Assembly: GCA_947085205.1 (NCBI GenBank)
Contig: CAMTVO010000020.1
Coordinates: forward strand, 1 to 64,000
Reading direction: 5' to 3'
Length of the DNA stretch: 64,000 nucleotides
From: an uncultured Nitrospiraceae bacterium
Lineage (GTDB): Bacteria; Nitrospirota; Thermodesulfovibrionia; Thermodesulfovibrionales; Dissulfurispiraceae
In this document: in pieces, positions 1 to 64,000 of the stretch
Layout: every line of letters begins with the position of its first letter
Numbering within the stretch: position 1 is the stretch's first letter
Translations under genes and position numbers: made by a program
The notes under the pieces: generated by a model
The model's database searches: none
Told to the model about the DNA's origin: nothing
Seen by the model: the letters and a program-made list of their open reading frames with translations, nothing else

Positions 1-6
1 GAGTTT

Positions 7-143
7 GTCATTCCCACGAAAGTGGGAATCCAGGGTTTCCCGTGAAAACGGGAACCTAATTCCTTTGTATAGTTCCCCGCTTTTGCGGGGACAAGTCTGG
101 ATTCCCGTTTGCACGGGAATGACGACTTTTGCAAGAGCCTCTA
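7..143. repeat. REP-like palindrome doublet inside the right part of a probable MITE
   Basis: GTCATTCCCACGAAAGTGGGAATCC (7-31) faces GGATTCCCGTTTGCACGGGAATGAC (99-123); followed by GACTTTTGCAAGAGCCTC-TA (124-143), which resembles an IS/MITE terminal inverted repeat plus TA target. Left end is outside the window. Confidence 0.65.
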
Positions 144-155
144 AGTATTCCTCTG

Positions 156-187
156 AAAGGAAGGACTCGATTGAGTCCTTCCTTTTT
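156..187. terminator. intrinsic terminator-like hairpin
   Basis: AAAGGAAGGACTC-GATT-GAGTCCTTCCTTT, 13-bp perfect stem ending in a T run. Confidence 0.6.
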
Positions 188-335
188 CTGCCCCCTTTTA
201 CCCCTCCATAAAATCCATCACATCAACATGAAAATGCTTCGCTATCATTTTAAAATGCTTGTCGTGATGTAGCAATGAGCATCCAGAAGACAGACTCGGG
301 TTTGTTGTGTTAACTTAACAAAGACAAATACCTAA

Positions 336-448
336 ATTCCCCGATTAAGCATGCCCTCTGGATTCCCCGATTAAATCGGGGAATGACAAGGGGGTCGGGG
401 AATGACAAAATAGCGAATCAGTCATTCTCTGGCTTGACCAGAGAATCC
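336..448. repeat. nested REP-like palindromes
   Basis: ATTCCCCGATTAA[GCATGCCCTCT-GGATTCCCCGATTAAATCGGGGAATGAC-AAGGGGG]TCGGGGAATGAC, then GTCATTCTCTGGCTTGACCAGAGAATCC (421-448); the same units recur at 23563-23648. Confidence 0.75.
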
Positions 449-519
449 AGTTCCTTAAACTCAATGAACTGAACATGTCATCTATTGTCTGTTTTTGTCT
501 GTTCTCTGTTCACTGTTTT

Positions 520-1137
520 TCAGCTTCCCCATCTTTTAAACAACTCATGCTCCACTCCAAAACTGTCCAGTATCTTTCCAACTATAAAATTCACAATGTC
601 ATCCAGGTTTTTCGGCTTGTGATAAAACGCAGGAACTGGAGGCGCTATTTTAACGCCAATCCGCGCAAGCTTCAGCATGTTTTCAAGGTGTATTGCACTG
701 AAAGGCATTTCGCGTGGAGAAAGAAGAAGTGGTCTCCCTTCTTTTATAGTTACATCAGCAGCCCTCTCAATGAGATTGTTTGCGTATCCATTGGCAATGC
801 CGGAAAGGGTTTTCATGGAGCACGGCACTGCAAGCATTCCGTCTGTTTTAAACGAGCCGCTTGCAACAGGAGCGTACATCTGTTTGTCTTCATAAAAAAA
901 GAGCCTGTCGGTGTTAAAATGCTTTCTGATGATCTCTTCAGTTCTTAAACTCCGAACTCCGAACTCCGAACTCTCAACTTGGGGTGACCAGTCAAGGCCT
1001 GTCTCATCTTTAATTATTGAGAATGTATTTGCCGATATTGCAAGATGAACCTCTGCAACTTTAAGGAGTTCTTCGAGCAATCTCATGCCGAATATTGAAC
1101 CGCTTGCTCCGGTTATAGCAAGGATATATCTTTTCAT
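520..1137 (-). CDS. ubiX: flavin prenyltransferase UbiX
   Basis: N-terminal ILAITGASG, ASGSF, PCSMKTL, RAADVTIKEGR, PREMP and PPVPAFY motifs; start moved to ATG at 1137. Confidence 0.95.
   Translation of the reverse strand: MKRYILAITGASGSIFGMRLLEELLKVAEVHLAISANTFSIIKDETGLDWSPQVESSEFGVRSLRTEEIIRKHFNTDRLFFYEDKQMYAPVASGSFKTDGMLAVPCSMKTLSGIANGYANNLIERAADVTIKEGRPLLLSPREMPFSAIHLENMLKLARIGVKIAPPVPAFYHKPKNLDDIVNFIVGKILDSFGVEHELFKRWGS
948..975. repeat. heptamer tandem repeat (AACTCCG)x3 plus one degenerate unit, inside ubiX
   Basis: AACTCCG AACTCCG AACTCCG AACTCTC; encodes part of VESSEFGVRS. Confidence 0.85.
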
Positions 1138-1266
1138 GATTTTTATTATACTCCCACATTCAACCTTGAAGTGCAACACCGAAAGATGAAGCGACCTCAA
1201 ACGGTGTTTTGTAACCCAGACATTTTCTGGGTCTCTGGTTAATAAGAGACTCTATGCGAGTCATTC

Positions 1267-1311
1267 GGGTTTATTGTGTTTATTGTGTTTATCGGGTTTA
1301 TTGTGTTAACT
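1267..1311. repeat. 9-bp degenerate tandem repeat, 5 units
   Basis: GGGTTTATT GTGTTTATT GTGTTTATC GGGTTTATT GTGTTAACT; similar CGGGTTTGTTGTGTTAACT near 297-315. Confidence 0.7.
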
Positions 1312-2148
1312 CAATAACTTAACAGAGCAACTATATCCTTTCTTCGACTCTTCGAGATTATGAACCATCTCCGCGCCTATGAGGAATATGCATGAAGAAT
1401 AATATACCCACAGCAGGAATATCACGAAGGCTGAAAGAGGGCCGTAGATGGTTCCCAATTTTACGACCTTCACGACATAGAGCGTAAAGAGATGCTTTGC
1501 AGCCTCAAGAAAAACGGCTGTGAATAATGCGCCTGACAGTGCGTAATTAAGTCTTATCCGTTTTTTAGGCAGGAAGATATAAAGGGTAGTAACAGTAAGG
1601 AAAATAAGTATCAGCGGCACTATAAACCTTATCAAAAAGCCGGTTATTTTTCCGAGTTTCAGTCCCGGGAAAAATTCCTGAAGCGCTTTTAGCATGGGGG
1701 TTGCCGTTGTCATTCCGAAGGATGCGAGTATAAAGGCGATTATAAGAGTGATGATGAAAAGTGAGAGTATAAGGGAGACGATAAAAGACCTTTTAACCCT
1801 TGTCTTAAAAATGACATTTATTGCTGTTTCAAGCGATGAAAATAGCTGATACGACAATACAGCATAAAGGATTACGGTGAACTGGCCTATTCCTTTGTAG
1901 GATATTATCTTTCTAAGTTCATCGGTTATTTCGTATGTAATCTTAGGAAAAAAGCCCACAAGCTTTGATGTAAAGAACCTGAGCAGTTCTTCGTTTCCGC
2001 CGAGGAAGTGGCCGAATATGGTTACGAGCAGCAGGCAGAACGGGATAATGGCCATCATGGTAAAGTAAGAGATGGAGCCTGCGAGCATAAGCCCTCCGTC
2101 CCTGAAAAAATCCACAAAACCCCTTAATATTGCCGTTATATATCGCAT
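1306..2148 (-). CDS. YihY/BrkB (virulence factor BrkB family) inner membrane protein
   Basis: LAGSISYF near the N-terminus, about 6 TM segments, YGPLSAFVIFLLWVYYSSCIFLIGAE C-terminal signature. Confidence 0.9.
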   Translation of the reverse strand: MRYITAILRGFVDFFRDGGLMLAGSISYFTMMAIIPFCLLLVTIFGHFLGGNEELLRFFTSKLVGFFPKITYEITDELRKIISYKGIGQFTVILYAVLSYQLFSSLETAINVIFKTRVKRSFIVSLILSLFIITLIIAFILASFGMTTATPMLKALQEFFPGLKLGKITGFLIRFIVPLILIFLTVTTLYIFLPKKRIRLNYALSGALFTAVFLEAAKHLFTLYVVKVVKLGTIYGPLSAFVIFLLWVYYSSCIFLIGAEMVHNLEESKKGYSCSVKLLS

Positions 2149-2382
2149 AATTCAAAATACCTTGCCAATCTTAACTACACGAGTTATGCACCGTTTACCT
2201 TTTCAGCATGGCAAATCGTTAATTATATTACACCATCTGTGAAAGTATACGCATTGAGCGGTTGGCTTGAAGCAAGTATGTATATACCGTCTAAAAAAAC
2301 TATACAGCAAACCCTGTTGTCAATAAACCAAGTATTTTCAAGGTCTGCAGGCCATTAACCGCATCAAAACCGTCACCGGACT

Positions 2383-2403
2383 GTGTATTTAAAAAATATA
2401 CAC
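2383..2403. promoter_or_regulatory. candidate upstream activator site (inverted repeat)
   Basis: GTGTAT-N9-ATACAC; related TGTATA-N16-TATACA at 2279-2306; both upstream of a sigma54 motif. Confidence 0.4.
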
Positions 2404-2452
2404 TTTTTTGCGTCCATAGGTGTAAAATAGTGTGGATTAAGGCTTTTATTTC

Positions 2453-2468
2453 TGGCATCGATATTGCA
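2453..2468 (+). promoter_or_regulatory. sigma54 (RpoN) -24/-12 promoter
   Basis: TGGCATCGATATTGCA gives exact GG-N10-GC spacing, 35 nt upstream of the ATG at 2503. Confidence 0.75.
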
Positions 2469-2502
2469 TATATCTAATTACAATTTTAGAAAGGGGGGCG
2501 TT

Positions 2503-3267
2503 ATGGAGAAGCAGCGGATACTGGTTGTTGACGATGACCCTGTTATATGCCTTAGCTGTAAGAGGATACTGGGTGCAGAGGGGTTTACGGTATTTACTGT
2601 AGAGGACGGAGAAGGAGCCATTGAGAAGATCTCAAGGGAGGAGTTCGACCTTGTGATAACCGACATAAGGCTTCCTGATATTTACGGGCTCACTGTTGTG
2701 CAGGAGGCAAAGACTATACAGCCTAAGGCTGATGTTGTGGTTATTACAGGCTATCCTTCTCTGGAGGATGCAAAGGAATCCATAAGGCTTGGCGCCTTTG
2801 AATACCTTGAAAAGCCTTTTACGCCTGACTTTATGATGAATGTTGCTAAAAAGGTCTTTGATAAAAAGGGTTGGATACTGAGGAAGGCATATATTGACCA
2901 GTTCAGGGATTATGTCATCCCTGCATCGGCGATGGATAACCTTACTGTTTATTACAAAGATGGGACATGGGCGCGGCCTATGAAAGACGGTGCGTGGGAG
3001 ATAGGTGTGGATGTGAGGCACTTTCTTGTCAGCGGACAACTGCTTTATGTGGACATGCTGAGGGATATAAAAGCTGTTGTTACAGGAGAGCCTTTTGCAA
3101 GATTGCTCTCAGGCGACGGGAATATTTATGACATAAAGTCTCCGATGACAGGAGTTGTGAAAGAGGTTAATGGGCATGCCAATGATGCTATATGTTCCCT
3201 GTTAAAAGACCATCTTTCTGAAGGCTGGTTTTTATGGCTTGTTAAGATAAATCCAATAAATGCATAA
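2503..3267 (+). CDS. response regulator receiver domain fused to a GcvH-like (lipoyl-carrier fold) domain
   Basis: REC motifs ILVVDDD, DLVITD, ITGY, YLEKPF; C-terminal HTW-like GTWAR...EIGVD...SPMTGVVKEVN...EGW; RBS AAGGGGG before ATG 2503. Confidence 0.8.
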   Translation: MEKQRILVVDDDPVICLSCKRILGAEGFTVFTVEDGEGAIEKISREEFDLVITDIRLPDIYGLTVVQEAKTIQPKADVVVITGYPSLEDAKESIRLGAFEYLEKPFTPDFMMNVAKKVFDKKGWILRKAYIDQFRDYVIPASAMDNLTVYYKDGTWARPMKDGAWEIGVDVRHFLVSGQLLYVDMLRDIKAVVTGEPFARLLSGDGNIYDIKSPMTGVVKEVNGHANDAICSLLKDHLSEGWFLWLVKINPINA

Positions 3268-3279
3268 GGAGGATAAGGG

Positions 3280-4137
3280 ATGAAGGGGAATATCCTTGTG
3301 GTTGACGACGAACAGATTGTTCTTAGGAGCTGTGATAGGATTCTGTCTCCTGAGGGTTACAGGGTTGATACTGCAACTTCTGCAAGAGACGCCCTGTCTT
3401 TACTCGACAGGAGTTTATACGACCTTATAATTACCGACATCAAGATGCCGGAGATGGACGGCATAGAATTCATGAGACAGGTTAGAGCAAAGAGTCCTGA
3501 CATTAATATAGTAGTTATAACAGGCTACCCATCGCAGGAAAGCATAAAAGAGGCATTGAGCTTCAGAATCATAGATTATCTTCCCAAGCCGTTTTCGCCG
3601 ACCCATCTGTTAGAAGTGACAAACAATGCTGTCGAACTAAAGAAAAAGGGTGTTGTGCCTGAGCCTCAGGTCGAGGACTATACAGAAGATGTGGCGACAA
3701 GACTCGACGAAGTCATAAGCAGGTATAGGTACAAGCCCGGAAGCCTGATACCGGCGCTTCAGGAAGCACAGGAACTCGTCGGCTATCTGCCGCCTGTTGT
3801 TCAGAGGCATATATCAAAAGGCTTGAGGATACCGGTAAGCGAGGTTCACGGGGTTGTCTCATTTTATTCATTCTTCACAATGAAGCCGAAAGGCAAGCAT
3901 AACATCAGGGTATGTCTCGGAACAGCATGTTATGTCAAAGGCGCGGAAGAGATAGTGAAAAAATTCAGCGATGGCCTTAAGGTCGATGTCGGCGGGATAA
4001 CTACTGACAAGAAGTTCTCCCTCGAGACAGTTAGATGTCTCGGCGCATGCGGACTTGCGCCGGTTGTCGTGGTGGATAAAGAGACGCATGGCTCTGTCAA
4101 TCCGGTTAAGACACTGGAACTTTTAAGGGAATACTAA
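3280..4137 (+). CDS. receiver domain fused to NuoE/HndA/HydC-like [2Fe-2S] subunit
   Basis: REC motifs ILVVDDE, DLIITDIKMP, YLPKPF; then LIPALQEAQELVGYL, VVSFYSFF, CLGTAC...CLGAC. Confidence 0.9.
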   Translation: MKGNILVVDDEQIVLRSCDRILSPEGYRVDTATSARDALSLLDRSLYDLIITDIKMPEMDGIEFMRQVRAKSPDINIVVITGYPSQESIKEALSFRIIDYLPKPFSPTHLLEVTNNAVELKKKGVVPEPQVEDYTEDVATRLDEVISRYRYKPGSLIPALQEAQELVGYLPPVVQRHISKGLRIPVSEVHGVVSFYSFFTMKPKGKHNIRVCLGTACYVKGAEEIVKKFSDGLKVDVGGITTDKKFSLETVRCLGACGLAPVVVVDKETHGSVNPVKTLELLREY

Positions 4138-4170
4138 TAGAGCGTTTATACATAAAATCAGGAGGAAGGT

Positions 4171-4554
4171 ATGCCCAGATTAACAGTTGACGATTTAAAA
4201 AAGATTAAGGAAGATTATAAGTCAACCCTTGCATTGCGGGAGGGCGGCTACAGGGCTAAGATAACGGTTCACATGGGCACATGCGGCATTGCAGCCGGCG
4301 CGAGAAAGGTGATGGAGGCGCTTCTTGATGAGCTGAATAAAAACAACGTTAAGGATGTTATTGCGACCACATCAGGATGCGCGGGGCTATGCAGCAAAGA
4401 GCCGATGGCAACTGTCGAGATAATCAATGAAGCTCCCGTGAAATACGTCTATCTAAACGATGACAAGATGAGGAAAATATTTAAAGAGCATGTGATGTCC
4501 GGCAAGGCTGTAGAAGACTATGCCCTTGTTATAGGCAGCGAAACAGCATATTAG
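4171..4554 (+). CDS. HndB-like thioredoxin-fold [2Fe-2S] ferredoxin subunit
   Basis: VHMGTCGIAAGA...SGCAGLCSKEP; lies between NuoE-like and NuoF-like genes. Confidence 0.85.
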   Translation: MPRLTVDDLKKIKEDYKSTLALREGGYRAKITVHMGTCGIAAGARKVMEALLDELNKNNVKDVIATTSGCAGLCSKEPMATVEIINEAPVKYVYLNDDKMRKIFKEHVMSGKAVEDYALVIGSETAY

Positions 4555-4562
4555 GAGGAGAC

Positions 4563-6446
4563 ATGGAAAGGTATCGTGCAAGTGTTATGTTATGCGGCGG
4601 CACTGGTTGTATAGCCGGAGGGAGTTTAAAGGTAAAGAATGCACTTGATGAAGAAATCAAAAATAGAGGCCTTGAAAATGAAATAAATGCTGTACTTACA
4701 GGGTGCAACGGCTTCTGCGCACAGGGCCCTGTGATGACTGTTTATCCAGACGACATATTTTATGAGAAGGTTACTGTAAAGGATATACCCGTCATTGTTG
4801 AAGAACACTTCATTAAAGGAAAGCCTGTTGAGCGGCTAATGTATAAAGAGCCGTTCAAGAAGCAGACAATACCTCTGATGAGGGATATCCCGTTCTTCAG
4901 TCTTCAGGTACTCAGGGCATTGAGGAACAAGGGACTCGTAGACCCGGAAAAGATAGAGGAGTACATTGCAAGGGACGGTTATCAGGCTGCTGCAAAGGCG
5001 CTTACAGAGATAACGCCGGAACAGATAATAAATGAGGTCAAGAAATCAGGTCTCCGCGGCAGGGGCGGCGCAGGATTTCCGACAGGGCTTAAATGGGAAT
5101 TCTGTTCAAAGGTTAAGGGAGACCAGAAATATATCCTGTGTAACGGAGACGAGGGAGACCCGGGCGCATTCATGGACAGAAGCATTATGGAGGCCGACCC
5201 CCATGTCGTCCTTGAAGGAATGATTATAGGCGCAAAGGCAATAGGAGCAAACAAAGGCTACATATACGTCAGGGCAGAGTATCCCCTGGCAGTCCACAGA
5301 TTGCAACTTGCCATAAATCAGGCAAAGGAATACGGTCTTTTGGGAGAAAATATCCTCGGCGCAGGATTTAATCTCGACATCGAGATATATCAGGGCGCAG
5401 GCGCATTTGTCTGCGGCGAAGAGACAGCCCTAATGAGGTCTATCGAAGGCAAGAGGGGAATGCCGAGGCCGAGGCCGCCATTCCCTGCACAGAAAGGGCT
5501 ATGGGATAAGCCTACTGTGCTCAACAATGTCGAGACTTATGCAAATATCCCACAGATAATATTGAACGGCAGCGAGTGGTACAAAAGTCTCGGCACTGAA
5601 AAATCTACAGGGACAAAGGTCTTTGCCCTTAGCGGTGCAATTAACAATATAGGATTAATCGAAGTGCCTATGGGAATTCCGCTCAGAAAGATAATATTCG
5701 ACATCGGCGGAGGCATACCTAAAGGCAGGAAGTTCAAGGCAGTGCAGTTAGGAGGGCCTTCCGGAGGATGTATCCCCGAGCATTTACTCGATACGCCTGT
5801 TACATACGAAGACATCGTCCAGACAGGAGCGATTGTAGGTTCAGGCGGAATGGTCGTTATGAATGACCTCAACTGCATGGTCAGCGTCGCAAAGTTCTTC
5901 CTCGAATTTACCGCCGAAGAGTCGTGCGGAAAATGCCCTCCTTGCAGGATCGGCACAACAGTAATGCTCGACATGCTGACTAACATAACCAAAGGAAGGG
6001 GCAAGGAAGGCGACATGGAGCTTCTTCAGGATATGTCCAGAGACATCATAGCCACATCACTCTGCGGCCTGGGACAGACAGCGCCTAATCCTGTCCTTAC
6101 AACAATCAAGCATTTCAGGGACGAGTACGAATCACACATAAAAGAGGGCTGGTGCAAGACAGGCGTATGCAAAGACCTCTGCACATTCTACATCGATGAA
6201 AAGAAGTGCAAGGCATGCGGGGTATGCAAGAGGGTATGTCCTGAGAATGCAATATCAGGAAAAAAGAAAGTGCCGCACCGCATTAAGCAGGAACTCTGCA
6301 TACAGTGCCGCTCATGCTACGAGGCATGTAAGTTCGATTCCGTAAAGATAGGGCCGAGGAGCATGAGGGAAAAGCTCATGGAAAAAACGGATCAGGAAGC
6401 GCTCAAAGAGATTCAAATAACGGCTATGGCAGGGAAGGAGGAGTAA
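4563..6446 (+). CDS. NuoF/HndC/HydB-like FMN- and NAD(P)H-binding subunit
   Basis: N-terminal 2Fe-2S (CGGTGC, GCNGFC), SGLRGRGGAGFPTG, GDEGDPGAFMDR, GAGAFVCGEETAL, SCGKCPPCRIG and two C-terminal 4Fe-4S motifs. Confidence 0.93.
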   Translation: MERYRASVMLCGGTGCIAGGSLKVKNALDEEIKNRGLENEINAVLTGCNGFCAQGPVMTVYPDDIFYEKVTVKDIPVIVEEHFIKGKPVERLMYKEPFKKQTIPLMRDIPFFSLQVLRALRNKGLVDPEKIEEYIARDGYQAAAKALTEITPEQIINEVKKSGLRGRGGAGFPTGLKWEFCSKVKGDQKYILCNGDEGDPGAFMDRSIMEADPHVVLEGMIIGAKAIGANKGYIYVRAEYPLAVHRLQLAINQAKEYGLLGENILGAGFNLDIEIYQGAGAFVCGEETALMRSIEGKRGMPRPRPPFPAQKGLWDKPTVLNNVETYANIPQIILNGSEWYKSLGTEKSTGTKVFALSGAINNIGLIEVPMGIPLRKIIFDIGGGIPKGRKFKAVQLGGPSGGCIPEHLLDTPVTYEDIVQTGAIVGSGGMVVMNDLNCMVSVAKFFLEFTAEESCGKCPPCRIGTTVMLDMLTNITKGRGKEGDMELLQDMSRDIIATSLCGLGQTAPNPVLTTIKHFRDEYESHIKEGWCKTGVCKDLCTFYIDEKKCKACGVCKRVCPENAISGKKKVPHRIKQELCIQCRSCYEACKFDSVKIGPRSMREKLMEKTDQEALKEIQITAMAGKEE

Positions 6447-6449
6447 GAA

Positions 6450-8918
6450 ATGCCAAAAGATATAATAATAGAGCTTACGATAAACGGAAAGACTATAAAG
6501 GCTGAGCCGGGAACTACAATACTTCAGGCAGCCCGGAAAAACGATATTTATATACCGAACATGTGTTATGACAAGAGGCTGAAGCCTTACGGCGGCTGCA
6601 GGCTTTGCGTTGTCGAGGTCGAAGGGCAGCCGAGGCTCTTTGCTGCATGTTCAACGCCTGTGGCAGAAGGAATGGCTGTCCAGACAGAGACGCCGAAACT
6701 GACAAAGGCAAGAAGGCTTGTCCTTGAGCTCCTCCTTGTCCATCATCCCCTTGACTGTCCTGTATGCGACAAGGCAGGCGAGTGTGACCTTCAGGACCTT
6801 GCCTTTAAATACGGGCCGTCCCAGAGCAGGTTTTTTGCTGAAAGAAAGCACGACCCGGAGAGGATTGATGCGCCCATTGTCGAAAGAAATCCGAACAGAT
6901 GTATTTTGTGCGGAAAGTGCGTGAGGGTTTGTGGCGAGCATCAAGGTGTTGGCGCAATAAACCTCATAGGAAGGGGCTTCAAAACTAAGGTGAGCCCTGC
7001 ATTTGAAGAGACTTTAAACTGCGAGTTCTGCGGCCAGTGCATAGACGCATGCCCTGTAGGATCTCTTGGAGCAAAACCTTACAGGTTCCGTTCAAGGGTA
7101 TGGTATATGGACGAATACGAGACCATCTGTCCTTATTGCGGATGCGGATGTACAACGAATGTAAGCATCAGGGAAGGAAGGATAATCAGGGCAAGGGGGA
7201 AAGAGGATGTAGGGATAAATGAAGGAAACCTCTGCAGCAAGGGCAGGTTCGGCTTTGATTATATATATTCAGAAAACAGGCTCACAACTCCGATGATTAA
7301 AAAGAACGGCACACTGGTGCCTGCATCGTGGGAAGAGGCGCTTGAGTATGTCGCAAAGAGGCTCGAATCCGTAAAGGAGCAGTACGGGGCATCGGCTATC
7401 GGCGCCATAGGTTCGCAGAGGTGCACAATGGAAGACAACTATATGCTCCAGAAGTTCATGAGAGAAGTTATAGTCACCGATAACATAGACTCTGCAGCAA
7501 GATTTGGCTATGCAAAGGCGCAAAAGGCCATGCAAAAGGCATTCGGTGCAGACTCCATGCCGATAAAGTGGAAGTCGCCTCTTGATGCTGATTTTATGCT
7601 GGTGGTGGAATCAGACATAACATCGACCCTCCCTGTATGGGGATTGAATTTCATCAAGGCAAGGAATGACGGTGCAAATCTTGTAGTTGCAGATGCAAAA
7701 GAGACAAAGCTTGCAAGAAACAGCACCAAGTGGCTGAGGATAAAACCCGGCTCGGGCACGGTCCTTTTAAACGGAATCGCAAAGGTTATTATCGACGAAG
7801 GGCTATACAATAAGGATAAAGCAGCGTCAATACCGAACTTCGATTCGCTTGTCAGCGGCCTGAAGGAATTTACAATATCGGCTGTATCAAAGATTACCGA
7901 CGTTCCTGAGGCCGAGGTTGTGAACCTTGCAAAGTCTTACGCCTCTTCTCAAAAACGCCTTATAGCCCTCACCTCAAACGCTTCGGAAAATACAAAGAGC
8001 ATAAATACGCTCCTTGCTGCTGCAAACCTCGCCCTGCTTATGGGTGACGGCCCTGACACCATCCAGATACCTGCCGAGTTTTCAAATACCCTCGGCATGT
8101 GGATGGTTGGCGTCAGACCGCTCTCAGACGGAAAGGATGTCTATCAGATGTTTTATGAATCAGGCAATATAAAGGCCCTCTACATAATGGGTGAGAATCC
8201 ACTTATAACATTTCAGGATGCATCAAAGGTTGAAAAGACACTGAAAGGTTTTGAACTGCTCATAGTTCAGGATATATTCCTTACCGAAACAGCAAAGCTT
8301 GCTGATGTTGTCCTCCCTGCATGCAGTTGGGCTGAGAAGGAAGGGACATTTATGGCAGCCACCGGCAATATTCAGAAAATACCGAAACTCATATCCGAGA
8401 CGGGCCAGTCCATTCCTGACTGGAAGATATTCAGGAATCTTGCGAGGGTTATGAACAAAGACCTCGGATTGAAAGAACTCATGGGTATAAAGGCATCAAT
8501 CGCTGATATTGTTGTTGCGGAAGAGACAAAGGAGATTTATCCATCATTTAATCCTGTCTCTTACGAGGTAATGGAGAGCGTGAGCGATGAGTATCCGATG
8601 TTCCTCGTTACTGCAAACATCCTGCAGCACTCAGGAGCGCTTTCAGTGCTCTCGAAAAACCTCGACTCCGTTGTCTCAGATGCATACCTTCAAATAAACA
8701 TACGGGATGCTAAGAAACATGATATCCACAACGAAGCCTTTGTGAAGGTTAAATCCAAGAGAGGAGAGGTCTATCTAAAGGCGATGCTTTCTGACGAGGT
8801 TCCTGAAGGAACAGTGTTTGCGCCTCTTCATTTTGCCCATGCAAAGATTAATACGCTGACATATCCTTCTGTAAACGGAGGCCTGCCTCTTGTAGCAGTA
8901 AAAATAGAGGCAGCGTAA
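6450..8918 (+). CDS. NuoG/FdhA-like multi Fe-S molybdopterin-oxidoreductase-fold subunit
   Basis: GGCRLC 2Fe-2S, HPLDCPVCDKAGEC, CILCGKC and CEFCGQC, CPYCGCGC...LCSKG, TETAKLADVVLPA...EKEGT; the active-site ARxC/UH position reads ARFGY. Confidence 0.88.
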   Translation: MPKDIIIELTINGKTIKAEPGTTILQAARKNDIYIPNMCYDKRLKPYGGCRLCVVEVEGQPRLFAACSTPVAEGMAVQTETPKLTKARRLVLELLLVHHPLDCPVCDKAGECDLQDLAFKYGPSQSRFFAERKHDPERIDAPIVERNPNRCILCGKCVRVCGEHQGVGAINLIGRGFKTKVSPAFEETLNCEFCGQCIDACPVGSLGAKPYRFRSRVWYMDEYETICPYCGCGCTTNVSIREGRIIRARGKEDVGINEGNLCSKGRFGFDYIYSENRLTTPMIKKNGTLVPASWEEALEYVAKRLESVKEQYGASAIGAIGSQRCTMEDNYMLQKFMREVIVTDNIDSAARFGYAKAQKAMQKAFGADSMPIKWKSPLDADFMLVVESDITSTLPVWGLNFIKARNDGANLVVADAKETKLARNSTKWLRIKPGSGTVLLNGIAKVIIDEGLYNKDKAASIPNFDSLVSGLKEFTISAVSKITDVPEAEVVNLAKSYASSQKRLIALTSNASENTKSINTLLAAANLALLMGDGPDTIQIPAEFSNTLGMWMVGVRPLSDGKDVYQMFYESGNIKALYIMGENPLITFQDASKVEKTLKGFELLIVQDIFLTETAKLADVVLPACSWAEKEGTFMAATGNIQKIPKLISETGQSIPDWKIFRNLARVMNKDLGLKELMGIKASIADIVVAEETKEIYPSFNPVSYEVMESVSDEYPMFLVTANILQHSGALSVLSKNLDSVVSDAYLQINIRDAKKHDIHNEAFVKVKSKRGEVYLKAMLSDEVPEGTVFAPLHFAHAKINTLTYPSVNGGLPLVAVKIEAA

Positions 8919-8919
8919 G

Positions 8920-8946
8920 CGTAAGGGGGACTTCGTCCCCCTTACG
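8920..8946 (+). terminator. stem-loop ending the redox operon
   Basis: CGTAAGGGGGA-CTTCG-TCCCCCTTACG, 11-bp stem right after stop 8918; no clear U-tract on +. Confidence 0.55.
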
Positions 8947-9060
8947 AAAACCCCCTTATTGGTCTAATGTCATTACCCCATTCCCGCAATGCCTTCAAAA
9001 CAATTTTATATACCTATTAATCAGCAGTAAAAAATTAACTTCTTGATATATAATAATAAG

Positions 9061-10626
9061 ATGTTTCGAAACATTTATTTTGACATTCTCAGCAATATCT
9101 CCGACGGAGTCTATTACATCAACAATGACAGAAAAATAGAATACTGGAATAAGGGCGCTGAAATACTTACCGGATACACATCTGAAGATGTCAAGGGAAA
9201 GAATTGCGATGAGGCGCTCTCTTTTGAGGACGAGTCTGGAACAAAGCTGCCTGCATATGAATACCCTGCAATCCTTTGTCTTCAGTCATCCCGCAATGCA
9301 GTAAAAAGCCTTTTCCTCGTAGACAAAAACAAGGATAAGAGATATATAGAAGAGCAGGTATCGCCTGTTTTCAGGGGCGGTAAGGTGATAGGCGCTGTCT
9401 CTGTTTTAAGGGATAATTCAAGGACGTTCTCTGCTGTCGAGGCATATATAAAGAGCCAGAGGAGGGACAGGCTGGTGCCCATATGCGCATGGTGCAAGAA
9501 GATAAAGATAAGCGAAAACTCATGGGAGCAGATAGAAAAACACCTTACCGATGAAGGGTTTGGTGTATTCACACACGGCATGTGCCCTGATTGTGCTGAT
9601 AAGATATTTGAAAAGAGGGTCTATCTTGAAAGTTATCAGAATATCTGCAAGGCTATAAGCTCAAGTCTTTCCCTTAATGAGGTGTTAAATCTTATAGTGA
9701 CTAATGCCGTTAAGGTGATGAATGTGAAGGCAAGCATGCTAAGGCTTCTGAATAAGGAGACACAGAAATTAGAGGTTGCTGCGCACTATGGATTGAGCGA
9801 AAGGTATGTAAATAAAGGTCAGGTAGAGTATGATAAAAGCATAGAAGATGTCTTATTGGGCAAAGCAGTATCTATCTATGACATCACCTCTGATGCTAAT
9901 GCCAAATACCGCAATGAGGCAGAGGGAGAAGGGATAAGGAGTATATTATCCATTCCTGTTAAAGTCAAAAAGGAAGTGATAGGCGTTCTCAGGATGTACA
10001 CTGCCGAGCCTGTGAAGTATAAGGATGAAGATTTGAAATTTATGACAGCAATAGCAGAACAGGCTGCTATAGCCATAATGAATGCGAGGATGTTCGAGAC
10101 CACCGTATCCTGCGCAAGGGAGTATCTGAGAGTGTTTGAAGAGGTGACAAAGGCTGTCAGCTCTACATTAAGGTTGAATGAGGTGCTTACCCTCATTGTG
10201 AGCAAGCTGCCTGAGGTAATGAATCTGAAGGCTGCTACAATAAGGCTGCTCGATTCCACAGGACAGAAGTTAGAACTGGCTGCTGCCTATGGACTTAGCG
10301 AGAAATACCTTGGAAGGGGGCCTGTTGATACAGAGGAGAATGTAAGGGAGGCGCTCCAGACAAGACCTGTTGCCATATATGATGTGAGCACGGACCAGAG
10401 GATTCATTATCAAAAAGAGTCAATGGAGGAAGGGATAAAGAGCATGCTCACACTTCCCATAATTGCGAAGGATAAGGTGATAGGAGTTTTAAGGCTCCTC
10501 ACAGATAGCCCCCGTCAGTTTACAGAAGAAGATATCGCTTTCTCGGCATCTCTTGCAGAGGTCTGCGGCACTGCAATCGAGAATGCAAGGATGTATGAAC
10601 AGCTTCATAAAACGACAAGTATATAA
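9061..10626 (+). CDS. PAS + Cys/His metal-finger + tandem GAF sensor protein without output domain
   Basis: PAS (ISDGVYYIN...YWNKGAEILTGY), ICAWCKK...THGMCPDC, and two similar GAF repeats (SSLSLNEVLNLIV...GVLRMY...AIAIMNARMF; STLRLNEVLTLIV...GVLRLL...AIENARMY). Confidence 0.85.
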   Translation: MFRNIYFDILSNISDGVYYINNDRKIEYWNKGAEILTGYTSEDVKGKNCDEALSFEDESGTKLPAYEYPAILCLQSSRNAVKSLFLVDKNKDKRYIEEQVSPVFRGGKVIGAVSVLRDNSRTFSAVEAYIKSQRRDRLVPICAWCKKIKISENSWEQIEKHLTDEGFGVFTHGMCPDCADKIFEKRVYLESYQNICKAISSSLSLNEVLNLIVTNAVKVMNVKASMLRLLNKETQKLEVAAHYGLSERYVNKGQVEYDKSIEDVLLGKAVSIYDITSDANAKYRNEAEGEGIRSILSIPVKVKKEVIGVLRMYTAEPVKYKDEDLKFMTAIAEQAAIAIMNARMFETTVSCAREYLRVFEEVTKAVSSTLRLNEVLTLIVSKLPEVMNLKAATIRLLDSTGQKLELAAAYGLSEKYLGRGPVDTEENVREALQTRPVAIYDVSTDQRIHYQKESMEEGIKSMLTLPIIAKDKVIGVLRLLTDSPRQFTEEDIAFSASLAEVCGTAIENARMYEQLHKTTSI

Positions 10627-11353
10627 GAGCAAAAGCGATGCTCTCGAAGAGAGGGAAGACCTCATAGCTATCGAAAAGAGGCTGAAGGTCTCCGTGAACG
10701 GCAAGGAGGTCTTGAGCCTCTACTGCACGCCTCTTATGGTAAGGGAACTGGTTGTAGGCATGTTCATGACCGAGGATATAATCAAAGGCGGATGGTGCGC
10801 AGAGAGAATGTCCATCGAGTACGGAGATGATGTTTTGGTTGATATACCTGCAGAAGGCGAGGTCTCAACCGATGGCGCTGTCATCACATCAGGCTGCATC
10901 GGCGGTATAACATTTCCAAAGAGATTGTCCCTCCAGAAAATAGACGACCCGTTTCAGATAAAGATGAGCGCATTAAAGGAATTGTTCAGGAGATTCCAGA
11001 ACGCCTCGGAGCTTTATAAATCCACAGGATGTGTCCACAGCGCTGGACTCAGCGACGATCATGAAATTTTATGCCTTGCAGAGGACATCGGAAGGCACAA
11101 TGCTGTTGACAAAGTTGTAGGGTATGCAATTCTTGAGAAGATACCCTTCTCAGGAAAAATAATGCTCGCAAGCGGAAGGCTTTCATCAGAGATTGTATCA
11201 AAGTGCGCAAAATGGGGAATACCGATAGTTGCAAGCAGGACATCTCCCACAAGCCTTGCGGTGGACATTGCAGAAAAGAGCGGGATAACTGTTGTCGGAT
11301 TCATCAGGGCAGACAGGCTGAATGTTTATACGAATCAGCAGAGGGTTATCTGA
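10595..11353 (+). CDS. fdhD: formate dehydrogenase accessory sulfurtransferase FdhD
   Basis: TSGCIGG, TGCVHSAGL, EDIGRHNAVDK, SGRLSSEIV, SPTSLAV; start inferred at ATG 10595. Confidence 0.93.
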   Translation: MNSFIKRQVYKSKSDALEEREDLIAIEKRLKVSVNGKEVLSLYCTPLMVRELVVGMFMTEDIIKGGWCAERMSIEYGDDVLVDIPAEGEVSTDGAVITSGCIGGITFPKRLSLQKIDDPFQIKMSALKELFRRFQNASELYKSTGCVHSAGLSDDHEILCLAEDIGRHNAVDKVVGYAILEKIPFSGKIMLASGRLSSEIVSKCAKWGIPIVASRTSPTSLAVDIAEKSGITVVGFIRADRLNVYTNQQRVI

Positions 11354-12428
11354 ATCTCTCTCCGCCCTTCGACAGCATCTGCATCATCTCTTCGGGAACC
11401 GGCGAGTTGTTGACAGTATCGTCGTAGGATATTAAGCCCTTTGTGTAAAGCTCATGGAGCGATTGGTTCATGGTCTGCATGCCTGAGCGCGCCTGTCCTG
11501 TCTGCATCATGGAGTATATCTGGTGGAGCTTGTCTTCCCTTATGAGATTCCTTATGGCTGGTGTAGGCACAAGGATTTCGAGGGCGAGTACCCTGCCCTG
11601 ACCGTCCTGTCTTGTGATTAGCCGCTGCGAAATTATTCCCTCAAGAACAAATGACAACTGAACCCTTATCTGCTCCTGCTGATGGGGAGAAAAGACGTCT
11701 ATTATTCTGTTAATTGTCTGGACTGCTGAATTGGTATGCAGTGTTGCCAAAGTCAGATGGCCTGTCTCAGAGATGCGAATGGCTGATTCTATTGTCTCGA
11801 GGTCGCGCATTTCGCCTATCAATACAACATCGGGGTCCTGTCTCAGGAGGTATTTGAGGGCATTCTTGAAAGAATAAGTATCGGAATTTATCTCTCTCTG
11901 GTTTATAAGGCATTTTTTGTGGCTGTGCAGAAACTCTATGGGATCTTCCACTGTTACGATGTGCGACTCCCTTTCGGAATTTATCCTGTCTATCATCGTT
12001 GCAAGGGTTGTCGATTTTCCGCTGCCTGTAGGGCCTGTAACGAGTATAAGGCCGTTGGGCTTTTTAGTAAGGTCTTCGATTATATCGGGCAGTCCGAGTT
12101 CCTGAAATGTTTTGATGTTAAAAGGTATGGCCCTGAATGCCCCTGCCACTGCTCCCCTCTGGAGAAAAATATTTGCCCTGAACCTGCTTAAACCTTTTAC
12201 TCCGAATGACAGGTCGAGCTCATTGTTCTCTTCAAATTTATGTTTCTGGGATTCGGTCAGTATGCTGTAACAGAGTTCCTTTGTGTTTTCTGGCGTAAGG
12301 GAAGGATGGTCTTCGATTGATACAAGCTTTCCTGCAATGCGGAGCCTCGGCGGACTGCCTGTTGTTATATGCAGGTCGGATGAGCCTTTTTCTATCATCC
12401 GTTTTAATAAATCAAACAATGAAGCCAT
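11346..12428 (-). CDS. pilT: type IV pilus retraction ATPase PilT
   Basis: SDLHIT, GPTGSGKSTT, EDPIEF, LRQDPDVVLIGEMRD, ETGHLTLATLHT, AIRNLIRE, GMQTMNQSL. Confidence 0.95.
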   Translation of the reverse strand: MASLFDLLKRMIEKGSSDLHITTGSPPRLRIAGKLVSIEDHPSLTPENTKELCYSILTESQKHKFEENNELDLSFGVKGLSRFRANIFLQRGAVAGAFRAIPFNIKTFQELGLPDIIEDLTKKPNGLILVTGPTGSGKSTTLATMIDRINSERESHIVTVEDPIEFLHSHKKCLINQREINSDTYSFKNALKYLLRQDPDVVLIGEMRDLETIESAIRISETGHLTLATLHTNSAVQTINRIIDVFSPHQQEQIRVQLSFVLEGIISQRLITRQDGQGRVLALEILVPTPAIRNLIREDKLHQIYSMMQTGQARSGMQTMNQSLHELYTKGLISYDDTVNNSPVPEEMMQMLSKGGERFR

Positions 12429-12436
12429 ATTGCCCC

Positions 12437-14179
12437 TCAATCCTCAAATGTCACCCTTAAAATCTCTTCAATTGTAGTTATTCCGTCCATTACTTTCTTT
12501 ATGCCGCTCTGTCGCAGAGTGAACATCCCCAGCCTTATTGCCTCCCTCTTGGTATCTGCTGATGATGCGCCCTGAAGAATTAGCTCCTTGAGAACATCTT
12601 TTACAGGCATTATCTCATAAAGCGCTATTCTTCCCTTATAGCCGGTGTTGTTGCATTCGGGACACCCCATGCCCATGTAGCATTTTACATCCTTAATTTT
12701 ATCAGCAGGAAACCCCATTTTTAAGAGTGCAGTTTCAGAGACCTCATGCTCTGCCTTGCAGTTCTGGCATATTTTTCTTGCCAGCCTCTGTGCTACTACC
12801 AGTATAACAGATGTAGATACAAGAAGAGGCTCTATCCCCATATTAATCAATCTTGTAATAGTGCTCGGTGCATCGTTTGTATGGAGTGTGCTCAGGACCA
12901 GATGGCCTGTAAGCGCTGCCTTCACAGCAATCTCTGCTGTCTCAAAGTCTCTTATCTCGCCCACCATGATGATATCCGGGTCCTGTCGCAGAAAGGAGCG
13001 AAGGGCAGAGGCAAAGGTTAGTCCTATATCTTCTTTTATCTGAACCTGATTTATTCCAAAGAAGTTATATTCGACAGGGTCTTCTGCTGTCATGATATTA
13101 ACGCCAGGCTTATTTAACTGCGAGAGCGCAGAATACAGGGTTGTTGTCTTACCGCTACCGGTAGGCCCTGTTACGAGTATCATTCCGTATGGTTTTTCGA
13201 TGGCTTCAAGAAAGTCATTGAGCGGCTTTTCATCAAACCCTAATTTTGTGAGGTCCAACTGGAGATTTGATTTGTCGAGGAGCCTCATGACTACCTTTTC
13301 TCCAAAAAGGGTCGGTAGTGTGGAGACTCTGAAGTCTATCTCTCTGTCATCGCCGAACTTGAGTTTTATCCTTCCATCCTGAGGAAGTCTCCTTTCTGAT
13401 ATATCAAGATGGGACATTATCTTTATCCTCGATGTTAAGGCGTTTTTTATTTTTATAGGCAGTTTCAGCACCGGCTGCAATACTCCGTCTATCCTGTATC
13501 TTACCCTTAGTATCTCTTCGGACGGCTCTACATGTATATCGCTTGCGTGTGATTTTATGGCATTCATCAGAATGCCGTTTGCCAGTTTCACTATCGGCGC
13601 ATCTATCTCTTTCGGTCCGTCCTTGTCTTCTTTTTCTTCTACAATAGTTATACCTTCAAGGGCGCTGCCTATCACCTTGTTCAGGTCTTCCATCTCCATG
13701 ATGTCCTTTGCGCCCTTTTTGCCGCTTACAGATACCTTCGCCTCTTTCTTCGGATAGTATTTGTCTATGGCCTCCATAATGGCGGATTCTGCGGCAACAT
13801 GCACGATTACCTTCATGCCGGACAAAAACCGCACATCATCTATCGCGAGGTTGTTGGAGGGGTCTGTAATGGCAATCCTAAGCCCGGCGCCATCTTTTGA
13901 AATAGGGATAAGCTGGTATCTTTTCGCTGTCTCGTAAGGTATAAGCTTCAGGAGCGCCGTATCAATTTTATGTTCGGAAAGGTTGATGGCAGGCGCATTG
14001 TACTGTCTGCTTAAGAAGGTGATGAGGCTCTCTTCGTTGATATAACCTAATTTCAGGAGCACAGAGCCGAGCCTTCTGCCTTCAAGCTTCTGGAGACGAA
14101 CAGCCTCATTAAGCTGCTCGTCTGTGATGAGTTTGGCCTTCAGCAAAAGCTGGCCCAATAAGGATGTCCCTACGGTCAT
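12437..14179 (-). CDS. pilB: type IV-A pilus assembly ATPase PilB
   Basis: MshEN-like N-terminus (LGQLLL, RLGSVLLKLGYI), ASDIHVEP, GPTGSGKTTT, LRQDPD, CxxC...GCPEC Zn site. Confidence 0.95.
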   Translation of the reverse strand: MTVGTSLLGQLLLKAKLITDEQLNEAVRLQKLEGRRLGSVLLKLGYINEESLITFLSRQYNAPAINLSEHKIDTALLKLIPYETAKRYQLIPISKDGAGLRIAITDPSNNLAIDDVRFLSGMKVIVHVAAESAIMEAIDKYYPKKEAKVSVSGKKGAKDIMEMEDLNKVIGSALEGITIVEEKEDKDGPKEIDAPIVKLANGILMNAIKSHASDIHVEPSEEILRVRYRIDGVLQPVLKLPIKIKNALTSRIKIMSHLDISERRLPQDGRIKLKFGDDREIDFRVSTLPTLFGEKVVMRLLDKSNLQLDLTKLGFDEKPLNDFLEAIEKPYGMILVTGPTGSGKTTTLYSALSQLNKPGVNIMTAEDPVEYNFFGINQVQIKEDIGLTFASALRSFLRQDPDIIMVGEIRDFETAEIAVKAALTGHLVLSTLHTNDAPSTITRLINMGIEPLLVSTSVILVVAQRLARKICQNCKAEHEVSETALLKMGFPADKIKDVKCYMGMGCPECNNTGYKGRIALYEIMPVKDVLKELILQGASSADTKREAIRLGMFTLRQSGIKKVMDGITTIEEILRVTFED

Positions 14180-14279
14180 TATTTAAAATACTTCAAAAAA
14201 ATGACTTAAGTCAAACAGACTTAGCCTATTCACTTAATCTTGACTTTTCATGCCATAAAATTTTATTGTTTAAATTCAT

Positions 14280-14355
14280 GGGCAGTTAGCTCAGTCGGTA
14301 GAGCAGGGGCCTGAAAAGCCCCGTGTCGGGAGTTCGATTCTCTCACTGCCCACCA
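14280..14355 (+). tRNA. tRNA-Phe (GAA)
   Basis: 76-nt cloverleaf: GGGCAGT/ACTGCCC acceptor stem, GCTC/GAGC D-stem, GGGGC-CTGAAAA-GCCCC anticodon arm, TTCGATT T-loop, encoded CCA. Confidence 0.97.
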
Positions 14356-15383
14356 TTTATTTTTATCATCCCTGCTCTCCCAAGGTCGCCTTCGACCGAA
14401 TATTTATATTCATGAAAAAGCCTTATAACCCATAGATTTGTCATCAGATGTTGAGTAATACATGCGGTGGTAAATACCGATTCCCCTTTGCACATGGACA
14501 GATATAAGACTATCTGGTCCGAAAGATGGGAATCAAAGGCTGCGTTGCTTGAATAATACCTAAGAAAGTCTGCTGCTGCTGCTTCTCCCACTGCTTCTGC
14601 GCGCTTTCCCCTTTCGCCTATAGATGTAAATCCTGAAACTGAATTCTCTGATTCGGCCTTTAAAAATACAAACGTGCCTTGTCCTGGAGTGGGCGTCTCT
14701 ACGATTTTCATATCGACTGACGGAAGTCCTGCTGCTTCGGAATATATTTTTTCTGACGCAGATTTTTTCTGCCTCTCTGCTATGTGCAGCGGGAGATTGC
14801 CTGCCCCCGAATATCCGCTCAATCTCAAAATCTCCCCTCTTTCTATGATTTTTATAGGCTTGATGTCCTTTGCGGGGAATATCTCTGCAATCACTTTCCC
14901 TCCTCCCTTTGGATAGAACCCGTAAGATTCGATTGTTGGTCTTATTGTTATTCCGAGTCTTTCCAAAATTGGGACAAAAACTTCAGAGATGTAATGAAAT
15001 GGCGGACTGTATGGGACATGTGTTCCACCTTTTAGAACAACGGTTGTCTTCTCTTTCAGGGAAATCAGAGACGGAATGATTGTCTGCAAAACCAGTGAGG
15101 TTGAGCCTGCAGTGCCTATATCGAAGAAGAAGTCTCCTCCTTTTACCTCCTTTGGTGAGAATGTAAGTTCTGTCGAGCCTTTGAAATCACCCGTCACCCG
15201 AGCATCAGAGAGGAGTTGTGCTGCCCTCACGCAGGTAAGGTGCTGCGGCATGAGCCCTGGATTTTTCCTGCCCTTTCTGATGTTGAATATTCGGAATGGC
15301 TTATTAAAGAGGCAAGAAAGGCTGAGAGCTGTCCTTAATATTTGTCCTCCGCCTTCTCCAAAACTCCCGTCTATCTCTATCAT
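14343..15383 (-). CDS. rtcA: RNA 3'-terminal phosphate cyclase RtcA
   Basis: IDGSFGEGGGQILR, IRKGRKNPGL, GGTHVP, GFYPKGGG, DSHLSDQ (catalytic His), HLMTN. Confidence 0.95.
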   Translation of the reverse strand: MIEIDGSFGEGGGQILRTALSLSCLFNKPFRIFNIRKGRKNPGLMPQHLTCVRAAQLLSDARVTGDFKGSTELTFSPKEVKGGDFFFDIGTAGSTSLVLQTIIPSLISLKEKTTVVLKGGTHVPYSPPFHYISEVFVPILERLGITIRPTIESYGFYPKGGGKVIAEIFPAKDIKPIKIIERGEILRLSGYSGAGNLPLHIAERQKKSASEKIYSEAAGLPSVDMKIVETPTPGQGTFVFLKAESENSVSGFTSIGERGKRAEAVGEAAAADFLRYYSSNAAFDSHLSDQIVLYLSMCKGESVFTTACITQHLMTNLWVIRLFHEYKYSVEGDLGRAGMIKINGGQ

Positions 15384-15423
15384 GCTTTATAATATCACAC
15401 GCCTGAAATTATAGCTTTTTACG

Positions 15424-15441
15424 GGTAAAATTCCCTTGACT
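15424..15441 (+). promoter_or_regulatory. locus motif copy 1 (degenerate) plus -35
   Basis: GGTAAAATTCCC immediately followed by TTGACT, upstream of the first locus gene; -10 box less clear. Confidence 0.55.
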
Positions 15442-15510
15442 TTTTAATCAATTAAGTAATAATAAAGCTATAAAAATATCGAGGTCTCTAAACAGTGGAG
15501 GGGTTTTCAT

Positions 15511-16560
15511 ATGAAACGGATTGTTTTTATCGGCGTTATATTCCTGCTATTTTTTATCTTTTCTTCATATAGCGAGGGCGCTCCTATCGGCAAAATATCG
15601 GAAATAAGCGGGAAGGTCTTATTCAGGGAAAAGGCCAATGTTCCTTATGATGATGCTAAAAAAGGACTTGATCTCGAAAAGGGCTGGTGGATAAAGACAG
15701 GCGCTGACGGATGGGCGGTCTTGTCATTGTCCGACAAGAGTAAACTGACGCTCGCCAATAATACCGAGATCGAAATCACCGAGTTTGTCATAGGCAAGGA
15801 CAAAAAGGACGGCGTATTCAGCGTAACGCAGGGCAAGCTGAGGGCATCCGTTACGAGGCTTGCAGGTGAGAGGGTGAATTATAAGATAAAGAGCCCCACA
15901 GCAGTTGCCGGAATTAAAGGCACCGAGTTTATGATGATGACACAGGGTCTTGCCAATGTGTTTTTTGGAAACGAAGGACAAGTGGAGATTTCAGGTGATA
16001 CAACTCCTTCAAAACCCCTACGTGTTGATACAATGGTACAGAATACAAGGAGCTATACACCCACAGACCCGGTGAAGGTCGAGCCCGACACGCCGCTTTA
16101 CACGGCCAAGAAAAACTTCGAGGAGATAACGGAAGCCGCGCCTCCAAAGGAGTGGGAGCTTTCCGGCAACCTGCCGAACATTATAGCAAGGTGGAATATA
16201 AATTACGGCCGTTATCTTGCCGACTCCGGAAGATATGAGGAAGCCATTTACGTATTTCAGATAGCCCTCGATTTAACAAGCCTGCCTGACATAAGAAGCG
16301 ACGCGCGGCTCGAAAGAGGAGCGGTTTATTCGAGATTTTTAAGGAATCCGGAAGCCGCCCTTGCGGAATATCTTTTGGTGATAGAAACATATCCGGTAGT
16401 TACACAGAGGGAAACTGCGCTTTATCTTGCCGGCATGACCCTTTACGAACTCGGATTTGCGGATCGGGCAAAGGAAAAACTCATGCAGTATAAAAAAGAA
16501 TATCCGTCGGGAAAACATATCAGTAATGTCGAGACAATACTGAATTTGTTAAGCAAGTAG
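15511..16560 (+). CDS. exported FecR-domain + TPR protein
   Basis: Signal peptide; IKTGADG...LANNTEI...GKLRA...SPTAVAGIKGTEF FecR-type motifs; helical TPR-like C-terminus. Confidence 0.85.
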   Translation: MKRIVFIGVIFLLFFIFSSYSEGAPIGKISEISGKVLFREKANVPYDDAKKGLDLEKGWWIKTGADGWAVLSLSDKSKLTLANNTEIEITEFVIGKDKKDGVFSVTQGKLRASVTRLAGERVNYKIKSPTAVAGIKGTEFMMMTQGLANVFFGNEGQVEISGDTTPSKPLRVDTMVQNTRSYTPTDPVKVEPDTPLYTAKKNFEEITEAAPPKEWELSGNLPNIIARWNINYGRYLADSGRYEEAIYVFQIALDLTSLPDIRSDARLERGAVYSRFLRNPEAALAEYLLVIETYPVVTQRETALYLAGMTLYELGFADRAKEKLMQYKKEYPSGKHISNVETILNLLSK

Positions 16561-16593
16561 GTTTAAAAATTTTCGTTTAATCAGAGGGTTGAT

Positions 16594-17460
16594 ATGAAAA
16601 ATTGGTATGTGGCCACAGCATTAGTGTTGCTTGTTTTTACAACCAACCTCTATGCCGCGCAATCCACAATTGCGCAAGGCGAAGGCTATGCGTGCATGGG
16701 AGAGGATAAGTCCAAGAGGCAGACCGAACAGGCTGCGGAAGCCGACGCAAAGAGAAAGGCGATGGAATCCGCATCGAGCTATATAAAGAGCGAGACCCAT
16801 GTCAAAGACTTCGAGCTTGAAAAGGATCTGGTTTCGGCTTATACGAATGCAACTTTAAAGAATATCAGGGTGCTTGAGAAGGGCTGGTATAAAGACCCTT
16901 CGTCGGGAGACTGCTATAAGATAAAGATCAGCGCCGAAGTAGTTCCGGACGAAAAAGCGATGGAAAAAGTTTCGAAGTCCAAACAGGTCATGGATGATCC
17001 TTCAGCGCCCCTTGCGATTCAACTCTGGACGGATAAAAAGGAATATGCAAGCGGGGATAAGGTAAGGGTTTACATCAAAGGCAATAAGCCGTTTTACGCC
17101 GTTGTTATTTATAAAGACGTCAAAGGAGAAATGCTCCAGCTTTTGCCGAACCCTTACAGGGCGGATAACTATTTCAGCGGCGGTGTTGTTTATGAGATCC
17201 CTTCGGGCAATGACCGTTTCGAGCTTGAGGTTAGCCCTCCGTTCGGCGAAGAAAACATATATGTCTATGCAAGCACGTCCCCTTTGGGCGATATCAAACT
17301 CAAGGCTGAAGGCGGGGTTTATCAGGTTAAGACAAAAGAGAAGGACATAGGCGGCATGACGAGGGCGGTTAAACTTAAGGAAAAGACAGGCAGCAAGGCC
17401 TCGGCGGCATCTGAGTTCTTTGAAGAAAAGGCTGTTTTAAAGACAGGGAGGGAAAAATGA
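16594..17460 (+). CDS. exported protein, FlgT-N/LPP20-like domain + DUF4384-like domain
   Basis: Signal peptide; AQGEGY...AEADAKRKAME module; WTDKKEY..GD.V...QLLPN...PPFGEE.IYVYAS. Confidence 0.75.
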   Translation: MKNWYVATALVLLVFTTNLYAAQSTIAQGEGYACMGEDKSKRQTEQAAEADAKRKAMESASSYIKSETHVKDFELEKDLVSAYTNATLKNIRVLEKGWYKDPSSGDCYKIKISAEVVPDEKAMEKVSKSKQVMDDPSAPLAIQLWTDKKEYASGDKVRVYIKGNKPFYAVVIYKDVKGEMLQLLPNPYRADNYFSGGVVYEIPSGNDRFELEVSPPFGEENIYVYASTSPLGDIKLKAEGGVYQVKTKEKDIGGMTRAVKLKEKTGSKASAASEFFEEKAVLKTGREK

Positions 17461-18184
17461 AGAATGCGATCATAGCCGTATTAGCCGCGCTGTTTTTTGT
17501 TCCATGCGCTGAAATAAAGGCTGCCGAGCCTCCTTCGGAGCCGATACTCCGCATAGAGACCGGAATGCACACGTCGGCGATAAAGAGGATAGGCATCGAC
17601 GCTGAGAACAGATACCTTGCCACAGGGGCCGACGACAAAACCGTCCGCATATGGGATTTATCCACAGGCAGGCTGATAAAGATATTGAGGATTCCGGTGG
17701 GAGACGGCAACGAGGGCAAGGTTTACGCGCTTGCAATGTCTCCGGACGGCAAGACTATCGCATGCGCCGGGTGGACGGGACAGCAGTGGGATAACATGTA
17801 TGCCTCGGTCTATTTATTCGACCGTGAAAGCGGAAGACTTATAAAAAGGATAAAAGGGATATCTGCCGCCATCTTCAATCTCACTTATTCACAGGTGTGA
17901 TAAATGAGCTTGCGAGTGCTGAAAACGGAGCGATAGTCTTTGCCGCGTCAACAGGCAATCAATATTCGCTTGAAGACAGGGCATGGAGAAACGGCGCGTT
18001 CACAAAGGCGTTAGTCGAGGGCATAAGCGGAAAGGCCGATTACACAGGAAAGGGGAAGATAACAATAAACATGCTTGACCTGTATCTATCAGAGAGGGTA
18101 AAGGAATTGACAAGGGGAAAACAGACGCCGACCACAACAAAGCCGAATACTATCTCTGATTTTCCTGTGGCAGTGAAGAAATAA
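17457..18184 (+). pseudogene. internally deleted WD40-caspase gene (WD40 N-fragment 17457-17900, caspase C-fragment 17897-18184)
   Basis: Signal peptide + EPILRIETGMHT...ATGADDKTVRIWD, ending abruptly; next frame has VFAASTGNQYSLED..WRNGAFTKALVEG...QTP, the caspase C-terminal half without the His/Cys dyad. Confidence 0.8.
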
Positions 18185-20307
18185 TGAAACTTCATAGACT
18201 CTTTGTATTTTCAGGAATTGGGATTGCCGCAGCCATCCTGTCGGTTGTTATTTATGCACAGAAGATAGACTTCTTCAACTCCCTTGACCTCAAGCTCAAG
18301 GATGTGAGATTCAGGACAAGGGGAAGCATTGAGCCTGACAAAAGGGTTGTTATTGTCGCCATAGACGAAAAGAGCATAAACGAGCTCGGCAGGTGGCCGT
18401 GGGATAGGAGGGTTATTGCAAAATTGATTGAAAACCTGAACTCCTACGGTGCAAAGACCATCGCATTCGATATTATCTTTTCAGAGTCCTCAAATCCTGA
18501 ATCGGATAAGGCATTGACAGATGCCATTCAGAAGAATGGAAATGTGATAGCAGGATATTTTTTCAGGTCAGAAGGAGAGACCCCTCCAAAAGAGGCGCTA
18601 ATGTTATTAGAGCAGTCAAGGGTAAAGATCATTAAGACCATAGGTAATGTCTCCGAAGTGCCTGTTTACAGTTATCCGACAGTCGAACTCAATATCCCTT
18701 TGATTGCACGGTCTGCGAGCAGTGCAGGTTTTTTTAACATTATTCCAGATACAGACGGTATTTTAAGAGCAGCCAACATATTGATGCTTTATGATGGCTA
18801 TGTCTATCCCTCGCTGCCGCTTGCAGCATTAAGACATTATATGGAAAGAGAGATGGTACTTGAGGTCGCCAATTACGGCGTGGACAATCTCCTGATAGGA
18901 AGCTATCGCATACCATGCGACGAATCAGGAAGACTTACCCTTAATTATTACGGCAGGCAGGGGATATTCAGGACAATACCTGCTGTTGATATAATCAAAA
19001 AAAGACTTAAGCCCGGCAGTCTAGAAGATTCTCTTGTCTTTGTTGGAGCAACAGAGGTCGGACTCTCTGACCTGCGTGCAACGCCTGTTGACCCTGTACT
19101 TCCGGGCATTGAGGTTCATGCAACCGTTGTATCCAATGCCCTTCAGAACAAACTCCTAATAAAGGACGGGAGGGTAATAGCATTAGACATTTTATTTATT
19201 ATAATCTTTGCCCTTATGCTGACCACGTCGTTGAGTCTTGTCAGAAGAACGCTTGCTGCACTTATACTATTTCTGGCGGCGCTTGGACTTTACTACATTA
19301 CAAATCATCTTGTCTTTAAGCATTATCCGTTAAACACATCAGTGCTATTTCCGCTTATTTCGATAACCCTTTCGTATCTCGGCTCAGAGGCCTACAGGAA
19401 TCTCATAGAAGAAAAGCATAGCAGGTTTCTTAAAAAGGCGTTTACAAGTTATGTGTCCCCTGCCCTTGTCGGAGAGATAATGAAAAACCCGGATATGCTT
19501 AAGCTCGGAGGCGAAAAAAGGAATATAACGGTTTTATTTTCCGATATAAGGGGCTTCACAACGATTTCCGAAAAGCTTACGCCGGAAGCCCTTGTGCATT
19601 TGCTTAATCAGTATCTGGGGCCGATGACGGATATAGTTTTGCAGCACCGGGGCACGCTTGATAAATATATAGGCGACGCCATTATGGCTTTGTATAACGC
19701 CCCGCTCGATGTTGAAGATCATCCACTTCAGGCATGCAAGAGCGCCCTCGCCATGATGGAGAAACTTAAGGACTTAAACACGGATTTTAAGGCAAACGGA
19801 CTGCCTAAAGTGGATATCGGCATCGGCATAAACACGGGCGATGTGATTGTCGGCAACATGGGAACGGATGTAAGGTTCGATTACACCGCAATGGGCGATA
19901 CCGTAAACCTTTCGTCGCGGCTCGAAGGTATGAACAAGATATACAAGACGCATATAATCTTTACCGAATTCACGCTCGATAAACTCAAGACCCTCGGACT
20001 TTTGCAGCAATACGCTGGAGAGCTTAGATTCAGGGAATTGGATTTTATAAAAGTTAAGGGCAAGGACAAGCCGGTAACTATTTATGAGCTTTCCGCAACG
20101 ATGGATGGCGCTGTTGCTAAGAAATTTGAAGAGGCGTTAATGCTTTACAGAAAGCAAAGTTTTAAAGAGGCATTAGAGATATTCGAAAGGCTCGATGCTG
20201 AAAACGGCGACAAGACCGCGGGAATATTCGCCGAAAGATGTGCCGAGTTTATGGAGAGCCCTCCCGGCGCGGACTGGGACGGCGTTTATGTGGCAAAAAC
20301 AAAGTGA
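18184..20307 (+). CDS. CHASE2-domain class III adenylate/guanylate cyclase
   Basis: IVAIDEKS...GRWPWDR CHASE2 motif, 3 TM segments, TVLFSDIRGFT, DKYIGDAIMA, DYTAMGDTVNLSSRLEG, VKGK; K and D specificity residues are adenylate-type. Confidence 0.95.
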   Translation: MKLHRLFVFSGIGIAAAILSVVIYAQKIDFFNSLDLKLKDVRFRTRGSIEPDKRVVIVAIDEKSINELGRWPWDRRVIAKLIENLNSYGAKTIAFDIIFSESSNPESDKALTDAIQKNGNVIAGYFFRSEGETPPKEALMLLEQSRVKIIKTIGNVSEVPVYSYPTVELNIPLIARSASSAGFFNIIPDTDGILRAANILMLYDGYVYPSLPLAALRHYMEREMVLEVANYGVDNLLIGSYRIPCDESGRLTLNYYGRQGIFRTIPAVDIIKKRLKPGSLEDSLVFVGATEVGLSDLRATPVDPVLPGIEVHATVVSNALQNKLLIKDGRVIALDILFIIIFALMLTTSLSLVRRTLAALILFLAALGLYYITNHLVFKHYPLNTSVLFPLISITLSYLGSEAYRNLIEEKHSRFLKKAFTSYVSPALVGEIMKNPDMLKLGGEKRNITVLFSDIRGFTTISEKLTPEALVHLLNQYLGPMTDIVLQHRGTLDKYIGDAIMALYNAPLDVEDHPLQACKSALAMMEKLKDLNTDFKANGLPKVDIGIGINTGDVIVGNMGTDVRFDYTAMGDTVNLSSRLEGMNKIYKTHIIFTEFTLDKLKTLGLLQQYAGELRFRELDFIKVKGKDKPVTIYELSATMDGAVAKKFEEALMLYRKQSFKEALEIFERLDAENGDKTAGIFAERCAEFMESPPGADWDGVYVAKTK

Positions 20308-20374
20308 AAAAGTTGCTATAAAATAGAAAAGAAGGAGGTGTCGTTGTGCCTAAACCGTTTGATCGTATAACTGT

Positions 20375-23300
20375 ATGTCCGGAAGAAAAAAAATAATTTC
20401 CATGCTGATTTTATTGCTCGCATTTATTGCCAGTGCAGGCTTGGCACATGGTGGAAAGAATGAAGCGGAAAGCTTATGGGAGCTCGGTGAAAAGGCTTAT
20501 GATGCGGGCAGATATAAAGAAGCCCTTTCTTATTATGAAAAATCACTCTCTAAGTGCGCAGGGGATATTGAGTGCGCTGCCTCCAACCTTAACGGCATCG
20601 GTGCAGTTTATGAGGCGCTGGATGACGATAAAAAGGCATTAAAGTACTATGAAGATGCGCTTGCTGCAGCAAGGAAGATAAATAACAGGGATCTGATCGC
20701 AACGAACCTTTTTAATGTGGGAGCGGTCTACAGCCGAACGTTTCATCAATACGAGAAGGCATTGGTCCTCTTTGAGGAATCCTTGACGATATTCAGGGAA
20801 CTGAATGATAAGAAAAGCATCGCCATCGTTTTATTCAACACAGGCAAGGCTTTAAATTCTCTTGGCAGATATGAAAAAGCGCTGTCATATTTCAATGAAT
20901 CTCTGAAGGTAAACAGAGAGCTTAATAATCAGCAAGGCATTGCAGGAAATCTCAATCTGATAGGCAATGTGTATGCGAACCTTGGACAATATGACAAGCC
21001 GCTCTCATATTATCAGGAGGCGCTCAGGATAAATAAGAAGCTAAATATCCCGAATGAGATAGCCACAACATTAAGGAATATCGGCGACGCCTATTGCGAC
21101 CTCGTTGAATATGATAAAGCTCTCACATATTATCAGGATGCGTTGGATATACAGAAGAAACACAATTTTCGTTTTGATATGGCAGCAACCCTGACAAACA
21201 TAGGGGCTTTTTACAAAGACCTTAATCAATATGATAAAGCCCTTTCCTACTATGAGGGATCACTAAAAATAAGCAGGGAACTTGACAACTCTGCCGATAC
21301 TGCCACAAACCTGAATAACATAGGCAATGTATATGCATCTCTCGGTAAATCCGATAACGCCCTCTCTTATTATCATCAGGCATTGAGCATAGAAAAGCAG
21401 CTCAACAGGCCGCACAAAATGGCTATAACTCTTAACAACATCGGCATGGAGCATTTCCGTCTCGGCAGGTACGAACAGGCACTTTCTTATCTTAATGAGG
21501 CGCTTAAAATAGAAAGGAAGTTGAGCAATCCGCATAATATCGCTGCGAGACTGAATAATATCGGAGCTGTTTATTTGCGGCAAAAAAGATACAGAGAAGC
21601 TGAAGATGTATTTCTTGAAAGGAAAGATATAGGAAAGAGAATCACAAAGACCAGATTAATACATGCCGGATTAATAGAAGTTTATCTTGCAACAAAAAGA
21701 TACGATGAGGCATTGGCCTTGCTGAGAGAACTGCCTCCAAACTGGAGGGATAGCAGGAATCGCCGCATGGAATACCACACACAGTATGGTCTGGCATTAA
21801 AAGGCAAGGGACTACTCAGGGAGTCTGCGCAGGAATTGTTAAAGGCGGTTTCAATAGTTGAAGAGATAAGGCGTTCAGTGGGTGAGAAGAGTGAGTTTTT
21901 TGCCGGTGGCGGTTATATCGGCAGGTTAACACCTCACAGAGAGCTTGTAGCAGTTCTCTCAGAAATGGCTCTCAGAGGAGAAAGACCTGATGATAGCTTT
22001 AAACCTTTCGGCAGGGATTTGGCATCCGCCGCATTTTATTTTTCGGAGTTTACAAAGGCAAGGGCGTTTCTTGAGACAATGGCAGGCTCTGCAAGGAAAT
22101 ATGACGAGCTTGAAATTCCTTCTGAAATAAAAAACAGAGAGGCAGATATTCTAAAGGAGCTTTCATCAATAGAAGACAACTGGGAAAATGCCTATTCAAA
22201 AGGCGAGGCTGTTTTCAAAAGGCTTTCGCAGAGAAAAGAAGAGCTTAATAGAGAGCTAAATTCTCTGATTTCCTCCATAAGAAAAGATTTCCCTGCATAT
22301 GCTGCCGTAAATTATCCAAAGCCCATGCCGGCTGAAGACATGTCATTAACGGCAAATGAAGTCTTAATAGAGTTCGGCATAAGCAATGATGCAGTTGTTG
22401 TTTTTGTTGTAAGAAAAGGCGGTGTAAATAAAATCCATAAAATAAACATCTCTAAAGAAGAACTGACCGAGAAAGTAAAGAAATTTATAGAACCTTTAAA
22501 TTCTGGAAGGCACTCTGAATTTTCAACAAAGCTCGCAAAAGAGCTTTACGATATGCTGCTTTCAGGGTCACTGAAAGATGTTAAGGATTCGGAAAAACTG
22601 ATAATTGTCCCTGACGGAATACTCGGTCTTTTGCCATTTGAGGCATTGGTGATAAATGCAGGAAAAGACTATAAAGGTAATCTCTTTGTTGGCGACAAAT
22701 GGACAATAACGTACAGCCAGTCTGCAACAGCGCTTGCATTAACAAGGCTTTTGAAGCCCTCCGAAGCTAAAAAGCCTCTTTTTGCTTTGGGCAATCCTGT
22801 ATATGACAAATCAGACCCGAGATATATAGCATATAAAAAAGGCGGCTCTCAACAAATTGCTGCAAAGGATGTTAAACAATATGCTTACAGGGGCATCACC
22901 GTACTGCCGAAGGGGGAAAGGGAATGGGAAGAGGTAATATATTCGCCCCTTCCAGAAACAGAGGATGAGGTCAGAGAGATAGCAAAACTGTTTGGTGTAA
23001 AACCTGAGATGCCGGAGGTGCTTTTGAATATTTCGGCAAATGAAACAAATTTCAGGAATACCTTTCTTAAAGACTATCGCTACATACATCTTGCAACCCA
23101 TGCAGACTTGCCCGGAAAGGTTCAGGGCATAAAGGAGCCGTTTATAATTCTCGGTCAGGTCGAAAACAGGGGGCAGGATGATGGATTCCTCACCCTCACC
23201 GAAGTCCTCGAATTGAAACTTGACGCTGACATGGTGGTTTTGTCCGCCTGCTCCACGGGCAAAGGCAAAATGATGGAAGGTGAAGGTGTTGCCAATTTTG

Positions 23301-23515
23301 CAAGGGCATTTCAGCATGCAGGCACGAGAAGCGTTGTAGTGAGCCTCTGGGAGGTGGCTTCAGACGCAGCAGTAGAATATATGAAGTCGTTTTATAGCCA
23401 CATAAAGTCAGGCAAGAGCAAGGCAGAGGCATTGAGCCTTGCAAGAAACGAGATAAAGGCAAAATACCCGAATCCGTTTTACTGGGCAGTATTTATATTG
23501 TATGGAGAGGGATAA
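20375..23515 (+). CDS. exported TPR-repeat CHAT-domain protease
   Basis: Signal peptide, about 10 TPRs, IVPDGILGLLPFEAL, HLATHA and VLSACSTG dyad, VVSLWEV, PFYWAVF. Confidence 0.93.
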   Translation: MSGRKKIISMLILLLAFIASAGLAHGGKNEAESLWELGEKAYDAGRYKEALSYYEKSLSKCAGDIECAASNLNGIGAVYEALDDDKKALKYYEDALAAARKINNRDLIATNLFNVGAVYSRTFHQYEKALVLFEESLTIFRELNDKKSIAIVLFNTGKALNSLGRYEKALSYFNESLKVNRELNNQQGIAGNLNLIGNVYANLGQYDKPLSYYQEALRINKKLNIPNEIATTLRNIGDAYCDLVEYDKALTYYQDALDIQKKHNFRFDMAATLTNIGAFYKDLNQYDKALSYYEGSLKISRELDNSADTATNLNNIGNVYASLGKSDNALSYYHQALSIEKQLNRPHKMAITLNNIGMEHFRLGRYEQALSYLNEALKIERKLSNPHNIAARLNNIGAVYLRQKRYREAEDVFLERKDIGKRITKTRLIHAGLIEVYLATKRYDEALALLRELPPNWRDSRNRRMEYHTQYGLALKGKGLLRESAQELLKAVSIVEEIRRSVGEKSEFFAGGGYIGRLTPHRELVAVLSEMALRGERPDDSFKPFGRDLASAAFYFSEFTKARAFLETMAGSARKYDELEIPSEIKNREADILKELSSIEDNWENAYSKGEAVFKRLSQRKEELNRELNSLISSIRKDFPAYAAVNYPKPMPAEDMSLTANEVLIEFGISNDAVVVFVVRKGGVNKIHKINISKEELTEKVKKFIEPLNSGRHSEFSTKLAKELYDMLLSGSLKDVKDSEKLIIVPDGILGLLPFEALVINAGKDYKGNLFVGDKWTITYSQSATALALTRLLKPSEAKKPLFALGNPVYDKSDPRYIAYKKGGSQQIAAKDVKQYAYRGITVLPKGEREWEEVIYSPLPETEDEVREIAKLFGVKPEMPEVLLNISANETNFRNTFLKDYRYIHLATHADLPGKVQGIKEPFIILGQVENRGQDDGFLTLTEVLELKLDADMVVLSACSTGKGKMMEGEGVANFARAFQHAGTRSVVVSLWEVASDAAVEYMKSFYSHIKSGKSKAEALSLARNEIKAKYPNPFYWAVFILYGEG

Positions 23516-23527
23516 TAGCTGATTTAT

Positions 23528-23539
23528 GGTAATTTTCAC
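23528..23539. promoter_or_regulatory. locus motif copy 2 (reverse-complement form)
   Basis: GGTAATTTTCAC is the exact reverse complement of GTGAAAATTACC; nearest TATAAT (23555) is not at canonical spacing and a REP starts at 23563. Confidence 0.55.
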
Positions 23540-23562
23540 TTCCAATTAGGATTGTATAATTT

Positions 23563-23648
23563 GTCATTCTCTGGCCCTCCTGATCAAGTCAGAGGGCATG
23601 CTTGACCAGAGAATCCAGATGCCGTCCCCGATTAAATCGGGGAATGAC
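23563..23648. repeat. REP-like doublet with a nested 26-bp insert
   Basis: GTCATTCTCTGGC[CCTCCTGATCAAGTCAGAGGGCATGC]TTGACCAGAGAATCC ... TCCCCGATTAAATCGGGGAATGAC; empty form at 421-448. Confidence 0.8.
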
Positions 23649-23731
23649 ATTATAGAAAATCTGAATTTATGACATTTTCACGCAGGTTTCAGGTTTTATA
23701 TTACTGATAGATAAATAAAACGGAGGTCGCA

Positions 23732-25351
23732 ATGAACAGAAATATCTTTTTTGTTTCGGTTTTTATTTTGTTTGTGATTTTTGCTTTTAGTTTTAATGCA
23801 TGGGCATCTCCCGCAGAGATAGAGAGTGTCCCTAAAATCCAGAACATTGTCCTTTATCCGGACAGCGCAATGATAAAGAAAGAAGCAACGGTTGCGGTTA
23901 AGAAAGGCGAAAATATCATAGGGATTTCGGGGTTGACCGTAAATTTAACTGACGAATCTGTTCAGGTGAATATTAAGGAAAAGGCTGCTGTCAGAATATC
24001 CAGTGTCAGAGTTGAAAAGACTTATCTCCAGAAGACAATGCAGGATAAGATAGAGAAACTCCAGTCAAGACTTGAAAGTATTAATGAGCTTATAAAGGAA
24101 CACTCAAATGAAATCTCCGCAATAAACAGTTCCATCGAATTTTTAAAGAAGACAATTCCATTCCCTCAAAACCAGAAGGTTACACAGGCCGAGGTCGAAG
24201 GGCATGCTAAGTTTATCGAAAAATCTTTGTCGGCAAGCTACGACAGGACTGCAAAGCTTGAAAATAAAATAAAGAAACTTAATGAAGAAAAGAGGGCAGT
24301 GGAAAATGAGCTTAAAAAACTAAGCTCATCGAGGGATGAAAGCAAAACTGTTGTAATCAATCTGCTTTCGAATGCAGACCGGGAGATTAATCTGGGACTC
24401 TCCTACATCGTTACAAAGGCGGGCTGGTCTCCACAGTACGATGTAAGGGCTGACTCTGCTGCAGGAAGGATCGATATTGTTTGCTTTGCAACCATAACCC
24501 AGTCTACCGGCGAGGACTGGAAGAATGCGAATATCGAGATTTCTACGGCAAGGCCTTCTTACGGGCCTCCGCCGGAACTTTCCGCATGGTATGTGGATGT
24601 ATACAAGCCGAGGCCTGTGGTTTATAAATACAAAAAGGCTATTGAGGATGCGGATTTCATGATGAGCAAGGAGAAGGCGTTAGAGGCAGCTCCGGAGCAG
24701 CGATTCGAAGAGCCGAAGATAAAGGCAGAGGCGACATCATTCAGCTTTATAATCCCGGGCAAGGTCAATATCCCGTCAGACAACCAGCCGCACAGGATAT
24801 TAATCTCATCCTCGTCCAAAGAGGCTAAACTCGACTATTATGCAGCGCCGAAGCTCTCGCGGTATGCGTATTTAAGGGCGGGCCTTAAAAATCCGCTTCC
24901 GTTTCCAATCTTCTCAGGGCAGATGAGTATATTTTTAGATGAGCGGTTTGTGAATACAACATCTGTTGATAAGCAAATCCTTCCTGATGATGACATGAGT
25001 TTGTCACTTGGAATCGATGAAGGAATAAAAGTAGAGAAAAAGCTCCTGAAGAAATTTACCGAATATTCCGGCGTGTTTTCGAAAGATACTCAGATAGGCT
25101 ATGAATATGCGATTGACATTGTCAGCAGCAAAGATAAAGAGATCGGCATCAATATCAGCGATAATTTCCCTGTCTCAAGAAACGAGCAGATAAAGGTCGC
25201 TCTTGAATCTCCCAAAAAAGAGGATGCAAAGATTGCTGACGACGGAATAATATCATGGGATTTAAAGCTTAAGCCCAATGAGAAGAAAACCCTGAAAATA
25301 AAATTCAGGGTCGAACATCCGAAAGACTTGAAGATTACGGGATTGGAGTAG
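23732..25351 (+). CDS. DUF4140/DUF4139 (MuiA-like) exported protein
   Basis: Signal peptide, VLYPDSAMI, coiled coil, AGWSPQYDVR, QSTGEDW..STARP, LGIDEGIKV. Confidence 0.88.
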   Translation: MNRNIFFVSVFILFVIFAFSFNAWASPAEIESVPKIQNIVLYPDSAMIKKEATVAVKKGENIIGISGLTVNLTDESVQVNIKEKAAVRISSVRVEKTYLQKTMQDKIEKLQSRLESINELIKEHSNEISAINSSIEFLKKTIPFPQNQKVTQAEVEGHAKFIEKSLSASYDRTAKLENKIKKLNEEKRAVENELKKLSSSRDESKTVVINLLSNADREINLGLSYIVTKAGWSPQYDVRADSAAGRIDIVCFATITQSTGEDWKNANIEISTARPSYGPPPELSAWYVDVYKPRPVVYKYKKAIEDADFMMSKEKALEAAPEQRFEEPKIKAEATSFSFIIPGKVNIPSDNQPHRILISSSSKEAKLDYYAAPKLSRYAYLRAGLKNPLPFPIFSGQMSIFLDERFVNTTSVDKQILPDDDMSLSLGIDEGIKVEKKLLKKFTEYSGVFSKDTQIGYEYAIDIVSSKDKEIGINISDNFPVSRNEQIKVALESPKKEDAKIADDGIISWDLKLKPNEKKTLKIKFRVEHPKDLKITGLE

Positions 25352-25369
25352 GGTAAAAGGGAGGCTCTT

Positions 25370-26869
25370 ATGAAATACATCTTTGGGGTTGTTATTACTG
25401 TGTTTTTAGTTTTACCCGCCTCTGTTTTTGCAGAGACAAAGAATATTATTGCAGAAGGCGAATATATAATGGGTGATGGAGAGACAATGGCGATTGCTGA
25501 GGAACGGGCACAGAAAGAGGTAGTCCGACATGCAGCTGAAGAGGCAGGGGCTTTTGTAAAGAGTTACACAAAGGTCAAAAATATGGCTCTTCAGGAAGAT
25601 GTAGTGGAAGTCATTGCCAACCATTCAATGAAGATTACTGTGTTGGAGAAGAAAAGGACAATGGTGGGTGATGCAGTTAAATTTTACTCAAAGATAAAGG
25701 CAGTTGTTACAACAGAGGAGATAGAGGCAAATCTTGAGAAAGTTCGGAAAGAAAGTAAAATTGTAGATATGTACAAGAGACTTATAGATGAATACAGCAG
25801 GCAGACAAAAGAAATGGAAGAACTGAAGAGAAAGCTCTCGGTTGCACAGGGAGAAGATAAAAAGGCAATATTGGGGAAAATTGCTGCCGAGGAAAATCTC
25901 TTTAAAGCAAACCTGTTGTTTGAGGAAGGAATGAAGGCTAAGGAAGATTTTAAATCCCAAGATGCCATAGAAGCATTTACAGGTGCAATTGCGTTAAATC
26001 CCATGTTTGCGGATGCATATGCTGTAAGAAGCGACGCGTATAGTGCGATTTTTCAGTTCAAGAAAGCCATTGAGGATATCAACAAGGCAATTGAAATCAA
26101 GCCTGAAAACCCTGATTTTTATGTTGTCAGAGCAATGACTTATCCTGGGTGTTCCGACTCATATAGAAATGTTTGCAAAGCAGGGGCTGAGGAGGATGGT
26201 ATGGTCGGAGATATGAAATGCAGAGAAATCAGCCCCGACGATTGTAAGAAAGCTTTGAATGACATCGGGAAAGCTATTCAACTGAAACCGGAAATTCCCT
26301 TTTATTATCTTACGAGAGCGGGGTTATATCATCAGGCTGAAATGTATGACAAGGCTATGGAGGAGTTTACAAAAGTCATATCCATGCAACAAAAATTATC
26401 AGAAGAATGGCCTATCTCTCTCGTTATGGCATATTTGTCCAGAGCAGAACTTGCAAAAAAGAAAGGTGATAAACATGCATTTATTGCCGATTTGACATCA
26501 GCAATAACAGTCGTTGTGAATTCAAAATACTATAATGAGAAGCTCAGGAAACTCTCTAATATTTTAAGAGAAGCACGGAACAAAAAATATACGGACCAAC
26601 AAATGGAAGCGGTGTTTGCAAAGGAATATAATGTTGACCCCAAGAACGAAAAGGAATTGAAGAGATTGCGTGATCGGGCAGACAATCTTCTTTTTGTATC
26701 TGCCTTATACATAGGACGTTCTGATATTTATATGGATATGGGCTTAAAGGAAAAGGCCGACAGAGATATCAAAACTGCTTGTGAATTCTTCTGGATAGAA
26801 GGAATTTGCGAGATTTTGGGAAAAGACACAAAGAAATCTACTGGAAAACCGTCAAAGAAAAAGCGATGA
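25370..26869 (+). CDS. exported FlgT-N/LPP20-like + coiled-coil + TPR protein
   Basis: Signal peptide; AEGEYIMGDGET...AAEEAGAFVKSYT; TPRs such as AIALNPMFADAY and KAIEIKPENPDFY. Confidence 0.75.
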   Translation: MKYIFGVVITVFLVLPASVFAETKNIIAEGEYIMGDGETMAIAEERAQKEVVRHAAEEAGAFVKSYTKVKNMALQEDVVEVIANHSMKITVLEKKRTMVGDAVKFYSKIKAVVTTEEIEANLEKVRKESKIVDMYKRLIDEYSRQTKEMEELKRKLSVAQGEDKKAILGKIAAEENLFKANLLFEEGMKAKEDFKSQDAIEAFTGAIALNPMFADAYAVRSDAYSAIFQFKKAIEDINKAIEIKPENPDFYVVRAMTYPGCSDSYRNVCKAGAEEDGMVGDMKCREISPDDCKKALNDIGKAIQLKPEIPFYYLTRAGLYHQAEMYDKAMEEFTKVISMQQKLSEEWPISLVMAYLSRAELAKKKGDKHAFIADLTSAITVVVNSKYYNEKLRKLSNILREARNKKYTDQQMEAVFAKEYNVDPKNEKELKRLRDRADNLLFVSALYIGRSDIYMDMGLKEKADRDIKTACEFFWIEGICEILGKDTKKSTGKPSKKKR

Positions 26870-26900
26870 CCAATAAAAAGAGAGGATAGAATAAAATAAT

Positions 26901-27212
26901 ATGAACCCTAAATCCGCCAAGACCTTCGTCTGGGCCGCAGTAATCAGCATTTTACTCGGCATGGTCGTCATGTCCCCTGCCGGAAGTTTTTTTCTTTATT
27001 CAGTGTCTGCGCTTTTTGCTGCAAGTCCGGCAATCTTCGGTGCTAAAGGAACGCGCATTGCAGCCGTCGTGATATTAGCCGTATCCCTTGCGTTGCTTGC
27101 CGTGACGTATCCTAAATATGATGCCGAAATGACAAAATACAAAGAGCGAGCTCATAAGAAGTCTTCAGAAGTATCAACGCCGCTGACTCAGCCGCAACAA
27201 GGGAGCAGGTAA
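26901..27212 (+). CDS. small 3-TM membrane protein
   Basis: Hydrophobic segments, RBS GAGGA; similar to 32837-33124. Confidence 0.65.
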   Translation: MNPKSAKTFVWAAVISILLGMVVMSPAGSFFLYSVSALFAASPAIFGAKGTRIAAVVILAVSLALLAVTYPKYDAEMTKYKERAHKKSSEVSTPLTQPQQGSR

Positions 27213-27219
27213 AACCTGA

Positions 27220-27423
27220 GATAACGGCATACTTTATTACAGGAAAGGGGATGCGGGCATCAGGAACATATTTCCGGTCTTTAGTCCAGGAAGAGATTTT
27301 GATTATGAGCTCAAGTCATACGAAAAAGGCACAAAGTTTATTGCAACTGCCACCGGCAAAAAAGGAACTAAAGTTGAAAGAGAGATGTATACGATTAACC
27401 AAGACAACGCCAGGAACTGGTGA
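27220..27423 (+). pseudogene. 5'-truncated remnant resembling a type IV pilin C-terminus
   Basis: Startless frame reads DNGILYYRKGDAGIRNIFPVFSPGRDFDYELKSYEKGTKFIATATGKKGTKVEREMYTINQDNARNW*; F.ATAT.K...TINQ is PilE-like. Confidence 0.45.
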
Positions 27424-27526
27424 GGCCAATAAAAAAAGAAGCAGCAAGGCAAGTTTTCAGGCGGGAAGGTATTGATTGCAATTTTTTAATCTATGATTCC
27501 CTGCTTTTATATAGATAATAAGAGAT

Positions 27527-27567
27527 GTGAAAATTACCTTTACGTGCGAGATTGGCGCTGATATAAT
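27527..27567 (+). promoter_or_regulatory. locus motif copy 3 plus sigma70 promoter
   Basis: GTGAAAATTACC-TTTACG-N17-TATAAT. Confidence 0.8.
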
Positions 27568-27590
27568 TTGGTTTAAAAAAGAGATGCAAT

Positions 27591-28580
27591 ATGAATAAAA
27601 AGATATTTATAAGCCTTTTTCTTTTTACGCTTTTCTTAAGTCCTGCTTTTGCCTCTGAAAAGCAGGAATGTCCCGTAAACCCCAAGAATATTGTTTATGA
27701 AAAATACACATCGGGGGGTAATTTTTTTGTTGTATTGATCCCTAAAGGCTGGGGCAAAAAAGAAAAGAATTTTTCACACGCTTACACAAGAACAGGGGAT
27801 AAGGTATTCGGAGTAGAGCTTTCCGGACCGCATAATGCTGCTGGCTGTGTTCCAGTAGAAAAAGTACCTGGATCTGGAGGTGAGGTTATCCAAATAAAGC
27901 AGGGAACTGTCGGCACTTTCCATGAACTCCGGATAGGTGTCGCAAATATAATCAAAGCTGATTATCTTGATGAGGCTGGCACAAAAAAGCATGGTTTAAT
28001 AGCTATATTGATATTATTTATTGAAGGGAATCCCCCGCAAAAAAAGGACTTTAAAGTTCATGCGGGGCAGAAGATAATAATGGACAACTACTCAGTGTAT
28101 GTGGAAGAAATACGAGGAACAGTTAAAGGCTTAGTAATATTGCGGATAGAAGAGATTTCTAAATCTCCGTATAAAGACGAGGCCCGCCCGACAATCTCCG
28201 TTTTGTATTATGAGTACGGACAGTTTTTTAAAAGTTATGAGAGATATATCAACCTCAAAATAGGATCTTTCACGCGCCTCGCCCCGGAAAAAGATGTCTC
28301 TATTACAAATACGGCAGTGGCGGGAAGAGAGGCTAAAAAATTTGAGATTGAAAAATTTGAACTTATTATGCTGCCTTTTGATCCGCCTGATTTCAAGGAA
28401 GGCATCATGCATGAAATTGTCCCGCCTTCAAAGAAAGTTACAGTCATAGAAAGATACATTGTAATCCCGGCTGAGAAAGGTTTTTATGTATTGAACTACA
28501 GGGCCTCGCCTGATATTGTAAAAAGTATTGAAGGGATATTTGAAAAGATTTTAAACTCTTTTGAACCATTGACAAAATGA
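27591..28580 (+). CDS. exported hypothetical protein (PsbP/Mog1-like fold, with probable internal insertion)
   Basis: Signal peptide AFA-SEK; IPKGW near the N-terminus; FYVLNYRA...FEKILNSFEP at the C-terminus. Confidence 0.6.
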   Translation: MNKKIFISLFLFTLFLSPAFASEKQECPVNPKNIVYEKYTSGGNFFVVLIPKGWGKKEKNFSHAYTRTGDKVFGVELSGPHNAAGCVPVEKVPGSGGEVIQIKQGTVGTFHELRIGVANIIKADYLDEAGTKKHGLIAILILFIEGNPPQKKDFKVHAGQKIIMDNYSVYVEEIRGTVKGLVILRIEEISKSPYKDEARPTISVLYYEYGQFFKSYERYINLKIGSFTRLAPEKDVSITNTAVAGREAKKFEIEKFELIMLPFDPPDFKEGIMHEIVPPSKKVTVIERYIVIPAEKGFYVLNYRASPDIVKSIEGIFEKILNSFEPLTK

Positions 28581-28619
28581 AAGAATTATACGACTGGAAA
28601 AATTTTCATGGGAGGGGAT

Positions 28620-29816
28620 ATGTTTACATTTAAGAGTTTATTGCGCTCTTTAGCAGGCAGGCTTGGGGTTATTGCTATACTGTCAATAAGTTCAGCTTCA
28701 ATTTTTGCCGCTGAAAAGCTTGCCCCAGTCCCGCACTCAATGCGGGATAAGCAGGGGCCGGAGATATCTGCACAGGATTCAGATATTCAGAAGAGCAACT
28801 GGCTACTTGGCGTGATACTCAAGCTGGGAAATATGAGAGACAAGGCAATAGCGGATATTCAGAAATACGAAGGTGAAATCCAGAAATGCGACACCACTAT
28901 AAGTAAATCTGAAAACATTGTAAGACTTGCCCAGCAGAAAGGTAATGTGCAGGCGGAAATAATTGCCCGTGAGGCATCGCTCAAGGCACAGGAAGCAAAG
29001 TTAAAGAATAAAGAGAAAAAGAATTCAGCAGAGCTTAATAAGAAAAGGGTGGATGCGGCGCTCGACCATATGCGAAAGGACGGTGCGGAACCTGAGGCCA
29101 TGCTGGAGCAGGTTGAATTTGAAAATATGAACGACCGGTGGGTGCAGAACCAGAAGCATCTTATTGAACAACGGCTCAAGGAACCCAATCCTTATGCAAG
29201 TGAGATATACCGGTCGCTCAAGACGAAAGTCCCTCCTGTCCTGCCTGATAGAAAGTATGACAAGCTTCAGCCCGGTGATGTGCTTCTCTTTTCGCCAGAC
29301 GACACAAAGACTTTTTGGATTAATTTTGGAGATAAACTATCCTCAGCCTCTAAATCGCCTGCCTATCACACGGTTCTCTATCTCAAAGAAGTTAACGGCA
29401 AAAAGCTCTTCCTTGACAATAGACCGGGAAGGGGCTCTCATGTGATCAGCGAATAAGAGTTCTTGCGGACTTACGGCCGGAGTGACGCATTAGTCGCTTC
29501 GCTTGCGCAACCGTTAACAAAAGATGAGGCCGGTAAAATATGGAATACTGCCAAGGAATTGATAAAGAAAGAGTCTGTTATCCAGCAAAACGCGTCCGGG
29601 AACATTTTCGATAAGACAGGCTACGGTCTCTATGGGAATGACAACATGGTCTGTTCGGAAACTTCCCGCTGGGCCCTGGTCAAGGCCGGCCGGGATATTC
29701 CGGAAACTGCTTCCCCGCTCAAGAGGCTGCTCGGTATTCACTACGGCCCGTCAAACTTTTATAACGATAACCACAATTTTATTATAACCCCTTTATGGGG
29801 CGCTGCAGAAAAGTGA
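28620..29816 (+). pseudogene. exported coiled-coil + permuted NlpC/P60 (YiiX-like) protein split by one in-frame TAA at 29454-29456
   Basis: ORFs 28608-29456 and 29463-29816 share a frame; LQPGDVLLF...YHTVLY precedes the stop and MVCSE follows it (His-before-Cys order). Confidence 0.65.
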
Positions 29817-29819
29817 CCT

Positions 29820-29957
29820 ATGAAGCCAGTAATTACTCAAGGGGACAGGACCATGATAATCAATGCAGGGCACAAAGGCGCTGTTGCAAAAGACGGCAAG
29901 TTATCAGAACCAGAAAAGATTGATTTATCAAAAATAGAAAGGTGGTGGGAAAAGTGA
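29820..29957 (+). pseudogene. orphan C-terminal tail, FecR-domain-like
   Basis: MKPVITQGDRTMIINAGHKGAVAKDGKLSEPEKIDLSKIERWWEK*; resembles the last strands of FecR-domain proteins (from recall, not searched). Confidence 0.4.
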
Positions 29958-29959
29958 AA

Positions 29960-31000
29960 ATGAAAGAGAGATTATTAAATATCGCAGAAAACAGATTACT
30001 GGTAGTTTTCCTTGTTTGCATGGGCATGACATCTATTGTTGTAATGGCACCGCGAACGGCGATTGCCGGTATCGCACTCGATTGTGAAGGATCGGCACAA
30101 GCTTATGCGAGCCACAGGCCACCAATTCCCTGTTACTGCAGAGGCGGACGGATAGTTTGCGACTCACCCGGGAGTGCATCCGGAAGTTCTTCGCAAAGAG
30201 GGCTTTCCAGCAAGAACCAGATGAAACTGAATATGCTCCAGGGGGCAATGGACGGTTTCGCGAACGCATTCATCCGCTGGATGAATGCGCCATCAACCCC
30301 TCAACAGCGCTGCCCTACCCCCGAGCAGATCGCCGAGCAACAGGAGCGGGCCAAGGCCGAATGGCAGGCCAAGGTTCAGAAGCAGATCAACGATATGGAG
30401 AGCCAATACGCGCAGATGGAACGGCAGAAGGCTGAGGTCATCAGGAGCAAGCTTCTGTCCGGGATGAGGGGGGTGGAGAGCGGCAGCCCCGCCGGGCAGT
30501 CGTATGCGCTGATGCAGTTGCGATGCAGCGCTTTCTGGAGCGTGGAGGCTGCCAGGGCATCATCGGCAACGGATGTCGAAAAGTTCAGCCGCTTTGCCGA
30601 GAAACCCGATAACGTCAGCATGACTGAATGCGCCAATAAACTTCCGGCGCCCCCCATGCCGTCGTCCGGTGACGAATTCCGCATGGATATGTACGAAACG
30701 ATTATTCATGAGGTAAATCTGCGTATCCCGATGATCGAGCAGGCCAAGACAAAACAGCGCGAAGCCGATGACCGGGTTGCCGAAAAACGGCAAAAGGTTG
30801 ACGATCTGAAAAACAGGCAGGGGACAGCAGTTTCCGCAGAGGATAAACAGGCCACAGACGATCTCATGGCGGAAGCCATGCGGGAACTGGAGGTGGCCAA
30901 TGCGTTGAAGAGCGAAGCCGATGCCGGGCTTGGCAAGTTGAAATTGGAAATAGATGCCTTGAACGAGGTGGGAAACATGGCTGTCGGCGCTAAACAATAA
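29960..31000 (+). CDS. exported hypothetical protein, Cys-rich N-terminus + coiled coils
   Basis: Hydrophobic leader, C..IPCYC..C cluster, long helical region; visibly more GC-rich codons. Confidence 0.7.
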   Translation: MKERLLNIAENRLLVVFLVCMGMTSIVVMAPRTAIAGIALDCEGSAQAYASHRPPIPCYCRGGRIVCDSPGSASGSSSQRGLSSKNQMKLNMLQGAMDGFANAFIRWMNAPSTPQQRCPTPEQIAEQQERAKAEWQAKVQKQINDMESQYAQMERQKAEVIRSKLLSGMRGVESGSPAGQSYALMQLRCSAFWSVEAARASSATDVEKFSRFAEKPDNVSMTECANKLPAPPMPSSGDEFRMDMYETIIHEVNLRIPMIEQAKTKQREADDRVAEKRQKVDDLKNRQGTAVSAEDKQATDDLMAEAMRELEVANALKSEADAGLGKLKLEIDALNEVGNMAVGAKQ

Positions 31001-31024
31001 CCGCTCAATTAAGGAGATATCGCC

Positions 31025-32062
31025 ATGAAAAGAGCTTCGATGAACTGCATTCTTATGACGCTAGCAATCTTGCTGCTGCTCCCGCTGCCTCTCTTTGCAC
31101 AGCAGGATGTCCCGGAGGGGGCAAGAGGGCATTTCAAAGCAGGGGTGGCATTGATCGAAAAAGCGAACAAACCTGCCGACTTCCTGGCGGCCATCACCGA
31201 GTTCGAGGCTGCCGCCGCCCTCGCGCCGCAGTGGCCGGACATACACTACAACCTGGCAAAACTTGCCGCGGAGATAGACAAGCCGGCCAAGGCCATCAAG
31301 GAATACCGCACCTACCTGACCCTGGTGCCGGCAGCGGCCGACAGGGCTGCCGTAGAAGGAGAAATGGCTAGAATGAAAAAACTGATGGCGAGCAAGCGGA
31401 AAATCGGCCTGCCTGGCGTCAAATTTGTTGCCATGGCAGATGGCATCTGGGTGCTGCAAATTTTTCCCGGCAGCAGAGTCGCCAAAACCGGACTGCAGCG
31501 GGGGGACAAGATCGTCACGGTTGACAACACTAACGTTGCCGGGATGAATCTTGCTGATTTTTTCAAGACCGTCGAGACCAGCAGCCTGGGGCTATCGAAG
31601 GCCAGTGCGGCGCGGTTGCTCACCCGGCTGACCGGAGGCGATGAGAAGACATCTGTGACGGTGATGATGCTTAAAGTGAAACGAGCTGGCGACGATAAGG
31701 AAATATGGGCCCTCGGCACGAAGGAAATGTTCCACTCGCAGATACTGGAGATCGAGGAGGATGAGTTCGAGTCGGAAGTACTCAAGGCGACCCTGCCGGT
31801 GGTAGTGACGTTTTGGAACAGCGGGTGCGAGCCTTGTCGCCAATTCGTCCCTGTCGTCGAGGCGGAAAGCCCCAAATATGCCGGCAAGATCAAGTTCGTA
31901 AACGTCAACGTGGACGAGAACATGAAACTCGCCCAACAGTTGGCGGTGAAAGGCATACCAACCATGATGGTGTTCAAGGGCGGGGCGCTGGTGCCGAGCG
32001 ATACGGGAAAGCTGCCCCAGGAGAGGGTTGAAGAAATCCTGAAGAGTGCGGCGGCCCGATAA
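31025..32062 (+). CDS. exported TPR-PDZ-thioredoxin fusion
   Basis: Signal peptide; LAPQWPDIHYNLA (TPR); PGSRVAKTGLQRGDKIVTVD (PDZ); VVVTFWNSGCEPC...VNVDE...GIPT (thioredoxin). Confidence 0.82.
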   Translation: MKRASMNCILMTLAILLLLPLPLFAQQDVPEGARGHFKAGVALIEKANKPADFLAAITEFEAAAALAPQWPDIHYNLAKLAAEIDKPAKAIKEYRTYLTLVPAAADRAAVEGEMARMKKLMASKRKIGLPGVKFVAMADGIWVLQIFPGSRVAKTGLQRGDKIVTVDNTNVAGMNLADFFKTVETSSLGLSKASAARLLTRLTGGDEKTSVTVMMLKVKRAGDDKEIWALGTKEMFHSQILEIEEDEFESEVLKATLPVVVTFWNSGCEPCRQFVPVVEAESPKYAGKIKFVNVNVDENMKLAQQLAVKGIPTMMVFKGGALVPSDTGKLPQERVEEILKSAAAR

Positions 32063-32088
32063 GAGGGCTTGCTAACGAAGGAAAATCA

Positions 32089-32109
32089 ATCCCGGCGCAA
32101 TTCCGGGAT
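32089..32109 (+). terminator. short hairpin after the TPR-PDZ-thioredoxin gene
   Basis: ATCCCGG-CGCAATT-CCGGGAT; no U-tract. Confidence 0.3.
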
Positions 32110-32197
32110 CATAGCATACGGGGTCAGGCATGAGTATTGACTTATTTGAGCCGCATGAAAAATAGGTGGGCTATCCTGCTGGAAGGAGCAACAAAGA

Positions 32198-32725
32198 ATG
32201 AAATTCTTCATAAGAACTGCGCTTCTGATGATTTTCAGCATGAGCCTTTATTCCTGCATAGGCCCAGTTCCTGTTGATGTGGTAATGATAGACAATGAAC
32301 TGTTCTTCGTATTGGAAGAAGAGCATGAGATTACCTACCTGGAGGTAAGCACTTTTATAGATAAAAACAAAAGTGGCCCTGATAAATGGAGATACGAGAA
32401 TCTTAAGGTGATGTGGTTGCTGGGTTATGACGTCTCTACCCCGGTAAAGTCAAGGAAATATTTAGAATTGAGCCAGATACGCTACGGCAAGAAGTATGAC
32501 GGGTTTCAAGTGGTAAAGGGACCGGCGGAACTGCAGCGGAACGTGGAATACCATGTCGAGATAAAAATGGGCGACAGGTTCGCGAATGAAACATTCATCA
32601 TCACAAGCGACAACAAAGTAATTATGCCGGATCCGACGTTTGAACGCCAGAAGAACCGCAATTATTCAGTTTCGGTTGATAAGGACGGCAACAAAATACT
32701 TATCCTTGAGCCTGTCTCAAAATAG
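32198..32725 (+). CDS. hypothetical lipoprotein
   Basis: RBS AAGGAG, lipobox-like LYSC. Confidence 0.7.
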   Translation: MKFFIRTALLMIFSMSLYSCIGPVPVDVVMIDNELFFVLEEEHEITYLEVSTFIDKNKSGPDKWRYENLKVMWLLGYDVSTPVKSRKYLELSQIRYGKKYDGFQVVKGPAELQRNVEYHVEIKMGDRFANETFIITSDNKVIMPDPTFERQKNRNYSVSVDKDGNKILILEPVSK

Positions 32726-32836
32726 GTAATGTGCGGCAGTTTTTATAAACATAATCAGGGTTTTTGGTTTTCTATGATAAAAATAAAGGGAGTGAATTTA
32801 TTGCCTTGCGGGCAAGCATGGAGGGAAGCAGGACAA

Positions 32837-33124
32837 ATGGCTAAAACAGGGCTAAAGGTCTCAGACCCAAAGGTTCTTATAGGCATAGCGGCATTCCTTG
32901 TGTTGATAGGGGGAATGGTGATAGATCCTCTGGCAGGCTTTACATGCCTTGTGCTGGCAGGAATTCTCATGTTCATAGCAGGTCTATATCGAACAAGACG
33001 GGTGCGCTATATTGCCTTTTTCTTATTGATAATCATTATCGCCCTTGCAGTATCAAAATTTCCCGAAGCCGGCCGTCACCTCAAAGTTTATAAATCTAAA
33101 ACAGTGACAGGAGGCATGAAATGA
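32837..33124 (+). CDS. small 3-TM membrane protein
   Basis: ATG 32837 after AGGA; paralog-like to 26901-27212. Confidence 0.6.
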   Translation: MAKTGLKVSDPKVLIGIAAFLVLIGGMVIDPLAGFTCLVLAGILMFIAGLYRTRRVRYIAFFLLIIIIALAVSKFPEAGRHLKVYKSKTVTGGMK

Positions 33125-33672
33125 TACTCAGATTGCATTTGGTAATCTTAATCTCTGCGGTTATTTTATTAAGTTCGAATATAGCTTCTGCTGAACCGCT
33201 GAAATCTTCAGGGCTTGATATGATTGAGCCTGATGAATATGAGATATTTAATGCAGTCCTTGATAAATATGACGCTTTTGTCTCACTTGAAAGAATAACT
33301 ATATTTGAAAAGAGATTAGATAATGCCGCTATTAAGCATTTGACTCAATCAGGCATGCAGATTGATAATTATCTGACTGACGATTTTAATAAGAGAAACA
33401 GCAGATCATATGAGCTTGAAAAAAGATTCTCTAAAAAGAGATATTTCATGGATGAATCGCATCCACGTTTTCCGGACAGAGTCAAGGAAAGCGTAAAAAT
33501 ATCGAGGGCAGGCTTCGATAAACAAAAAAATAAGGCGGTCATTTTTATAAGGTATCGGAGCATCGCGCCGCAAAAAGCATTTTACGAAGAAGGCAACTTT
33601 GTCTTTCTTGAGAGGAAGGAGGGCAAATGGATTGTAATAAAAACAGTAATGGCATCGCAAAGGTATTATTAA
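33121..33672 (+). CDS. exported hypothetical protein
   Basis: Signal peptide ASA-EP; ISRAGFDKQKNKAVI...FLERKEGKWIV. Confidence 0.7.
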   Translation: MILRLHLVILISAVILLSSNIASAEPLKSSGLDMIEPDEYEIFNAVLDKYDAFVSLERITIFEKRLDNAAIKHLTQSGMQIDNYLTDDFNKRNSRSYELEKRFSKKRYFMDESHPRFPDRVKESVKISRAGFDKQKNKAVIFIRYRSIAPQKAFYEEGNFVFLERKEGKWIVIKTVMASQRYY

Positions 33673-33857
33673 TGAAATACATCTTTAAGATATTGTGCGC
33701 CTTTGTTTTCATTGCATCGGTTCTAAACCCTGCAACCGCATCTGAAAAGCTTGCCCCAGCAGGCCTGCCCTCGAACGCATCTATCGGGGACAGTAAGCAG
33801 GGGCCGGAGATATTTGTGCAATTGGGGCATAATCAGTGCTATAATTCAAGCAGATAA
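33672..33857 (+). pseudogene. truncated 5' end of a WD40(-caspase)-type gene
   Basis: Signal peptide then EK[18-aa insert]PEIFVQLGH, matching EKPEIFVQLGH of the 34841 gene, then a stop just before the TA pair. Confidence 0.7.
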
Positions 33858-33873
33858 AAAGGAGGTGATTTTT

Positions 33874-34062
33874 ATGAAAGAGGCAATGATAAAACTGCAA
33901 ATAGAAAGCCTTGAGCAGCAGATGAAGGTTTTAAAATCTAAAATAGTTTTCCCTAAAAAAGAAAAAACCTTATCAACAATGTATGGCATTTTTGAGGGCA
34001 AGATGGACATGTCTTTAGAGGAGATTAAGAAATATGAATATTCCTTTGAGGGTAAGGTATGA
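33874..34062 (+). CDS. putative antitoxin
   Basis: Strong RBS AAGGAGGTG, 62 aa, GTATGA overlap with the PIN gene. Confidence 0.7.
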   Translation: MKEAMIKLQIESLEQQMKVLKSKIVFPKKEKTLSTMYGIFEGKMDMSLEEIKKYEYSFEGKV

Positions 34063-34445
34063 CCTATGTTGTAGATACCCATATATTTATCTGGTTTTTA
34101 GATAAGAACAAGAGACTGAATCCCCGTCATTACCAAATACTGATTGATAAAAATAATAACTTTGTCCTGCCTGTGATTGTATTGGCAGAAATCAAACACC
34201 TTATTTCTCTAAAACGAATAAAAGTAGCTTTTGAAGAGGTTATAGACTATCTCGGCGAGTCTGATAATTGTATTATTTATCCAGTGGATGAAGATGTTGT
34301 TGAAAAAATGCCGGACGGACTTAATATTCATGATGCTTTGATTGTTGCAACAGGGCTTGTCTATAAAAATATGCTTGGGGAAGATGTAATACTACTTACT
34401 GAAGACGAGGAAATTATAAAAGCCGATGTTCTTCCTGTTATTTAA
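34059..34445 (+). CDS. PIN-domain (VapC-like) toxin
   Basis: YVVDTHIFIW, VLAEI, IHDALIVATG, LLTEDEEI. Confidence 0.9.
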   Translation: MTYVVDTHIFIWFLDKNKRLNPRHYQILIDKNNNFVLPVIVLAEIKHLISLKRIKVAFEEVIDYLGESDNCIIYPVDEDVVEKMPDGLNIHDALIVATGLVYKNMLGEDVILLTEDEEIIKADVLPVI

Positions 34446-34486
34446 CCTATCATGTCATGCCCTGCTTTTACTATGATAGTAATAAT

Positions 34487-34528
34487 GTGAAAATTACCTT
34501 GACCCCATAGGCCTATATTCCTTAAGAT
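34487..34528 (+). promoter_or_regulatory. locus motif copy 4 plus sigma70 promoter
   Basis: GTGAAAATTACC-TTGACC-N18-TAAGAT; upstream CCCTGCTTTTA shared with copy 3. Confidence 0.75.
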
Positions 34529-34557
34529 TCTTTAAACGACAAACAAAGGAGGAATTT

Positions 34558-34764
34558 ATGGTTGGTATAGGCTTGATGGAATTTATTGTTTTGTTTGTCC
34601 TTTTTGTGCCCTTCGGGTTAATGTTAATCGCATTTGTGGACATCCTCAGGAGTGAGTTTACGGGCTCGAACAAGATTGTCTGGCTGATCGCTGTGATACT
34701 CGTTCCCTTTATTGGTCCCATAGCCTACTTTTTCATCGGCAGGAAGCAGAAGGTAAAAAAGTGA
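34558..34764 (+). CDS. PLDc_N-like small membrane protein
   Basis: AFVDILRSEF...KIVWLIAVILVPFIGPIAYFFIGR; RBS AGGAGG. Confidence 0.85.
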   Translation: MVGIGLMEFIVLFVLFVPFGLMLIAFVDILRSEFTGSNKIVWLIAVILVPFIGPIAYFFIGRKQKVKK

Positions 34765-34840
34765 GAGAAAATTATTAAGAGGGGCAGGAGGAATTATAAT
34801 TTCGGTAAAGAGAGGCTCTTCTTTAAATAGCAGGAGGGAT

Positions 34841-37800
34841 ATGTTTAGATTTAAGAGTTTATTGCGCTCTTTAGCGGTCTGGTTTGAGGTTATTGCCATA
34901 CTGTCAATCAGCCCTGTTTCTGTCTCTGCAGCTGAAAAGCCTGAGATTTTTGTGCAACTGGGGCATACATCGTCAATAAACGTGATTGCAATATCACCGG
35001 ACAACAAGTTCATCCTTTCCGGAAGTGATGACAATAGTATAAAACTCTGGGAAGCCGCCACCGGAAGGCTGATCAGAACTTTTAAAGATAATGAAGATAT
35101 AAATTTCGTTTCCTTTCTGCCCGGTGGCAAATCTTTTTTTTCACTCAACGATAAGGGTAATGTCTGTATCTGGGATATCCAGACCGGCGATAAAATAAAG
35201 GAATTTTCTTTGGGGGAAACGGGTCAAGCCAGCTTGCGATCCGCCATTTCCTATGACGGCGCTATGCTACGGGTAATCGTCGGTCTTAAACTATATGTCG
35301 CCGATATATTAACAGGAACAATAACAAAATCAATCGAGTCGCCCAAAGCAGCGCCCGTCAGCGGTTACCTCGGCTTTGGTTTTGGATCCAGAAACGTTAT
35401 CACTGCCGATGGCAGACGAATGCTTTCGTCTGTGAAGGAAAACCCCTCGGAATCGGTCATGGACAGCAAAGATAAAAAACTTATGCTCTGGGACATATCA
35501 ACCGGTAGAATTATTTCTACTTTTACCGGCCATGATGATCGTATTGACGTAATTGCCTTATCGCTCGACGATAAGCTCGCGCTCTCCGGCAGCCGTGACA
35601 AAACCGTCCGGATTTGGGATTTAAAAAGAGGAAAAGCGATAGCCACATTTGCCGGGCATCAAAAACAGATTGAAGCCGTCGCCATTTCGCCCGACCAGAA
35701 ATATGTCCTTTCCGGCAGTAAGGACAACACCATGAAGCTCTGGGATATTGAGGCGGAAAAAGAAATCCGAACTTTTGCCCATGATTGCCCTGTCACCTTT
35801 GTCCGGTTTTCACCGGATGGCATGTTCGCTCTTTCCGGAGACGATAAAGGAGCGCTGCGGATATGGGATATAAAGACCGGCATGGAAGTCAAAGCGCTGA
35901 AAAGCTATGCCACCAACTCTCGTGCCATGGCGTTATCCGCGGACGGAAATTATGTGCTTACTGGCTCTAATGACGGACAGGTAAGGCTTTGGGACGCAGC
36001 ATCAGGAAAATTGCAAAAAACGATATCCGCCCATCGTGAAGGGATTTCCGCCGTGAAATTTACGCCGGACGGCAAGTATGCCCTTTCCGCGAGTTATGAC
36101 AAGACCTTAAAGTTATGGGATTTGAGCGACGGGAAACTGCAAAGAACATTTTCCGGGCATCCCGGCCAGGTTTATAAGGCCGTCATTTCTCCCGACGGAT
36201 TGTATGCCTTAAGCTCGGCGCAGGAGGGCGATGTGCGGCTGTGGAATATCAGTAGTGGCGCAGAAATCAAAGCCTTTAAATTTTCCGGTATGATTAAATC
36301 TATCGGCTTTACGGCGGATAGCCGGCATCTCGTGATCGCGCATGACCAGAAAAAATTCGGTTCAGGCAACACGGTCAAGGTTCTGACTTTAGACGGGAAA
36401 GAAGTTAAAAATTATTACGATGTTTCTCTGGGCAGATATTCCAATGATGGGAAATATTTTCTGGCCAATAGCTTTAAGGAACCGACGGACAAAGAGCAGA
36501 GGCTTTTTGATTCCGAAGCCAAACAAAAAAAACCATTCTTCCGCAACGATAGTTATAATAAAAAAACACTGGTGGAGATCGCCGACGGCAAGGTATTGGG
36601 ACATTTCGGGCAGAGCGGCGCTATTGTTTATGTATCCACTTCCGCCAATAACGATATCATCTTAACAAAGAATTATTATGATCAGGACATTCGCCTTTGG
36701 GATGTCCGCACCGGCAAAGAAGTGCGCCGATTCCCCGTCAAATTCGGATTACTTTCTCCCGATGGCAGTAAAGTCATCGCCCCGGCCGGTAAAACATTGC
36801 AAGCCTTTGATACTGCCACCGGCCGCGGTTTGCCCGCTTTTAACGGCAGTGCGACGGGTGACATCAGCTCTTTTGCCCTTTCGGCCAAAGGCGGTTATGC
36901 TGTTACCGGTGATAATACTGGCGCCATCCAGTTTTGGGATGTGACCGGCAGTAAATTAATAAAAACCATCAAGGCTGAGGAGAGGGAGGCTATTTCCGCG
37001 GTCGCCTTTTCTCCCGACAATAAATATGCCGCTTCCCTATCCAGGTTTGGGGCGGCCAAAATCTGGGATTTGCGCGAAGGCAGCAAGGTTTCTGAATTTA
37101 AAATTGATTTTATACCCAGGTATTATGATGAGTTGGAGGCCGGCGATTATGTAGACTATGGAAATGGCATTCTGGCTTTCTCGCCCGACGGTCGCTATCT
37201 GGCTTCCGGCAGCAAACTTTGGGAAGTTTCCTCGGGAAAAAAGGCGCTGGATTTTCAAACCCCCTTTGGCCCCGGCCCCTGGGTTACATTTTCACCTGAC
37301 GGAAATTATCTGCTTTCCAGAAATACGATTTGGGATGTTTTCTCAGGCCGGCGCGTAAAAACGTTGGAAAGCATCAAGGACGCAAAGTCAGTCTATTCTT
37401 CTGATGGAAAATTTATCTATGCCGCTGATGCTGAAGGGTCTTTCTATGTTGTCGATTCGGATACCGGCAAGCTTGTCCGCAAGTTTGTCAACTTTGTTTC
37501 CGCAAGGTCCTTTGAAGTGTCGCCGGACAAGAAAATGCTGATTGCGGAAGAGACGGATTACAACGATTTGACTTTGTGGGATTTAACATCGGGCAAAAAA
37601 AGCGCTACGATCGAGATTAATCAGAGCATTTCAAGCGTATTACTCAGCGCTGATGCGCGCAATGCCGTTTTGAATAACTGGGTTTCTGTAAGGCAATTCA
37701 ACATTGCCACCGGCAAGGAAATCGCGCAATTCATCAGCTTCACCGATGGCGAATGGATAGTTCTCACGCCTGAAGGCTATTTCAATGCCTCGCCGAATGG

Positions 37801-39001
37801 CGCAAAACACTTAAATGTAAGGGTTGGAAATAATGTTTACTCCATAGACAACTTCTATGAAAAGTTCTTTAATCCTGTTTATGTAGCATCTGTATTGCAG
37901 GGCAAAAAGGTTGAGGCTGTCGCAGATATAAGAAAAGGAATCTTAACGCCTCCAGATGTAAAGATTACCTCTCCTGAACCGAATAAGGAATTCAGCACTG
38001 ACACTGTAACAATAACCGTCTCTGCGAAAGACACAGGCGGAGGCATTGATGAGATACGGCTTTATCATAATGGCAAGGCAATAGGAGAAGATACGAGGGC
38101 TGTAAAGATAGTTCCAAAGGGCAATGAAACAATAAAGACATACACAGTTGCTCTCGTTGATGGACTTAACACATTCAGGGCAACGGCATTCAGCAAGGAC
38201 AGGACAGAATCAAACCCCTATGAACTGATCGTCAAACTTACTGCGCCTTCAAAAGATGTATCCATGTATGTCTTTGCAGTAGGCATAAATAAATACAAAA
38301 ACCCTGTATTAAACCTTAACTATGCAGAGCCTGATGCCAAAGGTATAGCGGACTTCTTCAAACAGAAAGGCACGGGATTATTCAAAAAAGTTGATGTCAG
38401 AGAGATTTACAATGAACAGGCGACAAAAGAGACAATAATCTCAAAACTTAACCAATTACAGAATACAAACCCGCAGGACGCTGTATTGATATACCTTGCA
38501 GGGCATGGAGAGAATGTAAATGACAAATGGTATTTCATCCCCCATGAACTGACCTATCCTGAAAGAGAAGAAGATGTAAAAACAAAAGGCATATCATCCG
38601 ATGAGCTTTCAGGGTATATAAAGAACATAAAGGCTCAGAAGATACTTGTTTTGATAGATGCGTGTAAATCAGGAGCGGTATTGATAGCATTCAGGGGCTT
38701 TGAAGACAGGAAGGCTCTATCACAATTGTCAAGGTCAACAGGGGTGCATATAGTAGCAGCATCAACAAAAGACCAGTTTGCAGCAGAGGTAAAGGAACTC
38801 GGTCATGGGGTATTCACATACACGCTTTTGGAGGGATTAAAAGGCAAGGCAGCAGGCAAAGGCGAGACTGTTACAGTGAGAAAACTGATGGGATATATAG
38901 AAGAAAAACTGCCGGAGATAACGAAGAAATACAAACAGGAGGCTCAATTCCCTGTGGTGGATTCACGGGGAATGGATTTTCCGCTGGTTTTGACTAAATA
39001 A
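34841..39001 (+). CDS. exported WD40-repeat + Ig-like + caspase (peptidase C14) protein
   Basis: Signal peptide, many GH...WD repeats, PPDVKITSP Ig-like linker, AVGINKY, YLAGHG and LIDACKSG dyad, GHGVFTYTLLEGL, QFP. Confidence 0.93.
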   Translation: MFRFKSLLRSLAVWFEVIAILSISPVSVSAAEKPEIFVQLGHTSSINVIAISPDNKFILSGSDDNSIKLWEAATGRLIRTFKDNEDINFVSFLPGGKSFFSLNDKGNVCIWDIQTGDKIKEFSLGETGQASLRSAISYDGAMLRVIVGLKLYVADILTGTITKSIESPKAAPVSGYLGFGFGSRNVITADGRRMLSSVKENPSESVMDSKDKKLMLWDISTGRIISTFTGHDDRIDVIALSLDDKLALSGSRDKTVRIWDLKRGKAIATFAGHQKQIEAVAISPDQKYVLSGSKDNTMKLWDIEAEKEIRTFAHDCPVTFVRFSPDGMFALSGDDKGALRIWDIKTGMEVKALKSYATNSRAMALSADGNYVLTGSNDGQVRLWDAASGKLQKTISAHREGISAVKFTPDGKYALSASYDKTLKLWDLSDGKLQRTFSGHPGQVYKAVISPDGLYALSSAQEGDVRLWNISSGAEIKAFKFSGMIKSIGFTADSRHLVIAHDQKKFGSGNTVKVLTLDGKEVKNYYDVSLGRYSNDGKYFLANSFKEPTDKEQRLFDSEAKQKKPFFRNDSYNKKTLVEIADGKVLGHFGQSGAIVYVSTSANNDIILTKNYYDQDIRLWDVRTGKEVRRFPVKFGLLSPDGSKVIAPAGKTLQAFDTATGRGLPAFNGSATGDISSFALSAKGGYAVTGDNTGAIQFWDVTGSKLIKTIKAEEREAISAVAFSPDNKYAASLSRFGAAKIWDLREGSKVSEFKIDFIPRYYDELEAGDYVDYGNGILAFSPDGRYLASGSKLWEVSSGKKALDFQTPFGPGPWVTFSPDGNYLLSRNTIWDVFSGRRVKTLESIKDAKSVYSSDGKFIYAADAEGSFYVVDSDTGKLVRKFVNFVSARSFEVSPDKKMLIAEETDYNDLTLWDLTSGKKSATIEINQSISSVLLSADARNAVLNNWVSVRQFNIATGKEIAQFISFTDGEWIVLTPEGYFNASPNGAKHLNVRVGNNVYSIDNFYEKFFNPVYVASVLQGKKVEAVADIRKGILTPPDVKITSPEPNKEFSTDTVTITVSAKDTGGGIDEIRLYHNGKAIGEDTRAVKIVPKGNETIKTYTVALVDGLNTFRATAFSKDRTESNPYELIVKLTAPSKDVSMYVFAVGINKYKNPVLNLNYAEPDAKGIADFFKQKGTGLFKKVDVREIYNEQATKETIISKLNQLQNTNPQDAVLIYLAGHGENVNDKWYFIPHELTYPEREEDVKTKGISSDELSGYIKNIKAQKILVLIDACKSGAVLIAFRGFEDRKALSQLSRSTGVHIVAASTKDQFAAEVKELGHGVFTYTLLEGLKGKAAGKGETVTVRKLMGYIEEKLPEITKKYKQEAQFPVVDSRGMDFPLVLTK

Positions 39002-39019
39002 AAGTTGGAATCACAGCTT

Positions 39020-39904
39020 TTAGTCGGTTTGTTTTAGTTGCTTGTCTATCAATTTTTTTATGCTTTCGGAAGTATCTGTATCGCCTGCACTCTCGCTCAC
39101 AGAAAGCGCCCTTTTGAAATAACCGAGCGCATCGTTAGTCTTTCCTTCTTTTAAAAAGGTCTTTCCTATCCCTATTAAATCCATTGCTATCTTTCTGCTT
39201 AATCCCAGTGTCTTATCTATGGAAAGGGCATCTTCATAGGATTTCCGCGCATCTTCGTATTCGGATCTCATCGCCTTTGCGTCTGCAATCAGTCTCAGAG
39301 AATTTGCCTTTTCGTTTTTGTGCCTGTCTTCCTTATTTGACTCAAGTCCTTTATTTCCATAAGATATGGCTGAAACGACATCACCTTTTTCAAAATATAT
39401 CCTTCCTTTGAGGTTGTAAATTTTGCCTATGTCGCTGCATTGAGAGCTTTGGCAAAAGGTTAATGACCTGTCCGCCCATTGCAATGCTTTGTCGTATTCG
39501 CCCTCATCCATATAGAGCATTGCCTTTAGAAAAGAAGCCTCAGAAAGATGTAATGGATTGTAGGCAACTGGGGACGGATTTAATATTTCATCGAGGCATT
39601 TATGTGCATTTTCTCCATCACTGAGCTTGCGATAAACAGCAGTTAAATTGACAATGTTTATCGCTGTGCCATCGATATTTTCGATGGAGCGGTTGATTTT
39701 AAGCGCCTCATTGTAAAGCCTGAGTGCATTTTCATAATCGCCGTTTTTTAATGAGGATTCTGCCCTCTGGTTGAACTTGACTGCTGTCAGATGGGCATCC
39801 GACAATGTTGCATGTTTTCCGCCGCAACCCATTAAAAACAGGCAAAAGGCGATAAAGAAAAACCTTTTACCCATTGCCCATAGTCTGTTATCTGTTTTAT
39901 TCAT
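39020..39904 (-). CDS. TPR lipoprotein
   Basis: Lipobox LMGC, TPR-like helices; last gene of the Mla-like operon. Confidence 0.8.
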   Translation of the reverse strand: MNKTDNRLWAMGKRFFFIAFCLFLMGCGGKHATLSDAHLTAVKFNQRAESSLKNGDYENALRLYNEALKINRSIENIDGTAINIVNLTAVYRKLSDGENAHKCLDEILNPSPVAYNPLHLSEASFLKAMLYMDEGEYDKALQWADRSLTFCQSSQCSDIGKIYNLKGRIYFEKGDVVSAISYGNKGLESNKEDRHKNEKANSLRLIADAKAMRSEYEDARKSYEDALSIDKTLGLSRKIAMDLIGIGKTFLKEGKTNDALGYFKRALSVSESAGDTDTSESIKKLIDKQLKQTD

Positions 39905-40853
39905 AGCTATCAGTATTTAATACCTTCTGTTCGGGTTCTTTTATGAATAGTCTTATTGGCCATATCCTTTTTACAGCATCGGTAACCTCTTTTGCTCCTT
40001 CTGCTGCGTCTTCACCTTTTCTGAGCGTGGACGGGATTTTAGGTGCTGTCTGTTCTGTCGCCTTTTTTATGTCTTCGGTCGTCTTCTGGATATTTTCGAG
40101 ACTCTTGTTTGTCTTTTCAAGCATATTCGGGATGTCCTTGTCCACTTTCTTTATGAGGCCGTCAACAGTGTCCATGGTCTGTTTTGTGGAATCGAGTATG
40201 GAGTCTATTTTCTTTGTTGTTGTCTTCACTCCTTTGTCAGCATCCTTCAGCAGGGCATTAAGATGTTGTTGTGTGGCAGGCAGGTCTTCCGACATTTTGC
40301 GGAGATTTTTTAATGTCTGTTTAACATCGCCCTGCGGGTCATTGATATAATGTATTATCTCTCTTACATCGCTGAGAACAGGCTTGATTTCTTCTTTCAA
40401 CTCTTCAGCTATTTCGCCGAGACCCTTTTCTCTTTCAAACTCGATTATTCCGTTTTCAGCAACCTGAGCTGCCTTTGCCGAACCCGGACTTATTTCGATA
40501 ACGCTGTCGCCTATGAACCCTTCTTTAAAGAGCCTTGCCTTTGAGTCTGTCTTTATCCATTTCATGTATTTGGTATTTATGGATAGTTCAACCTTCACCT
40601 TTGCCGCATCGTCCAGATAAAGCCTTTTAACCTTCCCTATTTTAAAGCCGCTGAGCTTAACCGCAGTGCCTTCGTTTATGCCCTGCCCGCTTTCCGCAAT
40701 AAAAAATATCCTCGTCTTTGGGGTGAATACATCGTGCTGTATGCCTATGAGTGCTATTGCTGCGAGAATCCCGGTAACTGCAATAAAGACAAACAATCCT
40801 ATCTTCTTCTCTATGCCCAAGAATCTTTCGTCTGCTTCTCTCATTAATCCCAC
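39897..40853 (-). CDS. MlaD/MCE-domain protein
   Basis: N-terminal TM, GINEGTAVKLSGFKIGKV, EGFIGDSVIEISPG, long helical tail. Confidence 0.9.
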   Translation of the reverse strand: MGLMREADERFLGIEKKIGLFVFIAVTGILAAIALIGIQHDVFTPKTRIFFIAESGQGINEGTAVKLSGFKIGKVKRLYLDDAAKVKVELSINTKYMKWIKTDSKARLFKEGFIGDSVIEISPGSAKAAQVAENGIIEFEREKGLGEIAEELKEEIKPVLSDVREIIHYINDPQGDVKQTLKNLRKMSEDLPATQQHLNALLKDADKGVKTTTKKIDSILDSTKQTMDTVDGLIKKVDKDIPNMLEKTNKSLENIQKTTEDIKKATEQTAPKIPSTLRKGEDAAEGAKEVTDAVKRIWPIRLFIKEPEQKVLNTDSYE

Positions 40854-40872
40854 AGCGTTTACCTCTTAAACA

Positions 40873-41514
40873 TTATAAATTCAGGGTAGTGTCTGCCTTT
40901 ACATTTTTTACCGACTGCTCATCGAAGGTTACATAAACGGATGTCCTGCCTGATTTTTCGGAATGAAAATCCATGGTCATTTTTGTCAATCTATCCGACA
41001 TCTCAGGACTTAGCCCTTCGCATATAGAGTCGTATATCATCAATTCGGGTTCCATGAGCATTGCCCTCACAAGACCTATAATCTTTTTTTCATGAAACGG
41101 CAACGGCCCGGGAAGTCTTCCCATCAATTCCTTGAGATATGAAATCTCTATCCCTGCCTCTTTGAATTTTTGAATGGCTTTCTCTTCCATATCCTCCGGC
41201 TTTTTCCCTGTGTGATACCATGCAGGTAGCACTATATTCTCCCATACCTTGAGATTGCTGATTAAACCCCCGTCCTTCAAAACCGTCCCGACCCTGCTGA
41301 AAAGTCTGTTTAGCTCCTTTTCGGAAAGGACATACACTTCTTCATCGAATAAAAAGACCCTGCCGTGTTCCGGCCTTTGGAGTCCCAGAATGACGTTGAG
41401 CAATTTTCTGTTTTCATAATCCGAGTTTGTGACAACCTTGTATACGGAGCCTCCCCTTATCCTGAAGGAGAGGGCATTAAAATCTTCCGTGGTTATGTTT
41501 TCGAGCCTTATCAT
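40873..41514 (-). CDS. MlaF-like ABC ATPase with degenerate catalytic motifs
   Basis: GLQRPEHGRV, LISNLKVWENI, VRAMLMEPELMIYD are kept; Walker A reads TNSDYENRK. Confidence 0.8.
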   Translation of the reverse strand: MIRLENITTEDFNALSFRIRGGSVYKVVTNSDYENRKLLNVILGLQRPEHGRVFLFDEEVYVLSEKELNRLFSRVGTVLKDGGLISNLKVWENIVLPAWYHTGKKPEDMEEKAIQKFKEAGIEISYLKELMGRLPGPLPFHEKKIIGLVRAMLMEPELMIYDSICEGLSPEMSDRLTKMTMDFHSEKSGRTSVYVTFDEQSVKNVKADTTLNL

Positions 41515-42284
41515 GCGAACGATATAAGGGTAATTATACCATCAAATATGAATACTAAAAATAGGCTTTGCATAACCGCTCTTGTGGCTGCCTGCGGAAT
41601 CTCTGTTATTGAAGACTTAACGCTGAATCCCTGGTAGCACGAAACTATAGAGATCAACAGTCCAAACACAAGGCTTTTTAATAAAGAGACAACCACCTCG
41701 AATATGCGGAGCGCTGAAAAGATACCCTTAAGATGCTGCAAAAAAGGCAGTTCCATGAAAATAGATGTGAATGCCAGTCCGCCTGCAATTGCCATCACCT
41801 GAAAGTAAAATGCGAGTATAAAGACAGAGACCGTAATCCCTGCAACCCTCGGAACAATGAGATAATCAAAAGGATTAATCCCCATAATCCTGAGGCTGTC
41901 GGTCTCCCTGTTGACCTTCATCGAGCCGAGCTCCGACGAAATGGCAGTGCCGCTTCTTGCTATGATTATTATGGCTGCAAATAGCGGGCCGAGTTCCCTT
42001 ACCACTGTCCAGATTAATATCTTGCCTGTAAGTACTGCATTTGAGCCAACAAGATTCACTATCTGGGTGATGATAACGATTCCTATCAATATCCCGATTG
42101 CAGCCACTTTGCTCAGGGCTTCTATCCCTGTGAAATATATTTGTTTGTAAAATACAGAACGGATTGGCGCTCTTCGCAGCAATGAAATGTTTCTGATGGA
42201 GTAGCAGAGCAGTTCATAATAGCCCTCTAAATATTTAAAGGCATTGATTATGTTCCTCCCAATTTTCTGAGCAGTTGTTGTCAT
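41511..42284 (-). CDS. MlaE-family ABC permease
   Basis: QIYFTGIEAL, VRELGPL, ARSGTAISSELGSMKV, LIVPRV, IPQAATRAV. Confidence 0.92.
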   Translation of the reverse strand: MTTTAQKIGRNIINAFKYLEGYYELLCYSIRNISLLRRAPIRSVFYKQIYFTGIEALSKVAAIGILIGIVIITQIVNLVGSNAVLTGKILIWTVVRELGPLFAAIIIIARSGTAISSELGSMKVNRETDSLRIMGINPFDYLIVPRVAGITVSVFILAFYFQVMAIAGGLAFTSIFMELPFLQHLKGIFSALRIFEVVVSLLKSLVFGLLISIVSCYQGFSVKSSITEIPQAATRAVMQSLFLVFIFDGIITLISFA

Positions 42285-42407
42285 CAATCAAATTTTATCA
42301 TAATCAGACGATTTTGAACGGAGAATAAAGAAAAAATTAATGTTTAAGGTTTTTTGAAATATGATAGAATTGAAATACTTAGAGTTCAAGTGGAAGCATA
42401 TCCTGAA

Positions 42408-43106
42408 ATGAAAAGAGACAAAAATGCGGCATTGATTATGGAGTTTCTCAAAGAGCTCCCTGTCTTCAAGGGTCTCTCTGACAGCCATTTAATGCAGTTG
42501 TCCGGCGATTTCATTATCCGCAATATAAATAAAGGCAAGACCATATTTTACCAGTCGGACAACAGCACAGACCTTTACATCGTCCTTGAGGGCGCAGTGA
42601 GGGCATCTCTCCTGAACAATGAAGGAGAGGAGATGATACTTGCGATATTCTGCAAGGGTGACTTTTTCGGAGAGATGAGCCTCCTCGACGGCAAGCCGAG
42701 GTCTGCAACAATGATAGCAATGGAAGACGCATCTCTCGGCATACTAAAAAGGGAGAAGTTCCTCCTTGCAGTCAAAAATAACCCCATGATTGCTATTGAC
42801 CTGCTCTCGGCAATTGTCCAGAGGATGAGAATGGCAAACGGGATGATAGAGTCGCTCGCCTTTTTAGATGTCGGTCAGAGGCTTGTGAGGCTTCTTATGC
42901 AGATAGCCCGGACAGAGGGAGAGAAAGATAAGAGCGGTTTTTTCAGGATAAAAAGGCTTACCCACAGGGAACTTGCAGCACACACAGGCGCATCAAGGGA
43001 AGCCATAACCAAGGTTATGAAGGTACTTGCCTTTAGAGATGTAGTAAAAGAGGAAGACGGTTATTTCCTGATTTCTCCTGATGCAGAAGATGTGTATAAC
43101 GAATAA
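42408..43106 (+). CDS. CRP/FNR-family cyclic-nucleotide-binding transcription regulator
   Basis: Phosphate-binding cassette FFGEMSLLDGKPRSAT; HTH LTHRELAAHTGASREAITK; divergent from the mla operon. Confidence 0.93.
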   Translation: MKRDKNAALIMEFLKELPVFKGLSDSHLMQLSGDFIIRNINKGKTIFYQSDNSTDLYIVLEGAVRASLLNNEGEEMILAIFCKGDFFGEMSLLDGKPRSATMIAMEDASLGILKREKFLLAVKNNPMIAIDLLSAIVQRMRMANGMIESLAFLDVGQRLVRLLMQIARTEGEKDKSGFFRIKRLTHRELAAHTGASREAITKVMKVLAFRDVVKEEDGYFLISPDAEDVYNE

Positions 43107-43126
43107 CAATGCAGTGAAATATGCAA

Positions 43127-43167
43127 GTGAATTTTCACTTGACACTATAAGTACGCCATTCTACACT
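43127..43167 (+). promoter_or_regulatory. locus motif copy 5 (symmetrical) plus sigma70 promoter
   Basis: AA-GTGAATTTTCAC-TT, then TTGACA-N17-TACACT, directly downstream of the crp-like gene. Confidence 0.85.
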
Positions 43168-43192
43168 TACTTAATCTGTGCGGTATTAAAGT

Positions 43193-44407
43193 TTGGCTGA
43201 ATCAGGAGGGTTTATTTCGGTGTATAAAAATGTGGTTTTGATTTTTCTGTTTGTCTGTGTTTTTTTCGTATCAGAAGGACTGTGCGAGGTAAAATGTATT
43301 GACTCGGAAGGCGAAGCTGTCATCATGAACAATGATGTTCCCTCTGCAAAGGCAGAGGCCATTGCGCGGGCGAAATGGTCAGCTATTGAACAGACCGTTG
43401 GTGTTGAGGTAAAGGCACAATCTGTAGTCCAGAATATGGCCCTTGTTGACGATGCTGTGAGCAAGCAGATAAGAGGTGTGGTTACAGGGCATAAAATAGT
43501 GAAGGAAGAAAACAGGAAGGACACTATTTGGGTAAAAATAAATGCCTGTGTAGAACCCACAAAGGCCAAGGAAGCGGTTTCATCTCTTGCGCTTAATAAT
43601 TCTATAGCCGTGTTTATACCTGCAAGAAAGCCGAAAGTAGTAAAGGAATTCGAAGAGAAATACAAAACCCCTTACGGCAAAACACAGAGGAGCGGGCTTG
43701 AGACAAGGGACGAATATGACGAGACGAATATACTGTCCGAAACGCTCATAGGCAGACTTATCGAGCAGGGGTATACGGTTGCCGATGTAGCTCCTACCCA
43801 CGCAATGGAGGCGAGGGAAGTAGAGGACGCGATAAAAAGCGGCAATTTTCTTACGCTGAGAACCCTTATGTATAAGTTTCTTTCCAACGTGATCCTCATA
43901 GGCAAGGTAGATTACGCCATTTCCACAAGGAAGGGTGAGGATATAGGATACGGGGTCTCCATGCCTTTTAATAATGTGACCGTAAGGCTTACGTACCGCA
44001 TCGTAATCCGCGATGCCTCGGGCAGAACGGTTATTCTTACCGCAGGAACCGAAGAAGGGAAAGGGCTTGCGATTAACGTGGAAAATGCCGCTGCCAACGG
44101 CATGAAGGATCTGTCGCAAAAGATTACGCCGGCTATTCTTGAAAAGGTTTCCCGGTATATAAAGGGAGTTGCAAAGAAGGTGCAGGTCAAGGTTACAGGC
44201 GTTAGTGATATGAGCACCAATTTTGAGGTCAAGGAAATTCTCCAGAATATAGCATGGGTAACGAATGTTGAAGAAAAGGGCCTCGGCGAGTTTATCGTAA
44301 GCTATCCTGAAAATTCGGTATACCTGGCAAACAGCATAAGCCAGAAGAGCAATTTAAAAATAATAGAATTTTCACCATATGCGATAACTGCTGTATATCA
44401 TAAATAA
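43193..44407 (+). CDS. exported FlgT-N-like domain protein (start uncertain)
   Basis: SEGEAVI...AKAEAIARAKWSAIEQTVGVEV module followed by an alpha/beta domain. Confidence 0.7.
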   Translation: MAESGGFISVYKNVVLIFLFVCVFFVSEGLCEVKCIDSEGEAVIMNNDVPSAKAEAIARAKWSAIEQTVGVEVKAQSVVQNMALVDDAVSKQIRGVVTGHKIVKEENRKDTIWVKINACVEPTKAKEAVSSLALNNSIAVFIPARKPKVVKEFEEKYKTPYGKTQRSGLETRDEYDETNILSETLIGRLIEQGYTVADVAPTHAMEAREVEDAIKSGNFLTLRTLMYKFLSNVILIGKVDYAISTRKGEDIGYGVSMPFNNVTVRLTYRIVIRDASGRTVILTAGTEEGKGLAINVENAAANGMKDLSQKITPAILEKVSRYIKGVAKKVQVKVTGVSDMSTNFEVKEILQNIAWVTNVEEKGLGEFIVSYPENSVYLANSISQKSNLKIIEFSPYAITAVYHK

Positions 44408-44428
44408 GAATAGGAGGAAGTAAGATTT

Positions 44429-45400
44429 ATGAAGAAGTCAATGATTTTAAAATTAGTGCTGATGATTATATTTTGTGGATATGTAACATTCCAATCTCCG
44501 CATGCATTTGCTGGCATTAAAAAAATAGCCGTTCTTGATTTTGAAGATGCATCTGCGACTATGCAAAACCAAGCAAAAAATCCATTGTATGTAATTATGG
44601 CATTAAAGGGGCAGCCGCTGCCTCAAAATGAGAAAGGCAAAATTGGAAGGGCGGTCGCAGACATGCTAATTACAGAGTTAGTAAAAGACGGAACATTTAA
44701 AGTAGTAGAGAGGAGCCAGCTTGAGAAAATCTTAAGCGAACAGAAATTATCTGTAAGTGGAGTTATTGATCCTTCAGAGGTGGCTAAACTGGGAAAGATA
44801 TTGGGAGTAAGTGCTGTTATTGCGGGGAGCGTTACCCAGTTTAATACAGATACATCTACAACGGGCATTCTGGGTATAGGAGTTAAAACAACTACAGCAA
44901 AGGTTGCAGTGAATGCAAGATTAATAGACACATCGACTGCTGAGGTATTAGTAGCAGTACAAGGGAATGGAGAAGAAGCAAAATCAGGAGTAAAGGTTGG
45001 AGATTTGGTTAATGTAGACCATTCGGAGTTTGAAAACTCTCTTATGGGTATCGCAACTAAAAAGGCAGTCGAAGATATTATTAAGCAGGTAAAGGAGCAA
45101 TCATCAAAATTGAAGGATGCTGTTATAAATACAACTGTTGTGTATTTTGATAAGAATAACAAAAGCTGTATTATTGATGCTGGAAAAGAAGCAGGCATCG
45201 AAAAAGACATGCCATTATATGTAATAAAGATTATTAAAGAGATAAAAAGTCCTTCGACAGGGGCTGTTATAAAACGAATAACGGATGTAATTGCGGAATT
45301 AAAAGTAACAGAAGTAGACAAGGCATCTGCAACTGCTATTTGTATTGAAGGAAAATGTGATGAAATCAGAGAGATGGATGTTGTTTCTACCGCCAAATGA
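44429..45400 (+). CDS. CsgG/HfaB-family protein with FlgT-C-like tail
   Basis: IAVLDF, FKVVERSQLEKILSEQKL, GSVTQF, ARLIDTSTAEV; C-terminal IDAGKEAGI...IKSPSTG. Confidence 0.85.
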   Translation: MKKSMILKLVLMIIFCGYVTFQSPHAFAGIKKIAVLDFEDASATMQNQAKNPLYVIMALKGQPLPQNEKGKIGRAVADMLITELVKDGTFKVVERSQLEKILSEQKLSVSGVIDPSEVAKLGKILGVSAVIAGSVTQFNTDTSTTGILGIGVKTTTAKVAVNARLIDTSTAEVLVAVQGNGEEAKSGVKVGDLVNVDHSEFENSLMGIATKKAVEDIIKQVKEQSSKLKDAVINTTVVYFDKNNKSCIIDAGKEAGIEKDMPLYVIKIIKEIKSPSTGAVIKRITDVIAELKVTEVDKASATAICIEGKCDEIREMDVVSTAK

Positions 45401-45418
45401 GATAATAACTTAATCGAT

Positions 45419-45459
45419 GTGAAAATTACCTTTACATAGGCTTTCAGAGGGAGTAAACT
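45419..45459 (+). promoter_or_regulatory. locus motif copy 6 plus sigma70 promoter
   Basis: GTGAAAATTACC-TTTACA-N17-TAAACT. Confidence 0.8.
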
Positions 45460-45497
45460 TGCTTCAGAATGGCAAATGAAAACAGGAGGTGTTGTAA

Positions 45498-46712
45498 ATG
45501 AATAAAAAATGCATGTCGGTATTCTTAAGTTTATTGTCACTGGTCTTTATCTTTGGATGCACAAAGCAGGAGGTTGCGAAATGTACATCTCCCGAGGACA
45601 ATCCCCAGCATCACTATCTAATGGGAATGAAGGCTCTTGAGGAAGGGAAAATTGACGTTGCGCAGAGCAAGTTCGACAGGGCTGTTTACTGCGAAGAAAA
45701 ATTCTCTCCTGCTTACAGCGGACTTGCCGTTGTAACTGCAGAGAAGGTTAAAAAACAGACAGATGCGGGATTTAGAAAGGTTGAGATTGACAGGGCGATG
45801 GAATATCTGAAAAAGGCAAATAAACTCTCAGAAACCAATGAAGATAAGTTTGATTACCTTATGGCAGCTATCAGGGTTCATACCGCCCTCAAACCGAACA
45901 ACTGGCTTAAAACAGTAGAAGAGGCCTTTGGAGATATTCGTGAATTAAAAGTTGATGAAAATAAATTGATATACTATCAGGGCACCGAGGCCGCACAGTA
46001 TTTCATGGGCCTTGCCTATCTCGAGGCGCTCGAATTCCAGCAGGCAAGAGATAAATTTGCTGATGTGCTTAATGCAAAGAGAGAGGGTAAATGGCATGAA
46101 AGGGCTGACAAGGCATGGAAAAAGGCAGACAAGATTGTCCGTGCAATGGCTGGAATAACAGTTGGTGATGTCGGCAAAAAAATAGCTGTCAAGGATACCG
46201 TTACACGCGGTGATTTAGCAGCACTGCTTATTGACGAAATGAAGATTGATAAACTCTTTGCAGGCCGTATACCTGTTCAATCCATGATTGATAAAATGAA
46301 GGCTGAATTTACACCTGCAGATATACTGAATTACCATTTTAAGGAAGAGATACTTACGATCATGAAGTGGAAGGTAAGGGGATTGGAGCCGAAATACGAT
46401 ACCGCAACTCAGGCGTATCTCTTTAAGCCTACGGATGTGGTGAAACGCGGGGAGATGGCGTTTATCCTCGAAGACGTTTTGATAAAGCTCACCGGAGACG
46501 AGAAGATAGCAACGGCGTTTTTCGGCCATGCGAAATCGCCGTTCCCTGATGTAAGGGCGACTTCACCGTTTTATAACGCGGTTATGAATATGACGTCGAG
46601 AGGAATAATGGAAGGCGAGCTTTCCGGTGATTTCAGGATAGATGCGCCTGTGGATGGGGCGGAGGCGCTTCTTGCCCTGAGGGTGTTGAAACAAAAAATG
46701 AATATTTATTAA
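45498..46712 (+). CDS. lipoprotein with TPR-like and S-layer homology (SLH) repeats
   Basis: Lipobox IFGC; VTRGDLA, FKPTDVVKRGEMA, FPDV...RGIMEG...F. Confidence 0.8.
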   Translation: MNKKCMSVFLSLLSLVFIFGCTKQEVAKCTSPEDNPQHHYLMGMKALEEGKIDVAQSKFDRAVYCEEKFSPAYSGLAVVTAEKVKKQTDAGFRKVEIDRAMEYLKKANKLSETNEDKFDYLMAAIRVHTALKPNNWLKTVEEAFGDIRELKVDENKLIYYQGTEAAQYFMGLAYLEALEFQQARDKFADVLNAKREGKWHERADKAWKKADKIVRAMAGITVGDVGKKIAVKDTVTRGDLAALLIDEMKIDKLFAGRIPVQSMIDKMKAEFTPADILNYHFKEEILTIMKWKVRGLEPKYDTATQAYLFKPTDVVKRGEMAFILEDVLIKLTGDEKIATAFFGHAKSPFPDVRATSPFYNAVMNMTSRGIMEGELSGDFRIDAPVDGAEALLALRVLKQKMNIY

Positions 46713-46739
46713 GAAACATATTTTGAAGAGGAGGAGATT

Positions 46740-47660
46740 ATGAGAAGGACAATATTTATCATGGTGTTGTTAATAATGGGGTTGACTGGCATCGCGTTTG
46801 CCCAGCAGCCGCCGTCAACTGCGGCCATTGACGCGAGGTTTGCGGCTGCCAACGAATGGTTGAACAAGAACAATCTTTCCGTTACGGCAGCGCCGGAGCA
46901 GGCGTTTATCAACGACTATATATTGGTCGTCGGGGAGGGTTTGCCGTCACCAAGCGCAAAGTCCCCCACGCAGAGGCGGTTAACCGCTGAAAGGGCTGCA
47001 ACAGCGGTTGCTTATCGCCAGCTGACCGAATTCATAGAGGGGTTTGCCCTTGTTGGAGATACCCTCGTTAAGGATGCGGAGCTTCAGTATGACGTGATAA
47101 GGGTGGCTGTCGCAGGTTTTGTAAAAGGCGCACAACTGGTCTATAAGGAATACAATCCTCAGGAAGACTCTGCCCTCGTGATAGTTAAAATAGGGATGAC
47201 CGGTCCGCAAAGCTTTGCCAAGACAATGTATGAGAAGATGCTGGGCGATCCGAAAATCAAAAAAGATATTATAGGAGTGCCGGGACCTGAATACAGGCAC
47301 AAACCGGTTCCGCTCGAAGAAAAATATGACGGCCTTATTATCGATGCCACGGGACAGAGCTTCAGGCCGGCGCTGATAAACAGGATATTCACGCCCAAGG
47401 GAGACGTGCTCTACGACCCGTCGAAGATAAGCCAGAAGATTTTGGTAGAGCAAGGATGCGGCGAATACACGAACAGCGTTGAAAAGGCAAAGGCCGCGCT
47501 GGAGTCAAGAGGGGTGAAGAATCCCCTTGTCGTAACCGCTTCCGGGACCGTTACGGCATCGGATTTACAGGTAAGCAACGATGACGCCGTAAGGATATAT
47601 TCCGCAAACCAGAAGGCCAATTTTTTTGCCTCGGCTAAGGTGGCTTTTGTATTGAAGTAA
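46740..47660 (+). CDS. exported LPP20-like protein
   Basis: Signal peptide AFA-Q; VVGEG...AERAATAVAYRQLTEFIEG; YDGLIIDA...PALINRI. Confidence 0.7.
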   Translation: MRRTIFIMVLLIMGLTGIAFAQQPPSTAAIDARFAAANEWLNKNNLSVTAAPEQAFINDYILVVGEGLPSPSAKSPTQRRLTAERAATAVAYRQLTEFIEGFALVGDTLVKDAELQYDVIRVAVAGFVKGAQLVYKEYNPQEDSALVIVKIGMTGPQSFAKTMYEKMLGDPKIKKDIIGVPGPEYRHKPVPLEEKYDGLIIDATGQSFRPALINRIFTPKGDVLYDPSKISQKILVEQGCGEYTNSVEKAKAALESRGVKNPLVVTASGTVTASDLQVSNDDAVRIYSANQKANFFASAKVAFVLK

Positions 47661-47663
47661 TAA

Positions 47664-48173
47664 ATGAATACAACACAGCATACAGGATGTGGGTTTCATG
47701 CAATGAGTATTTATCGTGTCTTAGTGCCCTCATCCTTTATGCTGATTATCCTATTATTATTTTTTACTCCTGTTTTCTCACCTGTTTTCTCATCGGAAGG
47801 GGTGCAGAAATATAAACCCCTTTCAGAAGAACATATCCAGAAACTGAAAAAGATAGCCGGATTTATTGCCGTTGAGATAAACAGGAGAGGTATAAAGACC
47901 GTAGAGGTCAGGGAGTTCACGGATATAAGGGGCAGGCCGTCGGCTGTTGGAAAGGATCTTGCAAAAGAGTTTGAAAGACAGATGGCTGCGGCGGAGGGTA
48001 GAGGCTTTGCTATAATAAAGAACAATGCAAAGGCTGTCGTTACAGGAACTCTTACGCCGTTCAAGGAAAGAGAGAAATGGCAGATTAAGATAGAGGTAAT
48101 ATCGGCAGAAACAGGAGCGATAATTACGGCATACACAGGGATTTTGAAAAAGACTAAAGGGGTGAAGAAGTGA
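47664..48173 (+). CDS. exported FlgO/CsgG-like alpha/beta protein (start uncertain)
   Basis: TVEVREFTDIRG...GKDLA...AVVTGTL...EVISAETGAII. Confidence 0.55.
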   Translation: MNTTQHTGCGFHAMSIYRVLVPSSFMLIILLLFFTPVFSPVFSSEGVQKYKPLSEEHIQKLKKIAGFIAVEINRRGIKTVEVREFTDIRGRPSAVGKDLAKEFERQMAAAEGRGFAIIKNNAKAVVTGTLTPFKEREKWQIKIEVISAETGAIITAYTGILKKTKGVKK

Positions 48174-48330
48174 GACGGATATGTGTAGCGGCAACAATCC
48201 ACCTGTCAAGGGAGCCATCTGGATTGACAAAATCCGTTTTTATAGGGAATAGGCACTTCTTTTTTATCTTCAAAAACAGCTATTTTTGTTGGATAATATA
48301 ATTGGATAATATAAGCAGGAGAGCAAAAAT

Positions 48331-49976
48331 TTGTGGAGTTGTATTGAGAAAGAGAAAATTTTTTGTATTTTATATTTTGTTTTTTTGTTTCTAAATAATC
48401 CTGCCCATGCCAAGACTCTTATCCTCGAAGGCAAATTAAACAGCAATATTTCCGTGAATCAGCAGATAGGTTTTGGTGTAGATAAGCCTTTATCGAGGCT
48501 CACTTTTAAATTTGCCCTTCCTTCTGAATTTGCCAATAAAGCCGTTTCTCAAAAAACACACGAGTTCAATATCAAATTTGACCCTCAGCCAGTGAAGGTT
48601 GATGATGCAACCGATGAGTTCGGAAATAGATTTAAAGTAGTTACATGGAACGATCTGAACAGGGATGTGATGGTAAACATAATCTTTGAGACGAATATAA
48701 AATCAGAGCTTTCTGCGATGGAAAGCAAAACGCCATTCCCCCTTAATCCAATCCCTCATGGTGAAAAGACTTATCTGAAACCTACGGAACTGGTTCAGAG
48801 CAGCAGCCCTGAGATCACTGCCCTTTCAAAAAAACTTACATCAGGCGCGGCAACGGAATACGAGGCTGTTAACGCAATATTGAACTATGTTGTCGACAAT
48901 GTAAAATATACCTACAACCCTCCGCAATTCGATGCCTTATATACGATAAAGACAAGAACCGGCAACTGCCAGAACTTTGCCCATTTATCTATGGCATTAC
49001 TAAGGGCGGCAGGAATACCTGCAAGGATTGTAGGAGGCATTAGCTTAAAACAGCCTCTGAAGGTTCCTGTGAGTGGCAGTGATTTCCTTGTCCAGAGCAT
49101 GGGACAGGGAGGACATGCATGGATGGAGATATATTTCCCTGACCTTGGCTGGCTCTCTTACGACCCACAGCAGTCGAAGCAGTTCACATCTTCGCGGCAT
49201 ATCAAGCAGACACACGGACTTGACTCTGATGATATAAACGATACATGGAAGGCATCCCCATATTTACCTGCCTATAGTGAACTCGTTGACGCAAAATTTC
49301 TGGAGGATATGGTGGCTCTGAAATTAAAGTCTTCAGAGAAATATCCCAAGGCATATCTTTTAAGCAATAATTTTCTTTCAAAGGCAGAGATAAAACCGCC
49401 AGAAAAACCTTCTGTGCCTGAGATTCCAAAACTGCCTCCGGGTAAAGTTATTGAATTCGGGAACATGGAATTTCCGAGTTTTGTTAATATTTACCAGATT
49501 GTAGGAGACAAAGGTGTAAAGATACTCGATAAAGAAACTGCGGAATATGTGACATCGAAGTATGTTTATTCGCAGGCATTTGAGATAGATGAACCCCTCG
49601 AAATAGATGTAGTCTCATTAGCCATGAGAAAATTCGGAGGCGACGGAACATTGTATATAGACCTTGTAGCGGATGATAAGAGAAGACCGAGTCTTTCCGG
49701 GTTTCGCTCGAATCCGATTTTCATAGAGAATATTAAAAAAAGACCCGGCTATTACTGGGTGGATTTTGCTTTTTCATCCGATACGCCTCTAAAAATAAAG
49801 AAGGGAAGGTACTGGATAGTCATGAGGCATTCAGGAGAGGTGATAATGAACTGGTTCTATATACCCGGCAATCCTTATGGAGACAGCGACGATACCCGCT
49901 CTACATTAAAGGTTACAGATGGGAAGATATTTTAAATTTTGATTTTGTTTTTAAGGTAAAGGCAAGAAGGGGGTAA
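48331..49976 (+). CDS. exported transglutaminase-like protein, copy 1, with a 1-bp deletion near the 3' end
   Basis: GNCQNFA, GHAWMEIY, WLSYDP triad; versus paralog 58794 one A is missing at 49908-49910, so the ORF stops at 49935 instead of 49976. Confidence 0.85.
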
Positions 49977-50053
49977 GATAAATATATTGTAAAATAAAGG
50001 ATTTTATGGGATGATTAAAATAAATAAGCAATCATAAATTAAGGGGGATAACT

Positions 50054-50668
50054 ATGACAGAAATAAAGACAAAAGCTATTCTTATTGGACTATTTGTGCT
50101 TTTTTGTATGACATTCATAGGATGCGCATTTGTTGACCAGAAAGTAGACCTGGCCTATGAAAGAACTGTCAATGCGAGAGGCGGCTCCGGCGAAGTATTT
50201 ATCGCAAAGCCGAAAGAACATCATAATCTTAATAAAAAGGCGAACGGCTTGGTTATCGGGACTGTAAAAAACGCAATGGGGATGAAGACAGCGGATGTGG
50301 TTACGGAAAATAATATCGGAGACTGGATTGTGGGCGCATTGGTGCAGGAGTTGAGCGTTGCAGGATATAATACAAAAACAGTATCGGCGCTGCCGCATGA
50401 TGTATCAAAAGGTCTGGATTTGACGGTTTTGAAGGTATTTGTGGATCAAGACCCCGGATTCTGGACGGTCGGCGCCATAAGCGATGTGCAGTTTACAGTC
50501 GAAATATGGAAAAACAGCATTAAGGCAAAGGTATTGAATATTGCTGCAAAAGGAGATGACCGCTCAATGATGGGTTCAGCAGAAACCAAGGCGATTTCCT
50601 TACGCAAAGCAATGCAGGCTGCAATGCAGCAGGCTGTGCCTGAGATAATAAAGACATTGGAATACTAA
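50054..50668 (+). CDS. hypothetical lipoprotein (YajG-like)
   Basis: Lipobox FIGC; IGTVKNAMGMKTADV...ALVQELSVAGY. Confidence 0.65.
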   Translation: MTEIKTKAILIGLFVLFCMTFIGCAFVDQKVDLAYERTVNARGGSGEVFIAKPKEHHNLNKKANGLVIGTVKNAMGMKTADVVTENNIGDWIVGALVQELSVAGYNTKTVSALPHDVSKGLDLTVLKVFVDQDPGFWTVGAISDVQFTVEIWKNSIKAKVLNIAAKGDDRSMMGSAETKAISLRKAMQAAMQQAVPEIIKTLEY

Positions 50669-50679
50669 AGGAGAAAAAA

Positions 50680-51837
50680 ATGGCAACAGGTTTTCGCATT
50701 AATATTTTGTTGTCAATTATTCTCTCTATAGCAGCCGGCTGCAGCATGTATGAATTCAAAGACCCCACCGGCGCTAAAATGCAGATTGCATATGAGACGC
50801 CTGAACAAGGTAAAGCGTCTGCCGACAGACCTAAGAAACAAAAAGAAGAGCCACTTATAGACGAAAAACTTCCTCCACTCCGTCCCGACACCTATGCAAT
50901 AGTAATCGGCATAGACTACAAAAACAGGCAGGACATACCAAACCTCCAATATGCATCTACAGACGCAAAAAAAATCTACAACATACTCACAGATGCACGA
51001 TACGGAGGAGTGCCTAAAGAAAATGCAATACTACTTCTCAACGAAAAAGCAACAAGAAACGAAATGGTATCAGCATTGAGGAAGATAAAGAACTGGGATG
51101 GATATGTGTATGTATATTACTCAGGACACGGAGCGCCCAAGACAAAAGGAGACAAATTCATAGACGCCTTTTTAGTGCCCAATGACGTAATAATAACCGA
51201 CCCTGAGGCAATGGAAGACACAGCAATAAAAGTATCGTATTTACAAGAGCTTATAGATACATCCAATGCAAAAGGAGTAATGCTTGCATTGGATGCCTGT
51301 TTTTCAGGAGGAGGAAAATCCATAGTGCCAAAGGGAGGGAAGCCCTTAGTAGGAATGATAGTAAGCTCTGAGATAATAAAACCAAGAGGCACAGGAAAAG
51401 TAATAATCACATCATCAGCAACCAACCAGCAATCATGGGAAGACGAAGCAGAGCTAAAGGGAGGCATATTCAGCCATTATTTATTGGAGGGACTAAAAGG
51501 CAAAGCAGGCAAAGACATATGGGTGAAAGTAGATGAACTTGCAGAATACATAAAAGAAAACGTACCTAAAGCAGCGAGGAAACTCAAAGGAATGGAACAG
51601 ACGCCGCAGATAACAGGAAAGGCTGACTTTGCAGTAACGAGGAACTGGGAAAAGGCAAAAGTAATGGACATAGAGATAGCGAGGAACAAACTAAAGAGTG
51701 TATTTGAAAAAGGAGTAATAACAGCAGAGCAGCTCAGCAGGGCAATGGATGAATTAAAGAAGCAGACAAGGACAAAGACACTTGAGGCATTTTTGGAAGG
51801 AAAGATAGATGAGAGGAAGTTCGGGGAGTTGTATTGA
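50680..51837 (+). CDS. caspase-family (C14) lipoprotein
   Basis: Lipobox AAGC, AIVIGIDY, YYSGHG and LDACFSG dyad, QTP, SHOCT-like tail (KGVITAEQL). Confidence 0.92.
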   Translation: MATGFRINILLSIILSIAAGCSMYEFKDPTGAKMQIAYETPEQGKASADRPKKQKEEPLIDEKLPPLRPDTYAIVIGIDYKNRQDIPNLQYASTDAKKIYNILTDARYGGVPKENAILLLNEKATRNEMVSALRKIKNWDGYVYVYYSGHGAPKTKGDKFIDAFLVPNDVIITDPEAMEDTAIKVSYLQELIDTSNAKGVMLALDACFSGGGKSIVPKGGKPLVGMIVSSEIIKPRGTGKVIITSSATNQQSWEDEAELKGGIFSHYLLEGLKGKAGKDIWVKVDELAEYIKENVPKAARKLKGMEQTPQITGKADFAVTRNWEKAKVMDIEIARNKLKSVFEKGVITAEQLSRAMDELKKQTRTKTLEAFLEGKIDERKFGELY

Positions 51838-51838
51838 G

Positions 51839-52651
51839 ATGAAAAGATTTTTAATAATGATTCTGCTTTTGATGCCTGTTTTCTCTTATGCCTCTGAAAA
51901 GCCCGTATGGGTAGAGGCGGAGGGAGAGGCATACATGAGCGAGATTGACACTCCGAAAGAGGTCATTGCGAGAGCAAAAAAGGACGCCCAGAGCAAGGCA
52001 GTCGAAAAGGCGGTAGGCGTGTTTATAAGATCACATACCCTCGTCTCGAACAGCCAGCTTGCGGAAGATCTCATCTACGCCGCTGTGAGGGGGAAGATAG
52101 AGAAGACCGAGATAATTAAAAAGGGATGGGATGATAAGGACAGGAATCTTTACAAAATAAGGCTCAAAGCCCTTATAGAGCCTGTCTATCCTGAAAAAGG
52201 GCACGGCATATCGATCAAGCTTTCGCTTTCAAAATCCGTAATGAAAGAAGGCGATGAGGTAAAGATATTTTATCAGGCAAACAAAGAATGTTATGTATAT
52301 ATCTTTTCAGTTGCTGCAGACGGCTCGGTTACGCTGCTTATGCCGAATTCGATGAATCAGGAGAATCACATAAAAGCGAATAAAGCATATGAATTCCCTG
52401 TAGGGGGGAGCAGCATACGCTTAAAGGCTTTATTTTTGCCTGATTATAAGGAAAAAGTCGCCGAGGAAAAAATTAAAATAATAGCCACAAAAAAGAGAGA
52501 GGAGATTGTGCCGCTCGGATTTCAAGAAGGTATGTTCAGGGTATACGATGCGAAGTCCACAGGCATGATAAGCGACCTTGTTAAAAAACTTAACCAGCTT
52601 GAACCTGCTGACTGGGCAGAGGCAACTGCGGTTTATACGATTAAAAGATAA
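51839..52651 (+). CDS. exported FlgT-N/LPP20-like + DUF4384-like protein
   Basis: EAEGEAY...AKKDAQSKAVEKAVGV; EGDEVKI...CYVYIF...DGSVTLLMPN...EKIKIIAT. Confidence 0.78.
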   Translation: MKRFLIMILLLMPVFSYASEKPVWVEAEGEAYMSEIDTPKEVIARAKKDAQSKAVEKAVGVFIRSHTLVSNSQLAEDLIYAAVRGKIEKTEIIKKGWDDKDRNLYKIRLKALIEPVYPEKGHGISIKLSLSKSVMKEGDEVKIFYQANKECYVYIFSVAADGSVTLLMPNSMNQENHIKANKAYEFPVGGSSIRLKALFLPDYKEKVAEEKIKIIATKKREEIVPLGFQEGMFRVYDAKSTGMISDLVKKLNQLEPADWAEATAVYTIKR

Positions 52652-52652
52652 G

Positions 52653-52693
52653 GATAATTTTCACCTTCCAAGAAGTTTTTTCTGGTATATAAT
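52653..52693 (+). promoter_or_regulatory. locus motif copy 7 plus -10 box
   Basis: GATAATTTTCAC-CTTCCA-N17-TATAAT; same geometry with a poor -35. Confidence 0.7.
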
Positions 52694-52776
52694 GAGTAAC
52701 TGAAGGTAATAAGGCTGCATACGGTAAAAGAGGAAGTTTTTATATAATAATGTAAAATTAAATAGGGGGTTTCAAT

Positions 52777-53127
52777 ATGCAAGCTGTAAGACATGAGGTA
52801 TTAAATCTTACTGAAGCTGAAAAGCTTGCATTAAATGAAGTTATAGCTGCCTTAAAAAGAGACTGGCCTTCTGTTAAATTCAAGCTATTTGGCTCAAAGG
52901 TAAATGGAACCTCTGACGAAGAGTCGGATTTAGACCTTTTAATTATGCTTCCCTGTCATGTAACTAATGATATAAGGCGGCAGATAGTCCACAAGGTTTT
53001 CGATATAAATCTTAAATATGAAACTAATATTAGTGTATTTATTGTTTCAGAAGATGAATGGCAAAAAGCTCCTCTTTCTCTTCTTCCTATTCATGCATTT
53101 ATTGAAGAGGAAGGGGTTTCCTTATGA
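52777..53127 (+). CDS. minimal nucleotidyltransferase (MNT)
   Basis: LFGSKVNG...SDLDLL motif, 116 aa. Confidence 0.9.
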   Translation: MQAVRHEVLNLTEAEKLALNEVIAALKRDWPSVKFKLFGSKVNGTSDEESDLDLLIMLPCHVTNDIRRQIVHKVFDINLKYETNISVFIVSEDEWQKAPLSLLPIHAFIEEEGVSL

Positions 53128-53523
53128 GTAACAAAGAGGAACTAAAGGAACTTATCCGATATTGGTTTGAAAAATCGCATGAATCTCTTGACGCAGCCCG
53201 TGATGAACTGAAGGCAGGCCGTCTTTCCTTTTCGGTGAACCGAATTTATTATTCTTGTTTTTATGCGGTCAGCGCAATCTTGCTTCAAGAAAAACTTCGG
53301 TTTAAGAAGCACTCCGGTGTGAGGGGCCGTATTACATCAACATCTCGTCAAATCAGGGAAAGTAAGTCATGAGCATGGGAAACTGTATGACGAACTTTTT
53401 GAAGCTCGCCAGAGAGGCGATCATATAGAGTTTGTCAGCTTTGAGGAAGAACAGGTAAAAGACTGGCTTCAACAGGCAAATCAATTTGTTGAGGCAATTA
53501 AGCGTTTAATCGAAAATGACTGA
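53124..53523 (+). pseudogene. HEPN-domain protein with a +1 frameshift
   Basis: NRIYYSCFYA...KKHSGV; removing one G from GGGG (53323-53326) gives RAVLHQHLVKSG...LFEARQRGDH...IKRLIEND*. Confidence 0.85.
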
Positions 53524-53550
53524 CTTTTTTCAGGAGGTGGGGTTACGAAA

Positions 53551-54762
53551 ATGAAGGGTAATTTAATTTCTTTGATCAGCGTCATCTTTATTCTGCTTGC
53601 GGGCATGGCGATGACAGGGTGTGTGACAACAACAGCGAGAACACCACTAATGCAAGCTGTAGAACAAAGCGACAGCAACGCTATCCGAGCTTTGCTTGAT
53701 AAGGGAGCAGATATAAACGAACAAAGCGACTATGATATAGGACCCGGAGGCAAGGGTTGGACTGCCTTACATCTTGCCGCAGTGAAAGATGATATAAAAG
53801 TCATTCGTTTATTGTTGGACTATGGTGCAGACCCAGGCATTACAACTAAATTTGGTTGGACACCATTGAAGTGGGCGGAGCAGAAAGGCAATAACTTTGT
53901 TGCAGGGATGCTCAAGGAGGCTATGGAAAAACGCTATGTGGTTGACAAGAAACCTACCCATATTACGACTGAAAAACCATTGAAATCCGATGTTGACGAA
54001 CTTCTAATATTTGTAAACGAGCATAAGGTTATCGGAGATCAGGATATAGCCATTGTCATTGGCATAGAAAAGTATCAGAATATCCCGAAGTCCGACTACT
54101 CAGCAGGTGATGCAAAACTCGTAAAGTCATATTTTAAGGCACTCGGGTTTGCAGAGAGAAACATAGAATTCATCACAGATGAAAGGGCGACAAAATCATC
54201 CATTGAAAAATCCATAGAGGCATGGCTTCCTAACAGGGTTAAAAAAGACAGTAAGGTTATTGTCTATTATTCAGGACACGGAGCGCCTGAGCCAAAGACA
54301 GGAGACGCTTATATTGTCCCATTTGACGGAGACCCGAATTATCTTGAGGTTACCGGGTATCCATTAAAGAGGCTTTACGATAAACTTGGGAAATTGCAAG
54401 TTGCAGAGGTTGTAGTTCTTCTTGACTCATGCTTCTCAGGCGCAGGCGGCAGGAGTGTTTTAGCAAAAGGAGCAAGACCATTGGTGATGATGACAGAGGC
54501 ATCGGTAATATCGTCAAATATGGCTATCCTTTCTGCAACACAAGGCACACAGATAAGCACATCATCACCTGAAAAAAGGCATGGGGTATTCACATATTAC
54601 TTTCTCAAGGCATTAAAAGAAGGAAAGAAGACAATTGCTGAGATTTATGAATACATCAAACCGTTGGTGGAGGACGAGGCAAAGACTCTTAATGTCCAGC
54701 AAAGCCCGAGCATAAGTCCTGATGCGGAGAAACTGAAGGGGCGGTTTATTTTGAGACGGTGA
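53551..54762 (+). CDS. ankyrin-repeat + caspase (C14) lipoprotein
   Basis: Lipobox MTGC, TPLMQA, GWTALHLAA, GWTPL ankyrins; YYSGHG and LDSCFSG dyad; QSP. Confidence 0.92.
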   Translation: MKGNLISLISVIFILLAGMAMTGCVTTTARTPLMQAVEQSDSNAIRALLDKGADINEQSDYDIGPGGKGWTALHLAAVKDDIKVIRLLLDYGADPGITTKFGWTPLKWAEQKGNNFVAGMLKEAMEKRYVVDKKPTHITTEKPLKSDVDELLIFVNEHKVIGDQDIAIVIGIEKYQNIPKSDYSAGDAKLVKSYFKALGFAERNIEFITDERATKSSIEKSIEAWLPNRVKKDSKVIVYYSGHGAPEPKTGDAYIVPFDGDPNYLEVTGYPLKRLYDKLGKLQVAEVVVLLDSCFSGAGGRSVLAKGARPLVMMTEASVISSNMAILSATQGTQISTSSPEKRHGVFTYYFLKALKEGKKTIAEIYEYIKPLVEDEAKTLNVQQSPSISPDAEKLKGRFILRR

Positions 54763-54799
54763 AAATTACCTTGACTTCATGGCTCAGGCAGGGTAGTTT
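54759..54799 (+). promoter_or_regulatory. locus motif copy 8 plus sigma70 promoter
   Basis: GTGAAAATTACC (contains the upstream TGA stop)-TTGACT-N17-TAGTTT. Confidence 0.75.
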
Positions 54800-54845
54800 T
54801 AAACTATAAAGATTATTTTTGAATAATTTCATAAAGGAGCCGCTT

Positions 54846-57128
54846 ATGAACGCAAAAAAAACCGCAATAATATTTTTTGCATTGTTATTTCTTTTTTCCT
54901 GCGCACCGCCTTCAGAAGTAAAAAAGGATATGCCTGAAATAACCGTATCCAAAGAAGAGATTCCGAGGATGGTTGCGATTCTTCCGTTCCAGAACGAAAC
55001 ACAGGAGACGGGAATTGCCAATCAGGTAAGAAGGGCATTTTATAACCATTTCAGTTCAAAACCATACACAGATGTTGAGCTTAATATTGTTGATGAAAAG
55101 ATTATACATCTTGAGAAATCAACAGGGAAAAATATCCTTGACCTGAAACCACAGGAGATATGTCAGGCAATAGGATGCGATGGATTAATCTACGGCAAAG
55201 TTACTGATTATACAAAGGTTTACGCTGGCGTTTATTCGCAGCTTGGCGTCGAGGCCGAGGTCTGGATGGTAAATAAGCGGACAGGCAAAGAGGTATTCAG
55301 GATAAAGGATGCAGTCAGGTATCACGAAGGCAGCGTGCCTCTCTCTCCCATCGGGCTGATAATGACTGCGGTGTCTACCGCAATGAACATAAGAGAGATC
55401 CAGCAGGTGAGAATGGTGAACGAGCTTGCCCATAAATTCAATGAAAAAATCCCCTCCCCCGAAGGTATGGCTGTTGAAGACAGGCCTACGATTAAGGAAG
55501 TCCTTACGAATGTTAAAGAGGGGCCTTTCGGCAAAGGGAAGATTATAAGAGTCGGACTCGAAGGCGAAAAGGGGCTGGTCGCCACCTTTGACATCGGGAA
55601 CTTCAAAAAAGGCATTTTGATGAAGGAGACAAAGCCCGGCATTTATCTTGGAGAATATCTCGTGATATCCGGAGACAACGCAAAGGACATGCCTATCATA
55701 GCCTCCTTAAAAAAGCCCGGTGGTTATGAAAGCCAGTGGATTGATGTAAGCGGCTTTGTGACCATTGATACAACACCACCGCCGCAGGTAGCCGGTCTAA
55801 GGGCAAAGGGATTTCAGGACAGAATAGAGGTTACATGGGAGCCTCTCAAGAATATTGCTGACTTAAAGGGGTATAAGGTCTTAAGAAGCGAGCAGCCATT
55901 GAGCGGATATGCGGAGGTTTCGGCAACAGAACATACATCGTTTGAAGACAAGACCGCAAAGCCGAACATTGCATATTATTACAGGGTGATTGCTGTTGAC
56001 CAAGTGGGTAATGAATCCGAACTCGTAGATGCCGTTAAATCAGCCGTTACATCGAAGGAGCCCGTGCTTTTAAGTGGAGAGATCAGAACGGATACAGCGC
56101 TTGCAGGGAATTACATCGTGAAAGATTCGCTGACGGTTCCGAAGGGTTTATCCCTTGTCATAGAGCCCGAAACGAGGATAATGTTTGAAGAAAACTCGTC
56201 GTTGACTGTTTACGGCAAAATAGTCGTAAACGGAAAAGAATCTCCTGTGGAGTTTATCCCATCGGGTAATAAGAAATGGAAAGGCATTAGCGTCGAGAGA
56301 GGCAGCATCACTATAAATGGCTTGAGGATAAAGGGAGCCGTTACCGCGATGTTACTGCAAAACGCAGAGGGAATGCTGGATTCAGGAGTAATTACGGACA
56401 GCGATACGGGCATTGCGGTTTCCGGTACGCCTTCTGTAATAATTAAAAACACTGCCGTCTCAGGAAATAAAACAGGGATAGAACTTCAAAAGACGGACGC
56501 AAGGATTATGAACAGCAATATCTTTCAGAATGAAGACGGAATAGCTATCAAAAGCTTTTCAGGCGAGATTAAGGACAACAATATTTTTGACAATAGCCTG
56601 AACATTTCGTCTGAGTCTATGGTTAAAATCGACCCCAATTATCTCGGCTCTATAAATACCGATGAAATGAAAATCAAGGGTGTTGGTATAACTAAGGTTT
56701 ATGACAACAGGATACCAGGCGGAAAGGTCGTTGATGCGATCTCAAATCCTTATGCGTCGCTGAGTAATGAAGACCGCCAGAAAAAGGCTACAGAATTCGT
56801 CATTGAGGCAGGCAATTATTTCAGGCAGAGGAATTACGGAAAGGCGACGACACTGTTTGAAGAAGCGCTGAAGGCTCTTCCCACGCCGGATGTTTATTAT
56901 TATCTCGCTATCTGCTATCAGGAGATGAAAGAAGAGGAAAGGGCGTTAAAGTATTTGAAAGAAGGCGCAGACAAATTCCCGAAAGATTCGACGCTCCAAA
57001 AATCCCTCGGCCTTATGTATTACCAGAAAGGGGATGATGCAGAGGCGAAAAAGGTATTCGAAGAGGTATTGAGATTAAGCCCAGAAGATAGACAGGTGAG
57101 GTTTTTGATGGAGAGAATAGGAAAGTAA
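54846..57128 (+). CDS. multidomain lipoprotein: GNA1162/DUF799-like + FN3 + beta-helix + TPR
   Basis: Lipobox LFSC, VAILPFQNET...DGLIYGKV, DTTPPPQV...YYYRVIAVD (FN3), parallel beta-helix repeats, C-terminal TPRs. Confidence 0.8.
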   Translation: MNAKKTAIIFFALLFLFSCAPPSEVKKDMPEITVSKEEIPRMVAILPFQNETQETGIANQVRRAFYNHFSSKPYTDVELNIVDEKIIHLEKSTGKNILDLKPQEICQAIGCDGLIYGKVTDYTKVYAGVYSQLGVEAEVWMVNKRTGKEVFRIKDAVRYHEGSVPLSPIGLIMTAVSTAMNIREIQQVRMVNELAHKFNEKIPSPEGMAVEDRPTIKEVLTNVKEGPFGKGKIIRVGLEGEKGLVATFDIGNFKKGILMKETKPGIYLGEYLVISGDNAKDMPIIASLKKPGGYESQWIDVSGFVTIDTTPPPQVAGLRAKGFQDRIEVTWEPLKNIADLKGYKVLRSEQPLSGYAEVSATEHTSFEDKTAKPNIAYYYRVIAVDQVGNESELVDAVKSAVTSKEPVLLSGEIRTDTALAGNYIVKDSLTVPKGLSLVIEPETRIMFEENSSLTVYGKIVVNGKESPVEFIPSGNKKWKGISVERGSITINGLRIKGAVTAMLLQNAEGMLDSGVITDSDTGIAVSGTPSVIIKNTAVSGNKTGIELQKTDARIMNSNIFQNEDGIAIKSFSGEIKDNNIFDNSLNISSESMVKIDPNYLGSINTDEMKIKGVGITKVYDNRIPGGKVVDAISNPYASLSNEDRQKKATEFVIEAGNYFRQRNYGKATTLFEEALKALPTPDVYYYLAICYQEMKEEERALKYLKEGADKFPKDSTLQKSLGLMYYQKGDDAEAKKVFEEVLRLSPEDRQVRFLMERIGK

Positions 57129-57185
57129 TATAATGCATATGCTCCATGCAAACGGATAGTCTTGCTTTTAAGGGAGGGGTTCACA

Positions 57186-58784
57186 ATGCGTAAAAGAACA
57201 AAATGGCTCGGATTGATATTGCTGGCATTGCTTGCGACCGGGTGCGTTACCATATCAAAAGACATGTATCAGCGCAATATGGTATGGGATACCGTTCCTG
57301 CTGGCGGGTATATAGATGCCAATGTTCATATAGAATCCGACTGCAACTTCAGTGCGGAGTATGCGAAGTTGTGGAGAGACTGGATGAACACCGATGAAAC
57401 CATTGCAAATTACAAGAGAGCGGTTTGCGAACGCATTACCGAAGATATGATTAAATCACGCATATTTACGAGGGTCGACATAGGCGGTCAACTGGATCTG
57501 CTGATCAGGATTGAGTATACCGAATCTCAGGCTGACCAGAAGGTTGCCGTTAATGTCATGGATCCCATAAGCGGTAAAGTTCATGCGATATATGGAACAT
57601 CTTCGGTCCGGATGGGCTACGGGTATGAGAATTTTAATGCCAACTTAAAGCGCATGCTTTCCGAGATAAGAAGCCAGATGCTTGCGGAATATCAGGCAGG
57701 AAAAGGCATAAAGACGCTACTCGCCTCAAGGCAGGCTCTCGGCGTTACGCAGCAGGCTCAACGATATAAGACTGACGCGGAAGATATAACCGTGCCGTTG
57801 TCCCCCGGCGAGAAACTTCCTCCTCTCAGGCGTGAAATATATGCGGTTGTGATCGGCATAGACTACGCAGGCAGGGAAGATATGCCTAATCTTCAATACG
57901 CGGCGACAGACGCTAAAAAGGTATACAGCCTGCTGGTAGACCCACGATATGGAGGAGTGCCTAAAGAAAATGCAATACTACTTCTCAACGAAAAAGCAAC
58001 AAGGAACGAAATGGTAGCGGCATTGAGAAAGATAAAGAACTGGGATGGATATGTATATGTTTATTACTCGGGTCACGGAGCGCCCAAGACAAAAGGAGAC
58101 AAGTTCATGGATGCCTTTCTTGTGCCTCATGATGCTGTAATAACCGACCCCGAGGCGATGGAAGATACAAGCATAAAGATGTCATATCTACAGGAGCTCG
58201 TGGACACATCCAACGCAAAGGGAGTAATGCTTGCCTTGGATGCCTGTTTTTCAGGAGGAGGAAAATCCATAGTACCAAAGGGAGGGAAGCCCTTGGTAGG
58301 AATAATGGTAACTCCCGAGATAATGAAACCGAAGGGTACGGGCAAGGTAATTATCACGTCATCCGCGACAAACGAGCAATCGTGGGAAGACGAAAAAGAA
58401 CTAAAATCAGGCATATTCAGCCATTATCTGCTGGAGGGGATGAAGGGCGGCGCCGGGAAAGACATGTGGGTGAAGGTGGATGAACTGGCGGATTACATAA
58501 AGGAAAACGTATCGAGGGCGGCGAGAAAATTAAAGGGCATGAATCAGAATCCCCAGATATCCGGCAGGGGAGATTTTGCAGTAACGAGGAACTGGGAGAG
58601 GGCAAAGGTAATGGACGTAGAGATAGCCAGATCTAAGCTCAAATCGGCGTTTGAGAGCGGAAGTATCAGTGCGGATCAGTTGAGCAGGGCGCTGGATGAA
58701 CTTAAGTCGCAGAGTCGTTCGAAGACTCTGGATGCGTTTTTGCAAGGCAAGATCGATGATAAGAAGTTCGGGGATTTATATTAA
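57186..58784 (+). CDS. caspase-family (C14) lipoprotein with a distinct N-terminal domain
   Basis: Lipobox ATGC; C-terminal ~320 aa closely parallels 50680-51837 (YYSGHG, LDACFSG). Confidence 0.92.
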   Translation: MRKRTKWLGLILLALLATGCVTISKDMYQRNMVWDTVPAGGYIDANVHIESDCNFSAEYAKLWRDWMNTDETIANYKRAVCERITEDMIKSRIFTRVDIGGQLDLLIRIEYTESQADQKVAVNVMDPISGKVHAIYGTSSVRMGYGYENFNANLKRMLSEIRSQMLAEYQAGKGIKTLLASRQALGVTQQAQRYKTDAEDITVPLSPGEKLPPLRREIYAVVIGIDYAGREDMPNLQYAATDAKKVYSLLVDPRYGGVPKENAILLLNEKATRNEMVAALRKIKNWDGYVYVYYSGHGAPKTKGDKFMDAFLVPHDAVITDPEAMEDTSIKMSYLQELVDTSNAKGVMLALDACFSGGGKSIVPKGGKPLVGIMVTPEIMKPKGTGKVIITSSATNEQSWEDEKELKSGIFSHYLLEGMKGGAGKDMWVKVDELADYIKENVSRAARKLKGMNQNPQISGRGDFAVTRNWERAKVMDVEIARSKLKSAFESGSISADQLSRALDELKSQSRSKTLDAFLQGKIDDKKFGDLY

Positions 58785-58793
58785 TGTAAGGAA

Positions 58794-60407
58794 ATGAGAA
58801 AATCAATCGGCTTATGCCTTTTATTAGTGATGCTTTTTGGGGGGTTGTCTTACGCCAAGACCCTTATACTCGAAGGGAGGCTCAACAGCAGGGTTCAGGT
58901 GACCCAGCAGATAAACTTCAGTGTCAGCAGTCCCCTCTCAAAACTCTCTTTCAGGTTTGCACTCCCGGCAGGCTTTTCAAATAAAACTGTTTCACAGAAT
59001 ATTCACGGATTCAATATCAATTTTGACCCTCAGCCTGTAAAGATTGATGATGAGACAGATGCGTTTGGAAACAGGTTTAAGATAGCTGCATGGAACAATC
59101 CCTCCAGAGATGTGAGGTTAAATATAACCTTTGAGGTGTCCTTAAAATCTGAGCTGTCAGCAATGGAAAGCATATCTCCTTATCCTTTAAAGTCAATACC
59201 CCAGAACGAAATGATTTATCTTAAGCCCACTGAGATGGTTCAGAGCAGCAGTCCGGAGATTGTCTCCCTTTCAAGAAAACTTGTAGGCAACGCAAAAACA
59301 GAATATGAGGCAGTTACTGCCATACTGAATTATGTTATAGATAATGTTAAGTACACCTATAATCCTCCGCAATTCGATGCCCTGTATACGCTGAAAACAA
59401 AATCGGGCAACTGCCAGAACTTCGCCCATCTCAACATGGCGCTTTTACGTGCTGTCGGCATACCGGCCCGTATTGTGGGAGGCATAAGCCTGAAACAGCC
59501 GCTGAAGGTGACTGTCGGCAATAACGATTTTCTTGTGCAGAGTTTAGGACAGGGAGGCCACGCCTGGATGGAGATCTATTTTCCGGATCTGGGATGGCTG
59601 TCTTACGATCCCCAGCAGTCAAAGCAGTTTACGTCTTCACGGCATATCAAACAGACTCACGGTCTCGATTCGGATGATATAAACGACTCATGGAGAGGGG
59701 CTCCTTATCTGCCGGAATACAGCGAAACCGTGAATGCCAAATTTCTTGACGATGTTATTTCGCTTAAAATGAAATCTTCGGAAAGGTCGCCGAGGGCATA
59801 TTTTTTGAGTAATAATTTTTTTACAAAGGCCGAAGTAAAGCCGTATCCGCCTTATGAAAAGCCGAAATTGCCGCCCGGTAAAATTATAGAATTCGGCAAT
59901 ATGGAGTTTCCGAGTCTTGTAAATATATATCAGATAGTGGGAGATAAAGGCGTGAGGATACTCGATAAGGAGACCGCCGAATATGTAACGTCCAGCTATG
60001 TATATGCTCAGGCATTCGAGATAGACGAAAAGCTGAATATCGATAAAATTTCCCTTGCGATGAGAAAATTCGGCGGAGACGGCACTGTTTATGTGGACCT
60101 CGTATCCGACGAAAACGGCAGGCCGGGGTTTGAAGGGATGCGATCCGTGCCTCTATTTCTCGAAAACATCAAAAGGATGCCCGGATATTATTGGGTGGAT
60201 TTTACTTTTCCGGAGAAAGCAGTTCTTAAAAAGGGCAGATACTGGATAGTTCTGAGGCATTCGGGAGAAGCGATAATGAACTGGTTTTATATTCCCGGAA
60301 ATCCTTACGGCGACAGCGACGACACTCGTTCTACATTAAAAGGCTACAAGTGGGAAGATATACAGAACTATGACTTTGTTTTCAAGGTAAGAGCAGGTAG
60401 ATTATAA
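58794..60407 (+). CDS. exported transglutaminase-like protein, copy 2 (intact)
   Basis: Signal peptide SYA-KT; GNCQNFA, GHAWMEIY, WLSYDP. Confidence 0.9.
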   Translation: MRKSIGLCLLLVMLFGGLSYAKTLILEGRLNSRVQVTQQINFSVSSPLSKLSFRFALPAGFSNKTVSQNIHGFNINFDPQPVKIDDETDAFGNRFKIAAWNNPSRDVRLNITFEVSLKSELSAMESISPYPLKSIPQNEMIYLKPTEMVQSSSPEIVSLSRKLVGNAKTEYEAVTAILNYVIDNVKYTYNPPQFDALYTLKTKSGNCQNFAHLNMALLRAVGIPARIVGGISLKQPLKVTVGNNDFLVQSLGQGGHAWMEIYFPDLGWLSYDPQQSKQFTSSRHIKQTHGLDSDDINDSWRGAPYLPEYSETVNAKFLDDVISLKMKSSERSPRAYFLSNNFFTKAEVKPYPPYEKPKLPPGKIIEFGNMEFPSLVNIYQIVGDKGVRILDKETAEYVTSSYVYAQAFEIDEKLNIDKISLAMRKFGGDGTVYVDLVSDENGRPGFEGMRSVPLFLENIKRMPGYYWVDFTFPEKAVLKKGRYWIVLRHSGEAIMNWFYIPGNPYGDSDDTRSTLKGYKWEDIQNYDFVFKVRAGRL

Positions 60408-60418
60408 AGAGACGACTT

Positions 60419-60805
60419 TTGGGTGCATCCCTTACGCCTCCTGACTGGCAGGTAACCATGGGGAATCCGAAAAAGATTGTAGATATGTGGAAAAAAGGTT
60501 ATTTTATTCTCTGCATAACAGAAGATATAGTCCTGGAATATGTAGAGGTTCTAAACAGATTGAATATTCCGATCAGGAAAATAAAAGAGTTGACAGGTCT
60601 TCTTAAAGAAAGAGCAAATGTAGAGTTTCTCGTAAACACTGAAAAAATGGAGATACTAGAAGACGATCCTCAAGACAATAAGTTTATAGAGTGTGCAGTT
60701 GCTGCAAATGCTCGGTATATTATCTCTGGCGATAAGCATTTAAGGGCATTAAAAAGTTTCGGCAATATCAAAATACTTTCACCTTCCGAATTTTTAGAGT
60801 TATGA
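60419..60805 (+). pseudogene. PIN-domain toxin-like gene, apparently missing its N-terminal VLDTN strand
   Basis: EYVEVL, DDPQDNKFIECAV, IISGDKHL; no first catalytic Asp motif and no antitoxin upstream. Confidence 0.65.
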
Positions 60806-60921
60806 AAAAACTTTTATTACTCTCTCCCCTTGCTGCCAAAAGTTTTCTCGGCGGAGATTTTTATTTCAGCCTCCCCTATCTCCCGTCCCTCAGGGGGAGG
60901 GGGAATGACAACTTGGGATGC

Positions 60922-61190
60922 AACAAAATCGAAAGGTCGGGAGACGAGGTAACGGCGAGGGCGGGGCTTACAATGTTTGACGGATTCATGAAGGCGATGA
61001 AGATTGAAGAGATAATAAGCAAGCATAAAACAGTGAACTGCTTACTGCTTAAGGTCGCTGAGTCTGATGCAATACGGAGGTGGCAGGCACATAGCCGATT
61101 TAAGGGAACTAAGAGAAGAGAAGACAAGACATTACAGAAAGCATCAGGGCTGAAAAGCATACCGTCAAATTCCGGAACAGGGGAGTGGTC
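60922..61190 (+). mobile_element. degenerate transposase fragment, IS1380-like
   Basis: KIERSGDEVTARAGLTMFDGFMKAMKIEEII and GLKSIPSNSGTGEW resemble IS1380-family N-terminal motifs; no DDE domain. Confidence 0.45.
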
Positions 61191-61255
61191 TATGTCTATT
61201 TTTCGGACTTGTTTTTGTTATTGTAAATTGGTCATTGGTTATTTTAATATTCAGA

Positions 61256-62230
61256 ATGATAGGCATTATCCTTTTGAACATGGGAGGGCCGGATTCTCTG
61301 CACTCTGTCAAGCCGTTTCTGCGCAATCTCTTTTCTGACAGGGATATCATAAAGCTCGGACCGTCTTTCCTGCAGAAGCCGATTGCATCGCTTATCATAC
61401 GCAAAAGATTAAAAAGTGTTATAGAAGCCTACAGCCTAATCGGCGGCAAGTCGCCGCTCCCTGATATTACGAATGCTCAGGCAAGGGCACTGGAGGAATC
61501 GCTCAACAGTTCACGGTTCACGGTTCACGGTTCACAGGTTTTTAAAGTCTATGCCGGCATGAGATACTGGCATCCATTCATTGAAGAGGCCGTTGACCAT
61601 GCGATGAGGGACAGCGTAGGCAGGATTCTGGCATTAAGCCTTTATCCTCATTACTCCATCGCCACTACAGGAACATCTCTGAAAAAATTCGAAGATGTGA
61701 TAAAAAAATATCATGTGGACCATTTCTGCGTGACCTCGTGGTTTAATCATCCCATTTACATTAATGCCCTTGTAGAGAAAATTAAAAAGGGTTTTGAAGC
61801 ATTTCGCTCCGAACTCAAAATTCCTGTCCTTTTCAGCGCTCACAGCCTTCCTCAGAAATTTATCGATAAGGGAGACCCTTATGCAAATGAAATAAAAGGC
61901 ACAATAGAGGCAATAACAAGAAAGATGGATATTGAATGGTATCTTTCGTATCAGAGCAAGACAGGGCCTGTAAAATGGCTTGAGCCTACAACAGAGCATA
62001 TACTCAAGGAGCTTGCAGAAAAAGGCGTGAAAAACCTTCTTGTTGTGCCCATCAGTTTTGTATCAGACCATATCGAAACACTCTACGAAATAGATATGAT
62101 TTATAAAGACATGGCTCAGGAGCTTGGGATAAACCTTAAGAGAATGGAATCGCTGAACACATCTCCTAAATTCATAGAGGCGTTATCGGACATTGCAATG
62201 AAAAATGTGAAGGATATGGGATGGATATAA
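61256..62230 (+). CDS. hemH: ferrochelatase
   Basis: ILLNMGGP, IGGKSPL, GMRYWHP, LYPHYS, FSAHSLP, GDPY, YQSKTGP, FVSDHIETLYE. Confidence 0.96.
   Translation: MIGIILLNMGGPDSLHSVKPFLRNLFSDRDIIKLGPSFLQKPIASLIIRKRLKSVIEAYSLIGGKSPLPDITNAQARALEESLNSSRFTVHGSQVFKVYAGMRYWHPFIEEAVDHAMRDSVGRILALSLYPHYSIATTGTSLKKFEDVIKKYHVDHFCVTSWFNHPIYINALVEKIKKGFEAFRSELKIPVLFSAHSLPQKFIDKGDPYANEIKGTIEAITRKMDIEWYLSYQSKTGPVKWLEPTTEHILKELAEKGVKNLLVVPISFVSDHIETLYEIDMIYKDMAQELGINLKRMESLNTSPKFIEALSDIAMKNVKDMGWI
61509..61536. repeat. heptamer tandem repeat (GTTCACG)x3 plus GTTCACA, inside hemH
   Basis: Direct reading; encodes SSRFTVHGSQ. Confidence 0.85.
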
Positions 62231-62234
62231 TAAA

Positions 62235-63431
62235 ATGCGCAAATATGACATTGCAATAATCGGGGCAGGCATCAGCGGACTGAGTCTTGCTCACTACTGC
62301 GCCAAAGAAGGTCTCAAGACCTTAGTAATAGAAAAAAGTGAAAGGGTCGGCGGAACTCTACACTCTTACAGATTTAAGGATGCAGACGGCTTCTGGATCG
62401 AGATGGGCGCCCATACCTGCTACAATTCTTATCGCAACTTAATAGGAATAATCGAAGACTGCGGAATTCTCGACCGCCTCGTCAGCCGTGAAAAGGTGCC
62501 GTTTAAAATGCTTATCGACAGCCGGATAAAATCAATCCCATCACAGCTTAATTTTTTGGAACTCATCTTTTCAGCGCCGCGCTTATTTACCCTCAAAAAA
62601 GGGGGACAGAGCGTTGCATCGTATTATTCCAGAATTGTAGGCCGTACAAACTTCGAGCAAGTCCTCGCCCCTGCCATGAATGCTGTAATATCCCAAAAAG
62701 CAAATGACTTTCCTGCAGACATGCTCTTCAAAAAGCGTCTCCGCAGAAAAGATGTAATTAAAAAATTCACTCTGCCCAACGGCGTTCAGACAATAACCGA
62801 TTCTATTGCATCAGAAAAAAACATTGAGATAGCAACAGGGAAGAATGTACTTTCCATAGAATCTAAAGGCGGTAATTTCCAGATTACTACACAGTTAAAC
62901 ACATATGAGTCGGACAGTCTGGCCATTGCCACTCCTGCGTCAGTTGCCTCGCAGCTACTGCATGAATCCTTCCCTGAAGTATCGGAAAAGCTGTCGCATA
63001 TAAAGGTCGAAGCAGTGGAATCTGTAGGCGCAGCGGTAAAAAAAGACTTTGTGGTCTCGATACCTCCTGTGGCAGGGATAATTCCTGCTTCAGACAATTT
63101 CTATTCCATCGTGTCCAGAGACACGGTCAAACACGATACTTATCGCGGTTTTACCTTCCATTTTAAGCCAGGCCTCATGAATCACGAGGCTAAGCTCAAA
63201 CGGATCGCTGATGTTCTTGGAGTAAAGGAAAGGCAGTTAAACCATATAGTAGCAAAGGAGAATTTTATCCCTGCACTCAAAGTCGGCCACGACACATTGG
63301 TTCGTGATATTCAGCAATTAATTTCCGGAAGCCGTCTCCTCCTGACAGGCAATTATTTTGAAGGCATAGCTATAGAAGACTGCATCACGAGATCGCTAAA
63401 GGAGCTCCTGCGCTTAAAGGGGCTTCGCTGA
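62235..63431 (+). CDS. hemY: HemY-type proto-/coproporphyrinogen oxidase (FAD-dependent)
   Basis: IIGAGISGL...EKSERVGG, EMGAH, TGNYFEGIAIEDC; directly after hemH. Confidence 0.8.
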   Translation: MRKYDIAIIGAGISGLSLAHYCAKEGLKTLVIEKSERVGGTLHSYRFKDADGFWIEMGAHTCYNSYRNLIGIIEDCGILDRLVSREKVPFKMLIDSRIKSIPSQLNFLELIFSAPRLFTLKKGGQSVASYYSRIVGRTNFEQVLAPAMNAVISQKANDFPADMLFKKRLRRKDVIKKFTLPNGVQTITDSIASEKNIEIATGKNVLSIESKGGNFQITTQLNTYESDSLAIATPASVASQLLHESFPEVSEKLSHIKVEAVESVGAAVKKDFVVSIPPVAGIIPASDNFYSIVSRDTVKHDTYRGFTFHFKPGLMNHEAKLKRIADVLGVKERQLNHIVAKENFIPALKVGHDTLVRDIQQLISGSRLLLTGNYFEGIAIEDCITRSLKELLRLKGLR

Positions 63432-63488
63432 AATCCAACCGCCATATGTATTTTTATTTTCTGCCTCTCACGGAGGCTAACAATTCCT

Positions 63489-64000
63489 TCAAAGACTGCT
63501 CGCCACTATCCTCTCTGTATCTTCAGCAATAAGATGGCAGTCAACGCGGATGGCGTGGTTTTTCAGACGGCCCTCTATCTGCTTTTTTGCCTTGTGGCAG
63601 ACCTTTCTCAGAATATCAAACCTTTTACCGTAATAAAAACAGGGGAACATATCATTCACGTCCGAAGCTTTGAATGGCTGAAGCTCTTGAGAACTCACCC
63701 CTGCACTTTTTAATACCGTAAACGCATCTCCTGCAGTCGGTTTCTTTGTCTGCCACAAAGAGACCTGCAGGAGATTGCTCCAATTAAGGACTAAATGGAT
63801 TTTTGAGGGGCATGATGACGATTCGGCATTGTACGAATTAACGATATTTACAATGGAATCAAAAATATTTTCTGTTTTGTCGGCAGTTACATATACATCA
63901 TCGCTGTAGTGGAATAATTCTTTGTGAGCCTGCTTTGCCACCGCACTGTCGCAGATTATGATTTCATGGTTTTCCTTCAGGTTATCTATCGGACACAAAA
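63489..64000 (-). CDS. hypothetical protein, probably running off the window edge
   Basis: Open frame of at least 169 aa; no recognisable motif. Confidence 0.5.
   Translation of the reverse strand, partial: LCPIDNLKENHEIIICDSAVAKQAHKELFHYSDDVYVTADKTENIFDSIVNIVNSYNAESSSCPSKIHLVLNWSNLLQVSLWQTKKPTAGDAFTVLKSAGVSSQELQPFKASDVNDMFPCFYYGKRFDILRKVCHKAKKQIEGRLKNHAIRVDCHLIAEDTERIVASSL

Follow-up and report, generated by a model that had tools for sequence, protein, structure and literature searches.

The locus lies in a window of 64,000 nucleotides, the whole stretch of an uncultured Nitrospiraceae genome that was analysed. It begins at a promoter box at 15424 and ends at 60407/60805, with hemH beginning at 61235; the preliminary description had given 15424 and 61200 as limits, of which the start was retained and the end moved inwards. 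All ORFs named there were found at their positions. Coordinates refer to the window, and genes and boxes are given on the forward strand except for the four genes of the Mla-like unit. A signal-like or lipobox start was scored in 29 of 38 locus ORFs versus 404 of 1631 ORFs elsewhere in the genome, using our own hydrophobicity/lipobox heuristic, which over-calls membrane proteins. Each of the seven enzymes has such a start, as had been described.

The core genes encode an exported FlgT-like protein (43193..44407; PF16548), an exported CsgG-like protein with a FlgT-C domain (44429..45400; profile matches, synteny), a TPR-SLH lipoprotein (45498..46712; PF00395), which is probably the cell-wall anchor, an LPP20-like protein (46740..47660), a small exported FlgO-like protein (47664..48173; weak PF17680 match, E 0.002) and a lipoprotein with GNA1162-like, Fn3-like, beta-helix and TPR parts (54819..57128; profile matches, synteny). 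The predicted structure of the LPP20-like protein (pLDDT 71.5) joins an Lpp20/FlgT-N fold to a Tp0624-D2 fold, matching 5JIR with Z 14.1 (rmsd 2.8, 119 aligned) and Lpp20 (5OK8) with Z 6.2 (rmsd 4.9, 92 aligned). FlgT, FlgO and Lpp20/FlgP folds are present in the scaffold, the Lpp20 match reaching only Z 6.2 and the FlgO match being weak. As far as the available part of PMC12222027 goes, SHS2/Lpp20, FlgT, FlgO and CsgG-like folds are common to the locus, the Vibrio H-ring (FlgT, FlgO, FlgP) and the Campylobacter FlgP basal disk; unlike these, the locus is not linked to the flagellum by position or distribution, and adds SLH, Tp0624-D2, GNA1162 and transglutaminase-like (TG) parts. Among 151 sampled genomes of the class, 28 carry the TG gene, which was used as the system marker, and 123 do not; related genomes do not count as independent cases in these or the other genome counts. 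The search for FlgI found none in 11 of the 28 core-bearing genomes and succeeded in 77 genomes without the core, and the genome's own flgI is on a separate contig, which argues against the core being a flagellar accessory.

Among the accessory genes are those of an exported DUF4139/DUF4140 protein of the MuiA family (23732..25351; TIGR02231 above cut-off) and an exported FlgT-N-like protein with TPRs (25370..26869; profile matches, synteny). Two types of exported DUF4384 protein, separable by sequence, were found: type a with a FlgT-N/LPP20-like domain (16594..17460; PF14326) and type b with a FlgT-N-like domain (51809..52651, probable start 51839), the latter mostly beside lipoprotein caspases. 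A YajG-like lipoprotein beside such caspases (50054..50668; Atlas 0.95, Lipoprotein_16) is a lead. The variable cassette block (26901..34764) holds small exported and membrane proteins, a TPR-PDZ-thioredoxin protein, a PIN toxin-antitoxin pair and a PLDc_N peptide; the leader of the WD40-caspase recurs on a split gene (28608-29816) and on a remnant at 33673. An MNT nucleotidyltransferase with a broken HEPN-like partner, the latter labelled by eye, is inserted at 52777..53520.

The unit on the reverse strand comprises a TPR lipoprotein (39020..39904), an MlaD/MCE protein with a long coiled coil (39897..40853; PF02470), an MlaF-like ABC subunit (40873..41514) and an MlaE permease (41511..42287; PF02405). 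MlaE, MlaD and MlaF-like genes in one operon are also the arrangement of Mla/MCE transporters, from which the locus differs by a TPR lipoprotein in place of MlaB/MlaC/MlaA and by an MlaF in which, in all copies seen, none of the nucleotide-binding motifs is present. Walker A is missing in 19 of 19 rows covering the motif, and the signature and the Walker B Asp-Glu in 20 of 20. This conserved pseudo-ATPase is predicted from its residues to be incapable of ATP hydrolysis. Two further MlaE genes are located elsewhere in the genome.

Two of the three Transglut_core matches in the genome fall within the locus. TG2 (58794..60407), the core copy, has Cys207, His256 and Asp272; the second copy, TG1 (48331..49935), has an intact triad, an uncertain start codon and a frameshift near 49915, seen in the assembly sequence, that replaces the last ~20 residues. 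The triad is invariant in 40 of 40 aligned sequences. The TG2 model matched 3ISR, the closest solved relative, annotated as a putative cysteine protease (Z 19.4, rmsd 3.6, 255 aligned), and its C-terminal jelly-roll the lectin-like domain of Cwp84 (Z 10.4, rmsd 3.1, 138 aligned). The Cys-His-Asp core is shared with Cytophaga 3ISR, Pseudomonas TgpA and LapG, the fold with TgpA and factor XIII, and the combination of enzyme and lectin-like domain with the Clostridioides protease Cwp84; unlike 3ISR, TgpA, LapG and Cwp84, the locus TG is both soluble and exported and has a jelly-roll at its C-terminus. This triad occurs in transglutaminases and in proteases/hydrolases of the same fold, and TG is by fold and triad a putative cross-linker or hydrolase.

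A FecR partner, a CHASE2 cyclase and a CRP-family regulator are all encoded in the locus. The exported FecR-TPR protein (15511..16560; PF04773) retains a Gly-Thr motif, the self-cleavage site in FecR proteins. It is the fixed partner of the CHASE2 class III cyclase (18184..20307; PF05226, PF00211), lying immediately upstream of it in 18 of 21 loci and separated from it by a WD40-C14 gene in the other three (some genomes counted twice); a caspase/DUF4384 cassette is located between the two. The cyclase has both metal Asp, the Lys/Thr purine-selecting residues and Asn/Arg, and is presumably of the adenylate type by residue rules. The CRP-family regulator (42354..43106, probable start 42408) has cNMP motifs, and its recognition helix (SREA) is conserved. 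A CHASE2 cyclase, a CRP-family regulator and exported FecR-domain and TPR proteins in the regulon are likewise found in Sinorhizobium meliloti (CyaD1/CyaD2/CyaK-Clr with SMc02177 (FecR) and NsrA; PMC5498481, PMC13001267). According to the available portions of these articles, the S. meliloti CHASE2 cyclases respond to a foreign protein (PMC13001267) and Clr governs surface polysaccharide and exported proteins (PMC5498481). Among the window ORFs no NsrA-like outer-membrane receptor or other outer-membrane barrel family was seen. Unlike in that pathway as described there, the module is joined to the scaffold, TG, proteases and the Mla-like unit, and its box is a different one.

Seven or eight promoters in the locus have a 12-bp box directly against the −35. 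A variant copy (15424..15435) abuts TTGACT upstream of FecR-TPR, and a similar variant precedes FecR in G008, G064 and L068. Further copies are located at 27527..27538 (TTTACG, 17 bp, TATAAT), 34487..34498 (TTGACC, with the PLDc_N peptide and WD40-C14 downstream), 43127..43138 (a palindromic copy; TTGACA, 17 bp, TACACT, with the scaffold operon downstream), 45419..45430 (TTTACA, in front of TPR-SLH; conserved better than any other site), 52653..52664 (reverse orientation; CTTCCA, 17 bp, TATAAT) and 54759..54770 (TTGACT, upstream of the GNA1162 lipoprotein, C14 and TG2). A reverse-oriented box upstream of DUF4139 (23528..23539) has an unfit −35/−10 spacing. Half of the 12 genome matches to the 10-mer of the box fall in the 46 kb (six, with 0.29 expected), and a box-like site precedes 20 of 37 SLH orthologues versus 8 of 780 unrelated cytoplasmic ORFs. 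A 16-mer derived from the window was found in 22 of 28 system genomes versus 8 of 123 others (reversed control, 1 of 151), and within genus g33 in 7 of 7 genomes with the system versus 0 of 4 without. In the majority of 33 box sites a TATAAT-like −10 follows after 17 bp. Class II CRP-dependent promoters have a dyad site centred near −41.5, beside the −35, and the 12-mer, which adjoins the −35 hexamer in either orientation, fits this geometry (numbering assumes a standard start). The locus CRP is, from these sequences, a candidate binder of the box. The canonical site TGTGA-N6-TCACA had no match in the contig at one mismatch; the GTGA/TCAC halves of the box are 4 bp apart versus 6 bp in canonical sites. 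In G033, G075 and G097 the box is present and a close CRP was not found; in G034 the CRP is present and the box was not found.

All four genome matches to PF00656 above cut-off and the sole CHAT match are within the locus. These are an exported WD40-C14 protein (34841..39001; His1222/Cys1275), a C14 lipoprotein almost without N-terminal domain (50680..51837; His150/Cys207, small C-terminal helical domain), an ankyrin-C14 lipoprotein (53551..54762; His243/Cys294), a C14 lipoprotein with an unclassified N-terminal domain (57162..58784, start 57186) and an accessory exported TPR-CHAT protease (20375..23515; His909/Cys959). Profile searches and residue checks agreed with the earlier count of four caspases with intact dyads, a deleted fifth, one TPR-CHAT and two TG proteins with triads; the His-Cys dyad is kept in 57 of 58 aligned C14 domains. 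Among solved structures the closest matches are metacaspases; the two S1 Asp line up with those of the yeast and plant enzymes (PMC6426788, available part), and the domain is predicted to be of the Arg/Lys-cleaving type. The fifth gene (17457..18184) is a remnant with a signal and the first WD40 repeats (17457-17900), then a caspase tail in a different frame (about 17891-18184). Relative to the intact copy of G064, ~2.16 kb including both catalytic residues is gone, and in two runs from a single study, X1 (possibly the source) and X2, contigs span the junction.

In the parts available, prokaryotic ortho/metacaspases with WD40, TPR and ankyrin domains (PMC3501461, PMC6426788) and the EACC1/EACC2 systems (PMC8195603) share with the locus caspases the fold of C14, the dyad, an acidic S1 pocket and variable partner domains; compared with these, the complete locus copies all look exported, with an N-terminal, periplasmic variable part and one regulon. 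Membership of the gasdermin-associated, Craspase or EACC1 systems was rejected on the export signals, on the absence of gasdermin, Cas7-11 and EACC1 partners (54 window ORFs in Pfam, 22 in PADLOC) and on NF047832 scores of 74-91 bits, below the cut-off of 140. The preliminary description held that characterised bacterial caspase/CHAT immune systems are all cytoplasmic, which does not stand: DdvA of Myxococcus xanthus is a periplasmic TPR-CHAT protein regulating a CBASS-CRISPR island (PMC11506125), and signal peptides were noted in 46 prokaryotic caspase homologues in 2012 (PMC3501461), each as given in the part available. DdvA, as presented there, also has a His-Cys dyad and proposed protein sensing and proteolytic signalling, but is a transmembrane anti-sigma factor for an ECF sigma, whereas the locus CHAT is soluble, exported, accessory and placed in a cAMP regulon. 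A DdvA-type anti-sigma role was rejected because TPRs follow the signal peptide at once and the window scan contained no sigma factor.

The binding ends of the caspases change far faster than the cutting ends, like immune receptors. N-termini are unlike in 78 of 92 pairs with C14 domains at least 70% identical. In WD40-C14 a variable propeller region of ~950 residues precedes a constant end of ~410, identity being 0-69% per 70-residue block in the window's WD40 region versus 77-99% over the last 400 residues. Between G089 and G110 the C14 domain is 98.8%, the WD40 region 42% and other locus proteins 71-95% identical. The protease end of the C14 at 57186 is 80% nucleotide-identical to that of 50680, system caspases form seven C14 clusters, and the CHAT is nearest to a copy from another family. 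The variable sensor domains proposed earlier hold as N-terminal binding domains of the proteases, with one correction: no window caspase has TPRs, which among the window proteases are on the CHAT, and TPR-C14 fusions occur in G017.

The cyclase orthologue was found in 27 of 28 TG-bearing versus 0 of 123 other genomes and the LPP20-like gene in 26 of 28 versus 0 of 123, so that random accretion, which the co-occurrence check proposed earlier could have revealed, is rejected. Locus synteny is kept across families. DUF4384 was found in 25 of 28 versus 32 of 123 genomes, and C14 in 19 of 28 versus 23 of 123 by a search that misses some copies (the counts of another search differ). The nine system genomes in which that search found no C14 include G034, G086 and G153, which are 99-100% complete; only 8 of 80 TG neighbourhoods (up to 10 kb per side) contain C14. 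Of the 14 regions surrounding LPP20-like genes in another phylum, 13 showed no C14, and the box is absent there too. From the genomes and regions without C14 it follows that the scaffold works without caspases. In 35 of the 80 TG loci, mostly Geobacter-type genes behind guaB-guaA, the neighbourhood covered contains no partner family. The locus is with high confidence one co-regulated system with a core and accessory proteases. It represents a previously undescribed cell-envelope system of Nitrospirota with a fixed scaffold, its own cAMP switch and exchangeable exported caspase-like proteases: its core combines a non-flagellar scaffold (FlgT/FlgO/Lpp20/CsgG/SLH) with TG, the ATPase-dead Mla unit and FecR-cyclase-CRP, and the caspases are accessory. 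Of the earlier interpretation, a co-inherited, co-regulated, exported system was borne out, whereas the proteases are not its heart, given the C14 counts above.

All four full-length serpin matches in the 151 genomes are within the locus, in four relatives. They match PF00079 and have a Gly-Thr-x-Ala4 hinge and, by the usual numbering rule, a P1 Lys, which matches the protease type; they are 64-85% identical and not independent. The likeness to clotting or complement drawn earlier is in keeping with these serpins, but none was found in the window's own genome. Serpin targets are mostly serine proteases. Plant serpins inhibit metacaspases (PMC10609998, available part). Together with the 12-bp box and the caspases with hypervariable N-termini and near-constant protease ends, the P1-Lys serpin in the relatives' loci is new here.

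Tentatively, and with somewhat less than even confidence, we prefer to read the system as surveillance of the periplasm under cAMP control, carried out by swappable sensor-proteases; what we infer is that CRP binds and with which sign, that the scaffold assembles and ligands are sensed, the substrates and any defensive outcome. Precedents are the periplasmic sensing proposed for the TPR-CHAT of DdvA and the response of S. meliloti CHASE2 cyclases to a foreign protein. FlgT/FlgO/Lpp20/CsgG/GNA1162-fold proteins would form a periplasmic scaffold, tied to the wall through the SLH lipoprotein and also holding the transglutaminase-fold enzyme and the ATPase-dead Mla/MCE unit. FecR-TPR and the CHASE2 cyclase would produce cAMP, and the locus CRP would bind the box beside the −35 of locus promoters; since the box also precedes the FecR and cyclase promoter, feedback would result. 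The variable N-terminus (WD40, ankyrin, TPR, PDZ or Ig-like) may capture a foreign or damage-related periplasmic protein and activate the constant protease part, a caspase of Arg/Lys type or a CHAT domain. This part would cleave the ligand or a locus protein, damped where the P1-Lys serpin is present. Against this, no known defence family matches across the whole system, and variable binding ends are just as typical of adhesins. A wider reading, which we regard as doubtful, is an extracytoplasmic innate immunity of diderms, in which a repertoire of horizontally exchanged, variable-constant receptor-proteases on a ring-like scaffold, restrained by serpin, would keep watch over the periplasm and signal via FecR and the CHASE2 cyclase to the CRP regulon. 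The final step would be cross-linking by the transglutaminase, to seal the envelope or trap the injection machinery of an invader. If true, it would be an independently arisen bacterial parallel of clotting or complement.

Clan CD enzymes serve processing or anchoring in some secretion systems, and surface display and maturation is a real possibility, though on balance improbable: the scaffold would be a platform for assembly or export at the outer membrane, the variable ends (WD40/ankyrin/Ig) adhesins or capture proteins, and the caspase end a processing or anchoring module, with TG trimming or attaching surface proteins and cAMP-CRP setting an attached or biofilm state. The ring- and surface-type folds of the core (PMC12222027, available part), the likeness of the TG lectin-like domain to the S-layer protease Cwp84, Fn3 and CARDB domains in partner proteins, the surface regulon of Clr (PMC5498481, likewise in part) and the persistence of the core without caspases all point this way. 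The missing barrel family among the window ORFs, caspase 50680 nearly without a passenger domain, the caspase/DUF4384 cassette between FecR and cyclase, and a serpin suiting a protease in need of restraint fit it poorly. An ordered cascade, which is the earlier model in full, with caspases and CHAT activating one another and TG, and TG cross-linking envelope or matrix like a clot, we consider quite unlikely. The presence of several neighbouring protease subfamilies (seven C14 clusters), the invariant TG triad, the serpin with its matching P1 and the fold common to TgpA and factor XIII are consistent with a cascade, but the number of proteases varies between none and at least eight, with no fixed set of subfamilies, and this is unlike an ordered cascade; TG moreover stands alone in 35 of 80 loci and its nearest solved relative is annotated as a putative cysteine protease.

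Fratricide has been raised for exported caspases (PMC3501461, available part), and cassette turnover, the same leaders on unrelated bodies and inter-family transfer also recall polymorphic toxin loci. Export of proteases and cassette proteins against neighbour cells by the scaffold and Mla-like unit, with variable ends picking the target, is nevertheless very unlikely: a constant enzyme with a variable binder is the opposite of polymorphic toxins, lipid anchors hold three of the four caspases in the window, the caspases are not regularly followed by an immunity gene, and the ABC subunit would by its sequence be unable to hydrolyse ATP. Least credible is that caspases and cassettes are passengers collecting in a tolerant exported-protein region, or that the core is the flagellar accessory argued against above. 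The toxin-antitoxin pairs and the several broken genes of the locus, and caspases in 23 of 123 genomes without the core, would suit passengers, but the genome's four caspases are all in the locus, and boxes precede the caspase- and cassette-containing units.

The source genome is 1.89 Mb in size and 89.7% complete, with the window at the beginning of its contig C20. Close homologues of the window proteins were found in named Nitrospirota, mainly Thermodesulfovibrionales, and these names are the basis for placing the genome in Thermodesulfovibrionia; no 16S motif was seen in the assembly. The locus spans 15424 to about 60800 and is flanked by rtcA and hemH. Ahead of it, at 2464-11353 (+), lies a formate dehydrogenase/NuoEFG-type operon of ordinary kind that includes fdhD and response-regulator fusions; pilB-pilT and rtcA come next. 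The preliminary description listed four caspases, a CHAT protease and two transglutaminase-like genes (TG1, 48331; TG2, 58794), and all were confirmed: these are exactly the four C14 (PF00656) matches in the whole genome, its sole CHAT match and two of its three transglutaminase matches. The catalytic residues are present in all seven enzymes. The fifth caspase has indeed suffered a deletion of about 2.16 kb, catalytic dyad included, with a junction spanned by contigs of two sequencing runs from one study. TG1 appears to be frameshifted close to its 3' end. Export had been claimed for all of these proteins; 29 of 38 locus ORFs have a signal-like or lipobox start versus 404/1631 elsewhere, as scored with our own rule rather than SignalP. 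Three of the window caspases have a lipobox but lack Asp at +2, the residue that governs inner or outer membrane sorting of lipoproteins in E. coli, so they are likely sorted to the outer membrane. PADLOC and NCBIfam scans of the locus gave matches at the domain level only.

A co-occurrence check across 151 genomes of the class, as proposed in the preliminary description, indicated families co-inherited as one system and not random accretion. TG2 relatives were found in 28 genomes (the system-bearing genomes) and the LPP20-like protein in 26, every one among these 28. Read as patterns and not as tests, as kin are not independent and Fisher tests on such counts overstate, a cyclase orthologue (at least 51% identity) was present in 27/28 system-bearing genomes versus 0/123 others, even where encoded elsewhere in the genome, CRP (at least 56%) in 21/28 and one other, DUF4384 in 25/28 versus 32/123, and C14 in 19/28 versus 23/123, with a search that misses some copies. 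The gene order was constant in 25 stretches from relatives (CRP, FlgT-like, CsgG-like, TPR-SLH, LPP20-like, transglutaminase, FlgO-like, GNA1162 lipoprotein), with the FecR-cyclase and MlaEFD-TPR blocks near this core. The presence of caspases, CHAT, DUF4139 and small exported genes varies between relatives' loci. In 18 of 21 loci nothing separates FecR from the cyclase gene that follows it, and in the other three a WD40-caspase lies between them; in the window a broken WD40-caspase occupies this place.

Thermodesulfovibrio yellowstonii and Dissulfurispira thermophila, both cultured, encode close homologues of the core proteins. Among 80 transglutaminase loci of named genomes, 40 of which are shorter than 15 kb, LPP20-like (31), FlgT-N (31), SLH (27), CsgG (25) and GNA1162 (24) proteins were found, as well as FecR (13), cyclase (12) and C14 (8); 35 were without any partner, mostly Geobacter-type transglutaminases, one of them behind guaB-guaA. 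In the phylum to which the Geobacteraceae record L036 belongs, 42/301 genomes have an LPP20-like match, and the 14 such regions examined often kept scaffold and Mla genes, with a caspase in one and the promoter box described below absent from all 14. The locus is a single inherited system made up of core and accessory genes; we have high confidence that it is real and co-regulated, and its function we infer.

The predicted structure of the LPP20-like core protein 46740 (pLDDT 71.5, pTM 0.41) has a first domain that appears to be of the Lpp20/FlgT-N type (5OK8, a middling Z of 6.2), and its other domain would resemble D2 of Tp0624 (Z 14.1), a fold described without an assigned function (PMC5104382). 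The SHS2 fold is described as common to FlgT, FlgP and Lpp20, some of which build membrane-linked rings (PMC12222027). A flagellar role of the core was rejected: 11 of the 28 system-bearing genomes gave no FlgI match, and FlgI is present in 77 core-less genomes. The TG2 model (pLDDT 68.4) matches 3ISR (Z 19.4), with a putative C-terminal jelly-roll that resembles, at Z 10.4, the lectin-like domain of Cwp84. Because its triad is invariant in 40/40 aligned sequences, TG2 is, as judged from sequence, an enzyme, the triad not telling the direction of the reaction. The MlaF-like subunit misses Walker A in 19/19 rows covering that part, and in 20/20 it has neither the signature nor the Walker B Asp-Glu, so the Mla-like unit would be without a motor of its own, a predicted difference from Mla transporters.

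The box sequence GTGAAAATTA, spotted by eye in intergenic DNA of the window, has 12 exact matches in the genome, 6 of them within the 46 kb (0.29 expected). Across 33 distinct sites of the 12-bp box, a TTGACA-like hexamer directly follows the 12-mer in 29, mostly with a TATAAT-like hexamer 17 bp beyond it; the copy at 23528 has no fitting −10. Boxes were found in either orientation, with a full palindrome GTGAA-NN-TTCAC at 43127. Both features are as expected for a dimeric regulator whose centre would lie near −41.5, where CRP-family activators bind at class II promoters. A 16-mer drawn from the window's four exact copies was found in 22/28 system-bearing genomes versus 8/123 others, and within genus g33 of the class set in 7/7 genomes with the system and 0/4 without; the reversed 16-mer, as control, matched in 1/151 genomes. 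Box-like sites were located upstream of orthologues of SLH (20/37), FlgT (11/30) and GNA1162 (7/27), compared to 8/780 unrelated cytoplasmic ORFs. A composite pattern (8/10 matches in the locus) is circular, being built from locus sites, and was not relied upon. The exact 16-mer is missing in six system genomes, four of them also without close CRP; no close CRP was found in three genomes with boxes, and no box in G034, where CRP is present. The canonical CRP site was not found on the contig with one mismatch allowed, and the half-sites of the box are spaced 4 bp, not 6. CRP is a candidate regulator of the locus via the predicted DNA site, as activator or repressor.

Other putative cAMP-related genes were observed in relatives. 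One is a BrkB/YihY membrane protein that carries a fused cNMP-binding domain (L014:2778-3995 (−)), with similar genes before CRP in G034, G089, G110, G122 and G154; it adjoins CRP or the Mla block and represents a second candidate cAMP receptor; the window BrkB gene (1306-2148) is unfused. A class II cAMP phosphodiesterase-like gene lies between the transglutaminase and MlaE of the Geobacteraceae locus (L036:11824-12612 (+)), and genes of similar size flank other loci. In four genomes without the transglutaminase core (G112, G100, G046 and G076), the 16-mer occurs along with genes for DUF4384 proteins or caspases, which may represent a smaller form of the system that lacks the scaffold.

The closest solved relatives of the locus C14 domains are metacaspases. 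Since both acidic S1 residues align with those of metacaspases (compared with PMC6426788), cleavage after Arg or Lys is predicted. These relatives come from a profile search; searching the PDB with the sequence of a single C14 domain returned two chance TIM-barrel matches only. The catalytic dyad is retained in 57/58 aligned domains; of 60 C14 rows, two end before the Cys column, and the one without dyad (L043:3654) is a spurious match. A dead catalytic Cys in some WD40-caspases, suggested by a first regex, was rejected when the alignment revealed a mis-match. The export signal (own rule) was found in 48/60 C14 ORFs, the other 12 being, by eye, cut, split, mis-started or a spurious row. Modelling the C14 domain of 50680 in complex with its DUF4384 neighbour gave a score of 0.00, which was weighed neither way.

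The N-terminal domains of the C14 proteins include WD40, ankyrin, TPR, PDZ, CARDB and S41 peptidase. They were unlike in 78 of 92 pairs with a C14 identity of at least 70%. Compared with five relatives, the window WD40-C14 protein has an identity of 0-69% per block up to about residue 950 and of 77-99% in its final ~400 residues. Between G089 and G110, the C14 domain is 98.8% identical, the propeller region 42% and the remaining locus proteins 71-95%. The window CHAT shares 81-90% identity with the copy of G110, from another family, and 47-64% with copies from its own, which points to cassette transfer.

Several displaced or inserted genes were noted in the window. The gene at 28608-29816 (+) is divided in two by a stop codon in frame (29454-29456) and shares its leader with the WD40-caspase (83% nt, 109 bp); its His/Cys order resembles, by eye, a permuted NlpC/P60 enzyme, with no Pfam match for either half. 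Two exported genes at 29942-32062 (+), one TPR-PDZ-thioredoxin, have raised GC (0.56 in 30001-32000) and are likely a recent arrival. The short ORF at 33673-34445 (+) ends in the WD40-caspase N-terminal motif, is interrupted by an antitoxin-PIN pair and is probably another displaced caspase. Contig joints bypass this cassette block from 28605 to 34841 in run X2 and from 28728 to 33791 in run X4, in single short contigs at repeated leaders, which is only a hint. An MNT gene with a frameshifted HEPN-like partner lies inside the locus (52777-53520), and a PIN gene at its edge (60419-60805); in G008 and G018, too, MNT genes adjoin ankyrin caspases.

Full-length serpin matches numbered four in the 151 genomes, all within the locus (G008, G033, G056 and G064), and two further matches in other genomes were weak and partial; none was found in the window's own genome. 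The four are related to one another and have an inhibitory-type hinge and P1 Lys, and two lie directly upstream of a caspase gene. Inhibition of metacaspases by plant serpins (PMC10609998) and of caspases by CrmA (PMC7863939) has been described. The serpin is a candidate inhibitor of the locus proteases; it might instead block foreign serine proteases.

Tentatively, and with somewhat less than even confidence, we read the locus as a surveillance system. Variable N-terminal binders would be carried on constant Arg/Lys-type proteases, docked at or close to the wall-anchored scaffold; these would feed a FecR-cyclase-CRP loop, which would drive the entire locus. There are precedents: DdvA is a periplasmic TPR-CHAT protein for which sensing of a phage-linked protein and self-cleavage have been proposed (PMC11506125), and the CHASE2 cyclases of S. 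meliloti are reported to respond to foreign protein and to act via Clr on exported proteins with FecR or TPR domains (PMC5498481, PMC13001267). The main rival, surface display and maturation, seems less likely to us. The ordered protease cascade ending in cross-linking, put forward in the preliminary description, is improbable, as it fits badly with a protease number ranging from none to eight or more.

Under the surveillance reading, the locus would operate as a CyaD/Clr-like module coupled to a scaffold resembling the H-ring and to periplasmic proteases similar to DdvA. It differs from the H-ring in having no flagellar link, from DdvA in having no anti-sigma and from known caspase systems in the lack of a gasdermin, Cas or EACC1 partner. 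The earlier statement that characterised systems are cytoplasmic stands for bacterial caspase systems and fails for CHAT, given DdvA (PMC11506125), the single periplasmic CHAT protein met in the literature search. Caspase homologues with likely signal peptides were counted in 2012 without being placed in a context (PMC3501461), and other caspase systems with variable ends are known (PMC8195603). A literature search of available main texts gave no account of the combination, though neighbourhood tables of the Aravind type may contain one; we rate the system as undescribed in kind. It gives exported caspases a context, with a defined core, a candidate regulator and predicted DNA site, a predicted P1 specificity and a candidate inhibitor. 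Surveillance, if true, would extend bacterial immunity by a new layer beyond the inner membrane; display would still amount to a non-flagellar deployment, so far undescribed, of H-ring folds and an ATPase-dead MCE unit.

Further C14 arrangements were observed in relatives. On two contigs of G017 (C27 and C39, L006-L010), nine C14 genes are spread over two stretches, with six of them arranged in tandem; the parts examined contained no core genes. An exported PDZ-S41 peptidase-C14 fusion in G018 (L012:9523-11880 (−)) combines two proteases per chain, and an exported caspase with intact dyad lies within an Mla-like operon of G330, from another phylum (L160:5325-7883 (−)).

Follow-up and report, generated by a model that had tools for sequence, protein, structure and literature searches.

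Which factor reads the short sequence that recurs before the genes of this locus, and what does it do to their promoters? An earlier note on the window (the whole stretch of DNA analysed, 64 kb from an uncultured Nitrospirota bacterium) had proposed that a 12-bp motif centred near -41.5 marks a regulon comprising the whole locus, activated by the CRP-like protein encoded at 42408. We found the observation itself confirmed and the interpretation partly supported.

The 12-mer GTGAAAATTACC is present exactly, as had been claimed, on the + strand at 27527, 34487, 45419 and 54759, with its exact reverse complement at 23528. These five matches in the window compare with a mean of 0.01 expected from 100 dinucleotide-preserving shuffles, none of which reached five. 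The element is also rare genome-wide, the commonness that had been named as an objection being absent: the whole draft genome (1.89 Mb) contains just six exact copies, the sixth (C41:25822) lying beyond the window, in promoter position too. Three variants bring the number of sites in the window to eight. GATAATTTTCAC at 52653 has a single mismatch to the reverse complement of the 12-mer and holds as a variant; GGTAAAATTCCC is indeed present at 15424, but differs from the 12-mer at three positions whichever orientation is taken; and GTGAATTTTCAC, confirmed at 43127, is symmetric in its GTGA/TCAC arms but not, as had been stated, in its centre. Loose versions are not enriched by themselves: with up to two mismatches allowed we counted 11 matches in the window versus 6.9 expected, and the degenerate GKKAAWWTTMMC occurs 14 times in the genome versus 11.8 in shuffles. 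The non-random part is the exact core together with its placement. Each of the eight sites falls in an intergenic gap or overlaps a stop codon, which bears out the reported location at gene boundaries; the TGA stop of the 53551-54762 gene even forms part of the 54759 motif. A one-mismatch copy at 58346 is intragenic and without promoter context. When k-mers were counted without bias across the 17 intergenic regions of the locus, every top shared word was a part of the motif (e.g., GTGAAAAT/ATTTTCAC, shared by 7 of the 17). The copies at 27527 and 34487 have some 30 further upstream bases in common. The sites, with the genes that they precede, are as follows.

15424..15435, + strand: variant site GGTAAAATTCCC, then TTGACT, 16-17 bp and AATAAT/ATAATA
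15511-23515: operon behind the 15424 site (FecR-like / DUF4384 / WD40 / CHASE2-cyclase / TPR-CHAT)
15511..16560, + strand: gene for an exported FecR-domain/TPR protein, at the head of the cyclase operon
18184..20307, + strand: CHASE2-domain class III nucleotide cyclase behind the 15424 site, candidate source of cyclic nucleotide
23528..23539, + strand: exact motif reversed (GGTAATTTTCAC), -35 TTCCAA, -10 placement ambiguous; 13 nt past the CHAT gene stop, upstream of a DUF4140/DUF4139 gene (23732-25351)
27527..27538, + strand: exact motif, then TTTACG, 17 bp and TATAAT; promoter of consecutive genes for exported proteins that match no known family (27591-33672)
34487..34498, + strand: exact motif, then TTGACC, 18 bp and TAAGAT; promoter of a 68-aa membrane protein (34558-34764) and a 1386-aa WD40-caspase protein (34841-39001)
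42408..43106, + strand: CRP/FNR-family regulator, 232 aa, candidate binder of the motif
43127..43138, + strand: GTGAATTTTCAC, then TTGACA, 17 bp and TACACT; 21 nt past the CRP-like gene stop, promoter of FlgT_N-like (43193-44407) and CsgG-like (44429-45400) genes
45419..45430, + strand: exact motif, then TTTACA, 17 bp and TAAACT; promoter of an SLH-domain lipoprotein operon (45498-52651: SLH, two unknowns, transglutaminase-like, unknown, caspase, DUF4384)
52653..52664, + strand: reverse variant GATAATTTTCAC, 1 mismatch, then CTTCCA, 17 bp and TATAAT; downstream lie a nucleotidyltransferase/HEPN pair (52777-53372) and an ankyrin-caspase gene (53551-54762)
54759..54770, + strand: exact motif, then TTGACT, 17 bp and TAGTTT; promoter of a GNA1162-like/NosD/TPR gene (54819-57128), continuing with caspase (57162-58784) and transglutaminase-like (58794-60407) genes

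At all eight sites a -35-like hexamer directly abuts the element on the + strand. Across the nine copies in the genome (G000), the adjoining hexamer matches TTGACA in at least four of six positions in six, and an xAnnnT -10 hexamer follows 16-18 bp beyond the -35 in eight. Both hexamers reach at least 4/6 at the fixed offset in five of the nine, versus 0.75% of random genome positions; to this extent the layout of motif, hexamer, spacer and TAnnnT box that had been described stands, with the 23528 site ambiguous. In relatives, a -10 hexamer starting TA lies exactly 17 bp past the -35 in 30 of 36 sites, and a generic promoter scan independently called 43139 and 45431. Relative to the start predicted from these boxes, the motif centre lies about 41.5 bp upstream, in agreement with the earlier reading. 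As judged from predicted boxes, the element keeps a constant distance from sigma-70-type -35/-10 hexamers and is used in both orientations.

The consensus, GTGAA-WW-TT(A/C)(C/A)C, has invariant G/C-containing arms around an A/T centre that varies (AA, TT, AT, TA); in its most frequent form it is asymmetric, the half-sites being GTGAA and GGTAA. Since the proximal UP subsite spans about -46 to -38, an element with an A/T-rich centre in this position, always accompanied by sigma-70-type boxes, could be a factor-independent module in which RNA polymerase itself reads the A/T tract and its flanks to boost the promoter. We regard this as quite improbable: it is the arms that are invariant and the A/T centre that varies, the element is limited to one accessory gene set, no housekeeping gene stands behind it among 32 downstream genes scanned, and it is at chance level in 133 sampled genomes of the phylum that lack the regulator (0 orthologs; the composite, that is, motif plus -35, in 4).

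Conservation extends well beyond this genome. The exact 12-mer was found in 27 of 61 relatives, and the composite in 87 of the 301 genomes of the order (247 sites), before the same gene families as in the window (SLH lipoprotein, FlgT-like, DUF4139/4140, WD40, caspase, TPR). Orthologous genes carry it in other genera, other families and a second class-level lineage: a motif promoter precedes the FecR-domain gene in G044, a forward site the DUF4139/4140 gene in G018 and G069, a site the WD40 gene in G069, and the equivalent of the 54759 site its orthologs in G008, G045, G145 and G057. In an alignment of nine orthologous SLH-gene promoters, the motif plus TTTACA is the sole invariant block. The presumed regulon is almost wholly made of exported or envelope proteins (CsgG/FlgT/GNA1162-like, SLH anchor, transglutaminase-like, caspases, CHAT, WD40, TPR). 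That it equals the whole locus holds only in part: the motif does mark the locus promoters, but in relatives the sites are scattered across several contigs or distant places. In several genomes a promoter-plus-signal-peptide cassette bearing the motif was also seen fused to unrelated DNA on its downstream side.

Such cassettes, the upstream bases common to two copies, and the toxin-antitoxin pairs that adjoin three sites (33751-34445, 52777-53372, 60419-60805) are what one would expect if duplication or recombination had left the copies behind as relics, promoter cassettes carried along by mobile or toxin-antitoxin modules and of no regulatory meaning today. Relics would hardly keep the 12-mer and -35 invariant across families while the flanks of orthologous sites diverge to noise, nor a fixed position with respect to the -10 in 30 of 36 independent sites, nor a place before orthologous genes in two deep lineages of Nitrospirota. 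This explanation, like the possibility that the motif marks recombination junctions, appears very improbable. We conclude from these comparisons that the element is a real conserved cis-regulatory (regulon) signal.

The candidate reader is the 42408 protein; toxin-antitoxin parts aside, no other cytoplasmic protein resembling a transcription factor was found in the locus. The 42408 protein has cNMP_binding and HTH_Crp_2 domains, the former with an intact binding cassette carrying FFGEMSLLDGKPRSAT, the latter C-terminal with the helix GASREAITK, within which lies the SREAITK that had been pointed out; it is similar over its full length to solved CRP-family proteins (4ev0, E 5e-28; also CAP). 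The helix pattern S-R-E-A/G-x-x-K and the cassette F-G-E...R-S-A are kept in 14 of 14 aligned orthologs of the order (G000 plus 13), and likewise in eight orthologs of a distant family (f20). In CRP helices, the R-E pair recognises the sequence GTGA.

Regulator and element tend to occur together, although two things confound this association: regulator and targets are inherited jointly, as parts of a single accessory gene set, and related genomes are not independent. Within the order, the composite is present in 54/71 genomes with a CRP-like ortholog versus 33/230 without, and at least two composite sites in 42/71 versus 10/230. With strict orthologs the figure is 45 of 51 genomes, leaving six without composite; in f20 it is 33/39 with versus 6/21 without an ortholog. 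Of 27 loci in the order, 11 have a 12/12 site no more than 60 bp past the regulator stop codon, and none has one in the region upstream of the gene; in f20, where protein identity is 41-48%, three of eight loci have a site within that distance past the stop, plus one 11/12 site. From such sequence evidence, the CRP-like protein is probably the binder of the motif.

Could another trans-acting factor, encoded elsewhere or unrecognisable as DNA-binding, read the element, with the CRP-like gene merely a co-inherited neighbour on the target side? Any two components of a single accessory gene set should co-occur, the element has non-canonical spacing and an asymmetric consensus, and intact multi-site regulons persist in three genomes without an intact ortholog, which counts against the CRP-like binder. 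G045 (100% complete, 3 contigs) has four composite sites in a reduced homologous locus that retains the CHASE2 cyclase; the one full CRP/FNR protein that it encodes resembles HcpR and has a different helix, and its sites are intact though one orthologous promoter spacer has strongly diverged from that of its sister genome G145. G134 has four sites beside an internally deleted remnant of the regulator gene, and G469 nine sites with only a 32%-identical paralogue. We nevertheless consider a different factor unlikely, given that no second candidate DNA-binding protein is common to the window locus and the reduced G045 locus, that GTGA is the most invariant part of the element and the matching R-E pair is conserved in all orthologs examined, and that the site immediately following the regulator gene is retained even where protein identity has fallen to 41%.

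If the CRP-like protein is the binder, the sign of its action has to be asked. Most forward sites have strong, near-consensus -35 boxes (TTGACA, TTGACT, TTTACA), whereas activator-dependent class II promoters usually have weak ones; this is unusual for such promoters and counts against activation. With 17-bp spacers, these promoters would be expected to fire unaided, and the protein might mainly repress or modulate intrinsically active promoters, a cyclic nucleotide releasing or strengthening it. Loss of a repressor would also be more easily tolerated in G045 and G134, regulator-less lineages with intact promoters, and f20 loci have a second TGTGAAAT element about 17 nt past the -35, over the -10 region. 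We find this reading improbable: the 12-mer stops at -36 and covers neither hexamer, placement fixed at -41.5 in both orientations is a hallmark of class II activation, and the reverse-orientation sites combine poor -35 boxes (TTCCAA, CTTCCA, ATCCCA) with a perfect TATAAT, as activator-dependent promoters do. A class II-like role as activator, with the element as operator of the 42408-43106 protein, has in our estimate an even chance.

Under this activator reading, a dimer of the protein, centred near -41.5, would bind the 12-bp element and recognise the GTGA/TCAC arms through the R-E...K helix, with each half-site 1 bp nearer the dyad than in canonical CRP sites (a 6+2+6 geometry, cf. the PrfA box). 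The cyclic nucleotide may come from the CHASE2 cyclase of the first operon, triggered by a periplasmic signal that the FecR-like protein helps to sense; lying itself behind the 15424 variant site, the cyclase would close a feed-forward loop. If the regulator does dock at the element, the whole cluster of caspase, cyclase and envelope-protein genes would be one signal-controlled unit.

E. coli class II CRP/FNR promoters have a CRP site at -41.5 with the consensus TGTGA-N6-TCACA. As there, a protein with a cNMP-binding domain and a Crp-type HTH with R-E pair is found here, together with a quasi-palindromic element with GTGA/TCAC arms, centred about -41.5 from the predicted start. Unlike there, the arms are 2 bp closer, GTGA-N4-TCAC by direct reading against the E. 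coli consensus as generally known, which agrees with the earlier note; asymmetry (GTGAA / GGTAA) marks the most frequent form, the core is clear of a -35 hexamer often near consensus, and the regulon is an envelope/caspase gene set rather than carbon metabolism. The helix of the 42408 protein resembles that of the CRP main cluster, but this spacing misfits the GTGA-N6-TCAC that is canonical there. The closest solved structures, the Thermus thermophilus Crp-family regulator 4ev0 and the 3r6s/4byy/4cyd and 3d0s groups, align over the full length (E 5e-28 to 8e-24) and have in common with it the G-E-M-S-L-L-D...R-S-A cassette and the G-x-S-R-E-T-V helix start, at only about 30% identity; their published sites presumably have canonical CRP spacing. 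PrfA is not known to use a cyclic nucleotide, whereas the 42408 protein retains the F-G-E...R-S-A cassette. The PrfA box of Listeria monocytogenes, tTAACanntGTtAa, is described as the site of a Crp-family factor, a 6+2+6 palindrome at -41.5 (PMC3443378). Seen as (t)GTGAA-nn-TTCAC(a), our element likewise has two 6-bp arms and two unspecified central bases, although its arm sequence differs; the two proteins are compared here as members of one family. The helix quoted for the main Crp cluster is RE(T/M)VGR, unlike the R-E-A-I-T-K found here, and a cascade from CHASE2 cyclase to a Crp-like protein is known, that of Clr, whose site GTNNCNNNNGNNAC (HGTYHCNNNNGRWACA) is a 16-bp palindrome with canonical spacing (PMC10127613). 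Clr belongs to cluster G, its targets and organism are unrelated to this locus, and its 16-bp site contrasts with our 12-mer. Like the Sinorhizobium meliloti cascade of NsrA, CHASE2 cyclases (CyaD1/CyaD2/CyaK) and Clr, however, the locus combines a class III cyclase and a Crp-like cNMP receptor in one functional module, with an exported FecR-domain protein beside the CHASE2 cyclase as a putative counterpart of NsrA, and, like Clr, the 42408 regulator is predicted to activate target promoters in limited number.

The element studied here, a 12-bp sequence of the form GTGAA-WW-TT(A/C)(C/A)C, abuts the -35 box of eight promoters within a co-directional array of genes for exported or envelope proteins (15.4-60.4 kb, as read from protein families and signal peptides) in a draft genome of 1.89 Mb (65 contigs, 90% complete). 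The array encodes FecR-like, DUF4384 and WD40 proteins, a CHASE2 class III cyclase, TPR-CHAT, DUF4140/4139 and PDZ-thioredoxin proteins, a 1386-aa WD40-caspase and four further caspases, FlgT_N-like, CsgG-like and GNA1162-like proteins, an SLH lipoprotein and two transglutaminase-like proteins; most of the products of unknown family also start with a signal peptide. It is broken by an Mla transporter on the opposite strand and by one cytoplasmic regulator, a protein of the CRP/FNR family. The sites and the genes needed to follow the argument are:

15424: weaker variant of the element, GGTAAAATTCCC
18184-20307 (+): CHASE2 cyclase
23528: exact copy, reverse orientation
27527: exact copy, forward
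33751-34445: toxin-antitoxin-like module, PIN with a small upstream ORF, between operons
34487: exact copy, forward
42408-43106 (+): CRP-like protein
43127: variant of the element, GTGAATTTTCAC
45419: exact copy, forward
52653: variant of the element, GATAATTTTCAC, reverse orientation
52777-53372: toxin-antitoxin-like module, nucleotidyltransferase and HEPN, directly behind the 52653 promoter
54759: exact copy, forward
60419-60805: toxin-antitoxin-like module, PIN_3, between operons

Two local features of the array were also observed. A 2-kb stretch (30001-32000), spanning an unknown exported protein (29942-31000) and the start of the PDZ-thioredoxin gene, has 56% G+C, against 40-48% in the rest of the window. 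At 17457-18184, a 147-aa WD40 ORF overlaps a 95-aa ORF with a weak C-terminal caspase match (EACC1-associated type), and from their sequences the two appear to be what is left of a larger WD40-caspase gene like the one at 34841-39001.

The window contains five exact copies of the 12-mer GTGAAAATTACC, four forward and one reverse, versus 0.01 in shuffled sequence. The whole genome has a single further exact copy, on contig C41. The motif is rare in the genome; had it been common genome-wide, this would by the earlier note's own terms have refuted its proposal of a regulon. The site coordinates and sequences given in that note were correct apart from minor details. With the three variants there are eight sites, each intergenic or overlapping a stop codon. 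The TGA stop of the ankyrin-caspase gene (53551-54762) falls within the motif of the promoter that follows, in its GTGA arm (54759-54762). When k-mers were counted blindly in the locus's 17 intergenic regions, every top word was a piece of the 12-mer. Looser motif definitions gave no enrichment on their own: the degenerate palindrome GKKAAWWTTMMC had 14 matches genome-wide versus 11.8 in shuffles, with 7 of the 14 falling inside the 45-kb locus. It was therefore dropped as a genome-wide search model, and a composite of the 12-mer pattern and the first bases of the -35 box was used instead. The copies at 27527 and 34487 have about 30 further upstream bases in common (CCCTGCTTTTA..ATAGATA.TAATA; 27497-27526 and 34457-34486), and one of these two promoters may thus be a recent duplicate of the other; a word resembling GATAATA also lies 5' of the 45419 and 23528 copies, at variable distance.

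The element is tied to a fixed promoter geometry. In eight of the nine copies in the genome, a -35-like hexamer directly follows the motif and is itself followed, after 16-18 bp, by xAnnnT; both hexamers match at 4/6 positions or better in five of the nine, versus 0.75% of random positions. Forward copies (GTGAA distal) lead into good -35 boxes, and reverse copies (GGTAA or GATAA distal) into poor -35 boxes but a perfect TATAAT; the geometry at 23528 is ambiguous. A -35 box hidden in the reverse-orientation motif (TTCACA) was considered and rejected, as its gap to TATAAT would be 22 bp. A generic promoter scan was weakly above shuffles (37 versus 27.6) and called 43139 and 45431. From relatives, 36 sites were chosen for having the motif with the four leading bases of the -35 box, a choice in which the -10 box played no part, and 30 of these 36 have a TA-starting hexamer exactly 17 bp past the -35. 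A sigma-54 reading of TGGCAC in variants from two relatives (G027 and G018) was rejected, there being no TTGC at the right distance. The distance from the -10 box to the transcription start is usually 6-8 nt, which together with the two boxes places the 12-mer at about -47 to -36. The centring near -41.5 claimed in the earlier note thus stands relative to the predicted boxes, the transcription start itself being a prediction.

The element is conserved well beyond this genome. The exact 12-mer was found in 27 of 61 relatives, both close and more distant, the same pattern read backwards giving scattered single matches. Among 301 sampled genomes of the order, 87 carry the composite GTGAAWWTTMMCTTKA (247 sites); in a sample of the phylum outside the order, it is present in 39/60 genomes of one distant Nitrospirota family (f20) versus 4/133 genomes of other families. 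When nine orthologous promoters of the SLH-lipoprotein gene are aligned, everything is noise except an invariant GTGAA..TTACCTTTACA block. The first genes behind 32 sites in relatives belong to the same families as in the window, among them SLH (5), TPR (4, plus one CsgG/FlgO-TPR) and DUF4139/4140 (2), along with FlgT_N-like, WD40, caspase-FGE, DUF4384 and LCCL. The set further contains a LuxR-type regulator, a PD-(D/E)XK nuclease, a glycosyltransferase and a beta-propeller, and 10 of the genes are without family. The cyclase operon carries a site both here (the variant at 15424) and in one relative (G044). In the same relative, the region upstream of the FecR ortholog has two sites in opposite orientation about 45 bp apart, with divergent promoters facing the FecR-like gene one way and a 479-aa protein without family the other (locus L023). 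In three relatives (G018, G058, G069) the sites are scattered over several contigs or hundreds of kilobases, so that this is a dispersed regulon and not a local repeat. A rival explanation, that the sites are duplication relics, is very unlikely. We conclude that the element is almost certainly a functional, conserved promoter-proximal signal.

Reverse-orientation copies also head a conserved cassette, consisting of the reverse motif, ATCCAT, a 17-bp spacer, TATAAT, a leader and a signal peptide starting MRYFMK. It was located on contig C41 (25822-25833, locus L131, outside the window) and at loci L025, L026, L034 and L040. Full copies head an exported TPR protein; in several genomes the cassette runs into unrelated DNA behind the signal peptide or as early as behind the ribosome-binding site, in one case into a nucleotidyltransferase/HEPN pair. 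The spacer contains a perfect palindrome, CTTTCATGAAAG or TTTTCATGAAAA, which may be a second operator. A non-coding RNA behind the reverse copies was rejected, since Rfam gave no match at E up to 0.01 for five such loci (C41 and relatives) and the frames read as the gene of an exported TPR protein; across the whole window Rfam returned only a tRNA (14280-14352).

The candidate reader of the element is the CRP-like protein encoded at 42408-43106. It combines an N-terminal cNMP-binding beta-barrel domain (PF00027, E 2.5e-22, residues 56-141 of the 250-aa reading) with a C-terminal Crp-type helix-turn-helix (PF13545, E 2.9e-8), and it aligns end to end, over both domains, with solved Crp-family regulators. 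The phosphate-binding cassette (G-E ... R-S/T-A) is present, with FFGEMSLLDGKPRSAT aligned to the cassette of 4ev0, and its F-G-E...R-S-A residues are kept in 14/14 aligned orthologs of the order (this genome and 13 others) and in 8 orthologs of f20. These are the residues that hold a cyclic nucleotide, and ligand binding is predicted. The recognition helix reads S-R-E-A-I-T-K, with R-E-x-x-x-K kept in the same 14 and 8 sequences. GTGA, the word that the R-E pair recognizes in E. coli CRP, is the most constant part of the element. Equivalence to E. coli CRP, NtcA, FNR or FixK did not hold, the best NCBIfam match being the CRP equivalog at 99.7 bits versus a cut-off of 266. By its sequence, the protein belongs to the CRP/FNR family, in a separate subfamily and with no named equivalog. 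Among the genomes searched, orthologs at 41% identity or more occur only in Nitrospirota, and the nearest named records are Nitrospirota / Thermodesulfovibrionales MAGs.

Regulator and element go together across genomes. Within the order sample (orthologs at E at most 1e-45), the composite is present in 54 of 71 ortholog-positive versus 33 of 230 ortholog-negative genomes, and two or more sites in 42/71 versus 10/230; where the ortholog is strict (at least about 50% identity), 45 of 51 genomes carry it. The same trend is seen in f20, whose proteins are 41-49% identical (33/39 with the ortholog versus 6/21 without), and the other 133 phylum genomes sampled yielded no ortholog. Since related genomes are not independent, and regulator and targets are inherited as one accessory set, these counts show linkage and not binding. 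The two are also neighbors: a full match lies at most 60 bp past the regulator's stop codon in 11 of 27 order loci (at least one pair being the same DNA) and upstream of the regulator in 0 of 27. An autoregulatory site 5' of the gene was rejected, the best score within 200 bp being 10/12 or less at all 27 loci. At 3/8 loci of f20 the stop codon is followed, after 10-11 bp, by a full match and TTGAC, with an 11/12 match at one more locus, and more distant homologs have related words at the same spot (GGGAATCCTCCC-TTGACA and GGTATTTTCACC-TTTACT). At four f20 loci (L208, L209, L210, L213), the motif and TTGAC behind the regulator gene are followed by a second conserved word, TGTGAAAT, about 17 nt past the -35, over the expected -10 region.

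Several observations speak against the element being a CRP operator. The canonical two-fold spacing xTGA-N6-TCAx failed: the arms read GTGA-N4-TCAC/TACC, whereas those of CRP, FNR or Clr sites stand 2 bp further apart, which bears out the earlier claim of a spacing 2 bp short of that in E. coli. The commonest form of the 12-mer is asymmetric, its halves only 3/6 symmetric. Moreover, three genomes keep several sites without an intact ortholog. The first (G045; 100% complete, 3 contigs) has four sites in a reduced locus of FecR, cyclase, DUF4384, transglutaminase, GNA1162/TPR and caspase genes, and its sole CRP/FNR protein is HcpR-like with a different helix. The second (G134) retains a CRP-like remnant with an internal deletion (contig C141, 3663-4003; residues 5-72 and 179-230 only, 72-75% identity, one stop) immediately upstream of an intact site at 4023. 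The third (G469) combines nine sites with no more than a paralogue at 32% identity, whose helix reads R-E-T-V-T-R and whose cassette lacks the arginine. A less likely rival explanation, which such genomes suit, is that another factor reads the element, and an unlikely one is that it is recognized by RNA polymerase only; on the other side stand the linkage to the regulator and the family profiles, which found no other transcription-factor-like protein in the window's locus beyond toxin-antitoxin parts. At one promoter orthologous between G045 and its sister G145, the spacer is scrambled and the 12-mer untouched in both, which hints at continued selection without the regulator or at its very recent loss. 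Weighing these points, we consider the CRP-like protein the probable binder of the element.

If so, a dimer would bind the element as its operator, centred at -41.5, and act like a class II activator. Whether the binder activates is an even call: strong -35 boxes, as at the forward sites, are atypical of activator-dependent promoters, and repression or modulation by the same protein is therefore a possible rival. Under the activator model, the cyclic nucleotide would be supplied by the CHASE2 cyclase, a CHASE2 sensor fused to a class III cyclase domain (PF05226, E 8.5e-65; PF00211, E 2.2e-25), together with the exported FecR-domain/TPR protein that heads its operon, the cyclase itself being under the same control as the other targets. 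We propose the cyclase as input only tentatively. Taken jointly, the features of these sequences may, with somewhat less than even confidence, be read as follows: a Nitrospirota-specific CRP branch would read a compact 12-bp operator, with each GTGA arm one base pair nearer the dyad than in canonical CRP/FNR sites, and a periplasmic CHASE2/FecR sensor would, through a cyclic nucleotide, coordinate transcription of an exported caspase/CHAT/WD40/H-ring-like envelope system.

Bacterial caspases, CHAT proteases and WD40/TPR giants are widespread; to our knowledge, hardly anything is known of the timing of their production or of their function. Here, 45 kb of mostly uncharacterised genes for exported proteins become one testable regulon, thanks to a conserved cis-element with sharp limits and to one candidate regulator that has a cyclic-nucleotide pocket; a CHASE2 cyclase is the predicted input and eight promoters are the predicted output. 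Such a second-messenger switch, if real, would control a bacterial caspase arsenal and be kept across two classes of the phylum. The system is also a natural test case of how far the CRP fold can shift half-site spacing. The 16-base search pattern finds regulon members in uncultured Nitrospirota genomes, also far from the core locus.

In the library searched, and judged by search results, papers on this type of locus in Nitrospirota were general surveys of caspases and WD40 proteins, no description of this regulon was found, and among papers containing one of four forms of the 12-mer none dealt with a bacterial regulatory site. What appears to be new is a CRP-type regulon specific to this lineage, whose operator is compact and whose cargo of caspases, CHAT and envelope proteins is unusual. 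The Clr/CHASE2 cascade is alike in parts of the module and unlike in its DNA site: the Clr binding site is GTNNCNNNNGNNAC (PMC10127613), and the targets in the window share GTGAA-WW-TTMMC instead. That cascade has an outer-membrane partner, NsrA; in the window, the cyclase operon starts with the exported FecR-domain/TPR protein. The geometry is unusual but not unprecedented, since PrfA, another member of the Crp family, is described as using a compact 6+2+6 palindrome centred at -41.5 (PMC3443378).
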